Of a DNA stretch of 41,972 nt, positions 1 through 41,972 are shown piece by piece. Source of the stretch: Acutalibacteraceae bacterium (GTDB taxonomy: Bacteria; Bacillota; Clostridia; Oscillospirales; Acutalibacteraceae); contig JAZREW010000017.1 of assembly GCA_045661005.1 (NCBI GenBank), positions 1 through 41,972 of the forward strand, read 5' to 3'. The translations under genes were made by a program, and so were the position numbers. Positions within the stretch are counted from its first letter, which is position 1, and each line of letters opens with the position of its first letter. The notes below the pieces were generated by a model. That model had not been told where the DNA came from, ran no database searches, and worked only from the letters and a program-made list of their open reading frames with translations.

Positions 1-2
1 AA

Positions 3-1202
3 ATTTCAGAAAAGAATATAACTGTGTGGATGTCAAGCGGCAGAGACCAGGCAAACATAATGAAACGAATCATAGATTCCGATTTCAAGCTGAAATATGA
101 TGTTTCGGTTGATTTGAAATTGGTTCAAAACGCTTCGGTGCTAAGTGCTTTAATTGCAGGGAAGGGTCCTGATGTGGCATTGGAATTGCTTGCCGCAAAC
201 CCTGTTGATTATGCAGTAAGAAACGCTTTAGTAGATTTAAAGCAATTTAAAAATTATGAAGATATTTCAAATAGATTTTATGACTCGGCAATAGAACCCT
301 TTAGCTTCAACGGCGGGGTTTATGCATTGCCTGAAAAACAGTCCTTCCCAATGCTTTTTTATCGCACAGATGTGCTTGAAGAGCTTAATATTGAAATACC
401 GAAAACCTGGAAAGATGTAGCAATTTGTTTGACAGAGCTTACAAATGCTAATATGGAATTTGGTGTTTCTTGTGCCGATGCCGACAGTACGCTTTCTACA
501 ATGTCAATGTTCCTTTATCAAAACGGCGGTGAGCTTTATGTAGACGGCGGCAGAAAAAGCGGTCTTACAAATGATAGTGCGTTAACTGCATTTAAACAGT
601 TAACCGACCTTTATACAAGCTATAAGCTGCCATACGCATTTAATTCGCTAAACCGTTTCAGAAGCGGTGAAATGCCGTTGGTTATTGCTGATTATTCACT
701 TTACAATCAGTTGTGCATCTCTGCACCCGAAATCAACGGTCTTTGGGGTGTTTCAACGGTGCCGGGAAATATTGATGAAAATGGTAATATTAACCGTTCT
801 GTTGCAGGCACCGTTACAGGTTGTTCCATAGTGTACAACTCTAAAGATAAGGATTCTGCTTGGAAGTTTATTGATTGGTGGACATCTACTGAAACACAGG
901 CAGATTACGGATTGCAGATTGAAAGCTTACTAGGCCAAGCGGCAAGATATCCTACCGCTAATATAGAAGCGTTAAAACTTTTGCCTTGGTCTGACAGCGA
1001 GTTAGCACAGCTTACCGAACAGCAACAGTATGTTAAAGCTGTTCCGCAAGTGCCTGGTAGTTATTTCACTTCACGCCATGTTTACAATGCGCTTAGAAGA
1101 GTATTGACTTACGGTGATGACCCGAGACAAACACTAATAGATTATGCGGATTATATTGACGAAGAAATTAAAACCAAACGTGATGAGTTTGGTTTGGATT
1201 AA
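3..1202 (+). CDS. Extracellular solute-binding protein of a carbohydrate ABC transporter (5' end lies upstream of the window)
   Basis: The reading frame is open from base 3 to the window edge (ISEKNITVWMSSG...), so the GTG at 24 in the ORF track is probably not the true start. It has an aromatic-rich SBP-like body and sits directly upstream of a MalF/MalG-type permease pair. Confidence 0.75.
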   Translation: MSEKNITVWMSSGRDQANIMKRIIDSDFKLKYDVSVDLKLVQNASVLSALIAGKGPDVALELLAANPVDYAVRNALVDLKQFKNYEDISNRFYDSAIEPFSFNGGVYALPEKQSFPMLFYRTDVLEELNIEIPKTWKDVAICLTELTNANMEFGVSCADADSTLSTMSMFLYQNGGELYVDGGRKSGLTNDSALTAFKQLTDLYTSYKLPYAFNSLNRFRSGEMPLVIADYSLYNQLCISAPEINGLWGVSTVPGNIDENGNINRSVAGTVTGCSIVYNSKDKDSAWKFIDWWTSTETQADYGLQIESLLGQAARYPTANIEALKLLPWSDSELAQLTEQQQYVKAVPQVPGSYFTSRHVYNALRRVLTYGDDPRQTLIDYADYIDEEIKTKRDEFGLD

Positions 1203-1212
1203 AGGGGGTTAA

Positions 1213-2124
1213 ATGATGAAAAAGATAGATTTTTCATACACTTGGAGTCAAATGAAAAAGAAAAAAGCCGGTTATGCATTTGTGGCTCCCTTTATGATTT
1301 TGTTTATTATTTTTACAGTAATTCCTGTAGCAATATCAATTTTTTACAGCTTCACATATTATAATGCGTTAGAAGCTCCACGTTTTATCGGACTTGATAA
1401 TTATATGAGATTATTTCTTAAGGACGATGTTTTTATTATTGCAATTAAAAACACTTTGGTTTTTGCGGTAATTACAGGTCCTGTAAGCTATATTATGTGT
1501 TTACTGTTTGCTTGGTTTATTAACGAGCTAAGCCGACCTCTGAGAGTTTTATTCACAATAATTTTCTACGTACCCTCTATTTCGGGCCAGGCTTATACAA
1601 TATTCTCTATAATTTTTAATAGTGACCGTTATGGTCTTATGAACGGACTTTTAATTAAATTGGGCTTTTTAACCGAACCTATAGCATGGTTTCAGGATAC
1701 ACGTTATATGATGGCAATTATTATAGTGGTATCCTTGTGGATGTCGCTGGGTACCAGCTTTTTGTCCTTTATAGCGGGTCTTCAGAGTGTGGACCGTTCT
1801 TTATATGAAGCCGCCGCTGTTGACGGTATTAAAACCCGTTGGCACGAGCTTTGGTATGTAACATTACCCGCTATGAAGCCACAGCTTATGTTTGGTGCGG
1901 TAATGGCTATCACATCTTCCTTTGCGGTAAGCGGTGTTTGCAATACATTGGCAGGCTTCCCGTCTACCGATTATGCGGCGCATACTATCGTGGCTCATTT
2001 GCAGGATTACGGTCAGATAAGATTTGATATGGGCTATGCTTGTGCAATCGCAACATTACTTTTTATTATGATGGTTGGCGCTAACAAGCTGGTTAATATA
2101 TTGCTAAGAAGGGTGGGCGAATAA
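1213..2124 (+). CDS. Carbohydrate ABC transporter permease (MalF/UgpA-like)
   Basis: RBS AAGGGGG lies upstream. There are about 6 hydrophobic segments. The EAA-loop motif YEAAAVDGIKTRWHELWYVTLPAMKP is present. Confidence 0.9.
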   Translation: MMKKIDFSYTWSQMKKKKAGYAFVAPFMILFIIFTVIPVAISIFYSFTYYNALEAPRFIGLDNYMRLFLKDDVFIIAIKNTLVFAVITGPVSYIMCLLFAWFINELSRPLRVLFTIIFYVPSISGQAYTIFSIIFNSDRYGLMNGLLIKLGFLTEPIAWFQDTRYMMAIIIVVSLWMSLGTSFLSFIAGLQSVDRSLYEAAAVDGIKTRWHELWYVTLPAMKPQLMFGAVMAITSSFAVSGVCNTLAGFPSTDYAAHTIVAHLQDYGQIRFDMGYACAIATLLFIMMVGANKLVNILLRRVGE

Positions 2125-2125
2125 T

Positions 2126-2998
2126 ATGAAAATTAAATCCCATTCTTCAATAGCCAGAAAAAGAATATCACGTTCGGTTGGCGGAGATATAGCAATTTAT
2201 GGTTTTTTAATTATTATGGCTATTTTTCTTATGTTTCCGCTTGTGTACATAATAAGTAACTCGTTAAAGCCGTATAACGAATTGTTCATTTTCCCGCCAA
2301 AGCTATTTGTAACTAACCCAACGGCAGATAATTACCTTGATTTATTTACCGTAATGTCTTCTTCTTGGGTGCCGTTTTCAAGATATTTGTTAAACACATC
2401 TTTTATAACGGTTGTAGGTACATTAGGTAATCTTATTTTTGGTTCAATGGCGGCTTTTGCTATTTCAAAAATAAAGTTTCCGGGTTGTAATTTTTGTTTT
2501 AAGCTTATAGTTTTATCACTTATGTTTTCAACCTTAGTTACAGAAATACCCAACTATTTAATAATTTCAAAATTCGGTTGGATAGATACTCATCTGGCAG
2601 TTATAGTGCCTGCCTTTGCTTCAAGCCTTGGCATATATCTTATGAAACAGTTTATAGACCAGATTCCCGATACATTAATAGAGGCGGCGCAAATAGACGG
2701 TGCAAATTCTATGAGGGTTTTCTGTTCAATTATACTGCCATCGGTAAAGCCGGCGTGGCTTACTGTAATTATTCTTTCGGTTCAGTCTCTTTGGAATAGC
2801 ACAGGCGGTAAATTTATTTACAGCGAACAGCTCAAAACCTTACCTGTTGCTATGAATGATATAGCCGCAGGCGGTATTGCACGTTCGGGCGTTGCAGCCG
2901 CAATTTCTGTAGTTATGCTTAGTGTTCCTGTAATCACATTTATTTTGGCACAAAGTCAGGTTGTAGAAACAATGGCTACATCCGGTATGAAGGAATAG
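2126..2998 (+). CDS. Carbohydrate ABC transporter permease (MalG/UgpE-like)
   Basis: It starts 1 nt after the previous stop. The EAA-loop motif IEAAQIDGANSMRVFCSIILPSVKPA is present, and the protein is multi-TM. Confidence 0.9.
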   Translation: MKIKSHSSIARKRISRSVGGDIAIYGFLIIMAIFLMFPLVYIISNSLKPYNELFIFPPKLFVTNPTADNYLDLFTVMSSSWVPFSRYLLNTSFITVVGTLGNLIFGSMAAFAISKIKFPGCNFCFKLIVLSLMFSTLVTEIPNYLIISKFGWIDTHLAVIVPAFASSLGIYLMKQFIDQIPDTLIEAAQIDGANSMRVFCSIILPSVKPAWLTVIILSVQSLWNSTGGKFIYSEQLKTLPVAMNDIAAGGIARSGVAAAISVVMLSVPVITFILAQSQVVETMATSGMKE

Positions 2999-3009
2999 GG
3001 GGCGTAAAT

Positions 3010-5100
3010 ATGAAAAAGATACTTGTATTTTTATTGATTTTAGTATTAAGCTTTTCTTTTATTTTCCCCGCAAGTGCTAAAAGCTACAGTTCTTATAATT
3101 ATAACTCTAAGGGCGAGGCTATAAAATCACCTCATCCGTACACACCTGTAAAGGAAATAAGCGGAATTGATATTGGTGTAGGCGAGTTTTCAAACCCTTC
3201 GGATATTTATCGTGATTATAACGGCAATATATATATTTGCGATAGCGGTAATAACCGAATTGTAGTGCTTAACAGCGATTTTACCTTTAAACAGGAAATC
3301 ACCGAGATTACTGTTGGTTATTTTACAGAAAAGCTCAATAACCCAAGCGGTGTGTTTGTGGACCCCAATACTAACCTGCTTTATATTGCTGATACCGATA
3401 ACGCAAGAGTTCTGGCTTTGGACGAAACACTTACAACAGTTATACGTGTTGACAGACCGTATCAAAAAGGCGTTGTAGACGATGACTTTATATTTGCGCC
3501 CACTAAGGTAGCGGTTGATAACGGCGGAAGAATATTCGTTGTATCAAAAAATACCTATGAGGGTCTTATGCAGTTTGATTCTAAGGGTGAATTTTTAGGC
3601 TTTGTGGGTGCAAACAAGGTTTCTATTTCACCTATAGAATATTTTTGGAAACGGCTTTCAACAAAGGCGCAATCATCAAAGCTACAGCTTACCTTACCTA
3701 CGGAATTTTCTAACCTTGAAATAGATTCTGACGGATTTATTTACACCACCACAAGCATAATAAGCGAAGACGGTGCTGATATTCTTATAAGAAGACAAAA
3801 TCCATCCGGTGAGGATGTGCTTAAAAAGAGCGAATTTTTATCGATTGCGGGTGATATTGATTATTCGACAGATACCACAAGCACTTCTAAAATAGGTCCT
3901 TCAAGCTTTGTGGATGTTGCGGTTGGCGACCACGGCATATATAGCGCACTTGATACCAAGCGAGGCAGGATTTTCACCTATGATTTCGAGGGTAATCTTT
4001 TATACGTTTTCGGCGGTGACGGAAACAACGGTAACGATTTAGGATGCTTTTTTACCCCAATTGCTATGATTAAAAGCGGTGAAGATTTTGCTGTTCTTGA
4101 TATGTATAAAGCTACAGTAACAATTTTCGCCCCCACAGAATACGGCAAGCTTATAAATGAAGCGGTAGCTTGCAATTATAATGGCGATTATGATGATTCT
4201 GCAAAGATATGGGAAAAGGTAATACGTCTTAATTGCAATTACGAACAAGCGTATACAGGTATGGGTATTTCTCAGTTGCGTTCGGGCAACTACAAAGAAG
4301 CAATGAAAAACTTCAAGCTTGGTGCTAACAAATACTACTATTCAAAAGCCTTTAAAGAGTATAGGCAAGGCTGGTTAGAATCTAACTTTATATGGGTGGT
4401 TTTAATTGTTGTTACCGCCCTTGTGCTACTGTGCGTAGGAATAACATATTCAGAAAAACGCAGAATAGCCGGCAAGCATACGGTTTTAGATAGCAGTATT
4501 AAATATGTTTTTTATTCGGTTTCGCATCCGTTTGACGGATTTTTTGAAATGAAACGCAGAAAAATGGGTAGCCTTAAAATTTCTGCAGTAATTCTGGCTT
4601 TATTAATATTATGCTTTGTTATTAAAAATCAAATGACAGGGTTCCTTATTAATAATACCGATTTATCTGATTTTAATATTTTCAATGAAATAGTAAAGGT
4701 TTTAGGGCCGTTTTTGCTTTTCTGTATTATAAACTGGTGCGTAACAACCCTTATGGACGGTGAGGGCAGGCTTGTAGAAATTATAAACTGTGTTGCTACT
4801 TGTCTTATACCTTTAATAATTTCTATTATTCCGTTAACAATTCTAAGTAATATTATAACAATGGAAGAAAAAGCATTTTATTATGTTTTGTTATCCTTAG
4901 TTATTGCATATTCGCTATTCTTAGCGTTGGTAGGAATAATGGAAACCCACCAATATTCTTTTGGTAAAACATTGCTTTCAATAATTATAACTATTATTGG
5001 AATGGTTATTACAATATTTATAATTTTGCTTTTTGTAAATCTTATAAACACATTGTTCGATTTTTGTGTAAAGATTTATAATGAGGTTGTATTAAGGTAG
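3010..5100 (+). CDS. Secreted NHL-repeat beta-propeller / TPR-like / C-terminal Yip1-type polytopic membrane domain fusion protein
   Basis: Signal peptide MKKILVFLLILVLSFSFIFPASA. NHL-type repeats are present (NPSDIYRDYNGNIYICDSGNNRIVVLN; NNPSGVFVDPNTNLLYIADTDNARVLALD; RIFVVSKNTYEGLMQFD). A TPR-like stretch follows (YEQAYTGMGISQLRSGNYKEAMKNF). The C-terminus has about 5 TM helices after PFDGFFEMKRRK, as in Yip1-domain proteins. Confidence 0.7.
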   Translation: MKKILVFLLILVLSFSFIFPASAKSYSSYNYNSKGEAIKSPHPYTPVKEISGIDIGVGEFSNPSDIYRDYNGNIYICDSGNNRIVVLNSDFTFKQEITEITVGYFTEKLNNPSGVFVDPNTNLLYIADTDNARVLALDETLTTVIRVDRPYQKGVVDDDFIFAPTKVAVDNGGRIFVVSKNTYEGLMQFDSKGEFLGFVGANKVSISPIEYFWKRLSTKAQSSKLQLTLPTEFSNLEIDSDGFIYTTTSIISEDGADILIRRQNPSGEDVLKKSEFLSIAGDIDYSTDTTSTSKIGPSSFVDVAVGDHGIYSALDTKRGRIFTYDFEGNLLYVFGGDGNNGNDLGCFFTPIAMIKSGEDFAVLDMYKATVTIFAPTEYGKLINEAVACNYNGDYDDSAKIWEKVIRLNCNYEQAYTGMGISQLRSGNYKEAMKNFKLGANKYYYSKAFKEYRQGWLESNFIWVVLIVVTALVLLCVGITYSEKRRIAGKHTVLDSSIKYVFYSVSHPFDGFFEMKRRKMGSLKISAVILALLILCFVIKNQMTGFLINNTDLSDFNIFNEIVKVLGPFLLFCIINWCVTTLMDGEGRLVEIINCVATCLIPLIISIIPLTILSNIITMEEKAFYYVLLSLVIAYSLFLALVGIMETHQYSFGKTLLSIIITIIGMVITIFIILLFVNLINTLFDFCVKIYNEVVLR

Positions 5101-5112
5101 GAGGAGAAGATT

Positions 5113-7689
5113 ATGAAGATTAAATGCAAAAAAATCGCAAGTTTTCTCCTTTCTGCGATGTTGATTTTTTCTACAGCTTCGGTAAGCTTTAAAAGCTATG
5201 CCGAAAAAATTGAAGACGTAAAAATATCAGCCGATTACAGTTATAGCGAAGCTGAAAATATAGCTATAGCTAATGGCTTTGCCCCTGTTTTAAACAATCA
5301 GAATTTCACTTTATACTATAAAGCCGAAACATCTGAAATGGCGGTTTACAACCGCAATAATAATGAGGTTTTATATTCTAATCCGCAGGATATACCCGAG
5401 GATGTGACGGGTCTGGCTTCGCATAGATTGAAATCTCAGCTTTACGTTACATACTATGTAAATAATACGCAGGCTAAATATTTTTCATCTTATTATGACT
5501 GTGTTAATTTTAACCAAAACACAGCCGAAATTAAGGACAATACACTTGTTGTTGAATATGTATTCGGTAAGGAAAGCTATTCAAAGGAAATGTTGCCTAT
5601 AGCTATTCCAAAGGATAAATATGAAGAAAAGATTTTGCCAAAGCTTACAGATGCGGACAAGGAAATACTTGAAAACGCATATAAGCTTACCTCTATTAAA
5701 TCTGCAAAGACTGATGTGGCACGCAACAAGCTTATAGAAAGATACAAGAACATAGAAAAAACCGACCTTTATGTGCTTGACAGATATATACCCGATTACG
5801 AGGTAGAGGCGGTTTATAAATCACTTTTCAAGTATTACACCACAGAAGATTTTAAAGAGGATAACGGAGCGGCAGGCGGCACTACTGAGGTGGCGAATGA
5901 TTCTATAACCTTTACGCTTTCGCTTTGTTACAGTTTAAGAGAAAACGGGTTAACCGTTTCGCTGGATTGCTCACAGTTAACGGTTAGCGAAAACGCAGAT
6001 ATAGATTCTGTAGCAATTTTAGAATTTTTTGGTTGCGGCGGAAAAGCGGATTCGGGTTATTCCGTTATTCCTGACGGCAGCGGCGGTGTGATTAATTTTA
6101 ACACCAATAAGCCTTGGGCTAGCGAATATTCTGCCAGAATTTATGGTGACGACGGTGCAATAAGCTACACTAATTCTGTTGAAAACAAGAAAAGTGTGCA
6201 GCTGCCTATGTATGCCATAGCAAAAAACGAAAGCGGAATAATTGCGGTTGCAAGTAAGGGTGCCGGCATATGCAGTATTATTTCTGATATTGCCGATGAT
6301 ATAATACCCTATAATAAAACTGCTTTTTGTGCAAATGTATTCAGCTTTGATAAAATGTATGTTTTAAATCCTGAATATGGCGGCGGTATGTCTGAGGTTT
6401 ATGTGCGTGAGGCTGAGCCGTATTCAGAAAATATTGAAATTAATTATTTCTTTTTAGAAAAGAATAAAAACACATATGCAAATATTGCCGAGTATTACCG
6501 AAATATGCTAATAAAAAATGGCACACTATCGCAAAAGGTCAACGGTGAAACTCCCTTTGTTTTTGAATTGGTTGGTGCGGTTGATGTAAATAAGCATTTT
6601 TTGGGTATTCCTTATAAAGGATATGAGGTTTTAACATCCTTTGAGCAGGCAGAAGAAATAATAGAAGCTTTTTCAGAACAGAAAATTTCCCGAATGAAGG
6701 TAAAGCTTTCAGGTTGGTTTAACGGCGGTTTGCAACAAACCGATATTTCAAAAGTCAACATTTTGTCCTGCTTGGGCGGTAAGAGAAAGCTTACAAAACT
6801 TATGGAAAGCAAAAAGGCAGATGTTTTTCCGCAAATAAACGTTTCAACGGTAAGCAATAAAGCGTTTGACGGTTTTTCTATTAAAAACGAAGCGGCAAGG
6901 CTTACTTACAACGAAACAGCGCTTTTGTATCCGATTAGTCTTTCACGTGGCGATTTTGATTACGAAGAAAAATATAATTATATTTTATCGCCCGCAAAGT
7001 ATTCGGCAAAGGTAAAAAGCTTTAATAAAAAATTCAATTATAAAAATATTGCGTTATCGGATTTAACAACCACGCTAAACAGCGATTTTTCTGCGGATAA
7101 TTATACCAGCAGAATCAAGGCAGAAAATATAACCAAAGATACTTTAACTAAGCTTAAAAAGGGAAGAAGTATATTGGCGTCGGCACCTAATGAGTATGCA
7201 GTAGAGTTTGTAGATGTTGTAACCGATATGCCGCTTGGTACATCGGGCGCTAACATATTTGATTTAGAAATACCGTTTGTTCAGATGGTGTTTAGCGGAT
7301 ACAAGGATATGGCTTGCGAACCGATAAACATTTATGACAACGGGGCTGATTTATTAAAGCTTATGGCTTACGGTACGTTGCCTAATTACACCTTTATGTA
7401 TGCAGAGTCCTCGGCGCTTAAGGATACAGATTATTCAAATTACTATTCCTTGTGCTTTAAGGATTGGCAAGAAGAAGCAATGGAGCTTTACAAAGATTAT
7501 TGTAAGGATATGCAGGCGGTTAGAGGCTGCAGTATAACAGGCTGGGAAATGATTACCGCAAACGTAATAAAAATCAGCTATGAAAACGGTGCCGTTTTTG
7601 TTATTAATCAAGGCGATAATATTTATGAAGACGGTGCGGTTAAGGTAGAAGGTCAAAGTTATAGCTTTTATAAGGGGGGATTGCAATGA
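5113..7689 (+). CDS. Large secreted protein of unknown function (possibly the DUF5696 type that accompanies Yip1 proteins and sugar ABC permeases in Firmicutes)
   Basis: Strong RBS (AGGAGGAG) and signal peptide (MKIKCKKIASFLLSAMLIFSTASVSFKSYA). I see no motif I can tie to a named enzyme family. The DUF5696 suggestion rests only on size and on remembered gene neighbourhood. Confidence 0.45.
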   Translation: MKIKCKKIASFLLSAMLIFSTASVSFKSYAEKIEDVKISADYSYSEAENIAIANGFAPVLNNQNFTLYYKAETSEMAVYNRNNNEVLYSNPQDIPEDVTGLASHRLKSQLYVTYYVNNTQAKYFSSYYDCVNFNQNTAEIKDNTLVVEYVFGKESYSKEMLPIAIPKDKYEEKILPKLTDADKEILENAYKLTSIKSAKTDVARNKLIERYKNIEKTDLYVLDRYIPDYEVEAVYKSLFKYYTTEDFKEDNGAAGGTTEVANDSITFTLSLCYSLRENGLTVSLDCSQLTVSENADIDSVAILEFFGCGGKADSGYSVIPDGSGGVINFNTNKPWASEYSARIYGDDGAISYTNSVENKKSVQLPMYAIAKNESGIIAVASKGAGICSIISDIADDIIPYNKTAFCANVFSFDKMYVLNPEYGGGMSEVYVREAEPYSENIEINYFFLEKNKNTYANIAEYYRNMLIKNGTLSQKVNGETPFVFELVGAVDVNKHFLGIPYKGYEVLTSFEQAEEIIEAFSEQKISRMKVKLSGWFNGGLQQTDISKVNILSCLGGKRKLTKLMESKKADVFPQINVSTVSNKAFDGFSIKNEAARLTYNETALLYPISLSRGDFDYEEKYNYILSPAKYSAKVKSFNKKFNYKNIALSDLTTTLNSDFSADNYTSRIKAENITKDTLTKLKKGRSILASAPNEYAVEFVDVVTDMPLGTSGANIFDLEIPFVQMVFSGYKDMACEPINIYDNGADLLKLMAYGTLPNYTFMYAESSALKDTDYSNYYSLCFKDWQEEAMELYKDYCKDMQAVRGCSITGWEMITANVIKISYENGAVFVINQGDNIYEDGAVKVEGQSYSFYKGGLQ

Positions 7690-8630
7690 AGAAAAAATTT
7701 ATGTCAGGCTATTTTAACGGAAAAAGCTTGACTTTAAAGGGCAGAAAAGCACGCACAGGCTTGATTTTTGCTTCGCCCTTGATTTTTGGTTTTATATTTT
7801 TATTTGCAATACCGCTTTTTAATTCGTTTATGTTTTCGGTAGGCGAAATAAACCTTAACCCTAACGGCTACGAATTTAAGTTTTCGGGCTTTGGCAATTA
7901 TAAGTATATTTTCTTTGAGCATACAACCTTTTTAAGAAGCTTTTTAACCACTATTAAAGATGTTGTTTTAGATACACCGCTTATACTGGTTTTCAGCTTT
8001 TTTATTGCTGTTTTACTCAATCAAAAGTTTAAGGGCAGAATGTGGGTAAGAGCACTATTCTTCTTGCCTGTAATAATAAGCTCGGGCGTAATAATGCGTT
8101 TAGATAATCAGGCGTATGTAGAGTCGCACATTTTTCATTCGGGATCTGAAACAGGTACTGTTATGAGTAATATGATGGGCGGTATAAATCTTTCGGATTA
8201 TTTAATAAAGCTAGGTCTTGCAGAGGGTCTCATTGAATATTTAAGCACAGCATTAGAAAGTGTTTACGATATAATTAATTGTTCGGGTGTACAAATACTT
8301 ATTTTGCTTTCGGCACTTCAAACAATACCCGAGTCTTTGTATGAAGCTTCAAGTATAGAGGGTGCAACCGCTTGGGAAAACTTTTGGAAAATAACCTTTC
8401 CAATGCTTTCACCGTTTATTTTGGTTACCTGTGTTTATACAATAATAGATAGCTTCCTTATGGTAGGGTCGGATACATATAATATGACACGGCTCATAGA
8501 AACTACCGTTAATGAAAAGTTGGATTTTGCCGTAGCTTCGGCTATGTCATGGGTTTATTTTATTGCAGTAGGTTTGATTTTAGGTATAGTTTCCTTTATC
8601 ATATCTCGCTATATATCTTATACAGAATAG
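7686..8630 (+). CDS. Carbohydrate ABC transporter permease (MalF-like), second pair
   Basis: ATGA start/stop overlap with the upstream gene. EAA loop YEASSIEGATAWENFWKITFPMLSP. Multi-TM. Confidence 0.88.
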   Translation: MKKKFMSGYFNGKSLTLKGRKARTGLIFASPLIFGFIFLFAIPLFNSFMFSVGEINLNPNGYEFKFSGFGNYKYIFFEHTTFLRSFLTTIKDVVLDTPLILVFSFFIAVLLNQKFKGRMWVRALFFLPVIISSGVIMRLDNQAYVESHIFHSGSETGTVMSNMMGGINLSDYLIKLGLAEGLIEYLSTALESVYDIINCSGVQILILLSALQTIPESLYEASSIEGATAWENFWKITFPMLSPFILVTCVYTIIDSFLMVGSDTYNMTRLIETTVNEKLDFAVASAMSWVYFIAVGLILGIVSFIISRYISYTE

Positions 8631-8640
8631 GAGCGAAAAT

Positions 8641-9591
8641 ATGAAAAATACAAATACTTATCTTTTAAAAAGAAAATCACGTGAAACTGCAATAGCACTA
8701 TTAAGAACTATTTTCTTTATTGGTATAGGCTTCTATATTATTTATCCAATTTTCACTAAAGCTATGATGAGCTTTATGTCTGAGCAGGATTTGTACGATG
8801 CTACAGTTTCGCTTGTGCCAAAGGAATGGACAACGGAAAATTTAAAGCTGGTTTTCAAGGCTATCGAATTTCCTGTGGCATTTAAGAATTCCTTAATACT
8901 GTCACTAACCGTTATGGTTTTGCAGTTAGTATCATCATTGCTTGTAGGTTACGCCTTTGGCAGATTTGAATTTCCGTTTAAAAATTTGTTGTTTATATTA
9001 GGAATATTTATGTTGGTTGTACCGCCATCTACAATGATTTTACCGTTGTATCTTTCGTATTCTAATTTTGATATTTTAGGTATTTTCAAGCTGATTACCG
9101 GTGGAAAACTTAATTTGCTTAATACATATTTCCCGTTTATACTGTCTTCGTTGTTCTGTACCGGAACAAAGGGCATGATGTTTGTATTTATGTTCAGGCA
9201 GTATTTCAGAAATATGCCAAAAGAAATTGAAGAAGCGGCTTGCGTTGACGGTGCCGGTGAATTCAGAATTTTCATACAGGTTATGGCTCCGTCATCACGC
9301 CCGATTGCTGTTTGTGTAGCCTTGCTTTCTTTTGTTTGGCAATGGACAGATATTTTATACACAGGCTGGTATATGAGCGGCTATAAGCTGCTTTCGGTTA
9401 ATTTATATGCGCTTACTGAAAATGTAAAGGTATATATAGCTACTGGCGGTTCGGTAGTAATAGGACCTGCTTATCAGGCGTTGCTTAACGGCATAGGTTC
9501 TATTCTTGTTATATTGCCGTTGCTTGTAATGTACCTTTTCTTGCAGAAAAACTTTATTCAAAGCGTTGAACGTAGCGGAATAGTGGGTTAA
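8641..9591 (+). CDS. Carbohydrate ABC transporter permease (MalG-like), second pair
   Basis: EAA loop IEEAACVDGAGEFRIFIQVMAPSSRP. Multi-TM. RBS AGGAG. Confidence 0.88.
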   Translation: MKNTNTYLLKRKSRETAIALLRTIFFIGIGFYIIYPIFTKAMMSFMSEQDLYDATVSLVPKEWTTENLKLVFKAIEFPVAFKNSLILSLTVMVLQLVSSLLVGYAFGRFEFPFKNLLFILGIFMLVVPPSTMILPLYLSYSNFDILGIFKLITGGKLNLLNTYFPFILSSLFCTGTKGMMFVFMFRQYFRNMPKEIEEAACVDGAGEFRIFIQVMAPSSRPIAVCVALLSFVWQWTDILYTGWYMSGYKLLSVNLYALTENVKVYIATGGSVVIGPAYQALLNGIGSILVILPLLVMYLFLQKNFIQSVERSGIVG

Positions 9592-9604
9592 AGGAGAATA
9601 GAAT

Positions 9605-10585
9605 ATGAATAAATGTAATTTGGCGGCTTACCATATGCATAGTAACAGAGACCCCGAGGGTTTTGAACTTTTCCTTAAAGACCCTCATCAGACCATTTTT
9701 CTGCTTGAAATGAAATTTAAGACAGATAAAGATGATCCTGCCTTTGATGATTTGAGAAGATGTAGAGAAAACGGAAAATATGCTTTTATTTTGTTTTGGA
9801 ATCTTATATTTGAAGAAAAGGACGCACCATATCACCGACCTTTAAAGCCAAATTGGCGTGAGTTGCTTGATGAATTGAACGATAAACTTTGCGAAATAGG
9901 CGGCGAGTATTTCTTAGGCTATCATTTTGATGAACCGTTTTATTATATGACGGGTGATGAATACAGAGATTTAACAAAATATATGTCAAAATACGGCAAA
10001 CGTATTTCTGCTGTACATGCAAGCGTACATATTCATATGGCGCTGTGGCCTGTTAATGAGTCGCACGATTTCCAATCGGTTGCCTTCCGTAATATGAGCC
10101 ACATAACCCCCGAAAATCACGCATATACAACCGATGTGAGCTATGATTATTACGGCAAATGGGAGCATGGTGTACACCATAATACTATCTACCGTATGTT
10201 TATTGAAAGAATGGGTGACCGTTTCGAAAAAACAAAGTTCTGGTTTACTCCTCCTGTTGGAACAACCCTTGCTGAGTGGATATATGAAGAAGACCACGGT
10301 GAACAGACCTGTATAGATGTGTTTATGGGTATGTGGAACTGGGCTAAAAAGCTTCCGAATTTCGGCGGTTTTATGGTTTACGGATATTATAATTGGGTAC
10401 GCAAGCGTGACGGTATGAGCGACGGAAACGGCAGAAAATATCTTTTACCAGATAAAGATGGTAACATTGAATGGAAACGTCTGCACAGCATACTTGAAGC
10501 AGTAGGTAAAGGCTTTGCTGAGGGTAAGCATCCAAGTGAAATTGAGCTGCCTGAGGTAGAGTATGATAAAGGCTACATAGTTTAA
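9605..10585 (+). CDS. Cytoplasmic protein made of one copy of an unassigned ~300-aa domain (paralog 1); possible TIM-barrel glycan-active enzyme
   Basis: No signal peptide. RBS AAAGGAG. It carries the motifs FLGYHFDEPFYYMTGDEY, AVHASVH, ENHAYTTDVSYDYYGKW, KFWFTPPVG and NFGGFMVY, which are shared with 10604-11596 and with the C-terminal parts of 11747-15514 and 18610-20298. Confidence 0.8.
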   Translation: MNKCNLAAYHMHSNRDPEGFELFLKDPHQTIFLLEMKFKTDKDDPAFDDLRRCRENGKYAFILFWNLIFEEKDAPYHRPLKPNWRELLDELNDKLCEIGGEYFLGYHFDEPFYYMTGDEYRDLTKYMSKYGKRISAVHASVHIHMALWPVNESHDFQSVAFRNMSHITPENHAYTTDVSYDYYGKWEHGVHHNTIYRMFIERMGDRFEKTKFWFTPPVGTTLAEWIYEEDHGEQTCIDVFMGMWNWAKKLPNFGGFMVYGYYNWVRKRDGMSDGNGRKYLLPDKDGNIEWKRLHSILEAVGKGFAEGKHPSEIELPEVEYDKGYIV

Positions 10586-10603
10586 GAGAGGAAAAGTGAT
10601 TTT

Positions 10604-11596
10604 ATGAGTTGTGAATTAATACCTTATGCTATATGTACTAATAAGGATGCCGAAACCTTTCACTATATGCTGAAGCATCCGCACTATAACTTCTTTATGC
10701 TTGATATGTACAAGGGCGGAAATTCTGATTTGCCGATAGAAGAAGATTCGGTTTGTGAGGATATTAAGCTTTGCCGAGAATACGGTAAGGTAGCAACCCT
10801 TTCTGTGGGCAGATATATCTTCGAAAAAAATGATGCACCGTATCACGCACCTTTAAAGGAAAATTGGCAGGAAATAATGGATAGAATAGACGCTCTTATG
10901 TCTGAGCTTGGCGGAGATGCCTTTATAGGCTACAGCTTTGACGAACCGTTTTATTATATGACGGGTGACGAGTATCTTGAAATGACAAAGTATATTTCAA
11001 AATACGGCAGAAGGATTTTTGCCATTCACGCAAGCGTTCATATTCACATGGCGTTGTGGCCTGTTAATGAATCACACGATTTCAAGTCTACCGCATTTCG
11101 TAATATGAGCCACATCACACCCGAAAATCACGCTTATACCACTGATGTAAGCTATGATTATTATGGAGAATGGGAGCATGGTGTACATCATAATACAGTA
11201 TACCGTTTGTTTATTGAAAGAATGGGTGACCGTTTTGAAAAAACAAAGTTCTGGTTTACACCGCCCGTGGGTACTGTAATGCGTTCTTGGGTGGATATTC
11301 CAAGTGAGGAATGCGAACAAATCTGTATAGATATATTTATGGGAATGTGGAACTGGGCAAAAAGTGTTCAAAATTTCGGTGGTTTTATAATCTATACATT
11401 TTTGGATTATATTTGCAGAGACGGTAGCAGTCATGGTAATGCAAAAACATATCTTATACCCGATGAAAACGGCAACGTTAAGTGGGAGAAAATGTACAGT
11501 ATTTTAAACGCTGTAGGCGAAGGCTTTATTGCGGGTAAGCATCCAAGTGAGATTGAACTGCCCGAGGTAGAGTACGATAAAGGCTATATTGTTTAA
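10604..11596 (+). CDS. Cytoplasmic protein, tandem paralog 2 of the unassigned ~300-aa domain
   Basis: No signal peptide. The central ~150 aa are nearly identical to paralog 1, and the last 20 aa (GKHPSEIELPEVEYDKGYIV) are identical. The N-terminal ~90 aa are diverged. Confidence 0.8.
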   Translation: MSCELIPYAICTNKDAETFHYMLKHPHYNFFMLDMYKGGNSDLPIEEDSVCEDIKLCREYGKVATLSVGRYIFEKNDAPYHAPLKENWQEIMDRIDALMSELGGDAFIGYSFDEPFYYMTGDEYLEMTKYISKYGRRIFAIHASVHIHMALWPVNESHDFKSTAFRNMSHITPENHAYTTDVSYDYYGEWEHGVHHNTVYRLFIERMGDRFEKTKFWFTPPVGTVMRSWVDIPSEECEQICIDIFMGMWNWAKSVQNFGGFIIYTFLDYICRDGSSHGNAKTYLIPDENGNVKWEKMYSILNAVGEGFIAGKHPSEIELPEVEYDKGYIV

Positions 11597-11746
11597 AAAA
11601 TCACATTTTTTATGCTTAATCGTAAAAAAAGATAGCTAAAGTAAAAATATGATAATAGAAAAAAGCTTTTGTTTGTTTTATAATATAAATGTGAACTTTG
11701 TGTAAATTTTTTAGAAAAAACTAACAATTTTTAGGGAGGTTTTATT

Positions 11747-14700
11747 ATGAAAAAAATTCTAGCACTTATTTTAACCTTGGCACTTACTCTTTCTATGGTG
11801 TGTGCAGGCTTTGTTGCCGAAGCAACCGTAGAGCCTACAAACTCGGAATATTATTGGGAGCCTGTTGATGCAATCGGTTACGATGAAGCCCAGATTGACA
11901 TCAGAGGTACTAATGCCGATGTAGCCTTAACTGCAGAGGAAAAAGAAGCTTCTAAGCCTCGCCTTGTAACCGGCGGTGTTAACGGCTCTAATGCTATGCA
12001 GGTTGGCGGTAGTTACACTTATAGCAGATATTTAATGCATTTCCGTATTAATGGTCTTAAGTTAGATACTACTTATGTTATTGAGATGGATGTTAAAAAG
12101 GTATCGGGCGCTATAAGAACCATGCAGGCGGGTGTATGGCGTGCAGGCGCATACAACTATTCTACAACAACTTATGCAGATGCCGATATTTCTTCTGATG
12201 CTTTCACAACACTAACATTTGAAAGCTCACTTTCGGGAAGTTATATTCCGCATTACCTTATTGTTAACTTCAATACAACAAGCGCGGGTGCGGTATTGCT
12301 TATAGACAACATTGTTGTTTACGAAAAAGAAGACAGCTCTAAAACAAATCTTTACGACACATCCTTAGCAGTAGAAACAGGCTCTGAAAATCCCGGTACT
12401 TTTGATAAGGAATATAAGCTTTGGTTTGATAACGAGGCAGAAGAAAACCTTTGCTATTTCCCTGTGGATAGCATTCCTTACAGAACCAGCGGTACAGCAA
12501 ACGTAGTACCTGTACTTTCAAATATGGGTGAGGGTGTTAAGGGAAGTTATGCTATGAAGCTTGAAACAGCAGCTTCAAAGCAGTCTACTTTATATATGCA
12601 ACCGGCGGCCACATCTACATACTCAGCGTCAACTGAATATGTAATTGAAATGAAAATAAAGAAATCAGCCGGTTCGATTGCGTCAAGCAATCTTTTAATT
12701 GGTATGAATGAAAACAACGCTTGGAACTGGTCAAAAACCATTACTGATGCTGAGCTTTCAAGCGAATACACCTATTTCAAATGGTCACATACTACAAGCG
12801 CTACTACCGGTTGGAGACACTTCTGCTTTAGATATACTGCAGGCAGTTCGGGTGCTACACTTTTGATAGACGAAATAAAGATCTACAAAGCAAGCGATGC
12901 TAACAAAACACCTATCGTTTTCCAAAATGGACTTGAGGCTGACTGTGACTTTGATTTAGACGATACATATTACGGAATACCAACTGATGATACTGCAGAT
13001 ACCGGCATCGATTATTCTCCTGCTGCTTCTGTAGGCGATAAGGTGAGCGGTTCTAACGCTTCTGACTATCCGGCTGATATTGCACCGGCTATTGTTGCCG
13101 GCGGTGTTAAAGGCTCTTATGCTATGAAAATAGGCGGAGCTACCCAAACTGCCATTAGCAATTATACAGTAACCTTTGCAGGTCAGAAATTTGTTGCAGA
13201 TACAGATTATACTATTGAAGTTGATATTAAGAAGCTTTCAGGCACAGTTGGTACTCTTTCTATGGGATTAACCACATCTACAGGAACGCTTGTACTTGAT
13301 GATGAAAGACTTTGCGATAGCTTTACAACATATAAATGGAATATAAAGACTAAGAGCACAATTAACGCATCTACTTGGATGTATTTACAATTCATATTAA
13401 ACACCGATGTTGGCGGTGCAGAATTGTTAATTGATAATATAAAGGTTTATGCAAGCGAAGAAATTGAAAAGCCTAATTTTGCAACATCAAATAACGGTGT
13501 GTACACATTCGATGTCAGCTCACAAATGCTTCCTGTATACAAGGAAAATGCTGCTGAAAATGAGTATCCGTTATTTAAATTCAGTTCTAATAACGCTTAC
13601 CCTGTAAACGGTGCAGAAACAAGCAATGTAGCAGAGCTTGTTTGTCTTGAAAATGCAGATAGCGGTAGCTATGCAATGGCTATTGGCGCTGCTAATGATG
13701 ACCCTACCAAGGCTACTGTAAGATTTGGTCTTAGAGAGTTAGACTTTGGCAAAACCTATAAGGTTAAATTCTCGGCATTTATAGTTAATTCATTTAATTT
13801 GTTTAACGCATCTATTACAGCTACTAACGGCGGCAGCGATGTTTATGAAATTCAGATTTCTAAGAATACTGCTGAAAAGGATATACCAAGAAGCTGGCAG
13901 GAATTTGAATTTACATACACAAATACCTCTACCTTGCAAGACTACGTTTCTCACGCTTACTTGATATTTAGTTTTGAAGATAATAACGGTGCCGGCGCAG
14001 TATTTGTTGATTCTATAAGCGTTTGCGAAATAGATGAGTCCGGCGCAGAGGTAGGTCCTAACATCTTTATAAATGGCGATTTTGAGTATTTCACAGAAGA
14101 AGAGCCTGACTGGACTAATAGTGAATTCTGGTCAAATGACAGCGCTACAGACTTCTCATTTATGCAGAATATTGAGAAGGAGCTTGGCGGTTTAGGTACT
14201 GGCATAGTAAATGATAGCGAGCTTTTCTCACAGCTTATTACAAGCGATACCTACGAAGCATTCGATTCTTATATTGTTGCAAGCGAAAAATTTGCAGTTG
14301 CAGAATACGAGGCAATTGCGTTGGCCGAGGCTGGTAAAAAGGTATGGTTATGTGTAAATCAGCTTATTGATAACAATAAGACATTAGCAACCGATTGGCA
14401 GGCTAAGCTTATAAGATACGCTACTATGATGCAGAATGTATGCGGTGATAATTTCCAAGGCTTCTATTTCGATGAGCCTGCTTATTACTGCACATCTGAT
14501 GAGTTTACACAGGTAACTAAATTCTGTCGTGAGTATTTCAGAAAGCGTGTATTTGCTATTCATTTCAATGCAACATTTACAAATGAAGAAACTACAGAAG
14601 AAATCAAGTTTATAGCTGATGCGGCTAACCACGCATATGTTACAGATGTTGGTTACTGGCGTTATGGCAGCTGGGATGCAGGTAGCGATGCTACAATGGA

Positions 14701-15514
14701 TACTTGGAATGATTTTGTTTCAACATTAAATGAAAATACAAGAATTTGGGTAACTCCTCTTCTTGGAAGACATGATTATTTGCAGACCGAAGATGATATT
14801 GTAGGAATTATTAACGGTATGCTTAGCGGATGTAAGGATTTAGATAATTTCGGTGGCGTTATGTTCTACTCTATGTCTTACCAACCCGCAACAATAGAAT
14901 TAGATGACGAAAAATATAATCAGGCTGTAAATGAAGGTGCTGTTAAGACTGAGGTTTATACAGTTATCGATGCTAGCGGTGAAGTTCTTTATAACCGCTA
15001 TTTCAGAGGCGGCGGTGCTTATTTGATTAATCCTGAAAGTGAAGAATATATGCCTAATGTAGCGGCTTTAGTTAATCAGATTGCTAAAGAGTTTAAGGCA
15101 GACACCGCTTTCCGTTTGAATAACAAATGCGGCACATACGATATAGTAAATAATGTTATCTATGTAACAGCAGATAATGTTACTGTTTCAGATATAATAA
15201 ACGCTTCAGGTTTGGCAGATATTGCAAATACCTTTGTTTCTGCAGGTGAGCCAATTTCAGCAGATATGGTTATAGGTACAGATTACACTTTAACCTCTGA
15301 ATTTATAACCTGTAATTTCAGTTACTCAATTGCAGTAAAGAATGATGCTAACGGCGACGGATTAGTAAACATTATAGATTTAGTACGTGCTGTAAAGCTT
15401 GCTAAATTTGTTGTAGAAGGTACCGACGCACAGTATGTGGCATTGAATTCTTCTAACGGCGAAGTATCTGCTGAGGCATTAACAATTCTTAAGAGAATTA
15501 TATTCAACAGCTAA
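11747..15514 (+). CDS. Secreted multimodular protein: four CBM-like beta-sandwich modules + unassigned ~300-aa domain + dockerin-like C-terminus
   Basis: RBS GGGAGG. Signal peptide MKKILALILTLALTLSMVCAGFVAEA. The modular layout is detailed in the three sub-features that follow. Confidence 0.85.
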   Translation: MKKILALILTLALTLSMVCAGFVAEATVEPTNSEYYWEPVDAIGYDEAQIDIRGTNADVALTAEEKEASKPRLVTGGVNGSNAMQVGGSYTYSRYLMHFRINGLKLDTTYVIEMDVKKVSGAIRTMQAGVWRAGAYNYSTTTYADADISSDAFTTLTFESSLSGSYIPHYLIVNFNTTSAGAVLLIDNIVVYEKEDSSKTNLYDTSLAVETGSENPGTFDKEYKLWFDNEAEENLCYFPVDSIPYRTSGTANVVPVLSNMGEGVKGSYAMKLETAASKQSTLYMQPAATSTYSASTEYVIEMKIKKSAGSIASSNLLIGMNENNAWNWSKTITDAELSSEYTYFKWSHTTSATTGWRHFCFRYTAGSSGATLLIDEIKIYKASDANKTPIVFQNGLEADCDFDLDDTYYGIPTDDTADTGIDYSPAASVGDKVSGSNASDYPADIAPAIVAGGVKGSYAMKIGGATQTAISNYTVTFAGQKFVADTDYTIEVDIKKLSGTVGTLSMGLTTSTGTLVLDDERLCDSFTTYKWNIKTKSTINASTWMYLQFILNTDVGGAELLIDNIKVYASEEIEKPNFATSNNGVYTFDVSSQMLPVYKENAAENEYPLFKFSSNNAYPVNGAETSNVAELVCLENADSGSYAMAIGAANDDPTKATVRFGLRELDFGKTYKVKFSAFIVNSFNLFNASITATNGGSDVYEIQISKNTAEKDIPRSWQEFEFTYTNTSTLQDYVSHAYLIFSFEDNNGAGAVFVDSISVCEIDESGAEVGPNIFINGDFEYFTEEEPDWTNSEFWSNDSATDFSFMQNIEKELGGLGTGIVNDSELFSQLITSDTYEAFDSYIVASEKFAVAEYEAIALAEAGKKVWLCVNQLIDNNKTLATDWQAKLIRYATMMQNVCGDNFQGFYFDEPAYYCTSDEFTQVTKFCREYFRKRVFAIHFNATFTNEETTEEIKFIADAANHAYVTDVGYWRYGSWDAGSDATMDTWNDFVSTLNENTRIWVTPLLGRHDYLQTEDDIVGIINGMLSGCKDLDNFGGVMFYSMSYQPATIELDDEKYNQAVNEGAVKTEVYTVIDASGEVLYNRYFRGGGAYLINPESEEYMPNVAALVNQIAKEFKADTAFRLNNKCGTYDIVNNVIYVTADNVTVSDIINASGLADIANTFVSAGEPISADMVIGTDYTLTSEFITCNFSYSIAVKNDANGDGLVNIIDLVRAVKLAKFVVEGTDAQYVALNSSNGEVSAEALTILKRIIFNS
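11825..14095 (+). other. Four CBM_4_9-like carbohydrate-binding-type modules within the 11747-15514 protein
   Basis: A recurrent pattern appears four times. It runs G(G/E)GV(K/N)GSYAM.(I/L/V)G, then (T/D)(E/T)Y.IE(M/V)(K/D)(I/V)KK, then W..(F/Y).(W/F), then LLID(N/E)I(K/V)(V/I)Y, then (F/I).NG..(A/F)(D/E). Module 2 is clearly homologous to the repeats in 15595-18609. Confidence 0.6.
14153..15060 (+). other. Extracellular copy of the unassigned domain (paralog 3)
   Basis: Motifs in order: FSFMQNIEKE, KVWLCVNQLI, DWQAKL, FQGFYFDEPAYYCTSDEF, TKF, AIHFNAT, NHAYVTDVGYWRYGSW, RIWVTPLLG, NFGGVMFYSMSY, GGGAYLINPESEEY. They are colinear with the other three copies. Confidence 0.75.
15338..15511 (+). 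other. Dockerin-like module (one canonical Ca2+-binding loop, second loop degenerate)
   Basis: KNDANGDGLVNIIDLVRAVKL matches the dockerin/EF-hand loop D.N.DG.(V/I)N..D(L/A). The second segment LNSSNGEVSAEALTILKRIIF keeps the helix but has weakened loop residues. Confidence 0.6.
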
Positions 15515-15523
15515 TTTATGCTT

Positions 15524-15549
15524 AAAGCCACTGCCTGAGCAGTGGCTTT
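15524..15549 (+). terminator. Stem-loop downstream of the 11747-15514 gene (candidate intrinsic terminator/processing site)
   Basis: Perfect 11-bp stem AAAGCCACTGC / GCAGTGGCTTT with a CTGA loop, 10 nt after the stop. The T-run (TTTTTTT) lies about 20 nt further downstream, so termination may be partial. Confidence 0.55.
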
Positions 15550-15594
15550 AGGTGCTTATTCAGTTCGATTTTTTTGTGGCAAAGGAGAATATAA

Positions 15595-18500
15595 ATGACC
15601 AATAAAAAACGGGATATTCTTAAGCTCATATCAACAATTCTGGTTGTATGTATAGTGGTTGTAAGCACTTCGGTTATCTGGGTTTCAGGCTTGACCAACT
15701 ATACTGTAGAGCCGGTGGATAATACCGTTAATCCCGATATAGAATTCACGCCTATAAGCAGCATACCCTGTAGAACAAATAATGCGGCTATGCTTTCGGC
15801 GCCCGTTCTTACAGAGCTTGGCGAGGGCGTGTGCGGTTCTTATGCTATGCAAATAGGAACCATGTCAACCAAAACAAATACTGTGTATTTTCAGCCTTCG
15901 GGTACATCGATTATTGAAAAGAATACCGAGTATGTAATTGAAATGAAAATACGTAAAAAGCAGGGCGAATTCGATTCACTCAAAATAGGTTTTTTCGGAT
16001 ACAATACCACAGGTGCAAATTATTCGTTTGAAGTTGAAAATGATGCGGTTTCGAGCGAATGGCAATGTTACAGATGGAACCATAGAACCACCACAAGCAG
16101 TGGTTGGAAATTTTTAGAAATTACATATACTGCGGCAAACGGCGTGGTTTTATTGTTTGATGATATAAAGGTATATAAAGCTAATGATGCGCAAAAAACT
16201 CCGTTGGCGTTTCAAAATGGTTTAGCGGCTGACGCTACCTTTGATACATCGGTATCACATGCGAAAAATTACGAGGTTTTAGATTTTAATAACAAAACTG
16301 ATCCAAACGTAGAATTTACACCTATAAGCAGTATACCCTGCAGAACAAACAATGCGGCCATGCTTTCGGCACCCGTTCTTACCGAGCTTGGCGAGGGTGT
16401 GCGTGGTTCTTACGCTATGCAGATAGGTACTATGTCAACCAAAACAAATACCGTGTATTTTCAGGCTTCGGGTACAACCGCTATTGAAAAGAATACCGAG
16501 TATGTAATTGAAATGAAAATACGTAAAAAGCAGGGTGATTTCAATTCACTTAAAATAGGCTTTTTCGGGTATAACACAACAGGTGCAAATTATTCGTTTG
16601 TAGTAGGTGATGACGAGGTTTCAAGCGAATGGCAATACTACAGATGGAGGCATACCACAACCTCAAGCAATGGTTGGAAATTCTTAGAAATCACATATGC
16701 TGCAACCAATGGTGTTGTATTGTTGTTTGATGATATAAAGGTTTATAAATCTAATGATGAACAGAAAACACCTATAGCATTTCAGAACGGTTTAGCGGCT
16801 GACGCTACCTTTGATACTTCTGTAATTTATGAAAAAAATTATGAGATTATTGAGTTTGATGACTCTGTAATAGAAAATGTAGAATACAAAGCATTGGATT
16901 TTATTCCGCACAGAGAAAGCAACGAACTTATGAACTCTGCACCGGTAATATCTGAGGCGGGCGAGGGTGTGCGTGGCTCTTATGCTATGCAGATAGGCGC
17001 TATGGATGTTACAACTAACTCTGTAAGATTTCAGGCGGCAGCGAGAACTGCAATTGCGCCTGATACTGAGTATGTAATTGAAATGAAGATAAGGAAAAAG
17101 TCAGGTAATATTAAAACCCTTAGTGTAGGATTTTATGAAAACGGCATAGGCTCTGAAAATGCGTTTACAATTCCAAATGCAGTTCTTCTGAACGAATGGC
17201 AATGCTTTAGATGGAAGCATACCACCAATGCAGACAGCGGAAACTGGAAATTCTTTGAAATATCTTATTTTGCGCCAGAGGGTGTAATAATTCAGGTGGA
17301 TGATATTAAAATTTACCGTGCTGACGACCCGGATAAGAGCTTAATTCCTTTCCAAAGTGGTATGGATGCGGAAATGGTTTTTGAAACTAAAAGAATACCT
17401 TTTACTGCAAAAGCAGTAGAAAGCAAAGCAGATACCACAACTAAATATGTTCCGGTTAATTTTTACGATTGGGAAAACGTAACTCAATCCAGCGTTGCAG
17501 ATAAGTTCCCGTCAGGCTACATATTTAAAAACGATGCAAGAAATGCCGTGCGTCCACGTCTTTCACAATTTGGCGAAGGCTTTAACGGAACCTACGCTAT
17601 GGTTATAGGCGGTAAGGATGTAAAGGTTACAGACGAATATCAGGTGCGTTTTTCATTTCCGGCATCTAATGTGCTTGCCGCTAACACAGAGTATACCTTT
17701 AAGGTTAAGCTTAAAAAAGTGCAGGGTGCGGTAGATAGCTTTAAAATCGGTTTCATTGAATCGGGAAGCACCGCACATTATTCGCTGGATATTTTAAATT
17801 CTGAACTGTCAACTGAGTGGACAGAGTACACCTGGAAATACACAACCGATGAAAGTTGTGCGGGAGCTACTGTATGGAATTATATTGCAATATCCTATGT
17901 TGCAACATCAGATGAGGGCGCAACCGTACTTGTTGATGATTTGGTTGTTTACCCAACTGAGTATGATGAAAGCCGCAAGATTTTTGGTATGGGTGCTTTT
18001 GAATATAAGGATTTGGGACAGGAAAAGGTTACCTTTACGGATAATAATCCTACCGATTGTGAACCTGCGTTCAGAAAGAGTACCGCCAGTGATAAAAACG
18101 GTGGCTTACAGCCACGTGTAGTGGAATGTGATGCCCACACAGGTAAATACGCATTGGCGCTAGGCTTTAGTGAAACGGCTTCGGATTCGGTGTATACAGT
18201 TTCGCTATTACCAACAAAACCCGGCGGCAGTTATCGCATAAGCTTTTGGGTTAAGGTGCAAGGCGAGGTAGACGGTGCATATATCGGATTTATGGATAGC
18301 TTCCAAAAATATAAATTCTATGGCGGCAATTACGTGTTTAATCAATATGAATGCGGTAAATGGACCAAGGTAGAATTTGTATATACCGATACAGCAACCA
18401 TTTCAACAGCAAAGGGCTATAGATATTTTATGGCAAAGCTTGTTGCCCCCGCAGGTTCAGGAATTTTAATAGATGACGTAAGCATTAAAGACGTTTCTTT

Positions 18501-18609
18501 AGGCGACAAAGCGGCTAATCTTATTGAATTTGGCGGATTTGAGAAAGAGCTAAAGCCATTACCGGCAGTTGTCTGGGATGACAGATATATTTACAAGGAG
18601 GAGAATTAA
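15595..18609 (+). CDS. N-terminally membrane-anchored surface protein made of five CBM-like modules and no recognisable catalytic domain (candidate glycan-binding protein)
   Basis: RBS AAGGAG. A single N-terminal TM segment (ILKLISTILVVCIVVVSTSVIWV) is followed by five ~190-aa modules of the same type as in 11747-15514. Confidence 0.8.
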   Translation: MTNKKRDILKLISTILVVCIVVVSTSVIWVSGLTNYTVEPVDNTVNPDIEFTPISSIPCRTNNAAMLSAPVLTELGEGVCGSYAMQIGTMSTKTNTVYFQPSGTSIIEKNTEYVIEMKIRKKQGEFDSLKIGFFGYNTTGANYSFEVENDAVSSEWQCYRWNHRTTTSSGWKFLEITYTAANGVVLLFDDIKVYKANDAQKTPLAFQNGLAADATFDTSVSHAKNYEVLDFNNKTDPNVEFTPISSIPCRTNNAAMLSAPVLTELGEGVRGSYAMQIGTMSTKTNTVYFQASGTTAIEKNTEYVIEMKIRKKQGDFNSLKIGFFGYNTTGANYSFVVGDDEVSSEWQYYRWRHTTTSSNGWKFLEITYAATNGVVLLFDDIKVYKSNDEQKTPIAFQNGLAADATFDTSVIYEKNYEIIEFDDSVIENVEYKALDFIPHRESNELMNSAPVISEAGEGVRGSYAMQIGAMDVTTNSVRFQAAARTAIAPDTEYVIEMKIRKKSGNIKTLSVGFYENGIGSENAFTIPNAVLLNEWQCFRWKHTTNADSGNWKFFEISYFAPEGVIIQVDDIKIYRADDPDKSLIPFQSGMDAEMVFETKRIPFTAKAVESKADTTTKYVPVNFYDWENVTQSSVADKFPSGYIFKNDARNAVRPRLSQFGEGFNGTYAMVIGGKDVKVTDEYQVRFSFPASNVLAANTEYTFKVKLKKVQGAVDSFKIGFIESGSTAHYSLDILNSELSTEWTEYTWKYTTDESCAGATVWNYIAISYVATSDEGATVLVDDLVVYPTEYDESRKIFGMGAFEYKDLGQEKVTFTDNNPTDCEPAFRKSTASDKNGGLQPRVVECDAHTGKYALALGFSETASDSVYTVSLLPTKPGGSYRISFWVKVQGEVDGAYIGFMDSFQKYKFYGGNYVFNQYECGKWTKVEFVYTDTATISTAKGYRYFMAKLVAPAGSGILIDDVSIKDVSLGDKAANLIEFGGFEKELKPLPAVVWDDRYIYKEEN
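15730..17439 (+). repeat. Three in-frame tandem 570-nt (190-aa) repeat units
   Basis: The GAATT(C/T)AC / GAATACAA landmarks at 15742, 16312 and 16882 are spaced exactly 570 nt apart. Units 1 and 2 are roughly 90% identical at DNA level by eye, with long identical runs such as GAATACCGAGTATGTAATTGAAATGAAAATACGTAAAAAGCAGGG. Unit 3 is more diverged. Confidence 0.9.
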
Positions 18610-20298
18610 GTGGCAATCAGCAAAAAGAAAAGACAGCAAATTTCAGTTTTAATTATAGTTGCTGTTGTATTAATTCTTTTATTGTTAGTAGGTATAATTC
18701 TTTATCCTTTAACTGCTAAAAAACAGCAGGGAAATAATACAACTTCAAAGCCATCGGTAGATACTTTGATTGAAAACAATCAAAAAATATCGTATACTGT
18801 TACTGTTAAGATGATAGATAAACAGTATAACCCTATAACAAACACAAAATTTGTTATAAGTCTTAAGGATACAGTTTTAAATACCGATGCTAATGGTTAT
18901 ATAGTTCTTAAAAATTTGCCTCAAGGTCTTTATAAGTTTTATGCTACAGATGTCGATGGTAACAAAAACGAAAAAATCTATTGCGATTTTCAGCTTTCAA
19001 GCGATGGCTCTGTGGCTATAGGTTATGTTTTCTTTGAAAAAGATGCTACCGTTTATATTATGTTTGACGGTAAAACTTTCAAGGGAATTGAAGAAAAGGA
19101 TATTCCTTCTAAAACAGTAGGTAATACAGAAGAAAAAGAAGAAGTAGTATTTGAAGAAGAGGATCAAACCTATACTAATTTTTCTTGGATGCAAAATGTA
19201 GAAAAAGAATACGGTGCATACGGTATAAGTCTTTACAGAGACCCGGAGCTTTTCTACGAAGTGCTTAATAACCCCGATTATTCTTACTTTAACACCTTTT
19301 TATTGCCGGGTAACAACCTAGAGCTAACACTTAAAACTGCTCAGGAATTGGTTAACAAGAATAAAAAGATGTGGTTAGAGGTAAACGAGCTTATAAGCTT
19401 TAAATCCTATGGCGGTCAACCTGTTCCGTCGGGCAACATAATGGCAGATTGGCAAAGCGTGCTTACAGAATGGGCAACAGAAATCAGAGCCGTTGCGGGC
19501 GAAAATTTCCAAGGATTTTATTTTGATGAACCCTCTTATTACTATAACAGTCGAGATTTTACACGTATAACAAAATATATGCGTGAAACCTTTAAGCTAA
19601 GAACATTTGCCTGTCATTGCTCAGTTGCATATATGACACCGTATAACAGAAAAAGAGATATTATAGGTTATTCACCTGCTCCTAATGATCCAATGGTAAT
19701 AAATGCGCAAAATCACAAGTATGTTACAGACGTTGCGTGGTGGCGCTATGGTTCAGTAAGGGATTACGGTGATATAGATGTATCCTTTAACGAGTGGAGC
19801 AAGGCAATGTCACTTTTAGATAAAAACACAAGAAAGTGGTATGTTCCGGCTATAGGTGCTTATTATTGGGATACTCTGGAAACAGACACCTTGGATATAC
19901 AATATACAATGTTTAAAAACAATGCTTCATTAGAGGGATTTGGCGGTATAATGCATTATACTATGAGCCCAAGCTCACTTTCGGGCAGACCTACACCGGT
20001 TAGCGAAGATGATAAGCGTCTTACAGAAAAAGATTTTTATTATGATGCTGACGGTAAAAAGCATATTTCTTTAGACCACAATTACAGCTCTGTAAATCTT
20101 AAAGATGCGTATATGGAGGGTAACGGCGCTTATTATGTTATAAATAAGCTGGAAGACGGTTCTTACCGTTGGCCTAAGGTTAGACAGTATATGGAAATTT
20201 TAGGCAACGGTATAATAAATAATGAATCTTACAACGATATTTTGTCTAAATTAGAAGCTGTGTATAAGCCTGATTTTTCGATATATGAAAAGAAGTAG
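18610..20298 (+). CDS. N-terminally membrane-anchored protein: carboxypeptidase-regulatory-like Ig-fold domain + acidic linker + unassigned ~300-aa domain (paralog 4)
   Basis: GTG start immediately after the upstream TAA (18607-18609), with AGGAGG 9-10 nt upstream. TM anchor QISVLIIVAVVLILLLLVGIILYPL. Ig-like segment VTVKMIDKQYNPITNTKFVISLKDTVLNTDANGYIVLKNLPQGLYKF. From about 19180 the motifs are FSWMQNVEKE, MWLEVNELI, FQGFYFDEPSYYYNSRDF, NHKYVTDVAWWRYGS, KWYVPAIG, GFGGIMHYTM. Confidence 0.8.
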   Translation: MAISKKKRQQISVLIIVAVVLILLLLVGIILYPLTAKKQQGNNTTSKPSVDTLIENNQKISYTVTVKMIDKQYNPITNTKFVISLKDTVLNTDANGYIVLKNLPQGLYKFYATDVDGNKNEKIYCDFQLSSDGSVAIGYVFFEKDATVYIMFDGKTFKGIEEKDIPSKTVGNTEEKEEVVFEEEDQTYTNFSWMQNVEKEYGAYGISLYRDPELFYEVLNNPDYSYFNTFLLPGNNLELTLKTAQELVNKNKKMWLEVNELISFKSYGGQPVPSGNIMADWQSVLTEWATEIRAVAGENFQGFYFDEPSYYYNSRDFTRITKYMRETFKLRTFACHCSVAYMTPYNRKRDIIGYSPAPNDPMVINAQNHKYVTDVAWWRYGSVRDYGDIDVSFNEWSKAMSLLDKNTRKWYVPAIGAYYWDTLETDTLDIQYTMFKNNASLEGFGGIMHYTMSPSSLSGRPTPVSEDDKRLTEKDFYYDADGKKHISLDHNYSSVNLKDAYMEGNGAYYVINKLEDGSYRWPKVRQYMEILGNGIINNESYNDILSKLEAVYKPDFSIYEKK

Positions 20299-20340
20299 CT
20301 TGTACAAAATGTTTTGACTTTTTTAAAACAGGAGGAAAAA

Positions 20341-21666
20341 ATGAAACGTTTTTTATCAATAATGCTATCAATAGTAATGATAGTTTCGCTTTGCGGCGTA
20401 TGCACAGGCTGTTCGGGTAAAAGCGGCGGTTCGGGTAAGGTTAGTGATGTGTTAAAGGGTAAAACCATAAGAATTGCATCATGGGGTAACGTTAAACCTA
20501 CCGCAGGCACCGAAATAGGCGATCTTAAATTAGAGCAGATAGCAGCCGCAGAAGAAAAGTTTGGTTGTACTGTAGAATATGTAACTATTACCGACCTTAC
20601 ACAACAGCTGCTTACCGCTGCTACTACAGGTCAAATAGTTGCAGATGTAATTATGCAACGTGCTCACAGAGTTCAGGATTTACTTTTACAGGGTGAATAT
20701 TTCTGGGCTATGGAGGATTTAGGATTTGACCCTGAGGACGAAATGTATAATACCGACACTAAAAATTACACTCAGAATAACGGTAAAACCTATGGTTTTT
20801 GGTACGATCCTACAGAGCAGGCACAGTTTATGGTATTAAACAAAACCTTGCTTGATATGGTGGGCTTAAAGGTTCCTTATGAGCTGGTTAAAGAGAAAAA
20901 GTGGAATTGGCAAGCTTGGCTTGATATTATGCAGAAAACTACCGATACAAAGTCGGGCATTTACGGTTTTACCGCTTCAGGCACATTTCCAATGGCTATG
21001 ATGTATGCAAACAATACCTCACTTTATGCTAATAAGGATGGCGTTTATAGCTCTAACACAGGTGATACAAGATTGGTTGAAGCTTTTGAGTTTACCTCTA
21101 AATGTATTAACGATTCAAAGGTAATGAAGTACACAATAGGCTCTGCGGCAACTGCTTCTTTAGAAGATTTTGTTGGCGGTAAATGTGCTACTGCTATTGT
21201 TGGTACATATCAAATAAGAGATACTATAAGCAAGCAGATGACAGGAAATTACGGTATTATGCCAATACCTATGGGACCTTCAGCTACTGATTATGTTAAC
21301 GGTAATTCAGAATGTAAAACATTTTGTATTCAAAAAGCTGTAGATAAGGAAGAGGCTATTGCTTTAGTGCAATTTATGAACGAGGCGTTTATCTATCCGC
21401 TTGATATGCGTGATGGCATAGAAAGCTATTATAAATCGATTTGCGGCGACAAAGAAAGCCTTGACGTTATGATGTATTTGCACGATAACGTACCGCTTAC
21501 AGTTTACAGCGAATATACCGCACCCGATTTGCGCAGCGAGGGCGGAGAAATATTATCGGATTTAGCACAAATGGCGGCAGGAAATAAGTCTGCAAAAAGT
21601 ACGTTAGATTCCTATAATAATACGGTTCAATCTTTATTGACCGAATATTACAATAAGGGTAAGTAA
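20341..21666 (+). CDS. Lipoprotein solute-binding protein of a carbohydrate ABC transporter
   Basis: I prefer the ATG at 20341 (MKRFLSIMLSIVMIVSLCGVCTGCSG) because GGAGGAAAAA lies directly upstream; the ORF-track start at 20314 has no RBS. It has a lipobox-like ...TGC and an aromatic-rich SBP body (KTYGFWYDP, KKWNWQAWLDI). Confidence 0.8.
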   Translation: MKRFLSIMLSIVMIVSLCGVCTGCSGKSGGSGKVSDVLKGKTIRIASWGNVKPTAGTEIGDLKLEQIAAAEEKFGCTVEYVTITDLTQQLLTAATTGQIVADVIMQRAHRVQDLLLQGEYFWAMEDLGFDPEDEMYNTDTKNYTQNNGKTYGFWYDPTEQAQFMVLNKTLLDMVGLKVPYELVKEKKWNWQAWLDIMQKTTDTKSGIYGFTASGTFPMAMMYANNTSLYANKDGVYSSNTGDTRLVEAFEFTSKCINDSKVMKYTIGSAATASLEDFVGGKCATAIVGTYQIRDTISKQMTGNYGIMPIPMGPSATDYVNGNSECKTFCIQKAVDKEEAIALVQFMNEAFIYPLDMRDGIESYYKSICGDKESLDVMMYLHDNVPLTVYSEYTAPDLRSEGGEILSDLAQMAAGNKSAKSTLDSYNNTVQSLLTEYYNKGK

Positions 21667-21698
21667 GGATTTAAATTATATTTAAAGGAGAAAAAATT

Positions 21699-22751
21699 AT
21701 GAAAAAAGTATTTAAGTTGTTTTCGGTGATTTGTGCAATAACACTTGTAATTGCGTGCTTTGCAAGCTCATTTACTGCAAATGCGGCTATTCCTACAAGC
21801 CTTACCTTTGCTCAGGTAAGCAAGGCTCCTGCCATTGATGCTACAATAGACGATGTTTACGGTAATCCGGTTTTTGATTTCCGTGCTACCGATACACCCG
21901 TAGGCGAGTGGAATGTATTCCCAAGAGACAAAGAGCGTATGGATCCTGTAATGGATGCATACAACGCTATGAGAGTGGCAGGTTATGTAGTTTTTGATAA
22001 AGACTATCTTTATATGGCTTATGATGTTCATGATGTAGCACCTAAGGTTGCAGATAACTCATCAAAATTCTATAAATCCACAAACCTTCAGTTAGTTTTC
22101 TTTGTTAATGAAAACTTAGGATACATTACAGCAGCTTACGCCGGCACAAATTCTGTACGTGTATTTAACGACGACGGTAACCGCAGCACCATGTCTATAG
22201 ATAATATAGAGTGCAAGCTTGTTGAAAAATCAAAGACTAACTACATCTACGAAATGCGTATTCCTTGGAGCAATTTTCACGAGGTAGAAACACTTTCTGA
22301 TATTACCGATTTTAAATTTGCTATAACACAGACTTCTATGGGTAGTGCCGGCAAATATAAAAACGATGAGGGTAAGGAAGATACCTATGTTTGCTCGGCT
22401 TTCGGTAAAGCGTATGACCTTAATTACGACTCCAGCTTACCTGTTACCTTACAAAAGTTAGCAGCAGATAAAAAGGAAGAAGATAAGACCGAAGCTAAAC
22501 CTGAAAGCAAGGTAGAAACATCTGCTGATACAGGCGCAGTTGGCGACGGTGTTGAATTTGGTGATTCGGCTGATGATAACACTACAAATTCAAATGAAAC
22601 AGTAGCTAACGACGATACAACCACAACAGGCGCAGATACTACAGAGGAAAAGGATAATACATTAATTATTATTCTGGCTATTGTTGCCGTTGTAGTAGTA
22701 GCAGGCGGTGTTTTAGCAATTGTTTTAATTAACAAAGGCTCAAAAGAATAA
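21699..22751 (+). CDS. Surface protein: CBM9/DOMON-like binding domain, acidic Thr/Asp-rich stalk, C-terminal TM anchor
   Basis: Signal peptide ending in FTANA. The motifs AIDATIDDVYG, GYVVFDKDYLYMAYDVHD and YIYEMRIPWSNF resemble carbohydrate-binding family 9-like domains. A low-complexity D/T/E linker follows. The C-terminal helix LIIILAIVAVVVVAGGVLAIVLI is followed by NKGSKE. Confidence 0.6.
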   Translation: MKKVFKLFSVICAITLVIACFASSFTANAAIPTSLTFAQVSKAPAIDATIDDVYGNPVFDFRATDTPVGEWNVFPRDKERMDPVMDAYNAMRVAGYVVFDKDYLYMAYDVHDVAPKVADNSSKFYKSTNLQLVFFVNENLGYITAAYAGTNSVRVFNDDGNRSTMSIDNIECKLVEKSKTNYIYEMRIPWSNFHEVETLSDITDFKFAITQTSMGSAGKYKNDEGKEDTYVCSAFGKAYDLNYDSSLPVTLQKLAADKKEEDKTEAKPESKVETSADTGAVGDGVEFGDSADDNTTNSNETVANDDTTTTGADTTEEKDNTLIIILAIVAVVVVAGGVLAIVLINKGSKE

Positions 22752-22766
22752 AATTTAAAAAAGCTT

Positions 22767-22793
22767 CCGCCTTCCTTTTAAAAGGAAAGGCGG
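22767..22793 (+). terminator. Imperfect palindromic stem-loop after the 21699-22751 gene
   Basis: CCGCCTTCCTTTT / AAAAGGAAAGGCGG with a one-base bulge. There is no clean T-run on the + strand; the T-run is on the complementary side. It is therefore only a moderate terminator call. Confidence 0.45.
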
Positions 22794-22815
22794 AGGCTGA
22801 TATGAAAATGTTTTG

Positions 22816-22843
22816 TTGACAAAGTATAGTCTAATGTTAAAAT
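22816..22843 (+). promoter_or_regulatory. Sigma-A-type promoter for the two-component genes
   Basis: Consensus -35 TTGACA (22816-22821), a 16-nt spacer ending in TGT (extended -10 TGn), and -10 TAAAAT (22838-22843). Confidence 0.6.
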
Positions 22844-22923
22844 AATAGTAATGATATTAGCTGAATATTTCTTTTCGGTTAATATGATTACTATAATTAT
22901 TAATGTTAAAATTAGGGCTGTGT

Positions 22924-24675
22924 ATGAAAATGTTTAAAATCATTTCAAATATAAAATCAAAGCTAGTGTTTAAAATTACGCTTTTTTTCATTATATGTGT
23001 TTTTGTGCCGTTAATTTCAATGACTGCTTTTGTTTTTGCAGATATTAACAGCAAAAAAATAGCAGAAAAAGAAGATTTGGTAAATGATGTGATTTTGGAC
23101 CTTGAACAAAATTTCGAGAGAGAATTAAACAGATATGACAGTATTATATCCTCTTTAATTAAGAATAAAGCGATTATTGAATATCCGGCAAATATCGAGA
23201 ACGAAAGCTTTAAGGCTTTATCTTATGACCTTGTAAACGAATTTACTACCGGTGAAAATGCAGTTTTTAACTCGGTTTCGTTTTATTATTTCGATAAAAG
23301 AATAGAAAATGTTGATAATATATTCTTTTCTGCGAGCGGTGTAGAGCAGGAAATATGGTACAACTTATTTTTCACATCCGGCAAATATGCTTCTTGGAGT
23401 ATGGATATAGGAAATTCGAAAAAAGGTTCATTATACCGTATATCCAAGCTTTTTAACGGTTCTGAAGAAATAGGCGTTTGTGTGGTTGAGGTTAATATTG
23501 AAAAGATTTTGCTTACGGTTTTGGTAGAACTGCAAAGAGATGCGAATATATTTGCATTTAACGCTCAAAAGGAAGAGTTTAATATTAACAGCAATGCAAA
23601 TAAGGAAATAATAAAAACATTAGAAAACAACGGATTTTTCATGCAATCTAATTTAGACCATAGAGTATATTGTTTTAATGATGGTAAATATATTTATGCT
23701 GTTAAAAATATACCAGAGTACAGTCTTTCAATTGGTTGCTACGCCGTTAAAAATATGAATATTTTTTCTGATTCTTCTTTTATTGTTTTAATGATTGTGT
23801 TTGTAGCACTTACTTTATTTGTTTTTATTTTCTATTATTTTATAGTTTCTATTTTTAAAACCGTTAACAGCGATATTGAAAAAATGAATGAGTGTATAGA
23901 AAATAATTTCACAGGAAGACTTAGCATTAAAAGAACTGATGAAATAGGCAAAATTGAAAAGCAGTTTAACCTTATGCTTGATAAATTAGATGCGTTGGGC
24001 AAAAAGAACATATTGCGTGAGCAATCGCAAAAGCAGGCAGAAATTAAAGCCTTGCAAAACCAAATGAATCCGCATTTTATATATAACATGCTTAACACAT
24101 TTAGAATGAAGCTTGTAATAAACGGAGACCAGCAAACCGCAGAGGAAATAGCGAAATTCGGAAAATTAATCCGCTATAATATGCATACAAGAGAAAACTT
24201 TGTTTCGCTGCAAGAAGAAATAATGCATTTGAATTATTATCTTGATTTACAAAACGAAAGATTTACACCCAAAATAATATACGATGTGCAGATACCTGTA
24301 GGCTACGGTGATACTAAAATACCAAAATTTATTTTACAACCGTTGGCAGAAAACTCTATAAAATACGGCAAAAAGGCGTCAACACCGCTTAAAATTACCG
24401 TAGCTTTTGAAGATATTGATTCTGAATGTTTTTTGATTTCCTTTACCGATAACGGAAAGGGTTGCGAGCAAAGAATGGTTCAGGCGCTTAATTCGCAATT
24501 TTCAACCGGCAGATATATTTACAAAAGCGACACCGAAACTTCAAGCACAATAGGTTTAAAAAACATTAACGAAAGATTGCGTCTTATTTACGGTGAAGAA
24601 TACCACATTACTGTAAACAGCGAGCAGGATAATTTCTTTGAGGTGCTTATACGTTTACCAAATGGCAAAAATTAG
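22924..24675 (+). CDS. Sensor histidine kinase, YesM/LytS-YehU class (TM - ~260-aa extracytoplasmic domain - TM - HAMP - His_kinase - HATPase)
   Basis: Two TM segments. A HAMP-like segment (NFTGRLSIKRTDEIGKIEKQFNLMLDKL). The PF06580-type H-box LQNQMNPHFIYNMLNTF. ATPase motifs LQPLAENSIKYG, DNGKG and GLKNINERLRLIYG. The start could be 22903, 22924 or 22930. Confidence 0.88.
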   Translation: MKMFKIISNIKSKLVFKITLFFIICVFVPLISMTAFVFADINSKKIAEKEDLVNDVILDLEQNFERELNRYDSIISSLIKNKAIIEYPANIENESFKALSYDLVNEFTTGENAVFNSVSFYYFDKRIENVDNIFFSASGVEQEIWYNLFFTSGKYASWSMDIGNSKKGSLYRISKLFNGSEEIGVCVVEVNIEKILLTVLVELQRDANIFAFNAQKEEFNINSNANKEIIKTLENNGFFMQSNLDHRVYCFNDGKYIYAVKNIPEYSLSIGCYAVKNMNIFSDSSFIVLMIVFVALTLFVFIFYYFIVSIFKTVNSDIEKMNECIENNFTGRLSIKRTDEIGKIEKQFNLMLDKLDALGKKNILREQSQKQAEIKALQNQMNPHFIYNMLNTFRMKLVINGDQQTAEEIAKFGKLIRYNMHTRENFVSLQEEIMHLNYYLDLQNERFTPKIIYDVQIPVGYGDTKIPKFILQPLAENSIKYGKKASTPLKITVAFEDIDSECFLISFTDNGKGCEQRMVQALNSQFSTGRYIYKSDTETSSTIGLKNINERLRLIYGEEYHITVNSEQDNFFEVLIRLPNGKN

Positions 24676-24701
24676 ATATTTATATTAAAGGAGGGTTTAT
24701 A

Positions 24702-26117
24702 ATGCATATTTTTATTGTGGACGATGAAGAACTGTCATGTCGTGGTTTGGCATATATGGTGAATTGTATTTTTTCTCAAACTCCGCAAGAAATTCACTGC
24801 TTTACAAGCCCTGTTGAAGCACTTTCTAAAATGGAATTGTTTAATCCTGATGTTATTTTGCTTGATATTACTATGGACGAAATGAGCGGTCTTGAATTTA
24901 TAACAAGAATTGATAAAAAGTTTTCGCCTAAGATTGTAATTATCAGCGGTAATAATGATTACAGTATTGTTAGAGAAAGCTTTAAGCTTAGTGTTGTTGA
25001 CTATTTGTTAAAGCCGATTGAGTTTTGCGAGCTTGAAACAATAATGCTTAAAATATCCGATACAGAAAATTCTGTAAAAGCTCAGGAAACAACCGCCGAT
25101 AATCAGGATGATTATTCGTGGGGATTTGTGGCGGTTTTCAAGAATAGAATAGGGGATGAGCTTACAAATAAAATTATAAATATCCCTAAAATATGCGGTC
25201 TTAAAGAATATGTTTCGGTTTTAACGTATGATGAAGAATATAACTATTCTGTATATATTTTTTCTATGCAAAGCAAAGAAAATTATCCTAACTGCAAAAG
25301 CGCATTAATTGATATTTTTAATGAGCTGGCAAGGTTAACCGGGCAAGCTTTTAAGGGCGCTTATTCAAACTGCGTTAGGGCGGACGAAATAAGCAAGGCT
25401 ATAAAAGAGGCAAAAGATATTTTAAAAAGCCGACTTTATGATAGCTATTCTACTTGTTACGGACCGGAAGAAAAAATTGAAATTGCAGAGATTGAGGATT
25501 CGGATTTTATAATTGACCTAGAGGCACTTACACCGTTTTTGAATACAGACGATGAAAATTCTTATATGTGTTTTGTAGATACTTGGTTTAGCAAGGAAGA
25601 ATTATTGCAACTAAGCTACGAAAATATTAAGGCGAGATATTCGTTGTTTGAAAGTAAGCTTTTAAGAGAAATTAATTCAGATAAAATTAATTTACAAATT
25701 AAAAATTTTGAAGAATTTGATACCGCAGAAGAAATTACAGCTTACGTTAAACGTATGATTTTTGCTGTGCTTGAGTTTTTGAAAAACAATAAATTTGAAG
25801 TTAATATTATGAGCGAAGCCTTTAAGTATATAGAAGAAAATTACAATAAAGATATTAACCTTAGCTTTATGAGTAGCAAGTTTAATTTAAGCTATAGCTA
25901 CTTTAGCAGAATTTTTAAGATGTATGCGGGTGTTTCTTTTACGCAGTATTTGCTTAAAATACGAATGGAAAAGGCGAAGGAATTATTAATGCTTTCGCCA
26001 AATCTTAAAATAAAAGAAGTTGCATTAATGGTGGGTTACGATTACGATAACGTTCAAAATTTCACCAGAGCCTTTAAAAAATATTTTGGCAGATCGCCAC
26101 AGCATTATAAAGGTTAA
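24702..26117 (+). CDS. Response regulator with AraC-type HTH output (YesN-like)
   Basis: REC domain (IFIVDDEE, VILLDITMDEMSG, LLKP), a long middle region, and a C-terminal AraC HTH (SYSYFSRIFKMYAGVSFTQYLLKIRMEKAKELL ... FTRAFKKYFGRSPQHYK). Confidence 0.9.
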   Translation: MHIFIVDDEELSCRGLAYMVNCIFSQTPQEIHCFTSPVEALSKMELFNPDVILLDITMDEMSGLEFITRIDKKFSPKIVIISGNNDYSIVRESFKLSVVDYLLKPIEFCELETIMLKISDTENSVKAQETTADNQDDYSWGFVAVFKNRIGDELTNKIINIPKICGLKEYVSVLTYDEEYNYSVYIFSMQSKENYPNCKSALIDIFNELARLTGQAFKGAYSNCVRADEISKAIKEAKDILKSRLYDSYSTCYGPEEKIEIAEIEDSDFIIDLEALTPFLNTDDENSYMCFVDTWFSKEELLQLSYENIKARYSLFESKLLREINSDKINLQIKNFEEFDTAEEITAYVKRMIFAVLEFLKNNKFEVNIMSEAFKYIEENYNKDINLSFMSSKFNLSYSYFSRIFKMYAGVSFTQYLLKIRMEKAKELLMLSPNLKIKEVALMVGYDYDNVQNFTRAFKKYFGRSPQHYKG

Positions 26118-26136
26118 TTTATAATAAGGAATTGAT

Positions 26137-28446
26137 ATGATGTATAAAAAAATCCCTCTTGAAATTACAACAGATATTTTAGTTATAGGTGCAGGTCTTG
26201 CGGGCGTTTGCGCCGCAGTTAATGCGGCAAGAAACGGTTGCGACGTTGTTTTGCTTGAGCGTTTCAGAACGTTGGGTGGCAACGGCGGTCCAGAGGTTGG
26301 CGTTCATCCATCAGGCGCACATAGATTTCATCCTTTTGCTGCCGAAACAGGATTAATAGAGGAAATGATAGAGGAAGCCGCTTGGCGAGGCGCTAAGACA
26401 TTATCCTACGGAAACCATTACAATATGTCACAAATGTGGGATACCGTGTTAAGCGATACTCTTAAAAAAGCGGGTGTTACAGTTTTAAGATGCAACTATG
26501 CAAAAGAACCTGTGGTTGAAAACGGAAAAATCACAAAGGTTATTGTTGAAGATGTAGCAACCTTTCACACAAGAGTAATTACCGTTAAAACAGCAGTAGT
26601 TGACTCTTCGGGAGACGGTAATATTTCTTTTCTTGCAGGCGATGATTTCAGACTTGGCAGAGAGTCGGTTTCGGAATACGGCGAGCGCTCTGCACCCGAA
26701 AAGGCGGATAATATTACACTTGGCACTAGTCTTGTGGCTTATATAAGAAAAAATGATACAGAGGTTAATTTTACAACACCGCCCGGAACCTCAGCGTATC
26801 ATCCTGGCTATGAGCATACCGATATGCCTGATAATGATGAGCCGGCATTTATATTCCCAACCGAAACCGGCGGCGAAGCAGATGCCGATACTATTGAGGA
26901 CGAGCATGCAATATATGAAACCCTTTTAGACCAGCTTTATTCTTGGTTTGAACACAAGAGAAATAATAGAGAAGACGGCAAATATTGGGAGCTTGTATGG
27001 GTTAGTCCTAGAACGGGTAAGCGAGAAAGCAGACGCTTTAAGGGTCCTTATACTTTAACACAAAACGATGTTGAAGATGGTAAGATTTTTGAAGACGCTA
27101 TTGGTTTTGGCGGTTTTCCCGAGGATTTACACTATCCAAGACCCGAAAATGAAAAGTATATAAAAATCAAGTATATAGCAATTCCGCCGTTATATTCTAT
27201 TCCTTACAGATGTACATATTCAAATAAAATAGAAAATTTATTTTACGCTTCAAGACTTTGCAGCGTAAGCCATTTGGCACACGGCACAGTAAGACTTCAA
27301 CGCACACTTTCAACAATAGGTATGGCAGTTGGTATTGCGGCGGCGCTTTGTAAAAAATATAACTGTTCACCGGCGGATATTTATGAAAAGCATCTTGAAG
27401 AATTGCAACAAGAAATGCTTAAGCAGGATATAACCATAATGGGCAAGGCAAATGCTGATGATTCGGATTTAGCAAAGCAGGCTAAGGTTACGGCAGATAG
27501 CTTTATTGCATACGGTGTTGGCGAAACAGATGATTTTGTTCCACTTGACTGTCCACGTGGTGTAATGCTTTGGGATTGGTGCGACAGAATAGAAAAGTTT
27601 AACTGTTACTTAAAAAACACAAACAATACACCCGTTAATATGAGCGCTAAGGTTAAGGTTTACAGACCTGAGCATAAATATAAGTTAGAAAAAGACCAAT
27701 CGCTTAAATTCAGCTACAGAAAAGGTAAGGGCAACCATGTAGAATGGGGTGTAGACGATTCTGTTACAGCCTTTGAAGAGGTGGCACAGGTTGAGTTCAC
27801 AATACCTGCAAAATTTTGTGGTTGGTATGAAATACCGGTTAATATAGACTTAACACCTAAAAATGAATATGATGATGATGTGCGCTATGTTATAGAATTA
27901 GACAAGGCAGACGGTGTGTATTGGAGCAAAGATAATAATTCGTATGATTATTGCCGCCGTTTTGAGCTTGGTGATAATTCCGATAAATACACTACGTACT
28001 ATGACGCACATAGTTATAATATTGTACCTACACCAAAGTATGCCGAGGCGGAAAATATTATAGACGGTGTAAGCCGCAGATGGTCCACAAACCCTGTTCA
28101 TATGTGGATTTCTAAAGAAGAGCTGCCACAAAGCATAACACTTGATTGGGAAAAGGAAGTTAAATTCAATACAGTTAATATTACCTTTGATACTTTAACT
28201 CATTCTTATGTTAATATGCCGCTGGACTGTGCAAAAAAGGTTTCCGAATTGTTGGTTAAGCGTTATAAGCTTGAAGTGTATTCAAACGGTGAATGGAAAA
28301 CGGTATACGAAAAGGATAATAACTATCATAGATTTAATAGTGTTACTATTCCCGAAACGGTGTCACAAAACTTAAGACTTACAGTATTAGAAACCTGGGG
28401 CACATCGCAGGCCAGAGTTTATGAAATAAGAGTTTATAATCAATAA
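26137..28446 (+). CDS. Cytoplasmic FAD-dependent oxidoreductase (FAD_oxidored/PF12831-like) with C-terminal F5/8-type-C (discoidin/CBM32-like) domain
   Basis: N-terminal dinucleotide fold DILVIGAGLAGVCAAVNAARNGCDVVLLER...GG and no signal peptide. The C-terminus (about 28042-28443) reads NIIDGVSRRWSTNP...SITLDWEKEVKFNTVNITF...YKLEVYSNGEWKTVYE...LRLTVLETWG...RVYEIRVYN, which is typical of discoidin domains. Confidence 0.75.
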   Translation: MMYKKIPLEITTDILVIGAGLAGVCAAVNAARNGCDVVLLERFRTLGGNGGPEVGVHPSGAHRFHPFAAETGLIEEMIEEAAWRGAKTLSYGNHYNMSQMWDTVLSDTLKKAGVTVLRCNYAKEPVVENGKITKVIVEDVATFHTRVITVKTAVVDSSGDGNISFLAGDDFRLGRESVSEYGERSAPEKADNITLGTSLVAYIRKNDTEVNFTTPPGTSAYHPGYEHTDMPDNDEPAFIFPTETGGEADADTIEDEHAIYETLLDQLYSWFEHKRNNREDGKYWELVWVSPRTGKRESRRFKGPYTLTQNDVEDGKIFEDAIGFGGFPEDLHYPRPENEKYIKIKYIAIPPLYSIPYRCTYSNKIENLFYASRLCSVSHLAHGTVRLQRTLSTIGMAVGIAAALCKKYNCSPADIYEKHLEELQQEMLKQDITIMGKANADDSDLAKQAKVTADSFIAYGVGETDDFVPLDCPRGVMLWDWCDRIEKFNCYLKNTNNTPVNMSAKVKVYRPEHKYKLEKDQSLKFSYRKGKGNHVEWGVDDSVTAFEEVAQVEFTIPAKFCGWYEIPVNIDLTPKNEYDDDVRYVIELDKADGVYWSKDNNSYDYCRRFELGDNSDKYTTYYDAHSYNIVPTPKYAEAENIIDGVSRRWSTNPVHMWISKEELPQSITLDWEKEVKFNTVNITFDTLTHSYVNMPLDCAKKVSELLVKRYKLEVYSNGEWKTVYEKDNNYHRFNSVTIPETVSQNLRLTVLETWGTSQARVYEIRVYNQ

Positions 28447-28464
28447 GCAAAACAGGAGTTTAAG

Positions 28465-29316
28465 ATGGACTTTTCTTATGATATAGGATGGTTGCCAAAT
28501 AAATTAGGATTAAATGAAACATTAGCGGCTTGTAAGGCGGCCGGTATTAATACTGTTGCATATAATTTTCAATGCATTGACGGTTTATACGATGTTTTAC
28601 ACCATACAAAGTATATAGAAAACGCCTGTATGGTTAAAAACATTCTTGATTCTTACAATATATCCTGCAATCAAACCTATGCTCCTTTTTCGTTAAAGCT
28701 TTGTGATGAAAGGTTAAACCGATTTGAAGAAAATTATGGCGAGCTTGTAAGGGCGCTCGAATTTTCTGCCAAAATAGGTGCAAATCAAATGGTGGTTTGC
28801 GCTGTACAGGTGCCGAAGGGTATTGACCAAAAGGAAAAGAACTATAAAATTTATAAATCCTTAATACCGTTTTGTGAAAAATTTGGTATACAACTTGCAA
28901 TAAGCTCGGATTTTCCTAAGCATTTTAAAAGCTCGGCGTTAAAAACACATTGGGCTACCGCAGAAGAGTATAGGGATTTTATACTTTCTTTCGGTTCTGA
29001 ATATGTTTGCGCCTGCCTTGATTTGTGCACGTCTTCTGTTTTAAATCTCACACCTTTCGAGTTTATTGATGTTGTGGGAAACAAAATTTTAAAAAGCATA
29101 AATATTAAAGATGCTGAGAAATACAGGGATATACATTTACAGGCGTTTAATGAGCAGTTTGATTTGAAAAAAATAAGGGAAAAGCTTGAAGAGATAAACT
29201 ATAATGGTGACTTCACCTTTGAATGTCCCTCGTTTGTAAAAGGTTATCCAAACGAATTATTACCTGCGTTATTAAAGCTTTTTGCAGATATTGGTTGTTT
29301 TGTTACTAACGGTTAG
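28465..29316 (+). CDS. Xylose-isomerase-like TIM-barrel (sugar phosphate isomerase/epimerase, AP_endonuc_2) family protein, divergent copy lacking the usual metal-ligand residues
   Basis: It aligns along its length with the next gene (CNQTYAPF/CNQTHSPY, IPFCEKFGIQLAISS/LPYCEKLNIKIALET, CACLDLCTSS/AACIDLGHTA, NYNGDFTFEC/GYSGDLTFED). It has S, C and T where the partner has E and H. Confidence 0.65.
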   Translation: MDFSYDIGWLPNKLGLNETLAACKAAGINTVAYNFQCIDGLYDVLHHTKYIENACMVKNILDSYNISCNQTYAPFSLKLCDERLNRFEENYGELVRALEFSAKIGANQMVVCAVQVPKGIDQKEKNYKIYKSLIPFCEKFGIQLAISSDFPKHFKSSALKTHWATAEEYRDFILSFGSEYVCACLDLCTSSVLNLTPFEFIDVVGNKILKSINIKDAEKYRDIHLQAFNEQFDLKKIREKLEEINYNGDFTFECPSFVKGYPNELLPALLKLFADIGCFVTNG

Positions 29317-29327
29317 GGGGAAAACAA

Positions 29328-30209
29328 ATGAAACTTTCTAGTGCGGTTGGTACGCTTTCTTTCAGATTTTCCGAAGAAAAGGTTTTTGAAATGTTTAGCG
29401 AAGCGGGCTTTGATGCGCTTGATATAAGCTTTTTTAACAGGGAAGAGTATGTTGGCGGGTTAGAAAAATATTATCCTTTAGGTGAAGATTACATTTCTAA
29501 AGCGCAAAAGCAGAAAAAGCTATTAGATGAAGCGGGGTTAAGGTGCAATCAAACCCACTCGCCTTACGGTTTGTTGCCTGATGACGAGTTGAACTGTTCT
29601 AATTATCATTTTGCAGAGTTGGTTCGTTCTTTAGAAACCTCGGCAATTTTAGAGGCACCGCATACGGTTATACATCCTGTAAAACCGCAAAATATAGAGG
29701 ATGTGTATAACTGTAATATGCGTATGTTTGAAGCTTTGCTTCCATATTGCGAAAAGCTTAACATTAAAATAGCTTTAGAAACCTGTCATTTGCGTTATAA
29801 TCTAAACGGAAAAAGTGTAGTATATTTTGACAATGCAAAAAAATATTGTGATATTATAAAGGCTGCAAATTCACCGTATATTGCCGCTTGTATAGATTTG
29901 GGTCATACCGCAGGCGGTTTGAGCGACTATCCCGAACTGTTTATAAAGGAAATGGAAAAGGATTTGCTGATAGGTCTTCATGTGCAGGATTGTGATTATA
30001 TGCACGATAACCATACAACACCTTTTTTCCAAAAACTTAATTGGGAGCAGATAATGCAGGCTTTGGCGGAAATTGGCTATAGCGGGGACTTGACCTTTGA
30101 GGATGTTAATATTGATAAGCATTTTCCCGATGAGCTTATTAAAAGTGTAATAAATTATAAGGCAGAGGTTGGCAGGTATCTTATAGAACTATTTAATAAG
30201 CATATTTAA
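29328..30209 (+). CDS. Xylose-isomerase-like TIM-barrel (sugar phosphate isomerase/epimerase) family protein, canonical copy
   Basis: Family-typical motifs are present: NQTHSPY, TVIHPV, IKIALET, ACIDLGHTA, GLHVQD, DLTFED. Confidence 0.75.
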   Translation: MKLSSAVGTLSFRFSEEKVFEMFSEAGFDALDISFFNREEYVGGLEKYYPLGEDYISKAQKQKKLLDEAGLRCNQTHSPYGLLPDDELNCSNYHFAELVRSLETSAILEAPHTVIHPVKPQNIEDVYNCNMRMFEALLPYCEKLNIKIALETCHLRYNLNGKSVVYFDNAKKYCDIIKAANSPYIAACIDLGHTAGGLSDYPELFIKEMEKDLLIGLHVQDCDYMHDNHTTPFFQKLNWEQIMQALAEIGYSGDLTFEDVNIDKHFPDELIKSVINYKAEVGRYLIELFNKHI

Positions 30210-30226
30210 TTATTTAAACGTAAAAA

Positions 30227-30276
30227 GGCATTCGAATTAATGAACTGAGTAGATTTTAAAGCGAATGTCTTTTTTT
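30227..30276 (+). terminator. Candidate terminator closing the glycan cluster
   Basis: GGCATTCG (30227-30234) pairs with CGAATGTC (30262-30269, one G-U) and is followed by TTTTTTT (30270-30276). The 27-nt loop is long, which lowers confidence. Confidence 0.5.
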
Positions 30277-30487
30277 AGTGCCGAATTTTGCTAAAAACTG
30301 TTTTGGCTTTATCAAACTATCTTGTTTTTCTTGTGTTGATGTGATATAATTGTTTTAATATTTATTTTTATAAAAATAATACAATTTTGTGAGGTAAAGC
30401 CTTATGAACCATTAACAAGTATAATTTTTTATTATGGCAGAAAAATAAATTATTATAATTAATATTTGGTATTGGTTCTTAAAAATA

Positions 30488-30516
30488 TTGACTGGAAAAA
30501 CAAAGTGTGTTATAAT
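30488..30516 (+). promoter_or_regulatory. Near-consensus sigma-A promoter of the V-ATPase operon
   Basis: TTGACT (30488-30493), a 17-nt spacer ending in TGT, and TATAAT (30511-30516). This is an extended -10 promoter about 115 nt upstream of the first ATG. Confidence 0.7.
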
Positions 30517-30540
30517 AAGTAAAAATATAAAAAACATATT

Positions 30541-30584
30541 AAGGAACCAGCTGACTGTAGAGGACGTTGGTTCTTTTTGTCTTT
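30541..30584 (+). promoter_or_regulatory. Leader stem-loop followed by a T-rich tract (possible attenuator) between the promoter and ntpE
   Basis: AAGGAACCA (30541-30549) pairs with TGGTTCTTT (30568-30576, one G-U) around an 18-nt loop, then TTGTCTTT. The stem is fairly weak. Confidence 0.35.
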
Positions 30585-30630
30585 ATGGGTAAAATATAAT
30601 TAAACAAACTCAAAAAAAGGAGCAGAAGTT

Positions 30631-31236
30631 ATGGAAATTCAACTTCAAGAACTGATTGAACAAATCAAGCAAGAGGGTGTCACATCGGCAGAAGCGGAGG
30701 CTAAAGCTATAATTGATGCCGCAAAGGCACAGGCGGATAAAATTTTAGCCGAAGCAAATGTAGAAGCTCAAAAAACCGTTGCTAATGCAAAAGCTGAAAC
30801 CGAAAGAATAACCAAATCAAGTGAAGATGCTATTCGTCAGGCAGGACGTAATTTGCTGATTTCTTTCAGAGAAAGCGTAACACGTGAGCTAAATGGCATT
30901 ATAGGTGAAAATGTTTCTGCTGTGTATTCTTCAGAAAAGTTATCACAGCTTATTGCTAACGTGGTTGAAAGCTGGGCAAACAAGCCGGACGCTGAAGATT
31001 TAGAAGTAATTTTAAATTCTGATAATATTAAGGAATTAGAGGAAAGCTTGTTGGCGGCGCTTAAAGAAAAAATGCTGACAGGCGTTACACTAAAGCCAAA
31101 CGATAATTTTGACGGCGGTTTCCGTATTTCTGTAAACAACGGCAGCGCTTATTATGATTATTCCGATGAAGCCGTTGTAGATATGCTTGCAAACTATCTT
31201 AGTCCCAAGGTTACAAAGCTTTTGAAAGAGGCATAA
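30631..31236 (+). CDS. ntpE: V-type ATPase subunit E
   Basis: RBS AAAGGAG. An Ala/Glu/Lys-rich N-terminal coiled helix (EAEAKAIIDAAKAQADKILAEANVEAQK), a size of 201 aa, and first position in the V-ATPase operon. Confidence 0.8.
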   Translation: MEIQLQELIEQIKQEGVTSAEAEAKAIIDAAKAQADKILAEANVEAQKTVANAKAETERITKSSEDAIRQAGRNLLISFRESVTRELNGIIGENVSAVYSSEKLSQLIANVVESWANKPDAEDLEVILNSDNIKELEESLLAALKEKMLTGVTLKPNDNFDGGFRISVNNGSAYYDYSDEAVVDMLANYLSPKVTKLLKEA

Positions 31237-31240
31237 ATAT

Positions 31241-31798
31241 ATGGCTGAATATTATTTAATTTCACAGTTGCCGTCGCTAGACGGAATAAGTGAAAATTCT
31301 CCTTTACCGATTTCTCAAGAGCAATTCAACGAGCTGTGTGGCCGTTTTCTTGGAAAAAAGGCATGTGATGCTATGGATAAGCTTACCTTATTACCTCCAC
31401 GAAAACTGCAAAGCTCGGGTTCTGCATTAATTGATAAATGGAACCAGAGCGAGCGTGATTTGCGTTTTGCGCTTGGCAAGGTAAGAGCAGAAAAAATGAA
31501 AAAATCTTTTGATATTGATAATGCAGTTTTGCCCGTAGAATATATTAAGGCGGCAAGTCTTGCTACTGAAATTGAAAACCCAATGGAAGCGGAAGAATAT
31601 TTAAATCGTTTTCGCTTGGAAATACTAGAAATGCTTAGACCGATGGATAATTTTTCAGATGATTACATCTTCTATTACGGGCTTAAGTTAAAGCTTATTC
31701 TTAGAATAAGGCAGTTTGATACAAATGCCGGAGAACAAGCATACAAAAAAATATATAGCTCCATATTGAACGGAGATAGGATGGAGGCAATACAATGA
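31241..31798 (+). CDS. DUF2764-like protein (the C/d-subunit substitute found in E-X-A-B-D-I-K type V-ATPase operons)
   Basis: It lies between E and A and starts MAEYYLISQLPSL. It is 185 aa, and its stop overlaps the ntpA start in an ATGA. The family name comes from remembered operon architecture, not from a search. Confidence 0.55.
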   Translation: MAEYYLISQLPSLDGISENSPLPISQEQFNELCGRFLGKKACDAMDKLTLLPPRKLQSSGSALIDKWNQSERDLRFALGKVRAEKMKKSFDIDNAVLPVEYIKAASLATEIENPMEAEEYLNRFRLEILEMLRPMDNFSDDYIFYYGLKLKLILRIRQFDTNAGEQAYKKIYSSILNGDRMEAIQ

Positions 31799-33564
31799 CT
31801 GAAAATAAAGGAAAGGTAGTAAGCATAAACGGAAACTTAGTGTCGGTAGAGTTTAGCGGCAATGTTTCTATGAACGAAATATGCTATGTTTTAGTTGGTA
31901 CTACCACTTTGAAAAGTGAAGTTATTCGTATAAGAGGTAATATAGCACAGGTTCAGGTTTACGAAATGACAGATGGTATTAAGTGCGGTGATGAAGTAGA
32001 ATTTACCGGCGATATGCTTTCTGCAGATTTAGGACCCGGTTTATTAGGTCAGGTGTATGACGGATTGCAAAATCCGCTACCTGTTTTGGCAGAACAAGCG
32101 GGTTGGTTCTTAGAAAGAGGCGTTTATGCTGATGGTTTAAATGCCGAAAAGAAGTGGGAATTCACCCCAACTGCAAAAGTGGGTGACACGGTCCGTGCGG
32201 GTGAATATATAGGCACAGTACCCGAGGGACCTTTTACACACAAGATTTTTCTGCCTTTTTATTTGCTTGGCAACTACACAATAAAATCTATTGCAGACAA
32301 GGGCGAATATACCGTTAGAGAAACTATTGCAGTAGTAACAGATGACCGTGGCCGAGAAACAGCTATTTCAATGTCATTTAAGTGGCCTGTAAAACGTGCA
32401 GTAAAATGCTATAGCGAAAGATTAGCACCTGTTGAAACAATGGAAACCAAGGTTCGACTTATAGATTCATTCTTCCCTGTAGCAAAGGGCGGAACCTATT
32501 GTACACCAGGTCCATTTGGTGCGGGCAAAACCGTATTACAGCATACCACATCAAAATATGCAGATGTAGATATTGTTATTATAGCGGCCTGCGGTGAACG
32601 TGCGGGTGAGGTTGTTGAAACAATAACCGAATTCCCTGAGCTTACCGACCCTAAAACCGGTCGTTCACTTATGGAAAGAACCATAATTATATGTAACACA
32701 TCTTCAATGCCTGTTGCTTCTCGTGAAGCATCGGTTTATACATCGGTTACTCTTGCAGAGTATTATAGACAAATGGGACTTAATGTTCTTCTTTTGGCAG
32801 ATTCTACTTCTCGTTGGGCACAGGCTTTGCGTGAAATGTCGGGCAGACTTGAAGAAATTCCCGGCGAAGAGGCTTTCCCTGCATATCTTGAATCATATAT
32901 TGCTGCTTTCTATGAAAGAGCGGGTTATGTATTGTTGCCTGATGGCAGTAAGGGTTCTGTTACTATTGGCGGAACCGTTTCACCTGCGGGCGGTAACTTT
33001 GAAGAGCCTGTAACTCAGGCAACCTTAAAGGTTGTGGGCGCTTTCCACGGTCTTTCACGTGAGCGTTCTGATGCCAGAAAATATCCCGCTATTGACCCGC
33101 TTATTTCTTGGTCGAAGTACGGAAGTGTTATTGATAGCAAAAAGTTAGAATTTTGCAAAAACATACTTCATTACGGTGACGAGATTGATTCTATGATGAA
33201 GGTTGTAGGCGAAGAGGGTACAACGCTTTTAGATTATATTACCTATTTAAAATCCGAAATGCTTGATTCGGTTTACTTGCAACAGAACTCGTTTGATTTA
33301 GTTGAAGCAAACTGTGGAAAAGCACGTCAGCGCTATGTTACAGATAAGCTTGTATATGTTCTTGGTAGTGATTTCTCGGTTGAAAACAAGGATGATGCCA
33401 GAAGCTTTTTCAACCGTATGCGCCAGAAATTTATTGACTGGAATTATACCGAGTTTGAAAGCGATGAATTTAAGAATGCTGAGGCAGAAATTGATGCGCT
33501 ATACAGTCAAGGTAACGGCGAGTTAACCGCTATAGCTAAGAATTTGTTAGAGGACGGTGAATAA
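31795..33564 (+). CDS. ntpA: V-type ATPase catalytic subunit A
   Basis: Walker [11 protein letters not shown]. Walker B-region [23 protein letters not shown]. The V-type non-homologous insert is present. 589 aa. Confidence 0.95.
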
Positions 33565-33566
33565 TA

Positions 33567-34862
33567 GTGAACAAAGTATATAACCGAATTGAATCGATTA
33601 CCGGTAACGTTATCACCGTTAGAGCAAACGGTGTAAAATATAAGGAATTAGCACAAATTAACACTCGTTTTGGCAAATCTTTGGCTCAGGTTAATAAAAT
33701 TGAGGGGGATATAGTATCCCTACAGGTTTTCGCAGGTGGTCAGGGTGTTTCTACAGGTGACGAGGTTCGTTTCTTAGGTCACGAAATGCGTGTATCCTTT
33801 AGCGAGGATTTGTTGGGCCGTATATTTAACGGTTCGGGTGAGCCTAGAGACAAAGGCCCTGCACTTACAGAAAATTTAAAGCCTATAGGCGGTCCTTCTG
33901 TTAACCCTACAAAACGTATTCTTGCAAACAGAATGATGAGAACCAACATTCCTATGATTGATATGTTTAATACATTGGTTGTTTCTCAAAAATTACCTAT
34001 ATTCTCAATTTCTGGCGAACCTTACAACCAACTTCTTGCCCGTATTGCAATGCAGGCCGAAGCAGATGTAATTGTTCTTGGCGGTATGGGTCTTAAGTAT
34101 GACGATTTTCTGTATTTTAAAGATGCTCTTTCAAAGGGCGGCGCTTTAAGCAAAACGGTTATGTTTATTCATACAGCATCTGACCCTACTGTTGAATGTA
34201 TGATGATTCCTGATATGGTGTTGGCAGTAGCTGAACAGTTTGCATTGCAAAATAAGGATGTATTGGTGCTTTTAACCGATATGACCAACTTTGCTGATGC
34301 AATGAAAGAAATCGCCATTACTCAGGAACAGGTTCCTTCTAACCGTGGTTATCCCGGTGACTTATATTCTCAGCTTGCGGCACGTTACGAAAAGGCGGTT
34401 GACTTTGCCGATTCGGGCTCGGTTACCGTATTGGCGGTTACTACAATGCCGGGCGATGACGTTACACACCCTGTTCCGGATAATACAGGTTACATTACTG
34501 AGGGACAGTATTATCTAAAAGGCGGACGTATAGAGCCTTTCGGTTCACTTTCACGTCTTAAACAAAACGTAAACAATAAAACTCGCAAAGACCACCGTGC
34601 GCTTATGGATGCGATGATTAGAATGTACTCTTCTTACAAAGAAACGCTGGAAAAGAAAAACATGGGCTTTTCTATGAGTAAGTGGGATGAAAAATTGTTG
34701 AAATACGGTGAGCTTTTTGAAAGCCGACTAATGTCACTTTCTGTTAATCTTCCGCTGGAAGAAGCACTCGATTTGGGTTGGAAGATTTTGGCAGATTGTT
34801 TCCAAAAGGACGAAACAGGAATTAAATCAGACCTTACTGATGAATTTTGGCCTGAAGTTTAA
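33567..34862 (+). CDS. ntpB: V-type ATPase subunit B
   Basis: GTG start 2 nt after the ntpA stop. B-type motifs are present: [56 protein letters not shown]. There is no P-loop. Confidence 0.93.
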
Positions 34863-34877
34863 GGAGGGCTTGTAGTT

Positions 34878-35510
34878 TTGGCAAAAATCAAACTAACTAA
34901 AAATGAGTTAAAGGTACAAAAAGACGCACTTAAAATGTACCGTAGATATTTGCCCACTTTGACACTTAAAAAACAACAGCTACAATCCGAAATTCGTACA
35001 ATTGAATTAAAAGCTAATGCCGTGCGAAAAGAAAAAGAAATGCTAGAGCAGGGTTTTAGAGATTGGATTGCAGTATTCAGCGAGATGGACGCTTTTCCCG
35101 AGGGAATAATAACCGTTAGCAATATTCGTAAAGGAATGGGAAATATTGCGGGTGTTAATATTCCCACATTCGAGGGTGCCGATTTTTCCAGAGGGGATTA
35201 CGATTTATATGAAACTCCGCTTTGGGTAGATATAGCCGCAAACCATATGGAAAAAGCTATTTCCCTTGATTTAGAGGCGGAAGTGTTAGATGAGCAGGTA
35301 AGATTGTTAGAAATTGAACTGCTTGCAACCTCTCAAAGAGTAAATCTGTTTGAAAAGGTCAAAATTCCCGAAACAGAGGAAAACATTAAAAAAATATCTA
35401 TTTATATGGCAGACCAACAGGTTAATGCCGTTGTGCGTTCAAAAATTTCAAAACGCAAGATAGCCATTCGTAATGCTATGGCTTCCGAAAAGGAGGTTTA
35501 TTCATTATGA
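34878..35510 (+). CDS. ntpD: V-type ATPase subunit D
   Basis: TTG start 9 nt after AAGGAGGG. N-terminus KLTKNELKVQKDALKMYRRYLPTLTLKKQQL. The C-terminal coiled coil is typical of subunit D. Confidence 0.88.
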   Translation: MAKIKLTKNELKVQKDALKMYRRYLPTLTLKKQQLQSEIRTIELKANAVRKEKEMLEQGFRDWIAVFSEMDAFPEGIITVSNIRKGMGNIAGVNIPTFEGADFSRGDYDLYETPLWVDIAANHMEKAISLDLEAEVLDEQVRLLEIELLATSQRVNLFEKVKIPETEENIKKISIYMADQQVNAVVRSKISKRKIAIRNAMASEKEVYSL

Positions 35511-37420
35511 TAGTGCCAATGAAAAAAGTTTCTCTTATTATAAGAGCAGATAAAAAGAACGAAGCCTTAAAAAAGCTACGCAAGCTAGGTATTATTCATA
35601 TTGAGATAACCGAGGGTGCGGGCGAAAAGCTGGCCTTATTGAAAGATAGAATAGCTTTGCTTGAAAGTTCAGTTTTTGCTATAGGTAAAGACAAGAATGT
35701 TGAGCAAAAAGCTATAAACGCTGAAGAGGCTTTGTCTGTTGCAACCACAGTTGCCACTCTGGATGAAGAAAGAAAGCTGTGCCAGGCAGAAAGAATTGCA
35801 CTTAATTCAGAGCTTGACCGACTTAAAAATTGGGGCAGTATAGACCCTGACGCTATAAGTGATTTAAAAGCAAAGGGCGTTGAAATTGAGCTTTACGAAA
35901 TGCCGAGAGCGGAATACGAATTGCTTGGTGACAATGTTAAAACCGTATTGCTTGACAAAACAAAATCTACTGTTAGATTTATGTTAGTAAAAGCAGGTTT
36001 AGAAAACGAAGAAGAAACCATAGCATCAATTAATGTTTACCGTTTGGCATTGCCGCAAAAATCCACCGAAGAAATGCTTGAAAGGCTTAAGGAATTGGGC
36101 GCTCGTATTGAGAAAATTGATGAGCATATTTCTTCACAGACCTGTTATACCGAAAGCATAACAAATGCAATAAAGGCTACAGAAAGAGAAATTGAATTTG
36201 AAATTTACAACACGGGCATGTCAAACCAAGAGTTGTCATGTGATAGTGAAAAATCAATTTCTATTGCCTACTTTAAAGGATATATTGAAGCGGAAAATGT
36301 TGAAAAGCTAAAAGAAACTGCCGCCAATAATTCTTGGGGACTTCTTATAGAAGACCCAAGCGAAGAGGATAATGTACCCACAAAGCTTAAAAATAATAAG
36401 TTTGTAAGCCTTATTTATCCTTTGACCGACTTTTTGGGTACAGTTCCCGGATATTTTGAATACGATATTTCCGGTTGGTTTTTAGCTTTTATACTGATTT
36501 TCTTTGGTATAATTTTTGGCGACGGCGGCTACGGCTTAATGATATGTGCAGTAGCGTTAATTCCAATTATTAAATCGATTGTTGCGAAAAAACCTGTTTC
36601 ACCCATGTTTTTACTTGTAGGGTTATTTGGTCTTTCTACGGTAGTGTGGGGAACACTTACTTGCACTTGGTTCGGGCTTTCGCCTGAGCAGTTGCCAAGT
36701 CTGCTTAAAAACTTATCGATACCCGTAATATCTAACGTTTATGCCGATAAACTGTGGCAACCATTCTGGGTAGAGGGTACGGTTGGGCTTACCACCGCTC
36801 AAAATTTACAAATTTTCTGTTTCTCGCTAGCGCTTATACAGTTAACCGTAGCGCATATAAAGGGTGCGGCAAGAAACAAGGGTTCGCTTAAAATGCTTGG
36901 CGATATAGGTTCAATATTACAGCTTTTAGGTATATACTATTTGGTGCTAAGCCTTGTTGTTAACGCTCAAGTGTTCAGCTTTGGACTTATAATTGGCGGT
37001 ATACCTGTAGGAACCGTAGCAATAGCGCTTATAGGCGTGGGCTTTGTGCTTAGCTTTGTATTTTCAAATTATGAGGGAAGTATAATAAAATCTATACTTT
37101 CAAGCCTTACAAATATTGTTTCGGTTTTGCTTGGCGTTGTAAATGTTTTTTCAGACATTGTTTCGTATATACGCCTTTGGGCAGTTGGACTTGCGGGCGC
37201 CGCAATTTCTGCTACTGTTAACGAGTTAGCAGGACCGCTGCTCGGCAATTTTATGTTTATGGTAATTGCCATTATTCTTTTGGTGTTTGGTCACGGACTA
37301 AACATGATATTGAATATTCTATCGGTTATTGTACACGGCATACGTCTTAACACCTTGGAATTTTCCTCACATTTAGATATGTCGTGGAGCGGGCACAAAT
37401 TTAAACCTTTCGAAGAATAA
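35507..37420 (+). CDS. ntpI: V-type ATPase subunit I (a-subunit, stator/ion channel)
   Basis: ATGA overlap with ntpD. It starts MIVPMKKVSLI and has a ~300-aa soluble N-terminal half followed by about 7 TM helices, with the conserved Arg region SYIRLWAVGLAG. Confidence 0.9.
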   Translation: MIVPMKKVSLIIRADKKNEALKKLRKLGIIHIEITEGAGEKLALLKDRIALLESSVFAIGKDKNVEQKAINAEEALSVATTVATLDEERKLCQAERIALNSELDRLKNWGSIDPDAISDLKAKGVEIELYEMPRAEYELLGDNVKTVLLDKTKSTVRFMLVKAGLENEEETIASINVYRLALPQKSTEEMLERLKELGARIEKIDEHISSQTCYTESITNAIKATEREIEFEIYNTGMSNQELSCDSEKSISIAYFKGYIEAENVEKLKETAANNSWGLLIEDPSEEDNVPTKLKNNKFVSLIYPLTDFLGTVPGYFEYDISGWFLAFILIFFGIIFGDGGYGLMICAVALIPIIKSIVAKKPVSPMFLLVGLFGLSTVVWGTLTCTWFGLSPEQLPSLLKNLSIPVISNVYADKLWQPFWVEGTVGLTTAQNLQIFCFSLALIQLTVAHIKGAARNKGSLKMLGDIGSILQLLGIYYLVLSLVVNAQVFSFGLIIGGIPVGTVAIALIGVGFVLSFVFSNYEGSIIKSILSSLTNIVSVLLGVVNVFSDIVSYIRLWAVGLAGAAISATVNELAGPLLGNFMFMVIAIILLVFGHGLNMILNILSVIVHGIRLNTLEFSSHLDMSWSGHKFKPFEE

Positions 37421-37443
37421 ATAGATTATAAAGGAGAATTATT

Positions 37444-37869
37444 ATGAATTTAGGATTATTGGGAACAGCTTTGGCAATGGGTATTGCCGCAATTGGATCT
37501 GCTATAGGTATTGGTATTGCCGGTCAGGCTTCTATCGGCGCTTGGAAAAAGTGCTATATGAGCAATAAAGCCGCACCGTTTATTCTTACCGTTTTTGCAG
37601 GTGCGCCGCTTACACAAACTATTTACGGTTTTCTTTTAATGCAACAGATGAAGGCTTCTGCCGCTGACCCTGCATTCTTATTTGGTCTTGGAATAGCATC
37701 AGGCGTGGCAATGGCGTTTTCTGCGGTATTTCAGGGCAAAGCAGGTGCAGCAGGTGCAGATGCTTTGGCTGAAACCGGCAAAGGCTTTTCACAGTACATT
37801 ACCGTTGTAGGTCTTTGTGAAACTGTTGCTTTGTTTGCACTTGTTTTCAGCATGGTAGCTTTAGGATAA
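37444..37869 (+). CDS. ntpK: V-type ATPase proteolipid subunit K (c), Na+-signature bearing
   Basis: 141 aa and four Gly/Ala-rich TM helices. The motifs PLTQTIYGF, FSAVFQGKAGAAG and GLCETVALF match, from memory, the Enterococcus hirae NtpK motifs PGTQGLYGF, FSGIAQGKVAAAG and AMVETYAILGF. Confidence 0.9.
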   Translation: MNLGLLGTALAMGIAAIGSAIGIGIAGQASIGAWKKCYMSNKAAPFILTVFAGAPLTQTIYGFLLMQQMKASAADPAFLFGLGIASGVAMAFSAVFQGKAGAAGADALAETGKGFSQYITVVGLCETVALFALVFSMVALG

Positions 37870-37870
37870 A

Positions 37871-39229
37871 ATGAGAAAACAACGGCTTAGGGTATCAACA
37901 ACGCATATTATATTGTTAAGCTTTTTTGCGGCAATATTTATAGGCGCTTTGTTGCTTTCACTTCCCATAAGCTCTGCTGGCGGGAAATCAACACCGTTTA
38001 TTGATGCACTTTTTACCGCAACTACATCTACCTGTGTTACGGGTTTAGTTGTAATGCCCACCGTTTCAGCCTGGAGTGTTTTTGGTCAGGTAGTAATTTT
38101 AATACTAATTCAAATCGGCGGTCTTGGCGTAATAACCATTATGTCAGGAATAATGATACTGCTTCACAAAAAAATGGGAATTGGGGACAGATTGTTGTTG
38201 CAAGACGCTTTCAATCTCAATTCGCTTTCGGGTCTTATTCGGTTTGTTAAAAAAGTGGTTAATGGCACGCTTATTGTAGAGGGTGTTGGCGCACTTTTGT
38301 ATATGACGGTGTTTGTGCCGGATTTTGGTGCTAAAGGAATATGGATATCGGTGTTTACATCTGTTTCTGCCTTTTGTAATGCCGGTATAGATATTATTGC
38401 TTCAAACAGTTTGTGCAATTATGCACTTAATCCTATAGTTAATATAGTAACCGGCGTTTTAATTATTTTAGGCGGTATAGGCTATATTGTATGGTGGGAT
38501 GTAATACGTATTCTAAAACAAAAACGAATAAAAAAGTTAAAGCTTTTTAATGCACTTACTTTGCACAGTAAAATTGCAATTGTTACAACCTTGCTTTTAA
38601 TTTTTATAGGTGCGTTTTTGATTTTTGTGTTTGAATATAATAATCCGCAAACCATGAGCAACTATACGTTGTTTCAAAAAATAGAGGTAGCTTTGTTTCA
38701 ATCGGTAACCACAAGAACGGCAGGTTTTGCTTCAGTACCGCAAGAAAATTTAACAAACGCTTCATCAATTGTGTGTTTGTTGTTAATGTTTGTAGGCGGT
38801 TCGCCTGTGGGTACTGCGGGCGGTATTAAAACCGTCACATTTGCGGTGCTTATTGCATCGGCTATTGCCTCTATTCGCAATAAAGAAGATACCGAAGTGT
38901 TTGGAAGACAGCTTACAAAACAGGCGGTTAGCAAAGCGGTGGCGGTTACCTGTATGTCGTTTATTATATTGTTTGTTTCTACGGTTTTGCTTTCGGCAGT
39001 TACAAATGCTGATATGCTTGATATTGTTTACGAAACCGTAAGTGCAACCGCAACAGTTGGTCTTACAAGAAATCTTACTACTTCGCTAGATACCGTAGGC
39101 AAACTTATTATTATTGTAACTATGTATCTTGGCAGGGTAGGGCCAATATCATTAGCCGTTGCATTTAAACGAAATAAAGATAATCAAAATATAGTAAGAA
39201 ACCCAACAGAAGAAATAAGTGTTGGCTGA
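37871..39229 (+). CDS. ktrB: TrkH/KtrB-family K+ uptake membrane subunit
   Basis: It starts 1 nt after the ntpK stop. It is polytopic, with repeated selectivity-filter-like loops (TATTSTCVTGL, FCNAGIDI, TRTAGFASV, SATATVGLT) as in Trk/Ktr/HKT proteins. Confidence 0.88.
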   Translation: MRKQRLRVSTTHIILLSFFAAIFIGALLLSLPISSAGGKSTPFIDALFTATTSTCVTGLVVMPTVSAWSVFGQVVILILIQIGGLGVITIMSGIMILLHKKMGIGDRLLLQDAFNLNSLSGLIRFVKKVVNGTLIVEGVGALLYMTVFVPDFGAKGIWISVFTSVSAFCNAGIDIIASNSLCNYALNPIVNIVTGVLIILGGIGYIVWWDVIRILKQKRIKKLKLFNALTLHSKIAIVTTLLLIFIGAFLIFVFEYNNPQTMSNYTLFQKIEVALFQSVTTRTAGFASVPQENLTNASSIVCLLLMFVGGSPVGTAGGIKTVTFAVLIASAIASIRNKEDTEVFGRQLTKQAVSKAVAVTCMSFIILFVSTVLLSAVTNADMLDIVYETVSATATVGLTRNLTTSLDTVGKLIIIVTMYLGRVGPISLAVAFKRNKDNQNIVRNPTEEISVG

Positions 39230-39244
39230 TAAGGGGGAATTTTT

Positions 39245-39895
39245 ATGAGTATTAATAAAACCTATGCCGTGTTAGGTCTCGGCAGATACGGAACAGCCGT
39301 TGCCGAAGAGCTTGTTAAAAACGGTGTAGAGGTATTAGCGGTTGACATTGACCAAAACAATGTTAATAGTGCCATTGAAACTATCCCCGTATGCAAATGT
39401 GCAGATATTACCGAGCCCGAAGCTATAAAAAGGCTTGGCATTTCCAATATTGATGTTGTAATTGTAGCTATGGCAAGTAATCTTGAGGCTAGCGTTATGG
39501 CTATAACTCTTTGTAAAGAGGTGGGTGTGCCTACCGTTATAGTTAAATGCGGAAACGAAATGCACCAAAAGATTTTCAGCCGTGTGGGTGCCGATAAGGT
39601 AATTTTCCCTGAAAAAGAATCGGGAACCCGCCTTGCTAAAAATCTGCTAACATCGGGCTTTTCAGAAATGATAGAGCTTTCTGATGAGGTTTCTATGGTT
39701 GAAATTGGTATAAAAGATGAGTGGGTTGGTAAAACTTTAATTGAGTTAAGTCTGCGTAAAAAATATTCAATTAATGTTGTGGCTATACGAATTGGTGATA
39801 AAATTAATACTACCGTTGACCCCACTCTGCCTTTAGAAAAAGGAATGGAGCTTATAGTTATTGCAAACACCGCCAAATTACAAAAATTAAAATAA
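39245..39895 (+). CDS. ktrA: TrkA/KtrA-family K+ uptake regulatory subunit (RCK: TrkA_N + TrkA_C)
   Basis: RBS AAGGGGGA. Rossmann motif YAVLGLGRYGTAVAEELVKNGVEVLAVDID. 216 aa, which is KtrA size. Confidence 0.88.
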   Translation: MSINKTYAVLGLGRYGTAVAEELVKNGVEVLAVDIDQNNVNSAIETIPVCKCADITEPEAIKRLGISNIDVVIVAMASNLEASVMAITLCKEVGVPTVIVKCGNEMHQKIFSRVGADKVIFPEKESGTRLAKNLLTSGFSEMIELSDEVSMVEIGIKDEWVGKTLIELSLRKKYSINVVAIRIGDKINTTVDPTLPLEKGMELIVIANTAKLQKLK

Positions 39896-39911
39896 TTACA
39901 GGGTGAGGGTT

Positions 39912-40130
39912 ATGAAAAATAAAAAATTAACCGCTCCTATTGTGGTTACTGTACTTGTGATTTTATATTATATTGTTTACTTTGGCTTTTTAATTTCTTT
40001 ACTAGAGGGCGTATGGAAATATGCTTTGGGTATTTTTCCGTTAGCTTTTTCGGCAGTAATGGTCAAGGTTTGCATAGAACGAATAAATGAAGTTAAGAAA
40101 GGTGAAGAAGATGATCTTAGTAAATACTGA
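39912..40130 (+). CDS. Small two-TM membrane protein of unknown function
   Basis: About 72 aa from the ATG (the ORF track begins at GTG 39903). Two hydrophobic helices are followed by an acidic tail KKGEEDDLSKY. It is supported only by ORF structure and context. Confidence 0.45.
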   Translation: MKNKKLTAPIVVTVLVILYYIVYFGFLISLLEGVWKYALGIFPLAFSAVMVKVCIERINEVKKGEEDDLSKY

Positions 40131-40425
40131 TTACATAAGCGGAAAAGAGCTTGAAATGTTGGGGCTTGTAAAGGGTAGTACTATCCAGTCAAAACATATT
40201 GGTAAGGATATTTCTCAAAGCTTCAAAACCTTAGTAGGTGGTGAGCTTACAGCCTATAACGAAATGATGAACGAGGCTCGTGCTCTTGCTACAAAAAGAA
40301 TGGTAGTAGAGGCTGAGGCTCTCGGTGCAGATGCTATTGTTAACATCCGTTATGCTTCATCTGCTATTATGCAGGGTGCGGCAGAGGTAATAGCTTACGG
40401 CACCGCAGTAAAATTCGCAAAATAA
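40111..40425 (+). CDS. YbjQ/UPF0145 family protein (putative heavy-metal-binding domain)
   Basis: MILVNTDYISGKELEMLGLVKGS...GGEL..Y......AR..A..RM...A..LGADAIVNIRY is the typical YbjQ pattern. The internal ATG at 40111 gives the family-typical N-terminus and overlaps the upstream small ORF by 20 nt. Confidence 0.8.
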   Translation: MILVNTDYISGKELEMLGLVKGSTIQSKHIGKDISQSFKTLVGGELTAYNEMMNEARALATKRMVVEAEALGADAIVNIRYASSAIMQGAAEVIAYGTAVKFAK

Positions 40426-40452
40426 TACAAAACAGATTCTTTATAAAAAAAC

Positions 40453-40486
40453 AGAGCTATCTTTTTTGCAGATGGCTCTTTTTTTT
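40453..40486 (+). terminator. Rho-independent terminator ending the V-ATPase/Ktr/YbjQ transcription unit
   Basis: AGAGCTATC (40453-40461) pairs with GATGGCTCT (40471-40479, one G-U) around a 9-nt loop and is followed by T7. Confidence 0.8.
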
Positions 40487-40493
40487 ATGAATC

Positions 40494-40522
40494 TTGAAAA
40501 AGCTTTTTTAATATGTTATATT
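40494..40522 (+). promoter_or_regulatory. Sigma-A-type promoter for the downstream lipoprotein gene
   Basis: TTGAAA (40494-40499), a 17-nt spacer ending in TGT, and TATATT (40517-40522). Confidence 0.5.
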
Positions 40523-40576
40523 AAGTATAGCAGCCTATAAGGGTTTAGCAATTGTTGCAGAAAAGGAGTCGGATTT

Positions 40577-41944
40577 ATGAAAAAGCTTATAGCCTTTTTT
40601 ATGTGTTTTGCGATAGTTTTTTTAATGTCAGCTTGTAAAAAGAGTAATGTTGTGTCTGGAAGCGATTCGGCATCTATTGTTACTGATAGTGCAGAAATTG
40701 TAACCGAAAACGAAACCGGCACAAGCAGTAACTCGCTCAACTCATCCCAAACTGTAACATCCGGCTCTGATTCAGAAGATGATAATTCTTCGAATGATGC
40801 TGAATCCGAACAGGTAGAGTCAAACGGCACCGCAAATCAAAACTCTAATCAAATAACTAATGAAAAAACGACTACAACACAAGGCTCGTATGAAGATATA
40901 GAGTGTGTTAAATCATATGGCTTTAAGAAGATTAATTTTACAACGCCAAACTCTAAAACTATAATTTGCATTACAATGCCTGAAGAATGGAAACTTGTAA
41001 AAACTAATAACGGATATGATGTGCAAAAAAATTCAAAAGTTATTGGAAATATTGCTACTGCTGTTAAAAAGAATGAAAATGCCGTTAATGAATTTTTTGG
41101 CAATATTTCGGCCGGCGGTGTAGAAATAACCCACAGTATTGACCGTGTGAATGATGCATATACCAGAACACTATGTTATAATTACAAGGATGAGAGCGGC
41201 AATCAAAAAAGTATAGTTTTAACCATACCTTATAAAGAACTTGATTCTGCTGCTGTTATTAAAACTATGGAAGAAACTCAAAAGGTTTTAGCTAGCACAG
41301 AAAAAAATATGGGCGTGCTTAAAATAGAGGATAATAGGTATAGAATTCTGATTTTAGGCAACAGCTTTGTAAATACTTCACGTATAGGCAATATACTGCA
41401 GGCAATGTGCAAAACGGATTTGCTTGTAGAGGCTCATTCAAGAGGATATGCAAGTATTGCCACATATACGGCAGATGCCAGCATGATAAATAGCATAAGT
41501 GGCGGTAATTATTCGGCCGTGTTTATGTGTGGATTTTACGGTCATTCAGACACTTCGGAATTTGCAACTATAGTTAATGCATGCGAAAGTTCCAATACAA
41601 AGCTTGCTATTTTTCCTGCACATAATGAAACCGGTTCTGTAATTGAAAATTCTATAGCTATGTATCCTAATGTTGTGGTTCTTAATTGGAAAACCGAAAT
41701 TGACAATTTTATAGGCATTGGAATTGATAGCTCGAACTTTTGTATTGCTGATAGTCACAAGCATAGTACACCGCTTGCGGGGTATATTGGAGCTCATATG
41801 ATATACCGTGCAATTTTCAATAAAATTCCTGAAACAACATCTTTTAACGATGTTTCGAAAGCTCAAATTGATTTATTGGGTGATTATTCTAAAAGCGGTT
41901 CAATAGAACTGTTTGCAAAAAGCTCGGTTTATTTAATAGAGTAG
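40577..41944 (+). CDS. Lipoprotein of unknown function with Ser/Asp/Asn-rich linker; the C-terminal half may be SGNH/DUF4886-like
   Basis: RBS AAAGGAG. Lipobox FLMSAC. A low-complexity linker of about 90 aa. The block YRILILGNSFVNTSRIG, and later AIFPAHNE and ADSHKHSTPLAGY, are reminiscent of SGNH-like hydrolase blocks (a weak match). Confidence 0.55.
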   Translation: MKKLIAFFMCFAIVFLMSACKKSNVVSGSDSASIVTDSAEIVTENETGTSSNSLNSSQTVTSGSDSEDDNSSNDAESEQVESNGTANQNSNQITNEKTTTTQGSYEDIECVKSYGFKKINFTTPNSKTIICITMPEEWKLVKTNNGYDVQKNSKVIGNIATAVKKNENAVNEFFGNISAGGVEITHSIDRVNDAYTRTLCYNYKDESGNQKSIVLTIPYKELDSAAVIKTMEETQKVLASTEKNMGVLKIEDNRYRILILGNSFVNTSRIGNILQAMCKTDLLVEAHSRGYASIATYTADASMINSISGGNYSAVFMCGFYGHSDTSEFATIVNACESSNTKLAIFPAHNETGSVIENSIAMYPNVVVLNWKTEIDNFIGIGIDSSNFCIADSHKHSTPLAGYIGAHMIYRAIFNKIPETTSFNDVSKAQIDLLGDYSKSGSIELFAKSSVYLIE

Positions 41945-41972
41945 ATATTGAATAATAAAAAAATTCCTTTAT

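Follow-up and report, generated by a model that had tools for sequence, protein, structure and literature searches.

Gram-positive polysaccharide-utilisation loci (PULs) and CAZyme clusters, such as the aldouronate clusters of Paenibacillus, combine CUT1-type ABC importers with YesM/YesN regulators. The locus described here occupies positions 3-30209 of the window, i.e., the whole stretch of 41,972 nucleotides analysed, from a gut Clostridia genome (Acutalibacteraceae bacterium, assembly GCA_045661005.1, contig JAZREW010000017.1). Like those clusters, it has a one-strand layout, binding proteins, MalF/MalG-type permeases without an ATPase, a histidine kinase with an AraC-type response regulator, surface proteins with multiple CBM-like modules and cytoplasmic finishing enzymes. 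Unlike them, it has no member of a classified glycoside hydrolase (GH), polysaccharide lyase (PL) or carbohydrate esterase (CE) family; its permeases form two pairs, and an NHL/Yip1 membrane protein and a DUF5696 protein are encoded between these.

A second point of comparison is 3-keto-glycoside catabolism, as in LacABC/ThuAB and in BT2156-BT2159 of Bacteroides thetaiotaomicron, a 3-keto-disaccharide route with a dehydrogenase and an IolE/LolE-like TIM protein (PMC8121099). In the present locus, too, an oxidoreductase stands beside xylose-isomerase/IolE-like TIM proteins among sugar genes. The flavoprotein, however, belongs to a different family (PF12831) and ends in a galactose-binding-like tail, a DUF1080 hydrolase is lacking, the proteins are cytoplasmic, and the association is limited to close relatives.

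Layout and gene content

The locus comprises 19 open reading frames, all on the plus strand, and 15 of the 18 intergenic gaps measure 32 nt or less. An ATGA overlap is present at 7686-7689 and a TAA-GTG junction at 18609/18610, as the earlier note had described for a one-strand cluster with gaps mostly under 35 nt. The features are as follows.

3-1202, +, g1: C-terminal 399 residues of a large solute-binding protein of about 925 aa, truncated by the start of the contig (SBP_bac_1, E = 3e-23)
1213-2124 and 2126-2998, +, g2 and g3: first ABC permease pair (Pfam BPD_transp_1)
3010-5100, +, g4: signal peptide, NHL propeller (E = 3e-12), TPR and C-terminal multi-pass Yip1 membrane domain (E = 1e-14; Pfam), with hydropathy segments at aa 1-25 and 454-690
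5113-7689, +, g5: secreted DUF5696 protein (Pfam, E = 4e-152), GH129/GH101-like predicted fold (AF2, Foldseek)
7686-8630 and 8641-9591, +, g6 and g7: second, divergent ABC permease pair (BPD_transp_1, E = 3e-8 and 3e-9)
9605-10585, +, g8: cytoplasmic predicted barrel, copy 1 (AF2 and Foldseek; no Pfam or NCBIfam match; no hydrophobic N-terminus)
10604-11596, +, g9: cytoplasmic predicted barrel, copy 2, 63% identical to g8 (BLASTP, E = 1e-161)
11656-11684, +: promoter-like site ahead of g10, within a gap of 150 nt (consensus match only, 10 of 12)
11747-15514, +, g10: secreted; four CBM-like modules (aa 62-765), predicted barrel copy 3 (aa 801-1094, nt 14147-15028), C-terminal dockerin-like Ca-loop (nt 15344-15379)
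15520-15553, +: strong hairpin between g10 and g11 (-27 kcal/mol, RNAfold of 15515-15594)
15595-18609, +, g11: membrane-anchored or secreted; five CBM-like modules, no catalytic domain (jackhmmer; CBM_4_9, 35.8 bits)
18610-20298, +, g12: N-terminal transmembrane anchor, prealbumin/CarboxypepD_reg-like domain, predicted barrel copy 4 (aa 189-544, nt 19174-20241)
20341-21666, +, g13: lipoprotein, divergent family-1 solute-binding protein (PDB 6rjy, E = 1.3e-3; orthologues match SBP_bac_1)
21699-22751, +, g14: secreted CBM9-like domain (CBM9_1, E = 2.8e-4, below cut-off), acidic linker, C-terminal transmembrane anchor (aa 316-349)
22762-22798, +: hairpin directly after g14
22816-22843, +: best promoter-like site, TTGACA-16-TAAAAT with TG, before g15 (consensus match)
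22903-24675, +, g15: YesM-type histidine kinase (Pfam His_kinase, HAMP, HATPase)
24702-26117, +, g16: YesN-type response regulator (Pfam Response_reg, AraC HTH)
26137-28446, +, g17: cytoplasmic FAD-dependent oxidoreductase (PF12831, FAD_oxidored, E = 2e-71)
28465-29316 and 29328-30209, +, g18 and g19: xylose-isomerase-like TIM-barrel proteins, 31% identical to each other (Pfam AP_endonuc_2, BLASTP)
30222-30278, +: hairpin with T-run after g19 (RNAfold of 30210-30630)

The hairpins and promoter-like sites fall in three or four larger gaps and are compatible with a few long transcripts, the operon structure that we infer. The g10-g11 hairpin may act as a partial terminator or stabiliser, whereas the one following g19 is likely the terminator closing the cluster; a V-type ATPase operon comes next downstream. 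No ABC ATPase is encoded anywhere in the window.

Pfam and jackhmmer bear out the accessory set of a Gram-positive PUL that the earlier note had listed: both MalF/MalG permease pairs, the YesM/YesN-type pair, the FAD enzyme, the xylose-isomerase-like pair and the CBM-like modules, put there at nine or more and counted here as exactly nine (four in g10, five in g11). The second permease pair is only distantly related to the first (25% identity between g6 and g2, 21% between g7 and g3; BLASTP). Both proposed solute-binding proteins are supported, g1 as a C-terminal portion whose orthologues measure 921-931 aa and have a CBM-like N-terminal extension, and g13, itself without a Pfam match, through its orthologues and its similarity to the arabino-oligosaccharide binding protein 6rjy. 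The g13 reading frame opens with TTG at 20314; its likely start is the ATG at 20341, followed by a lipobox-like ...CTGC. Two other assignments stand in part. The anchor of g14 is evident, but its CBM9 match, like those to CBM_4_9, is weak, at or under the Pfam gathering score; the dockerin-like module of g10 consists of a single canonical Ca-loop (DANGDGLVNIID), with no match to Pfam Dockerin_1 at E<=1.

A second Acutalibacteraceae MAG (JAZNJD010000016.1) has the genes g1-g19 in the same order, with proteins 54-92% identical, and the arrangement is thus not due to chance. Nevertheless, the 30 kb are not one indivisible unit but are modular, with three modules, since the g1-g7 portion is a portable cassette, adjoined elsewhere by catabolic genes of quite different kinds. 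This fixed cassette (binding protein, two permeases, NHL/Yip1 protein, DUF5696 protein, two permeases) is found in Clostridia and Bacilli, where its neighbours are xylan genes, MurNAc-recycling/peptidoglycan genes or others. Genes g10-g16 travel together with the barrel family, and the loci L043 and L045 have conserved counterparts of g5-g7 and g10-g16 with 25-59% identity. The cytoplasmic module is swapped among relatives: here it comprises g8/g9 with the FAD and isomerase-like genes, and in relatives lacking g8/g9 the slot is filled by a GH130 (E = 1e-45) or GH123 (E = 4e-40) enzyme together with another PF12831 flavoprotein.

Homologues of g17 number more than 1700 in many phyla and always lie in sugar loci, either beside an ABC importer accompanied by a YesMN-type pair or with a GH2 gene on one side and a GH3 gene on the other. 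The C-terminus of g17 is a galactose-binding-like (F5/8-type-C-like) domain, and its similarity to PDB entries is confined to the Rossmann motif. Its partner g19 matches MJ1311 (3wqo, E = 2.6e-6).

Predicted folds of the unassigned proteins

None of the proteins of the cluster matches a GH, PL or CE family in Pfam or NCBIfam, including sub-domain matches at E<=10, and sequence searches assign none of them to a known GH or PL family with a known substrate. The absence of a recognisable classical CAZyme, as put forward in the earlier note, thus holds at the level of sequence; the predicted structures, by contrast, show glycosidase folds in DUF5696 and in the four-copy domain. Of the three unassigned sets to which catalysis had been ascribed, these two are therefore not enigmatic in kind. 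Because DUF5696 has a GH129/GH101-like and the four-copy domain a GH-type (beta/alpha)8 predicted fold, catalysis probably comes from glycosidases in unclassified families rather than from a non-glycosidase chemistry. The folds point to two uncharacterised GH-like families; we know of no member of either with a known activity.

The four-copy domain named in the earlier note is real: BLASTP links g8, g9, g10 (aa 801-1094) and g12 (aa 189-544) with E values of 1e-16 to 1e-52. The model of g8 (AF2, pLDDT 91.2) is a (beta/alpha)8 barrel, and its top 24 PDB matches in Foldseek are all GHs (GH30, GH18, GH113, GH13, GH158, GH20, GH53, GH26 and the xylanase 1nof), followed from rank 26 by GH5 cellulases; the matches are modest (TM about 0.5, E about 1e-6), with a few non-GH barrels further down the list. 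The domain is thus predicted to be a GH-type barrel and a candidate new GH family. Its 291 cluster representatives among 1.84 billion are without annotation. In 79 diverse members E110, placed at the end of strand 4, is invariant and is preceded by Asp (67) or Glu (12); T176, D177, Y183, W213 and G255 are likewise invariant, whereas strand 7 has no conserved carboxylate (E233 in 51 of 79) and no invariant His/metal-type motif occurs. Other members are fused to CBM_4_9, CBM9, cohesin plus dockerin, or Ig-like domains. Within the locus, g10 and g12 have signal or transmembrane segments and CBM arrays, whereas g8 and g9 lack these and lie beside permeases.

The best structural matches are the barrels of clan GH-A (GH30, GH5, GH26, GH113, GH53 and GH158), which share the invariant strand-4 Glu. 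In that clan, however, Asn precedes the Glu, and the present family shows neither a conserved strand-7 nucleophile nor sequence similarity to it. Substrate-assisted beta-N-acetylgalactosaminidases have (beta/alpha)8 barrels whose catalytic signature is an adjacent DE motif (PMC11087588). GH123 and related DE-motif enzymes, GH20 and GH18 resemble the family in this acidic pair; GH18 and GH20 structures are among its fold matches, and GH123 fills the equivalent gene slot in one relative. Yet there is no Pfam match to GH123_cat (formerly DUF4091), GH20 or GH18, and hhalign of the family profile with single GH123, GH5-like and GH10 sequences gave no match.

For g5, the model (AF2, pLDDT 87.4) consists of a beta-sandwich, a barrel and a second beta-sandwich, the predicted three-domain glycosidase fold common to GH129 (NagBb alpha-N-acetylgalactosaminidase, ZgGH129 3,6-anhydro-D-galactosidase) and the GH101 endo-alpha-N-acetylgalactosaminidases, whose catalytic domains are known to be mutually similar (PMC8106489). 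Foldseek ranks GH129 best (5opq, E = 2.8e-27; 5wzn, TMt 0.72; GH129 range 0.68-0.72), then GH101, then GH36/31/97. A faint colinear profile similarity (GH129 8rzg, E = 6.5e-4, weak, in three stretches) and conserved Asp residues after the barrel strands are also shared (D650 in 34, D658 in 35 and D705 in 30 of 37 members, with Asn at position 705 in six). In contrast, identity is about 10% with no Pfam cross-match, g5 carries an additional N-terminal region of about 200 residues, and it always lies within a transporter cassette whose adjoining catabolic genes vary by genome. A single fixed glycosidase specificity is hard to reconcile with such varied neighbours, and DUF5696 might lack catalytic activity or serve as a general component.

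Proposed polymer utilisation and competing readings

We consider it fairly probable that the region is a Gram-positive PUL of three modules, with cleaving enzymes from two unclassified GH-like families; its substrate, possibly, contains HexNAc or a beta-mannoside. The activities and order of events that we infer are these. The regulators g15/g16 would turn the system on. The polymer would be held at the surface by g11 and the anchored g14 and depolymerised outside the cell by g10 and the membrane-anchored g12, with g5 acting at the surface as part of the capture/import cassette. Oligosaccharides bound by g1 and g13 would be taken up by both permease pairs, powered by an ATPase whose gene lies elsewhere, and be cut in the cytoplasm by the paralogues g8 and g9, while g17 and the isomerase/eliminase-type proteins g18 and g19 would deal with an unusual sugar or resistant linkage via an oxidised intermediate. 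Speculatively, we prefer for the barrel a retaining mechanism in which a beta-linked 2-acetamido sugar would be cleaved with substrate assistance via the strand-4 Asp/Glu-Glu pair, in view of the two-residue motif and the gene replacement in two relatives.

The barrel could instead be an enzyme akin to clan GH-A that acts on a neutral beta-glycan, beta-mannan or a beta-mannoside being the most plausible, with E110 as acid/base and an unusual nucleophile (e.g., D181 or D177), in a mannan-type utilisation system. The GH113 and GH26 beta-mannanases, GH30 and GH5 among the best fold matches, the clan-like position of E110, the GH130 gene (beta-mannoside phosphorylase family) in one relative and a GH5/GH42M-like gene adjoining in another agree with this reading. 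We nonetheless regard it as unlikely, given the acidic residue in place of Asn before the Glu in all 79 members, the strand-7 pattern, and the GH123 that a different relative has in place of GH130. A non-glycosidase barrel, e.g., a phosphodiesterase or esterase whose target is a surface glycopolymer with phosphate or acyl groups (a teichoic-acid-like polymer, for instance), appears very improbable: TIM barrels are a promiscuous fold hosting many chemistries, non-GH barrels occur among the weaker matches, and two relatives have PHP-type phosphoesterase genes in their cytoplasmic module, but the leading fold matches are GHs only, the invariant Glu, Asp, Tyr and Trp are typical of sugar sites, and the fusion partners are CBMs and cellulosomal modules.

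On the stronger reading of the earlier note, cleavage would be mainly non-hydrolytic: as in 3-keto-glycoside pathways, the glycoside would undergo oxidation by the FAD enzyme and elimination or hydration by the xylose-isomerase-like proteins, leaving the barrels and DUF5696 as accessory or binding proteins. The g17-g19 trio is tightly packed and kept in the closest relative, a PF12831 enzyme recurs in L045, and the pairing follows the logic of the Bacteroides route (PMC8121099). We judge this improbable: g17 is neither Gfo/Idh/MocA nor GMC and has no DUF1080 partner, its relatives in distant genomes lack the TIM pair, and the barrels keep acidic residues at the barrel top and travel with CBMs; moreover, all three proteins are cytoplasmic by hydropathy and therefore cannot depolymerise an external polymer. 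Least probable in our view is that the cluster serves not nutrient harvest but the remodelling or recycling of the cell's wall or of its exopolysaccharide, the cassette being a recycling importer. One DUF5696 cassette does sit upstream of NamZ, a NagZ-type GH3, a kinase and a MurQ-like gene (MurNAc/peptidoglycan recycling), and several have no adjoining GH at all; against this, the set of nine CBM-like modules, dockerin-like tail, substrate-sensing YesM/YesN-type regulators and catabolic enzymes in the cytoplasm is one that foraging loci typically show, and other cassettes front xylan catabolic genes.

Layout of the cluster and identity of its parts

The cluster at 3-30209 consists of 19 open reading frames (g1-g19) called on one strand, and 15 of its 18 intergenic gaps measure 32 nt or less. 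The earlier note had described a single-strand, glycan-utilization-type cluster of about 30 kb with short gaps and with ATGA and TAA-GTG junctions; the layout was confirmed, and the overlap at 7686-7689 and the junction at 18609/18610 are both present. Pfam agrees with most of the parts named there, namely the two permease pairs, the sensor-regulator pair, the FAD enzyme and the xylose-isomerase-like pair.

Genes of the cluster with Pfam-supported products
g1, + strand: solute-binding protein fragment (SBP_bac_1)
g2/g3 and g6/g7, + strand: two MalF/G-type permease pairs (4 x BPD_transp_1)
g4, + strand: NHL/TPR/Yip1 membrane protein
g5, 5113-7689, + strand: 858-aa DUF5696 protein
g15/g16, + strand: YesM/YesN-type pair, kinase (His_kinase/HAMP/HATPase) and regulator (Response_reg/HTH_AraC)
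g17, + strand: PF12831 FAD oxidoreductase with a galactose-binding-like tail
g18/g19, + strand: two xylose-isomerase-like TIM proteins

Some of the remaining assignments required modification. The two proposed substrate-binding proteins are both SBP-like, but g1 is only the C-terminal 399 residues of a protein of ~925 residues, as judged from its orthologues, the rest being cut by the contig end, and the second, g13, is recognized only through orthologues and a weak PDB match. Because the window is a complete contig of 41,972 bp that starts inside the large binding-protein gene, the 5' end of the cluster is missing, together with any upstream regulator and the promoter. The count of at least nine CBM-like modules proved to be exactly nine by jackhmmer (g10 has four of them, g11 five), although their family assignments are weak: CBM_4_9 scored 21.8 bits on g10 and 35.8 bits on g11, with no single domain passing, and CBM9_1 on the anchored protein g14 scored 21.3 bits versus a gathering score of 23.4. 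Unlike type I dockerins, which contain two tandem 22-residue Ca-binding repeats, the dockerin-like tail of g10 contains one canonical Ca-binding loop (residues 1200-1211) and a degenerate second one, and Pfam does not support the designation (no Dockerin_1 match in g10 at E<=1). No ORF of the window matched ABC_tran, the Pfam model for the cognate ATPase of a CUT1-type importer. Firmicutes commonly use shared ABC ATPases that are encoded at other sites. Rfam detected no RNA families in the window.

Promoter-like sites, identified by consensus match, occur in the 150-nt gaps ahead of g10 and g15. Gap folding revealed strong hairpins after g10, g14 and g19, the last of which is combined with a T-run and probably closes the cluster; a simple terminator scan gave nothing convincing. 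Taken together, the promoter-like sites and hairpins suggest about three or four transcription units, with a possible division into g1-g9, g10, g11-g14 and g15-g19.

Candidate catalytic families

In agreement with the claim that the cluster encodes no recognizable classical CAZyme, none of its proteins matched a Pfam or NCBIfam model of a GH, PL or CE family at E<=0.01, nor did their sub-domains at E<=10. The cluster shares with the CAZyme gene clusters (PULs) of Gram-positive bacteria the sugar transporter genes (binding protein and permeases) and a transcriptional regulator, but lacks the signature CAZyme recognizable by a family HMM. The earlier note had reasoned that catalysis would have to come from three unassigned sets of proteins. 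The absence of a known CAZyme holds at the level of sequence families, but AlphaFold models and Foldseek searches show glycosidase-type folds for two of the sets, the four-copy domain and the DUF5696 protein. The finding is real and its original description largely correct; the best explanation for the apparent gap in catalysts is that they form two glycoside-hydrolase-like families outside the present classification, rather than that glycosidases are lacking.

The model of the DUF5696 protein g5 (pLDDT 87.4) is most similar to GH129 structures (E 2.8e-27 for 5opq; TMt 0.68-0.72), which include the 3,6-anhydro-D-galactosidase 5opq/8rzk and the alpha-N-acetylgalactosaminidase NagBb (5wzn, TMt 0.72). 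These are followed by GH101 endo-alpha-N-acetylgalactosaminidases (E 1e-14 to 3e-16), and then by GH36, GH31 and GH97. Both of these families, GH129 and GH101, act as retaining alpha-glycosidases, and their catalytic domains resemble each other (PMC8106489). Like them, the g5 model comprises an N-terminal beta-sandwich, a (beta/alpha)8 barrel and a C-terminal beta-sandwich; unlike their members, g5 shows no significant sequence similarity to either family. A phmmer search of PDB sequences with g5 found nothing, and Pfam gave no cross-match to GH129/GH101. The DUF5696 profile reached the GH129 entry 8rzg in the PDB at E 6.5e-4, through three short colinear stretches (N-terminus, middle and C-terminus). 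Three Asp residues of g5 (D650, D658 and D705), which follow predicted barrel strands and may include counterparts of the catalytic carboxylate pair in the GH129/GH101 barrel, are kept in 30-35 of the 37 family members. On the basis of the model, g5 is a protein of predicted glycosidase fold, yet not a sequence member of GH129 or GH101. A literature search found no paper that mentions DUF5696.

The second family is the four-copy domain of the earlier note, the copies of which (g8, g9, residues 801-1094 of g10 and residues 189-544 of g12) are joined by BLASTP and alignment. Its AlphaFold model (g8; pLDDT 91.2, pTM 0.90) alternates between beta and alpha elements as TIM barrels typically do, and in the Foldseek ranking of PDB structures glycoside hydrolases take all of the first 24 places. 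These are GH30 xylanases, xylanase 1nof, GH18 chitinase ScCTS1, GH113 and GH26 mannanases, GH13 fungal amylases, GH158 laminarinase, GH20 GcnA and GH53 galactanase, with GH5 cellulases from rank 26 on; the matches are moderate only (E from 2e-6, TM ~0.5). Searched with a profile, 1.84 billion cluster representatives yielded 291 relatives at E<=1e-3; a word-indexed search of 5.8 billion proteins yielded just 30. None of 79 diverse members matches a Pfam glycosidase family, and those that are annotated are designated "hypothetical" or are labelled by their accessory domains. The longer members bear CBM_4_9, CBM9, cohesin and dockerin, Big_6 or Flg_new modules, the usual company of extracellular carbohydrate-active domains.

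Examination of the putative active-site residues (g8 numbering, 79 aligned members) shows that strand 4 (103-109) is directly followed by an invariant Glu, E110, with Asp (67 members) or Glu (12 members) in position 109. T176, D177, Y183, W213 and G255 are also invariant, and D181 occurs in 76 members. In clan GH-A, a (beta/alpha)8 barrel likewise has its acid/base Glu where strand 4 ends, but this residue is directly preceded by Asn (N-E-P) instead of Asp/Glu, and the nucleophile Glu ends strand 7, whereas strand 7 of the present family (211-214, FWFTPP) is devoid of carboxylates and just 51 of the 79 members retain E233. With the strand-4 Glu present and the preceding Asn and strand-7 nucleophile absent, the hallmarks of clan GH-A are half met. 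An adjacent acidic pair is a signature of GH20. The D/E109-E110 pair on the barrel resembles the adjacent Asp-Glu pair of GH123 and GH20-type substrate-assisted hexosaminidases, enzymes that cleave 2-acetamido sugars with retention through an oxazoline intermediate. An adjacent DE catalytic motif is the signature of GH123 and related enzymes of this type (PMC11087588). By analogy, the pair offers a lead toward such hexosaminidases, not a test. Neither GH123_cat/DUF4091 nor Glyco_hydro_20 matched any of the 79 members or the window copies. In hhalign comparisons with GH123, GH5-like and GH10 proteins from related loci, the barrel profile gave probabilities below 1% (0.2 for the GH123 protein), an outcome that carries little weight either way with single-sequence templates. 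The same profile found no useful relative among PDB sequences.

The barrel alignment recovered one weak locus in a metagenome scan. A short unrelated contig (L044 1-5348) contains three tandem barrel paralogues (tblastn, 21-27% identity to g8), the neighbours of which have no Pfam match; the family thus expands outside the DUF5696 context too. A 612-residue protein with a weak Cellulase match, which neighbours a relative's cassette (L001), was considered as a link between the barrel family and GH5 and was rejected as an unrelated GH5/GH42M-like protein. It is encoded at 1122-2960 on the - strand of that locus, where this cytoplasmic GH5-like (Cellulase E 1e-6) and GH42M-like protein flanks the cassette.

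A portable cassette and a variable cytoplasmic module

The distribution of g1-g7 was assessed by a genome scan with a closer subset of the DUF5696 alignment, which revealed 31 loci in Clostridia (Acutalibacteraceae, Eubacteriales and Ruminococcaceae-type MAGs) and in two Bacilli, Cohnella sp. (L005) and the cultured Lederbergia graminis KACC 13779 (L006). In every locus with enough flanking sequence (25 of the 33 tabulated, on 24 distinct contigs), DUF5696 is surrounded by homologues of g1, g2, g3, g4, g6 and g7; the barrel family accompanies this cassette only in the three closest contigs. One cassette adjoins GH10/GH3/GH67/GH43 xylan genes and another adjoins peptidoglycan-recycling genes (NamZ, a NagZ-type GH3, a kinase and a MurQ-like protein). 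A census of 49 flanking ORFs contained GH43, GH67, GH35, GH27, beta-helix proteins, or housekeeping genes alone. These varied neighbours indicate that the cassette is a portable unit with variable cargo genes, which makes it less likely that the substrate-specific catalysis of the present locus is due to DUF5696. Conserved across lineages from Oscillospirales to Bacilli, the cassette appears to be undescribed in the searchable literature; a search for Yip1 together with sugar transporters returned nothing relevant.

The binding proteins of three other loci (L041 2908-5814, L002 3300-6095 and L042 547-5931) are 931-968 residues long and contain N-terminal CBM6/CBM35/Golvesin_C-like or Ig-like domains, and a tandem pair of such proteins is encoded in L042. 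In two distant cassettes (L041 7842-9970 and L042 7778-10004), the NHL/TPR and Yip1 parts, fused in g4, are separate adjacent genes.

Comparative genomics shows the 30 kb to be modular. The order g1-g19 is complete in MAG contig JAZNJD010000016.1, and g1-g15 occur in an ENA contig, but g1-g7 are portable and g8/g9 are replaced in two more distant loci. In the latter (L043 and L045), g5-g7 and g10-g14 are present with 25-59% identity, L045 retains g15/g16 as well, and g8/g9 are absent from both. The cytoplasmic slot of L043 is occupied by a GH130 enzyme (E 1e-45) along with a HAD hydrolase and a PHP protein. In L045, it holds a GH123 enzyme (E 4e-40), a PHP protein, a PF12831 flavoprotein of shorter length and a GHL6/fucosidase-like gene. 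The 30 kb is put together from a generic cassette, a block with the barrel family and a cytoplasmic module that varies. The GH130 and GH123 replacements hint that the imported products may carry beta-linked HexNAc and/or beta-mannoside bonds, and the flavoprotein of L045 marks the PF12831 enzyme as a recurrent partner. Two phage-type integrase genes are located directly downstream of the related cluster in L043 (18239-20594), and may bear on the mobility of such loci.

The g17 family is large, with more than 1700 matches at E<=1e-20; named relatives occur in Treponema, Chloroflexi, Lentisphaerae, Armatimonadetes and Clostridia. In L039 (5670-12474) and L037 (4319-13713), close homologues of g17 are located either between GH2 and GH3 genes or directly behind a sugar ABC importer and ahead of a YesMN-type pair, and the xylose-isomerase-like pair is absent from these loci. 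The g17 family looks like a general uncharacterized cytoplasmic sugar-processing enzyme. The PDB contains no solved relative of g17 beyond the Rossmann motif and no useful sequence relative of g13, g18 or g19, and a literature search for PF12831/FAD_oxidored returned nothing relevant. The 3-keto-glycoside pathway employs a Gfo/Idh/MocA or GMC glycoside 3-dehydrogenase and a 3-keto-glycoside-cleaving partner. In the window, the oxidoreductase g17 belongs to PF12831, DUF1080 is absent, and the xylose-isomerase-like element alone is present.

Proposed pathway and neighbouring genes

We infer the following activities for the system. Outside the cell, g10 and g12 would bind and cut the polymer, aided by the CBM proteins g11 and g14. 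The products would be captured and imported via the g1-g7 cassette and g13, cleaved in the cytoplasm by g8 and g9, and then subjected to an oxidative or isomerizing step by g17-g19, presumably under the control of g15/g16. The predicted topology of the proteins supports this assignment to compartments.

The interest of the locus lies in its two candidates for new GH families, in a conserved cassette that appears undescribed and in a flavoprotein family of unassigned function. That g1-g7 form a new glycan capture-import machine, the barrel a new GH family and PF12831 a new oxidative step, all three at once, we consider rather unlikely. On that reading, the cassette would be a previously unrecognized, widely conserved Gram-positive import machine, placed before different catabolic gene sets and composed of a large binding protein with CBMs, the two pairs of permeases, the NHL/TPR/Yip1 protein and DUF5696, with the GH129/101-like DUF5696 ectoprotein and the Yip1 protein built into a dual ABC importer. 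The four-copy barrel would be the founding member of a GH family that uses a strand-4 Asp-Glu pair. The flavoprotein, a member of a broad family that occurs within sugar operons of many phyla, would represent a new oxidative step by which oligosaccharides are broken down in the cytoplasm. Should both hydrolase-like families be active glycosidases, they would represent blind spots of dbCAN-type annotation in gut Clostridia, in which loci such as g1-g19 are now scored as lacking degradative capacity. Direct tests are feasible with the soluble 326-residue cytoplasmic copies, g8 and g9, and with the cultured cassette carrier L. graminis, which may lend itself to genetics.

Downstream of the cluster, the same strand carries a V/A-type ATPase operon (E-like, DUF2764/C-like, A, B, D, I, K) followed by TrkH and TrkA (30631-39895). 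Past TrkA there are two further ORFs of 112 residues (40087-40425) and 455 residues (40577-41944), the latter without a Pfam match. A strong promoter-like site is located ahead of the ATPase operon, at 30488-30516.

Follow-up and report, generated by a model that had tools for sequence, protein, structure and literature searches.

A conserved gene cassette with an NHL-TPR-Yip1 membrane protein and a DUF5696 protein between two ABC permease pairs

Genes and proteins of the locus

The window analysed here is a 41,972-nucleotide stretch of DNA from an Acutalibacteraceae bacterium (GCA_045661005.1 JAZREW010000017.1:1-41972), near the beginning of which an SBP, two pairs of ABC permeases and two further exported or membrane proteins are encoded in a single tight run of genes (Table 1). 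Between positions 1202 and 11596 every gene junction measures at most 18 nt, and the DUF5696 gene is translationally coupled to the permease gene that follows it: the ATGA at 7686-7689, with GGGGGA ahead of it, holds both the start codon of permA2 (ATG, 7686-7688) and the DUF5696 stop codon (TGA, 7687-7689). Counts of internal promoters and terminators do not exceed those in shuffled controls and are therefore neutral on the question of a single operon. None of the RNA runs holds the gene; DNA runs hold 5-14% of the sampled words, and all of these are gut or manure metagenomes.

Table 1. Coordinates of the cassette and its protein domains within the window.
Feature	Position	Strand	Evidence or remark
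Large SBP, C-terminal 392 aa, 5' end cut by window edge	24..1202	+	SBP_bac_1 E 3e-23
permA1, MalF/UgpA-type permease, first pair	1213..2124	+	BPD_transp_1 E 2e-13; UgpA-like (NCBIfam); EAA aa 199
permB1, MalG/UgpE-type permease, first pair	2126..2998	+	BPD_transp_1 E 4e-10; UgpE-like; EAA aa 186
NHL-TPR-Yip1 membrane protein, whole gene, 696 aa	3010..5100	+	Pfam, PDB, AF2, Foldseek, hydropathy
Six-bladed NHL beta-propeller, extracytoplasmic, aa 29-375	3094..4134	+	Pfam NHL, PDB, AF2 strands, Foldseek
Two TPR-like helical hairpins, aa 377-437	4138..4320	+	Sub-threshold Pfam, PDB consensus-TPR, AF2
Single TM helix, aa 460-478	4387..4443	+	Hydropathy 3.11; inside model helix 441-487
Yip1 domain, five TM helices, aa 520-695	4567..5094	+	Pfam, hydropathy, AF2
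DUF5696 protein, 858 aa	5113..7689	+	PF18952, AF2, Foldseek, hhalign
permA2, divergent MalF-type permease, second pair	7686..8630	+	BPD_transp_1 E 3e-8, aa 200-308 only; EAA aa 220
permB2, MalG-type permease, second pair	8641..9591	+	BPD_transp_1 E 3e-9; EAA aa 197
Two cytoplasmic paralogues, 326 and 330 aa, 63% identical	9605..11596	+	Clade-specific cargo outside conserved core

The truncated SBP, which also matches SBP_bac_8 (E 1e-22), has full-length orthologues of 780-1119 aa, in which an N-terminal signal or TM anchor is followed by about 500 aa that are weakly CBM-like and then by a CUT1 sugar-binding domain. In one such orthologue (locus L003), for example, SBP_bac_1 covers aa 543-824, with only sub-threshold Golvesin_C, CBM6 and CBM35 matches ahead of it; among sugar SBPs in the PDB, 5ci5 (E 1e-15) and 5ysb (E 4e-13) are matched by an orthologue. 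The EAA loop, where the ATPase docks, is kept in all four permeases. No ABC ATPase gene (ABC_tran) occurs in the 42-kb window, and a motif scan was positive in 1 of 48 loci, where the gene lies on the opposite strand. Because CUT1 systems of Firmicutes commonly rely on an ATPase that is shared and encoded at another locus (MsmX/MsmK), the missing gene does not exclude function. The two paralogues that end the run belong to the same tight operon, follow the module only in its closest relatives (L001 and L003), and have no Pfam, NCBIfam or PDB match.

The AlphaFold2 (AF2) model of the 696-aa protein (pLDDT 83.5) consists of a signal helix (aa 2-18), the propeller (aa 29-375), four TPR-like helices (aa 377-437), a long helix (aa 441-487) that contains a TM segment, and five long TM helices at the C-terminus (aa 522-695); hence the membrane part has one plus five helices. 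Pfam recognizes both the NHL repeats (PF01436; 46.2 bits versus a cut-off of 20, E 3e-12) and the Yip1 domain (PF04893; 55.2 bits versus 28.6, E 1e-14), the latter at aa 503-669 and spanning profile positions 3-171 of 173, and hydropathy resolves five hydrophobic stretches in the region aa 520-676. In searches of PDB sequences the protein matches the NHL propellers of Pizza6, TRIM71 and PknD, with E-values down to 2e-16, and Foldseek aligns the modelled propeller with the six-bladed NHL domains of TRIM71, TRIM2 and Brat (TMt 0.75-0.79). The TPR-like segment scores below the Pfam cut-offs (TPR_1, 20.8 bits versus 27.8; TPR_2, 20.0 versus 27); consensus TPR proteins in the PDB are matched at E 6e-5, and TPR families are on record for several NHL-Yip1 homologues. 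Strong conservation marks an insert in the propeller at about aa 205-235, with invariant columns W213, Q221 and P230, and a motif at aa 575-584 (invariant N575, W576, T579, L581 and G584), predicted to lie where a helix ends on the cytoplasmic side; between the single TM helix and the Yip1 domain runs a cytoplasmic linker rich in K and R (aa 481-519). More than 1586 homologues were found at E<=1e-8, those of Paenibacillus, Cohnella and Bacillus being about 40% identical over the full length. In 35 of 48 relatives Yip1 is a gene of its own (about 220 aa), the boundary coming after the TM helix at aa 460-478, so that NHL-TPR and Yip1 form a single gene in 13 loci and two adjoining genes in 35.

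The 858-aa protein is a full-length member of the DUF5696 family (PF18952; E 3.8e-152, 508 bits versus a cut-off of 25.6), the match at aa 245-850 covering profile positions 2-612 of 612; the family comprises 6672 clusters at 50% identity (E<=1e-3). Behind an N-terminal hydrophobic signal peptide and an extra N-terminal domain (aa ~45-245), the AF2 model (pLDDT 87, pTM 0.85) has a three-part core, in which a beta-sandwich at ~267-450 and a second one at the C-terminus flank a (beta/alpha)8-like barrel at ~482-780. Foldseek relates this model, at only 10-11% identity, to the glycosidases ZgGH129 (5opq; E 1.9e-26, TMt 0.69), NagBb (5wzn; E 7e-23, TMt 0.72) and GH101 (~1e-13). Neither Pfam at E<=0.01, where DUF5696 is the sole match and no glycoside-hydrolase model appears, nor NCBIfam, which gives no match, places the protein in a known GH family, and a PDB search with the single 858-aa sequence returns no GH129: the relation emerges with profiles only. 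A DUF5696 profile matches ZgGH129 among PDB sequences at E 3.6e-4, and hhalign against 17 GH129 sequences gives probabilities of 98.9-99.8%. (These sequences derive from 25 GH129 loci obtained by a metagenome scan with an 89-aa ZgGH129 fragment; a homologue search with the same fragment found nothing.) Judged from profiles and the predicted fold, DUF5696 is a remote homologue of the GH129/GH101 glycosidases. True membership in GH129 was considered and rejected, there being no direct profile match and the acid/base residue not being kept. Depending on lineage, the protein is exported with a signal peptide, has a TM anchor or bears a lipobox; in the window's clade the signal peptide is plain and possibly cleaved, and retention at the membrane is here an assumption.

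About a dozen invariant positions are common to DUF5696 and GH129, among them P320, G324, P365, A459, Y462, W535, R667 and P721-F722. The presumed GH129 nucleophile has a candidate counterpart in D658, which is 92% conserved and lies 9 residues before R667, much as the invariant GH129 residue D484 lies 10 before R494; hhalign places D484 opposite T654, however, with D658 four residues further on, within a 3-residue insertion, so that the two aspartates pair only if the loop gap is shifted. (D484, invariant in the 17 GH129 sequences, is equated solely by a 2-residue numbering offset with D486, the presumed nucleophile, which is mutated in the ZgGH129 D486N structure 8rzk.) The presumed GH129 acid/base, the invariant E518, aligns to S690, where 70 of 195 DUF5696 sequences (36%) have D or E, and D717 (91%), the closest of the well-conserved acids, has a non-conserved Ser opposite it in GH129. 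Four aspartates (D321, D347, D658 and D717) are present in the window protein and individually conserved at 91-94% across the family. Yet not one acidic position is strictly invariant in the 195 diverse sequences; only Gly, Pro, Asn and Thr positions are. At D658 about 8% of representatives have N, S or A instead, and the family-conserved E381, E752 and H811 are replaced in the window's own clade. Because about a quarter of the representatives lack one of the four best-conserved aspartates, some of them through D658N or D658S, hydrolysis cannot be a universal DUF5696 role; and because the GH129 acid/base is not kept and the acidic residues vary, catalysis is treated here as a candidate function.

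A first-pass annotation had delimited these ORFs, the ATGA overlap and the two flanking BPD_transp_1 permease pairs just as they are found here. It had also described the 696-aa protein as an NHL/TPR/five-helix Yip1 fusion, which is right as to the propeller, the TPR-like segment and Yip1, and which misses one TM helix. Its signal peptide for the 858-aa protein stands, and no profile library made the assignment to a known GH family that would have refuted its reading, whereas its view that this protein has no nameable motif gives way to the full-length DUF5696 match and the GH129/GH101-like fold; DUF5696 is indeed the type of protein that it had named for similar loci.

Conservation and context of the cassette

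The comparison covers 53 related loci: those retrieved through DUF5696, those retrieved through NHL-Yip1, and a deletion variant present in two copies. All seven parts occur in the same order in 39 of them: large SBP, permA1, permB1, NHL-TPR and Yip1 (fused or split), DUF5696, permA2, permB2. Shortfalls are due mostly to contig ends, and otherwise to the deletion variant (L050/L051) and one partial locus (L053); in L042 no intact DUF5696 ORF was found. Among 46 genome loci retrieved via DUF5696 alone, each one with enough flanking sequence has a Yip1 gene immediately before DUF5696 and a permease pair immediately after it. Since the arrangement thus recurs in loci picked only for a DUF5696 relative, it goes beyond chance. 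DUF5696 likewise adjoins in all four loci found via NHL-Yip1, which include Paenibacillus rhizovicinus, Bacillus sp. FJAT-28004 and Natronospora. Spacing is equally constrained: the gap from DUF5696 to permA2 is at most 26 nt in 47 of 47 loci (the genes overlap in 26), and where NHL and Yip1 are split their genes overlap in 30 of 35 cases.

The two permease pairs can be told apart by their position-specific orthology, which implies that they are old and non-interchangeable: permA1 orthologues score 300-600 bits, versus 20-50 bits to permA2. In a permuted cassette (L054) the block NHL-Yip1, DUF5696, permA2, permB2 stands ahead of the large SBP, permA1 and permB1, and the partial locus L053 holds that block only; hence Yip1 and DUF5696 belong with the second permease pair, and these arrangements show the four-part block to be, as far as gene order can tell, the tightest unit. 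Between distant loci NHL-TPR-Yip1 retains 33-44% identity versus 27% for DUF5696, the former thus changing more slowly, a contrast that fits a generic scaffold (NHL-TPR-Yip1) with a more substrate-facing partner (DUF5696). The suggestion made at first pass of a conserved module beside sugar ABC permeases, recurring in Clostridia and Paenibacillus, is thereby borne out by synteny, by near-universal co-occurrence with ABC permeases and by the hosts; what was taken for one module divides, however, into two sub-modules, with the pair in question going with the second permeases.

Host labels include Acutalibacteraceae, Lachnospiraceae, Oscillospiraceae, Defluviitaleaceae, Caldicoprobacter, Mobilitalea, Paenibacillus, Bacillus, Izemoplasmatales and Treponema, so that the cassette is met in gut and rumen Clostridia, soil Paenibacillus and termite-gut Treponema. 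Bacteroidota were not counted as secure hosts: one scaffold (L048) is labelled Alistipes senegalensis, a species whose GC content is far above the 35-37% of that scaffold. Flanking CAZymes vary by locus (a xylan set of GH10, GH67, GH43 and GH3; GH38 with GH130; GH5; a fucosidase; a pectate lyase), whereas identity in the SBP domain holds at about 41%; no single substrate explains the module, and inferring one from flanking genes was rejected because the contexts are too varied. Adjoining regulators likewise differ (AraC, LacI/GntR, HK/RR or none), a YesM/YesN-type kinase and regulator lying downstream in the window.

A proposed uptake machine and its alternatives

NHL-Yip1 and DUF5696 very likely function as components of a widespread, previously undescribed uptake machine, and gene order suggests that both belong physically to the transporter. 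The cassette, each component of which is extracytoplasmic or membrane-located, would constitute a seven- or eight-gene glycan-uptake set of two linked sub-modules, the first (the very large SBP, permA1 and permB1) an ordinary CUT1-type ABC importer and the second (NHL-TPR-Yip1, DUF5696, permA2 and permB2) its unusual part. Our preferred reading, to which we assign a probability of roughly 0.55, is that Yip1 anchors the propeller and TPR segment to the second permease pair and so positions a GH129-like ectodomain for glycan processing or hand-over. The five-helix Yip1 domain would dock within the membrane on the permA2/permB2 dimer (compare YknW with YknYZ, below), and the preceding TM helix would link it to the propeller and TPR segment, a protein-docking platform just outside the membrane. 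This platform would hold the exported DUF5696 ectodomain, which in other lineages is probably tethered by a lipid or TM helix, above the transporter. The barrel of DUF5696 would bind an incoming oligosaccharide, probably trim it, and pass the product to permA2/permB2, with ATP hydrolysis supplied by a shared MsmX/MsmK-type ATPase encoded elsewhere. We infer the complex, the direction of hand-over and cleavage, as opposed to binding only, by DUF5696.

The variability of the acidic residues lends itself to another reading, in which DUF5696 is a dead GH129-like glycan receptor that replaces the SBP for permA2/permB2, with NHL-TPR-Yip1 as its tether and no cleavage. The set of invariant residues without an acid, the unconserved acid/base and the substitutions at D658 all agree with this, as do the lack of an SBP of its own for the second sub-module in both the window and L053 and the rarity of an ordinary SBP next to it, one adjoining the module in no more than about 12 of roughly 33 loci. 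Retention of four aspartates at 91-94%, however, is high if the protein is a scaffold for binding alone, and the two permease pairs could share the large SBP; moreover, we know of no ABC importer in which a glycosidase-fold protein replaces the SBP. A receptor of this kind is accordingly possible, if doubtful. Somewhat less probable still, and best regarded as speculative, is that the second sub-module forms an ABC importer without a free SBP, Yip1 clamping a GH129-like ectoenzyme onto the permeases so that the cleaved sugar enters directly and hydrolysis is coupled to import, with the large-SBP importer taking up the remaining oligosaccharide. Such an importer would be a monoderm counterpart, built from unrelated parts, of the Bacteroidota utilisome, and would cast the Yip1 fold of bacteria as an adaptor for ABC transporters in general.

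It is distinctly improbable, by comparison, that NHL-TPR-Yip1 and DUF5696 together serve regulation or gating, sensing extracellular glycan and switching the transporters or the downstream two-component system. An NHL propeller does serve as the extracellular sensor domain of PknD (matched here through PDB 1rwi), kinase and regulator genes are at hand in the window, and the K/R-rich linker and the motif at 575-584 could contact cytoplasmic partners; but neighbouring regulators vary where the four-gene core with its permeases is constant, and NHL-TPR-Yip1 has no recognisable output domain. The sole apparent NHL-kinase fusion (P0065, NHL + His_kinase) was rejected as evidence of a sensor, pairwise alignments revealing a deletion chimera of the Yip1 protein (aa 1-552) and the downstream kinase (aa 402-590). 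Since enzyme and transporter genes commonly stand side by side in the glycan loci of Gram-positives, both genes might be ordinary cargo of a polysaccharide-utilisation locus (PUL), that is, a secreted glycosidase and an unrelated membrane protein without any link to the transporter. The glycosidase fold of DUF5696 and the changing CAZymes around it accord with such a view, which is nevertheless already disfavoured and hardly credible: true cargo (the 326/330-aa paralogues, GH10, GH67, GH38) changes by locus, whereas the pair never leaves its slot between the permease pairs over 22-29% identity and several phyla, overlaps or nearly abuts its neighbours in all loci, and in the permuted cassette moves together with permA2/permB2.

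Given its occurrence beside xylan, mannoside and other glycan genes, the cassette is likely a common route for monoderm uptake of plant or host glycans, and the scale is considerable, with more than 6600 DUF5696 clusters and more than 1500 NHL-Yip1 relatives. A full-text literature search found no paper naming DUF5696 or PF18952, and none in which a Yip1 domain is combined with both permeases and glycoside hydrolases, papers on YknW being the only relevant find. If NHL-Yip1 and DUF5696 are transporter subunits, accessory subunits become part of the biology of type I ABC importers, the bacterial Yip1 fold has a second, independent link to ABC transporters, and a large DUF family acquires a fold together with a putative active site and a role that experiments can address. 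The cassette is, besides, easy to recognise, and can serve as a marker when polysaccharide-utilisation loci of Gram-positives are annotated.

Comparison with known systems

Like the CUT1 systems MalEFG and MsmEFG, the cassette combines an SBP_bac_1 protein with MalF/MalG-like EAA permeases and has no ATPase in the locus, and like CUT1 glycan loci of Firmicutes it is accompanied by a YesM/YesN-type regulator pair and by CAZyme or CBM genes. It departs from them in having two non-interchangeable permease pairs in one operon, an SBP about twice the normal size that is often TM-anchored rather than lipidated, and two extra conserved subunits that are not known from any characterised CUT1 system.

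DUF5696 shares with GH129 (the 3,6-anhydro-D-galactosidase ZgGH129 of Zobellia and the alpha-N-acetylgalactosaminidase NagBb of Bifidobacterium bifidum) the succession of beta-sandwich, (beta/alpha)8 barrel and beta-sandwich, and with the GH101 endo-alpha-N-acetylgalactosaminidases the same multi-domain fold. Unlike GH129, it has an extra N-terminal domain of about 200 aa, lacks the conserved acid/base Glu, and has its candidate nucleophile displaced by a loop insertion; and whereas GH129 enzymes stand alone, DUF5696 is locked into a transporter operon. To the SusCD utilisome of Bacteroidota the resemblance is one of concept only, in that glycan capture, an enzyme fold and a transporter are encoded together: the proteins are unrelated, the membrane is the outer one there and the cytoplasmic one of monoderms here, energy comes from TonB rather than ATP, and no homology is implied.

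The first-pass annotation had regarded Yip1 as having no defined function in bacteria, to which there is one studied exception: the activity of the YknXYZ ABC transporter depends on the Yip1-family protein YknW, which contacts the other subunits (PMC4887032), and YknW is the only studied bacterial Yip1 protein in the literature searched. YknWXYZ of B. subtilis and B. amyloliquefaciens is a four-component MacB-type exporter with a membrane-fusion protein that protects against the SDP toxin, whereas the present cassette has BPD_transp_1 importer permeases with SBPs, an NHL-TPR ectodomain and a GH129-like protein, and the ORFs of the window include, by Pfam, no MacB-type permease, MacB-type ATPase or YknX-like membrane-fusion protein. 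What the two systems have in common is a polytopic Yip1 (PF04893) protein encoded together with ABC membrane subunits, the Yip1 gene or domain lying, in all complete loci of the cassette, between the permease pairs.

Gene layout and the architecture of the 696-aa protein

Across its first 11.6 kb the window carries a single packed run of genes, all on the + strand, in which every intergenic gap is 18 nt or less (see table). The ATGA overlap that the first-pass annotation had claimed between the DUF5696 stop and the following permease start is confirmed at 7686-7689, and it is preceded by a GGGGGA ribosome-binding site.

Features of the window and of the 696-aa protein
Feature	Position	Strand	Basis
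Family-1 solute-binding protein (SBP), 3' part	24-1202	+	profile search
First two BPD_transp_1 permeases (permA1, permB1)	1213-2124 and 2126-2998	+	
696-aa NHL-Yip1 protein	3010-5100	+	
Signal helix	N-terminus of 696-aa protein		AlphaFold2 model
Propeller	aa 29-375 of 696-aa protein		AlphaFold2 model
Four TPR-like helices	aa 377-437 of 696-aa protein		AlphaFold2 model
One TM helix	aa 460-478 of 696-aa protein		model, hydropathy
Five TM helices	aa 520-695 of 696-aa protein		model, hydropathy
858-aa DUF5696 protein	5113-7689	+	
Another two BPD_transp_1 permeases (permA2, permB2)	7686-8630 and 8641-9591	+	
Two paralogous proteins, without family assignment	9605-10585 and 10604-11596	+	Pfam, NCBIfam
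Large secreted proteins rich in CBMs	downstream of cassette		
YesM/YesN-type kinase and AraC-type regulator	downstream of cassette		
FAD oxidoreductase with C-terminal galactose-binding-like domain, then two xylose-isomerase-like TIM barrels	26137-30209		
V-type ATPase operon (subunits A, B, D, I, c), then TrkH/TrkA potassium-uptake genes	30631-39895 and 40577-41944		

For the 696-aa protein, Pfam reports Yip1 and NHL over threshold and TPR sub-threshold only; matches among PDB sequences are to NHL propellers and consensus TPR proteins; an AlphaFold2 model (48 homologues as input, pLDDT 83.5) yields the segments listed in the table; and Foldseek backs a six-bladed NHL propeller. The initial description of an NHL/TPR segment joined to a five-helix Yip1 domain is thus right as to architecture, except that the membrane part has one TM helix more. 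The K/R-rich linker between that helix and the five-helix part should, on the model, be cytoplasmic. Within the propeller lies a helical insert (aa ~205-235, window 3622-3714; 'FWKRxSTKxQ...LPTEFSN'), modelled at low confidence (pLDDT 53-68), in which W213, Q221 and P230 are invariant columns in relatives down to ~37% identity, Paenibacillus included; this insert is a candidate protein-protein interface.

Several neighbouring genes bear separate mention. The two paralogues following permB2 (326 and 330 aa, 63% identical, without signal peptide) have no match in Pfam, NCBIfam or PDB sequences, and have a domain in common (29% identity, E 2e-19) with aa 877-1041, in the C-terminal part, of a secreted, CBM-rich 1255-aa protein (11747-15514). 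By eye, a conserved 'FDEPxYY' stretch of this family is similar to NEP, the acid/base motif in barrels of clan GH-A; the paralogues and the shared domain may represent an unnamed family of glycosidases, of which one copy is secreted and two are cytoplasmic. The C-terminus of the 1255-aa protein, DANGDGLVNIIDLVRAVK (aa 1200-1255, window 15344-15511), has, by eye only, the look of a dockerin calcium-binding loop, and Pfam reports no dockerin in this protein at E<=0.01; such a loop, if true, would mean cellulosome-like attachment. The 1004-aa protein (15595-18609) contains near-identical internal repeats of ~190 aa each, two copies hardly differing in protein sequence and the third more diverged, with a CBM_4_9-like module close to the C-terminus; the repeat sequences suggest a recent internal duplication. 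The FAD oxidoreductase/TIM-barrel genes, together with 3-keto-disaccharide hydrolase genes that adjoin the cassette in two other loci, hint that the imported sugar is handled by an oxidative (3-keto) route. The V-ATPase and Trk genes, the latter accompanied by a 455-aa ORF without a Pfam match, appear unconnected with the glycan locus.

Conservation of the cassette

One genome per species was scanned for the DUF5696 motif, and all ORFs of the resulting 46 loci were translated and then searched with the window proteins. Every one of these loci with sufficient flank keeps one and the same gene order, large SBP, permA1, permB1, NHL/TPR, Yip1, DUF5696, permA2 and permB2, where NHL/TPR is either fused to Yip1 or has a separate Yip1 gene directly after it. 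Starting instead from the NHL-Yip1 protein likewise recovers the cassette, in Paenibacillus rhizovicinus and Bacillus sp. FJAT-28004. All seven parts are present in 39 of 53 related loci; most of the others run into contig ends, and the exceptions are a deletion variant (L050/L051), L042 (in which an intact DUF5696 ORF was not found) and the partial locus L053. The nearest named relatives are Acutalibacteraceae MAGs, and related DNA comes from gut, manure, bovine, pig and sheep metagenomes.

The permeases of related loci are orthologous by position, the gap between DUF5696 and permA2 is at most 26 nt (47/47 loci), and where NHL and Yip1 are separate genes they overlap in 30 of 35 cases. Median identities to the window across 48 distant loci are 57% for permA1, 52% for permB1, 44% for TPR, 41% for the SBP domain, 38% for both permA2 and permB2, 37% for NHL, 34% for Yip1 and 27% for DUF5696. 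Flanking genes vary by locus (a GH10/GH67/GH43/GH3 xylan set, GH38/GH130, GH5, fucosidase, pectate lyase), as do the adjacent regulators. In Natronospora the order is permuted, the block [NHL-Yip1, DUF5696, permA2, permB2] standing ahead of [large SBP, permA1, permB1], and one other genome has the former block alone; hence the Yip1/DUF5696 pair goes with permA2/permB2.

The relatives surveyed are mostly MAGs, and the Bacteroidota labels among them are doubtful. GC of cassette and flanks is 35-38% both in L048, labelled Alistipes senegalensis (a species whose GC is far above this), and in L032, labelled Bacteroidaceae, whose proteins match those of the Ruminococcus MAG L033 in unusual lengths and in the fused NHL-Yip1 form; both labels may stem from mistakes in binning or labelling. 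In the deletion variant, from a related metagenomic strain, a protein termed P0065 (L050 6481-8703, L051 2935-5157) joins in frame aa 1-552 of NHL-Yip1 to aa 402-590 of a downstream histidine kinase; the deletion removes DUF5696, permA2, permB2 and all between, with an identical junction in two assemblies, and in L050 the first half of the cassette is present once more as a truncated copy.

The C-terminal half of the large SBP matches solved sugar SBPs, while its N-terminal half (~500 aa) has CBM-like matches, all sub-threshold; its usual anchor is an N-terminal TM helix, not a lipobox. Because all four window permeases keep their EAA loops, an ATPase dimer should dock on each pair. Profile searches found no ATPase gene in the window, and a scan of related loci found none in 47 of 48; Firmicutes CUT1 systems usually lack a local ATPase gene and share MsmX/MsmK.

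Relationship of DUF5696 to GH129

The 858-aa protein is DUF5696 over its full length (Pfam, E 4e-152). Clustered at 50% identity, this family comprises over 6600 clusters, and neither DUF5696 nor PF18952 is named in any searchable paper. Lachnospiraceae and Treponema have DUF5696 as a lipoprotein; in Defluviitaleaceae, Izemoplasmatales and some Bacilli a TM helix anchors it; in the clade of the window it bears a plain signal peptide. For a structural model built from 31 homologues (pLDDT 87, pTM 0.85), the best Foldseek matches are GH129 enzymes (Zobellia ZgGH129, E 2e-26; Bifidobacterium bifidum NagBb, E 7e-23; target TM-score ~0.7), followed by GH101 and then GH31, GH36 and GH97. A search of PDB sequences with the family profile picks up ZgGH129 (E 3.6e-4), aligned over three collinear stretches. 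From 25 GH129 loci collected from metagenomes using a ZgGH129 fragment, 17 full-length proteins were compared with 195 DUF5696 sequences by hhalign, giving probabilities of 98.9% (local, E 4e-17) and 99.8% (global), with about a dozen invariant positions in common. This establishes that DUF5696 is homologous to GH129. Membership in GH129 itself was rejected: a direct profile match is absent and the acid/base is not conserved.

As to putative catalytic residues, in the hhalign alignment T654 of the window protein stands opposite D484, an invariant Asp of GH129 (numbering of a collected orthologue), which was equated with D486, mutated in PDB 8rzk, purely by a 2-residue numbering offset. Four residues past T654, within a short insertion, is D658 (92% conserved), which lies 9 residues before a shared Arg, the GH129 Asp lying 10 before it. 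S690 is opposite an invariant GH129 Glu, in a column acidic in just 36% of the family. No invariant acidic residue was found in the DUF5696 family: D321, D347, D658 and D717 are each retained at 91-94%, and roughly one representative in four lacks one of them. The window's clade has S381 for E381 (83% in the family), A752 for E752 (94%) and W811 for H811 (93%), the last opposite an invariant GH129 His; these replacements may mean a changed pocket in this subfamily.

Proposed function and comparison with known systems

The four-gene core is constant, NHL-Yip1 occurs both fused and split, the genes are translationally coupled, and every part is located in the membrane or just outside it; all of this argues that NHL-Yip1 and DUF5696 function jointly with permA2/permB2. 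Among bacterial Yip1 proteins only YknW has been studied; it serves as an accessory subunit and contacts an ABC transporter (PMC4887032). A docking model is therefore proposed. Yip1 helices would attach to permA2/permB2; outside the membrane, propeller and TPR would form a docking platform; and the GH129-like DUF5696 ectodomain, held on this platform, would bind and perhaps trim the incoming glycan before passing it on. A probability of 0.55 is assigned to this model as a whole.

Its main rival, an unlikely one though well ahead of the others, keeps the same architecture and makes DUF5696 a non-catalytic receptor, as the weak conservation of the catalytic acids would favour; the retention of the four Asp speaks against this. 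A purely regulatory role of the two proteins is improbable; its best support, an apparent NHL-kinase fusion suggestive of a sensor, is gone: P0065 is a deletion chimera. Mere co-location with transporter genes is hard to square with the synteny and is the least credible reading.

No searchable paper reports a Yip1 domain together with permeases and glycoside hydrolases. DUF5696 stands outside GH129, without a direct profile match and without conservation of the acid/base. Ykn-type exporters differ in that the cassette has neither a MacB-type permease nor a membrane-fusion protein. The cassette includes a CUT1 ABC importer and resembles one in the way it works; to the characterised systems it adds two conserved subunits and a duplicated permease pair, which are found in none of them.
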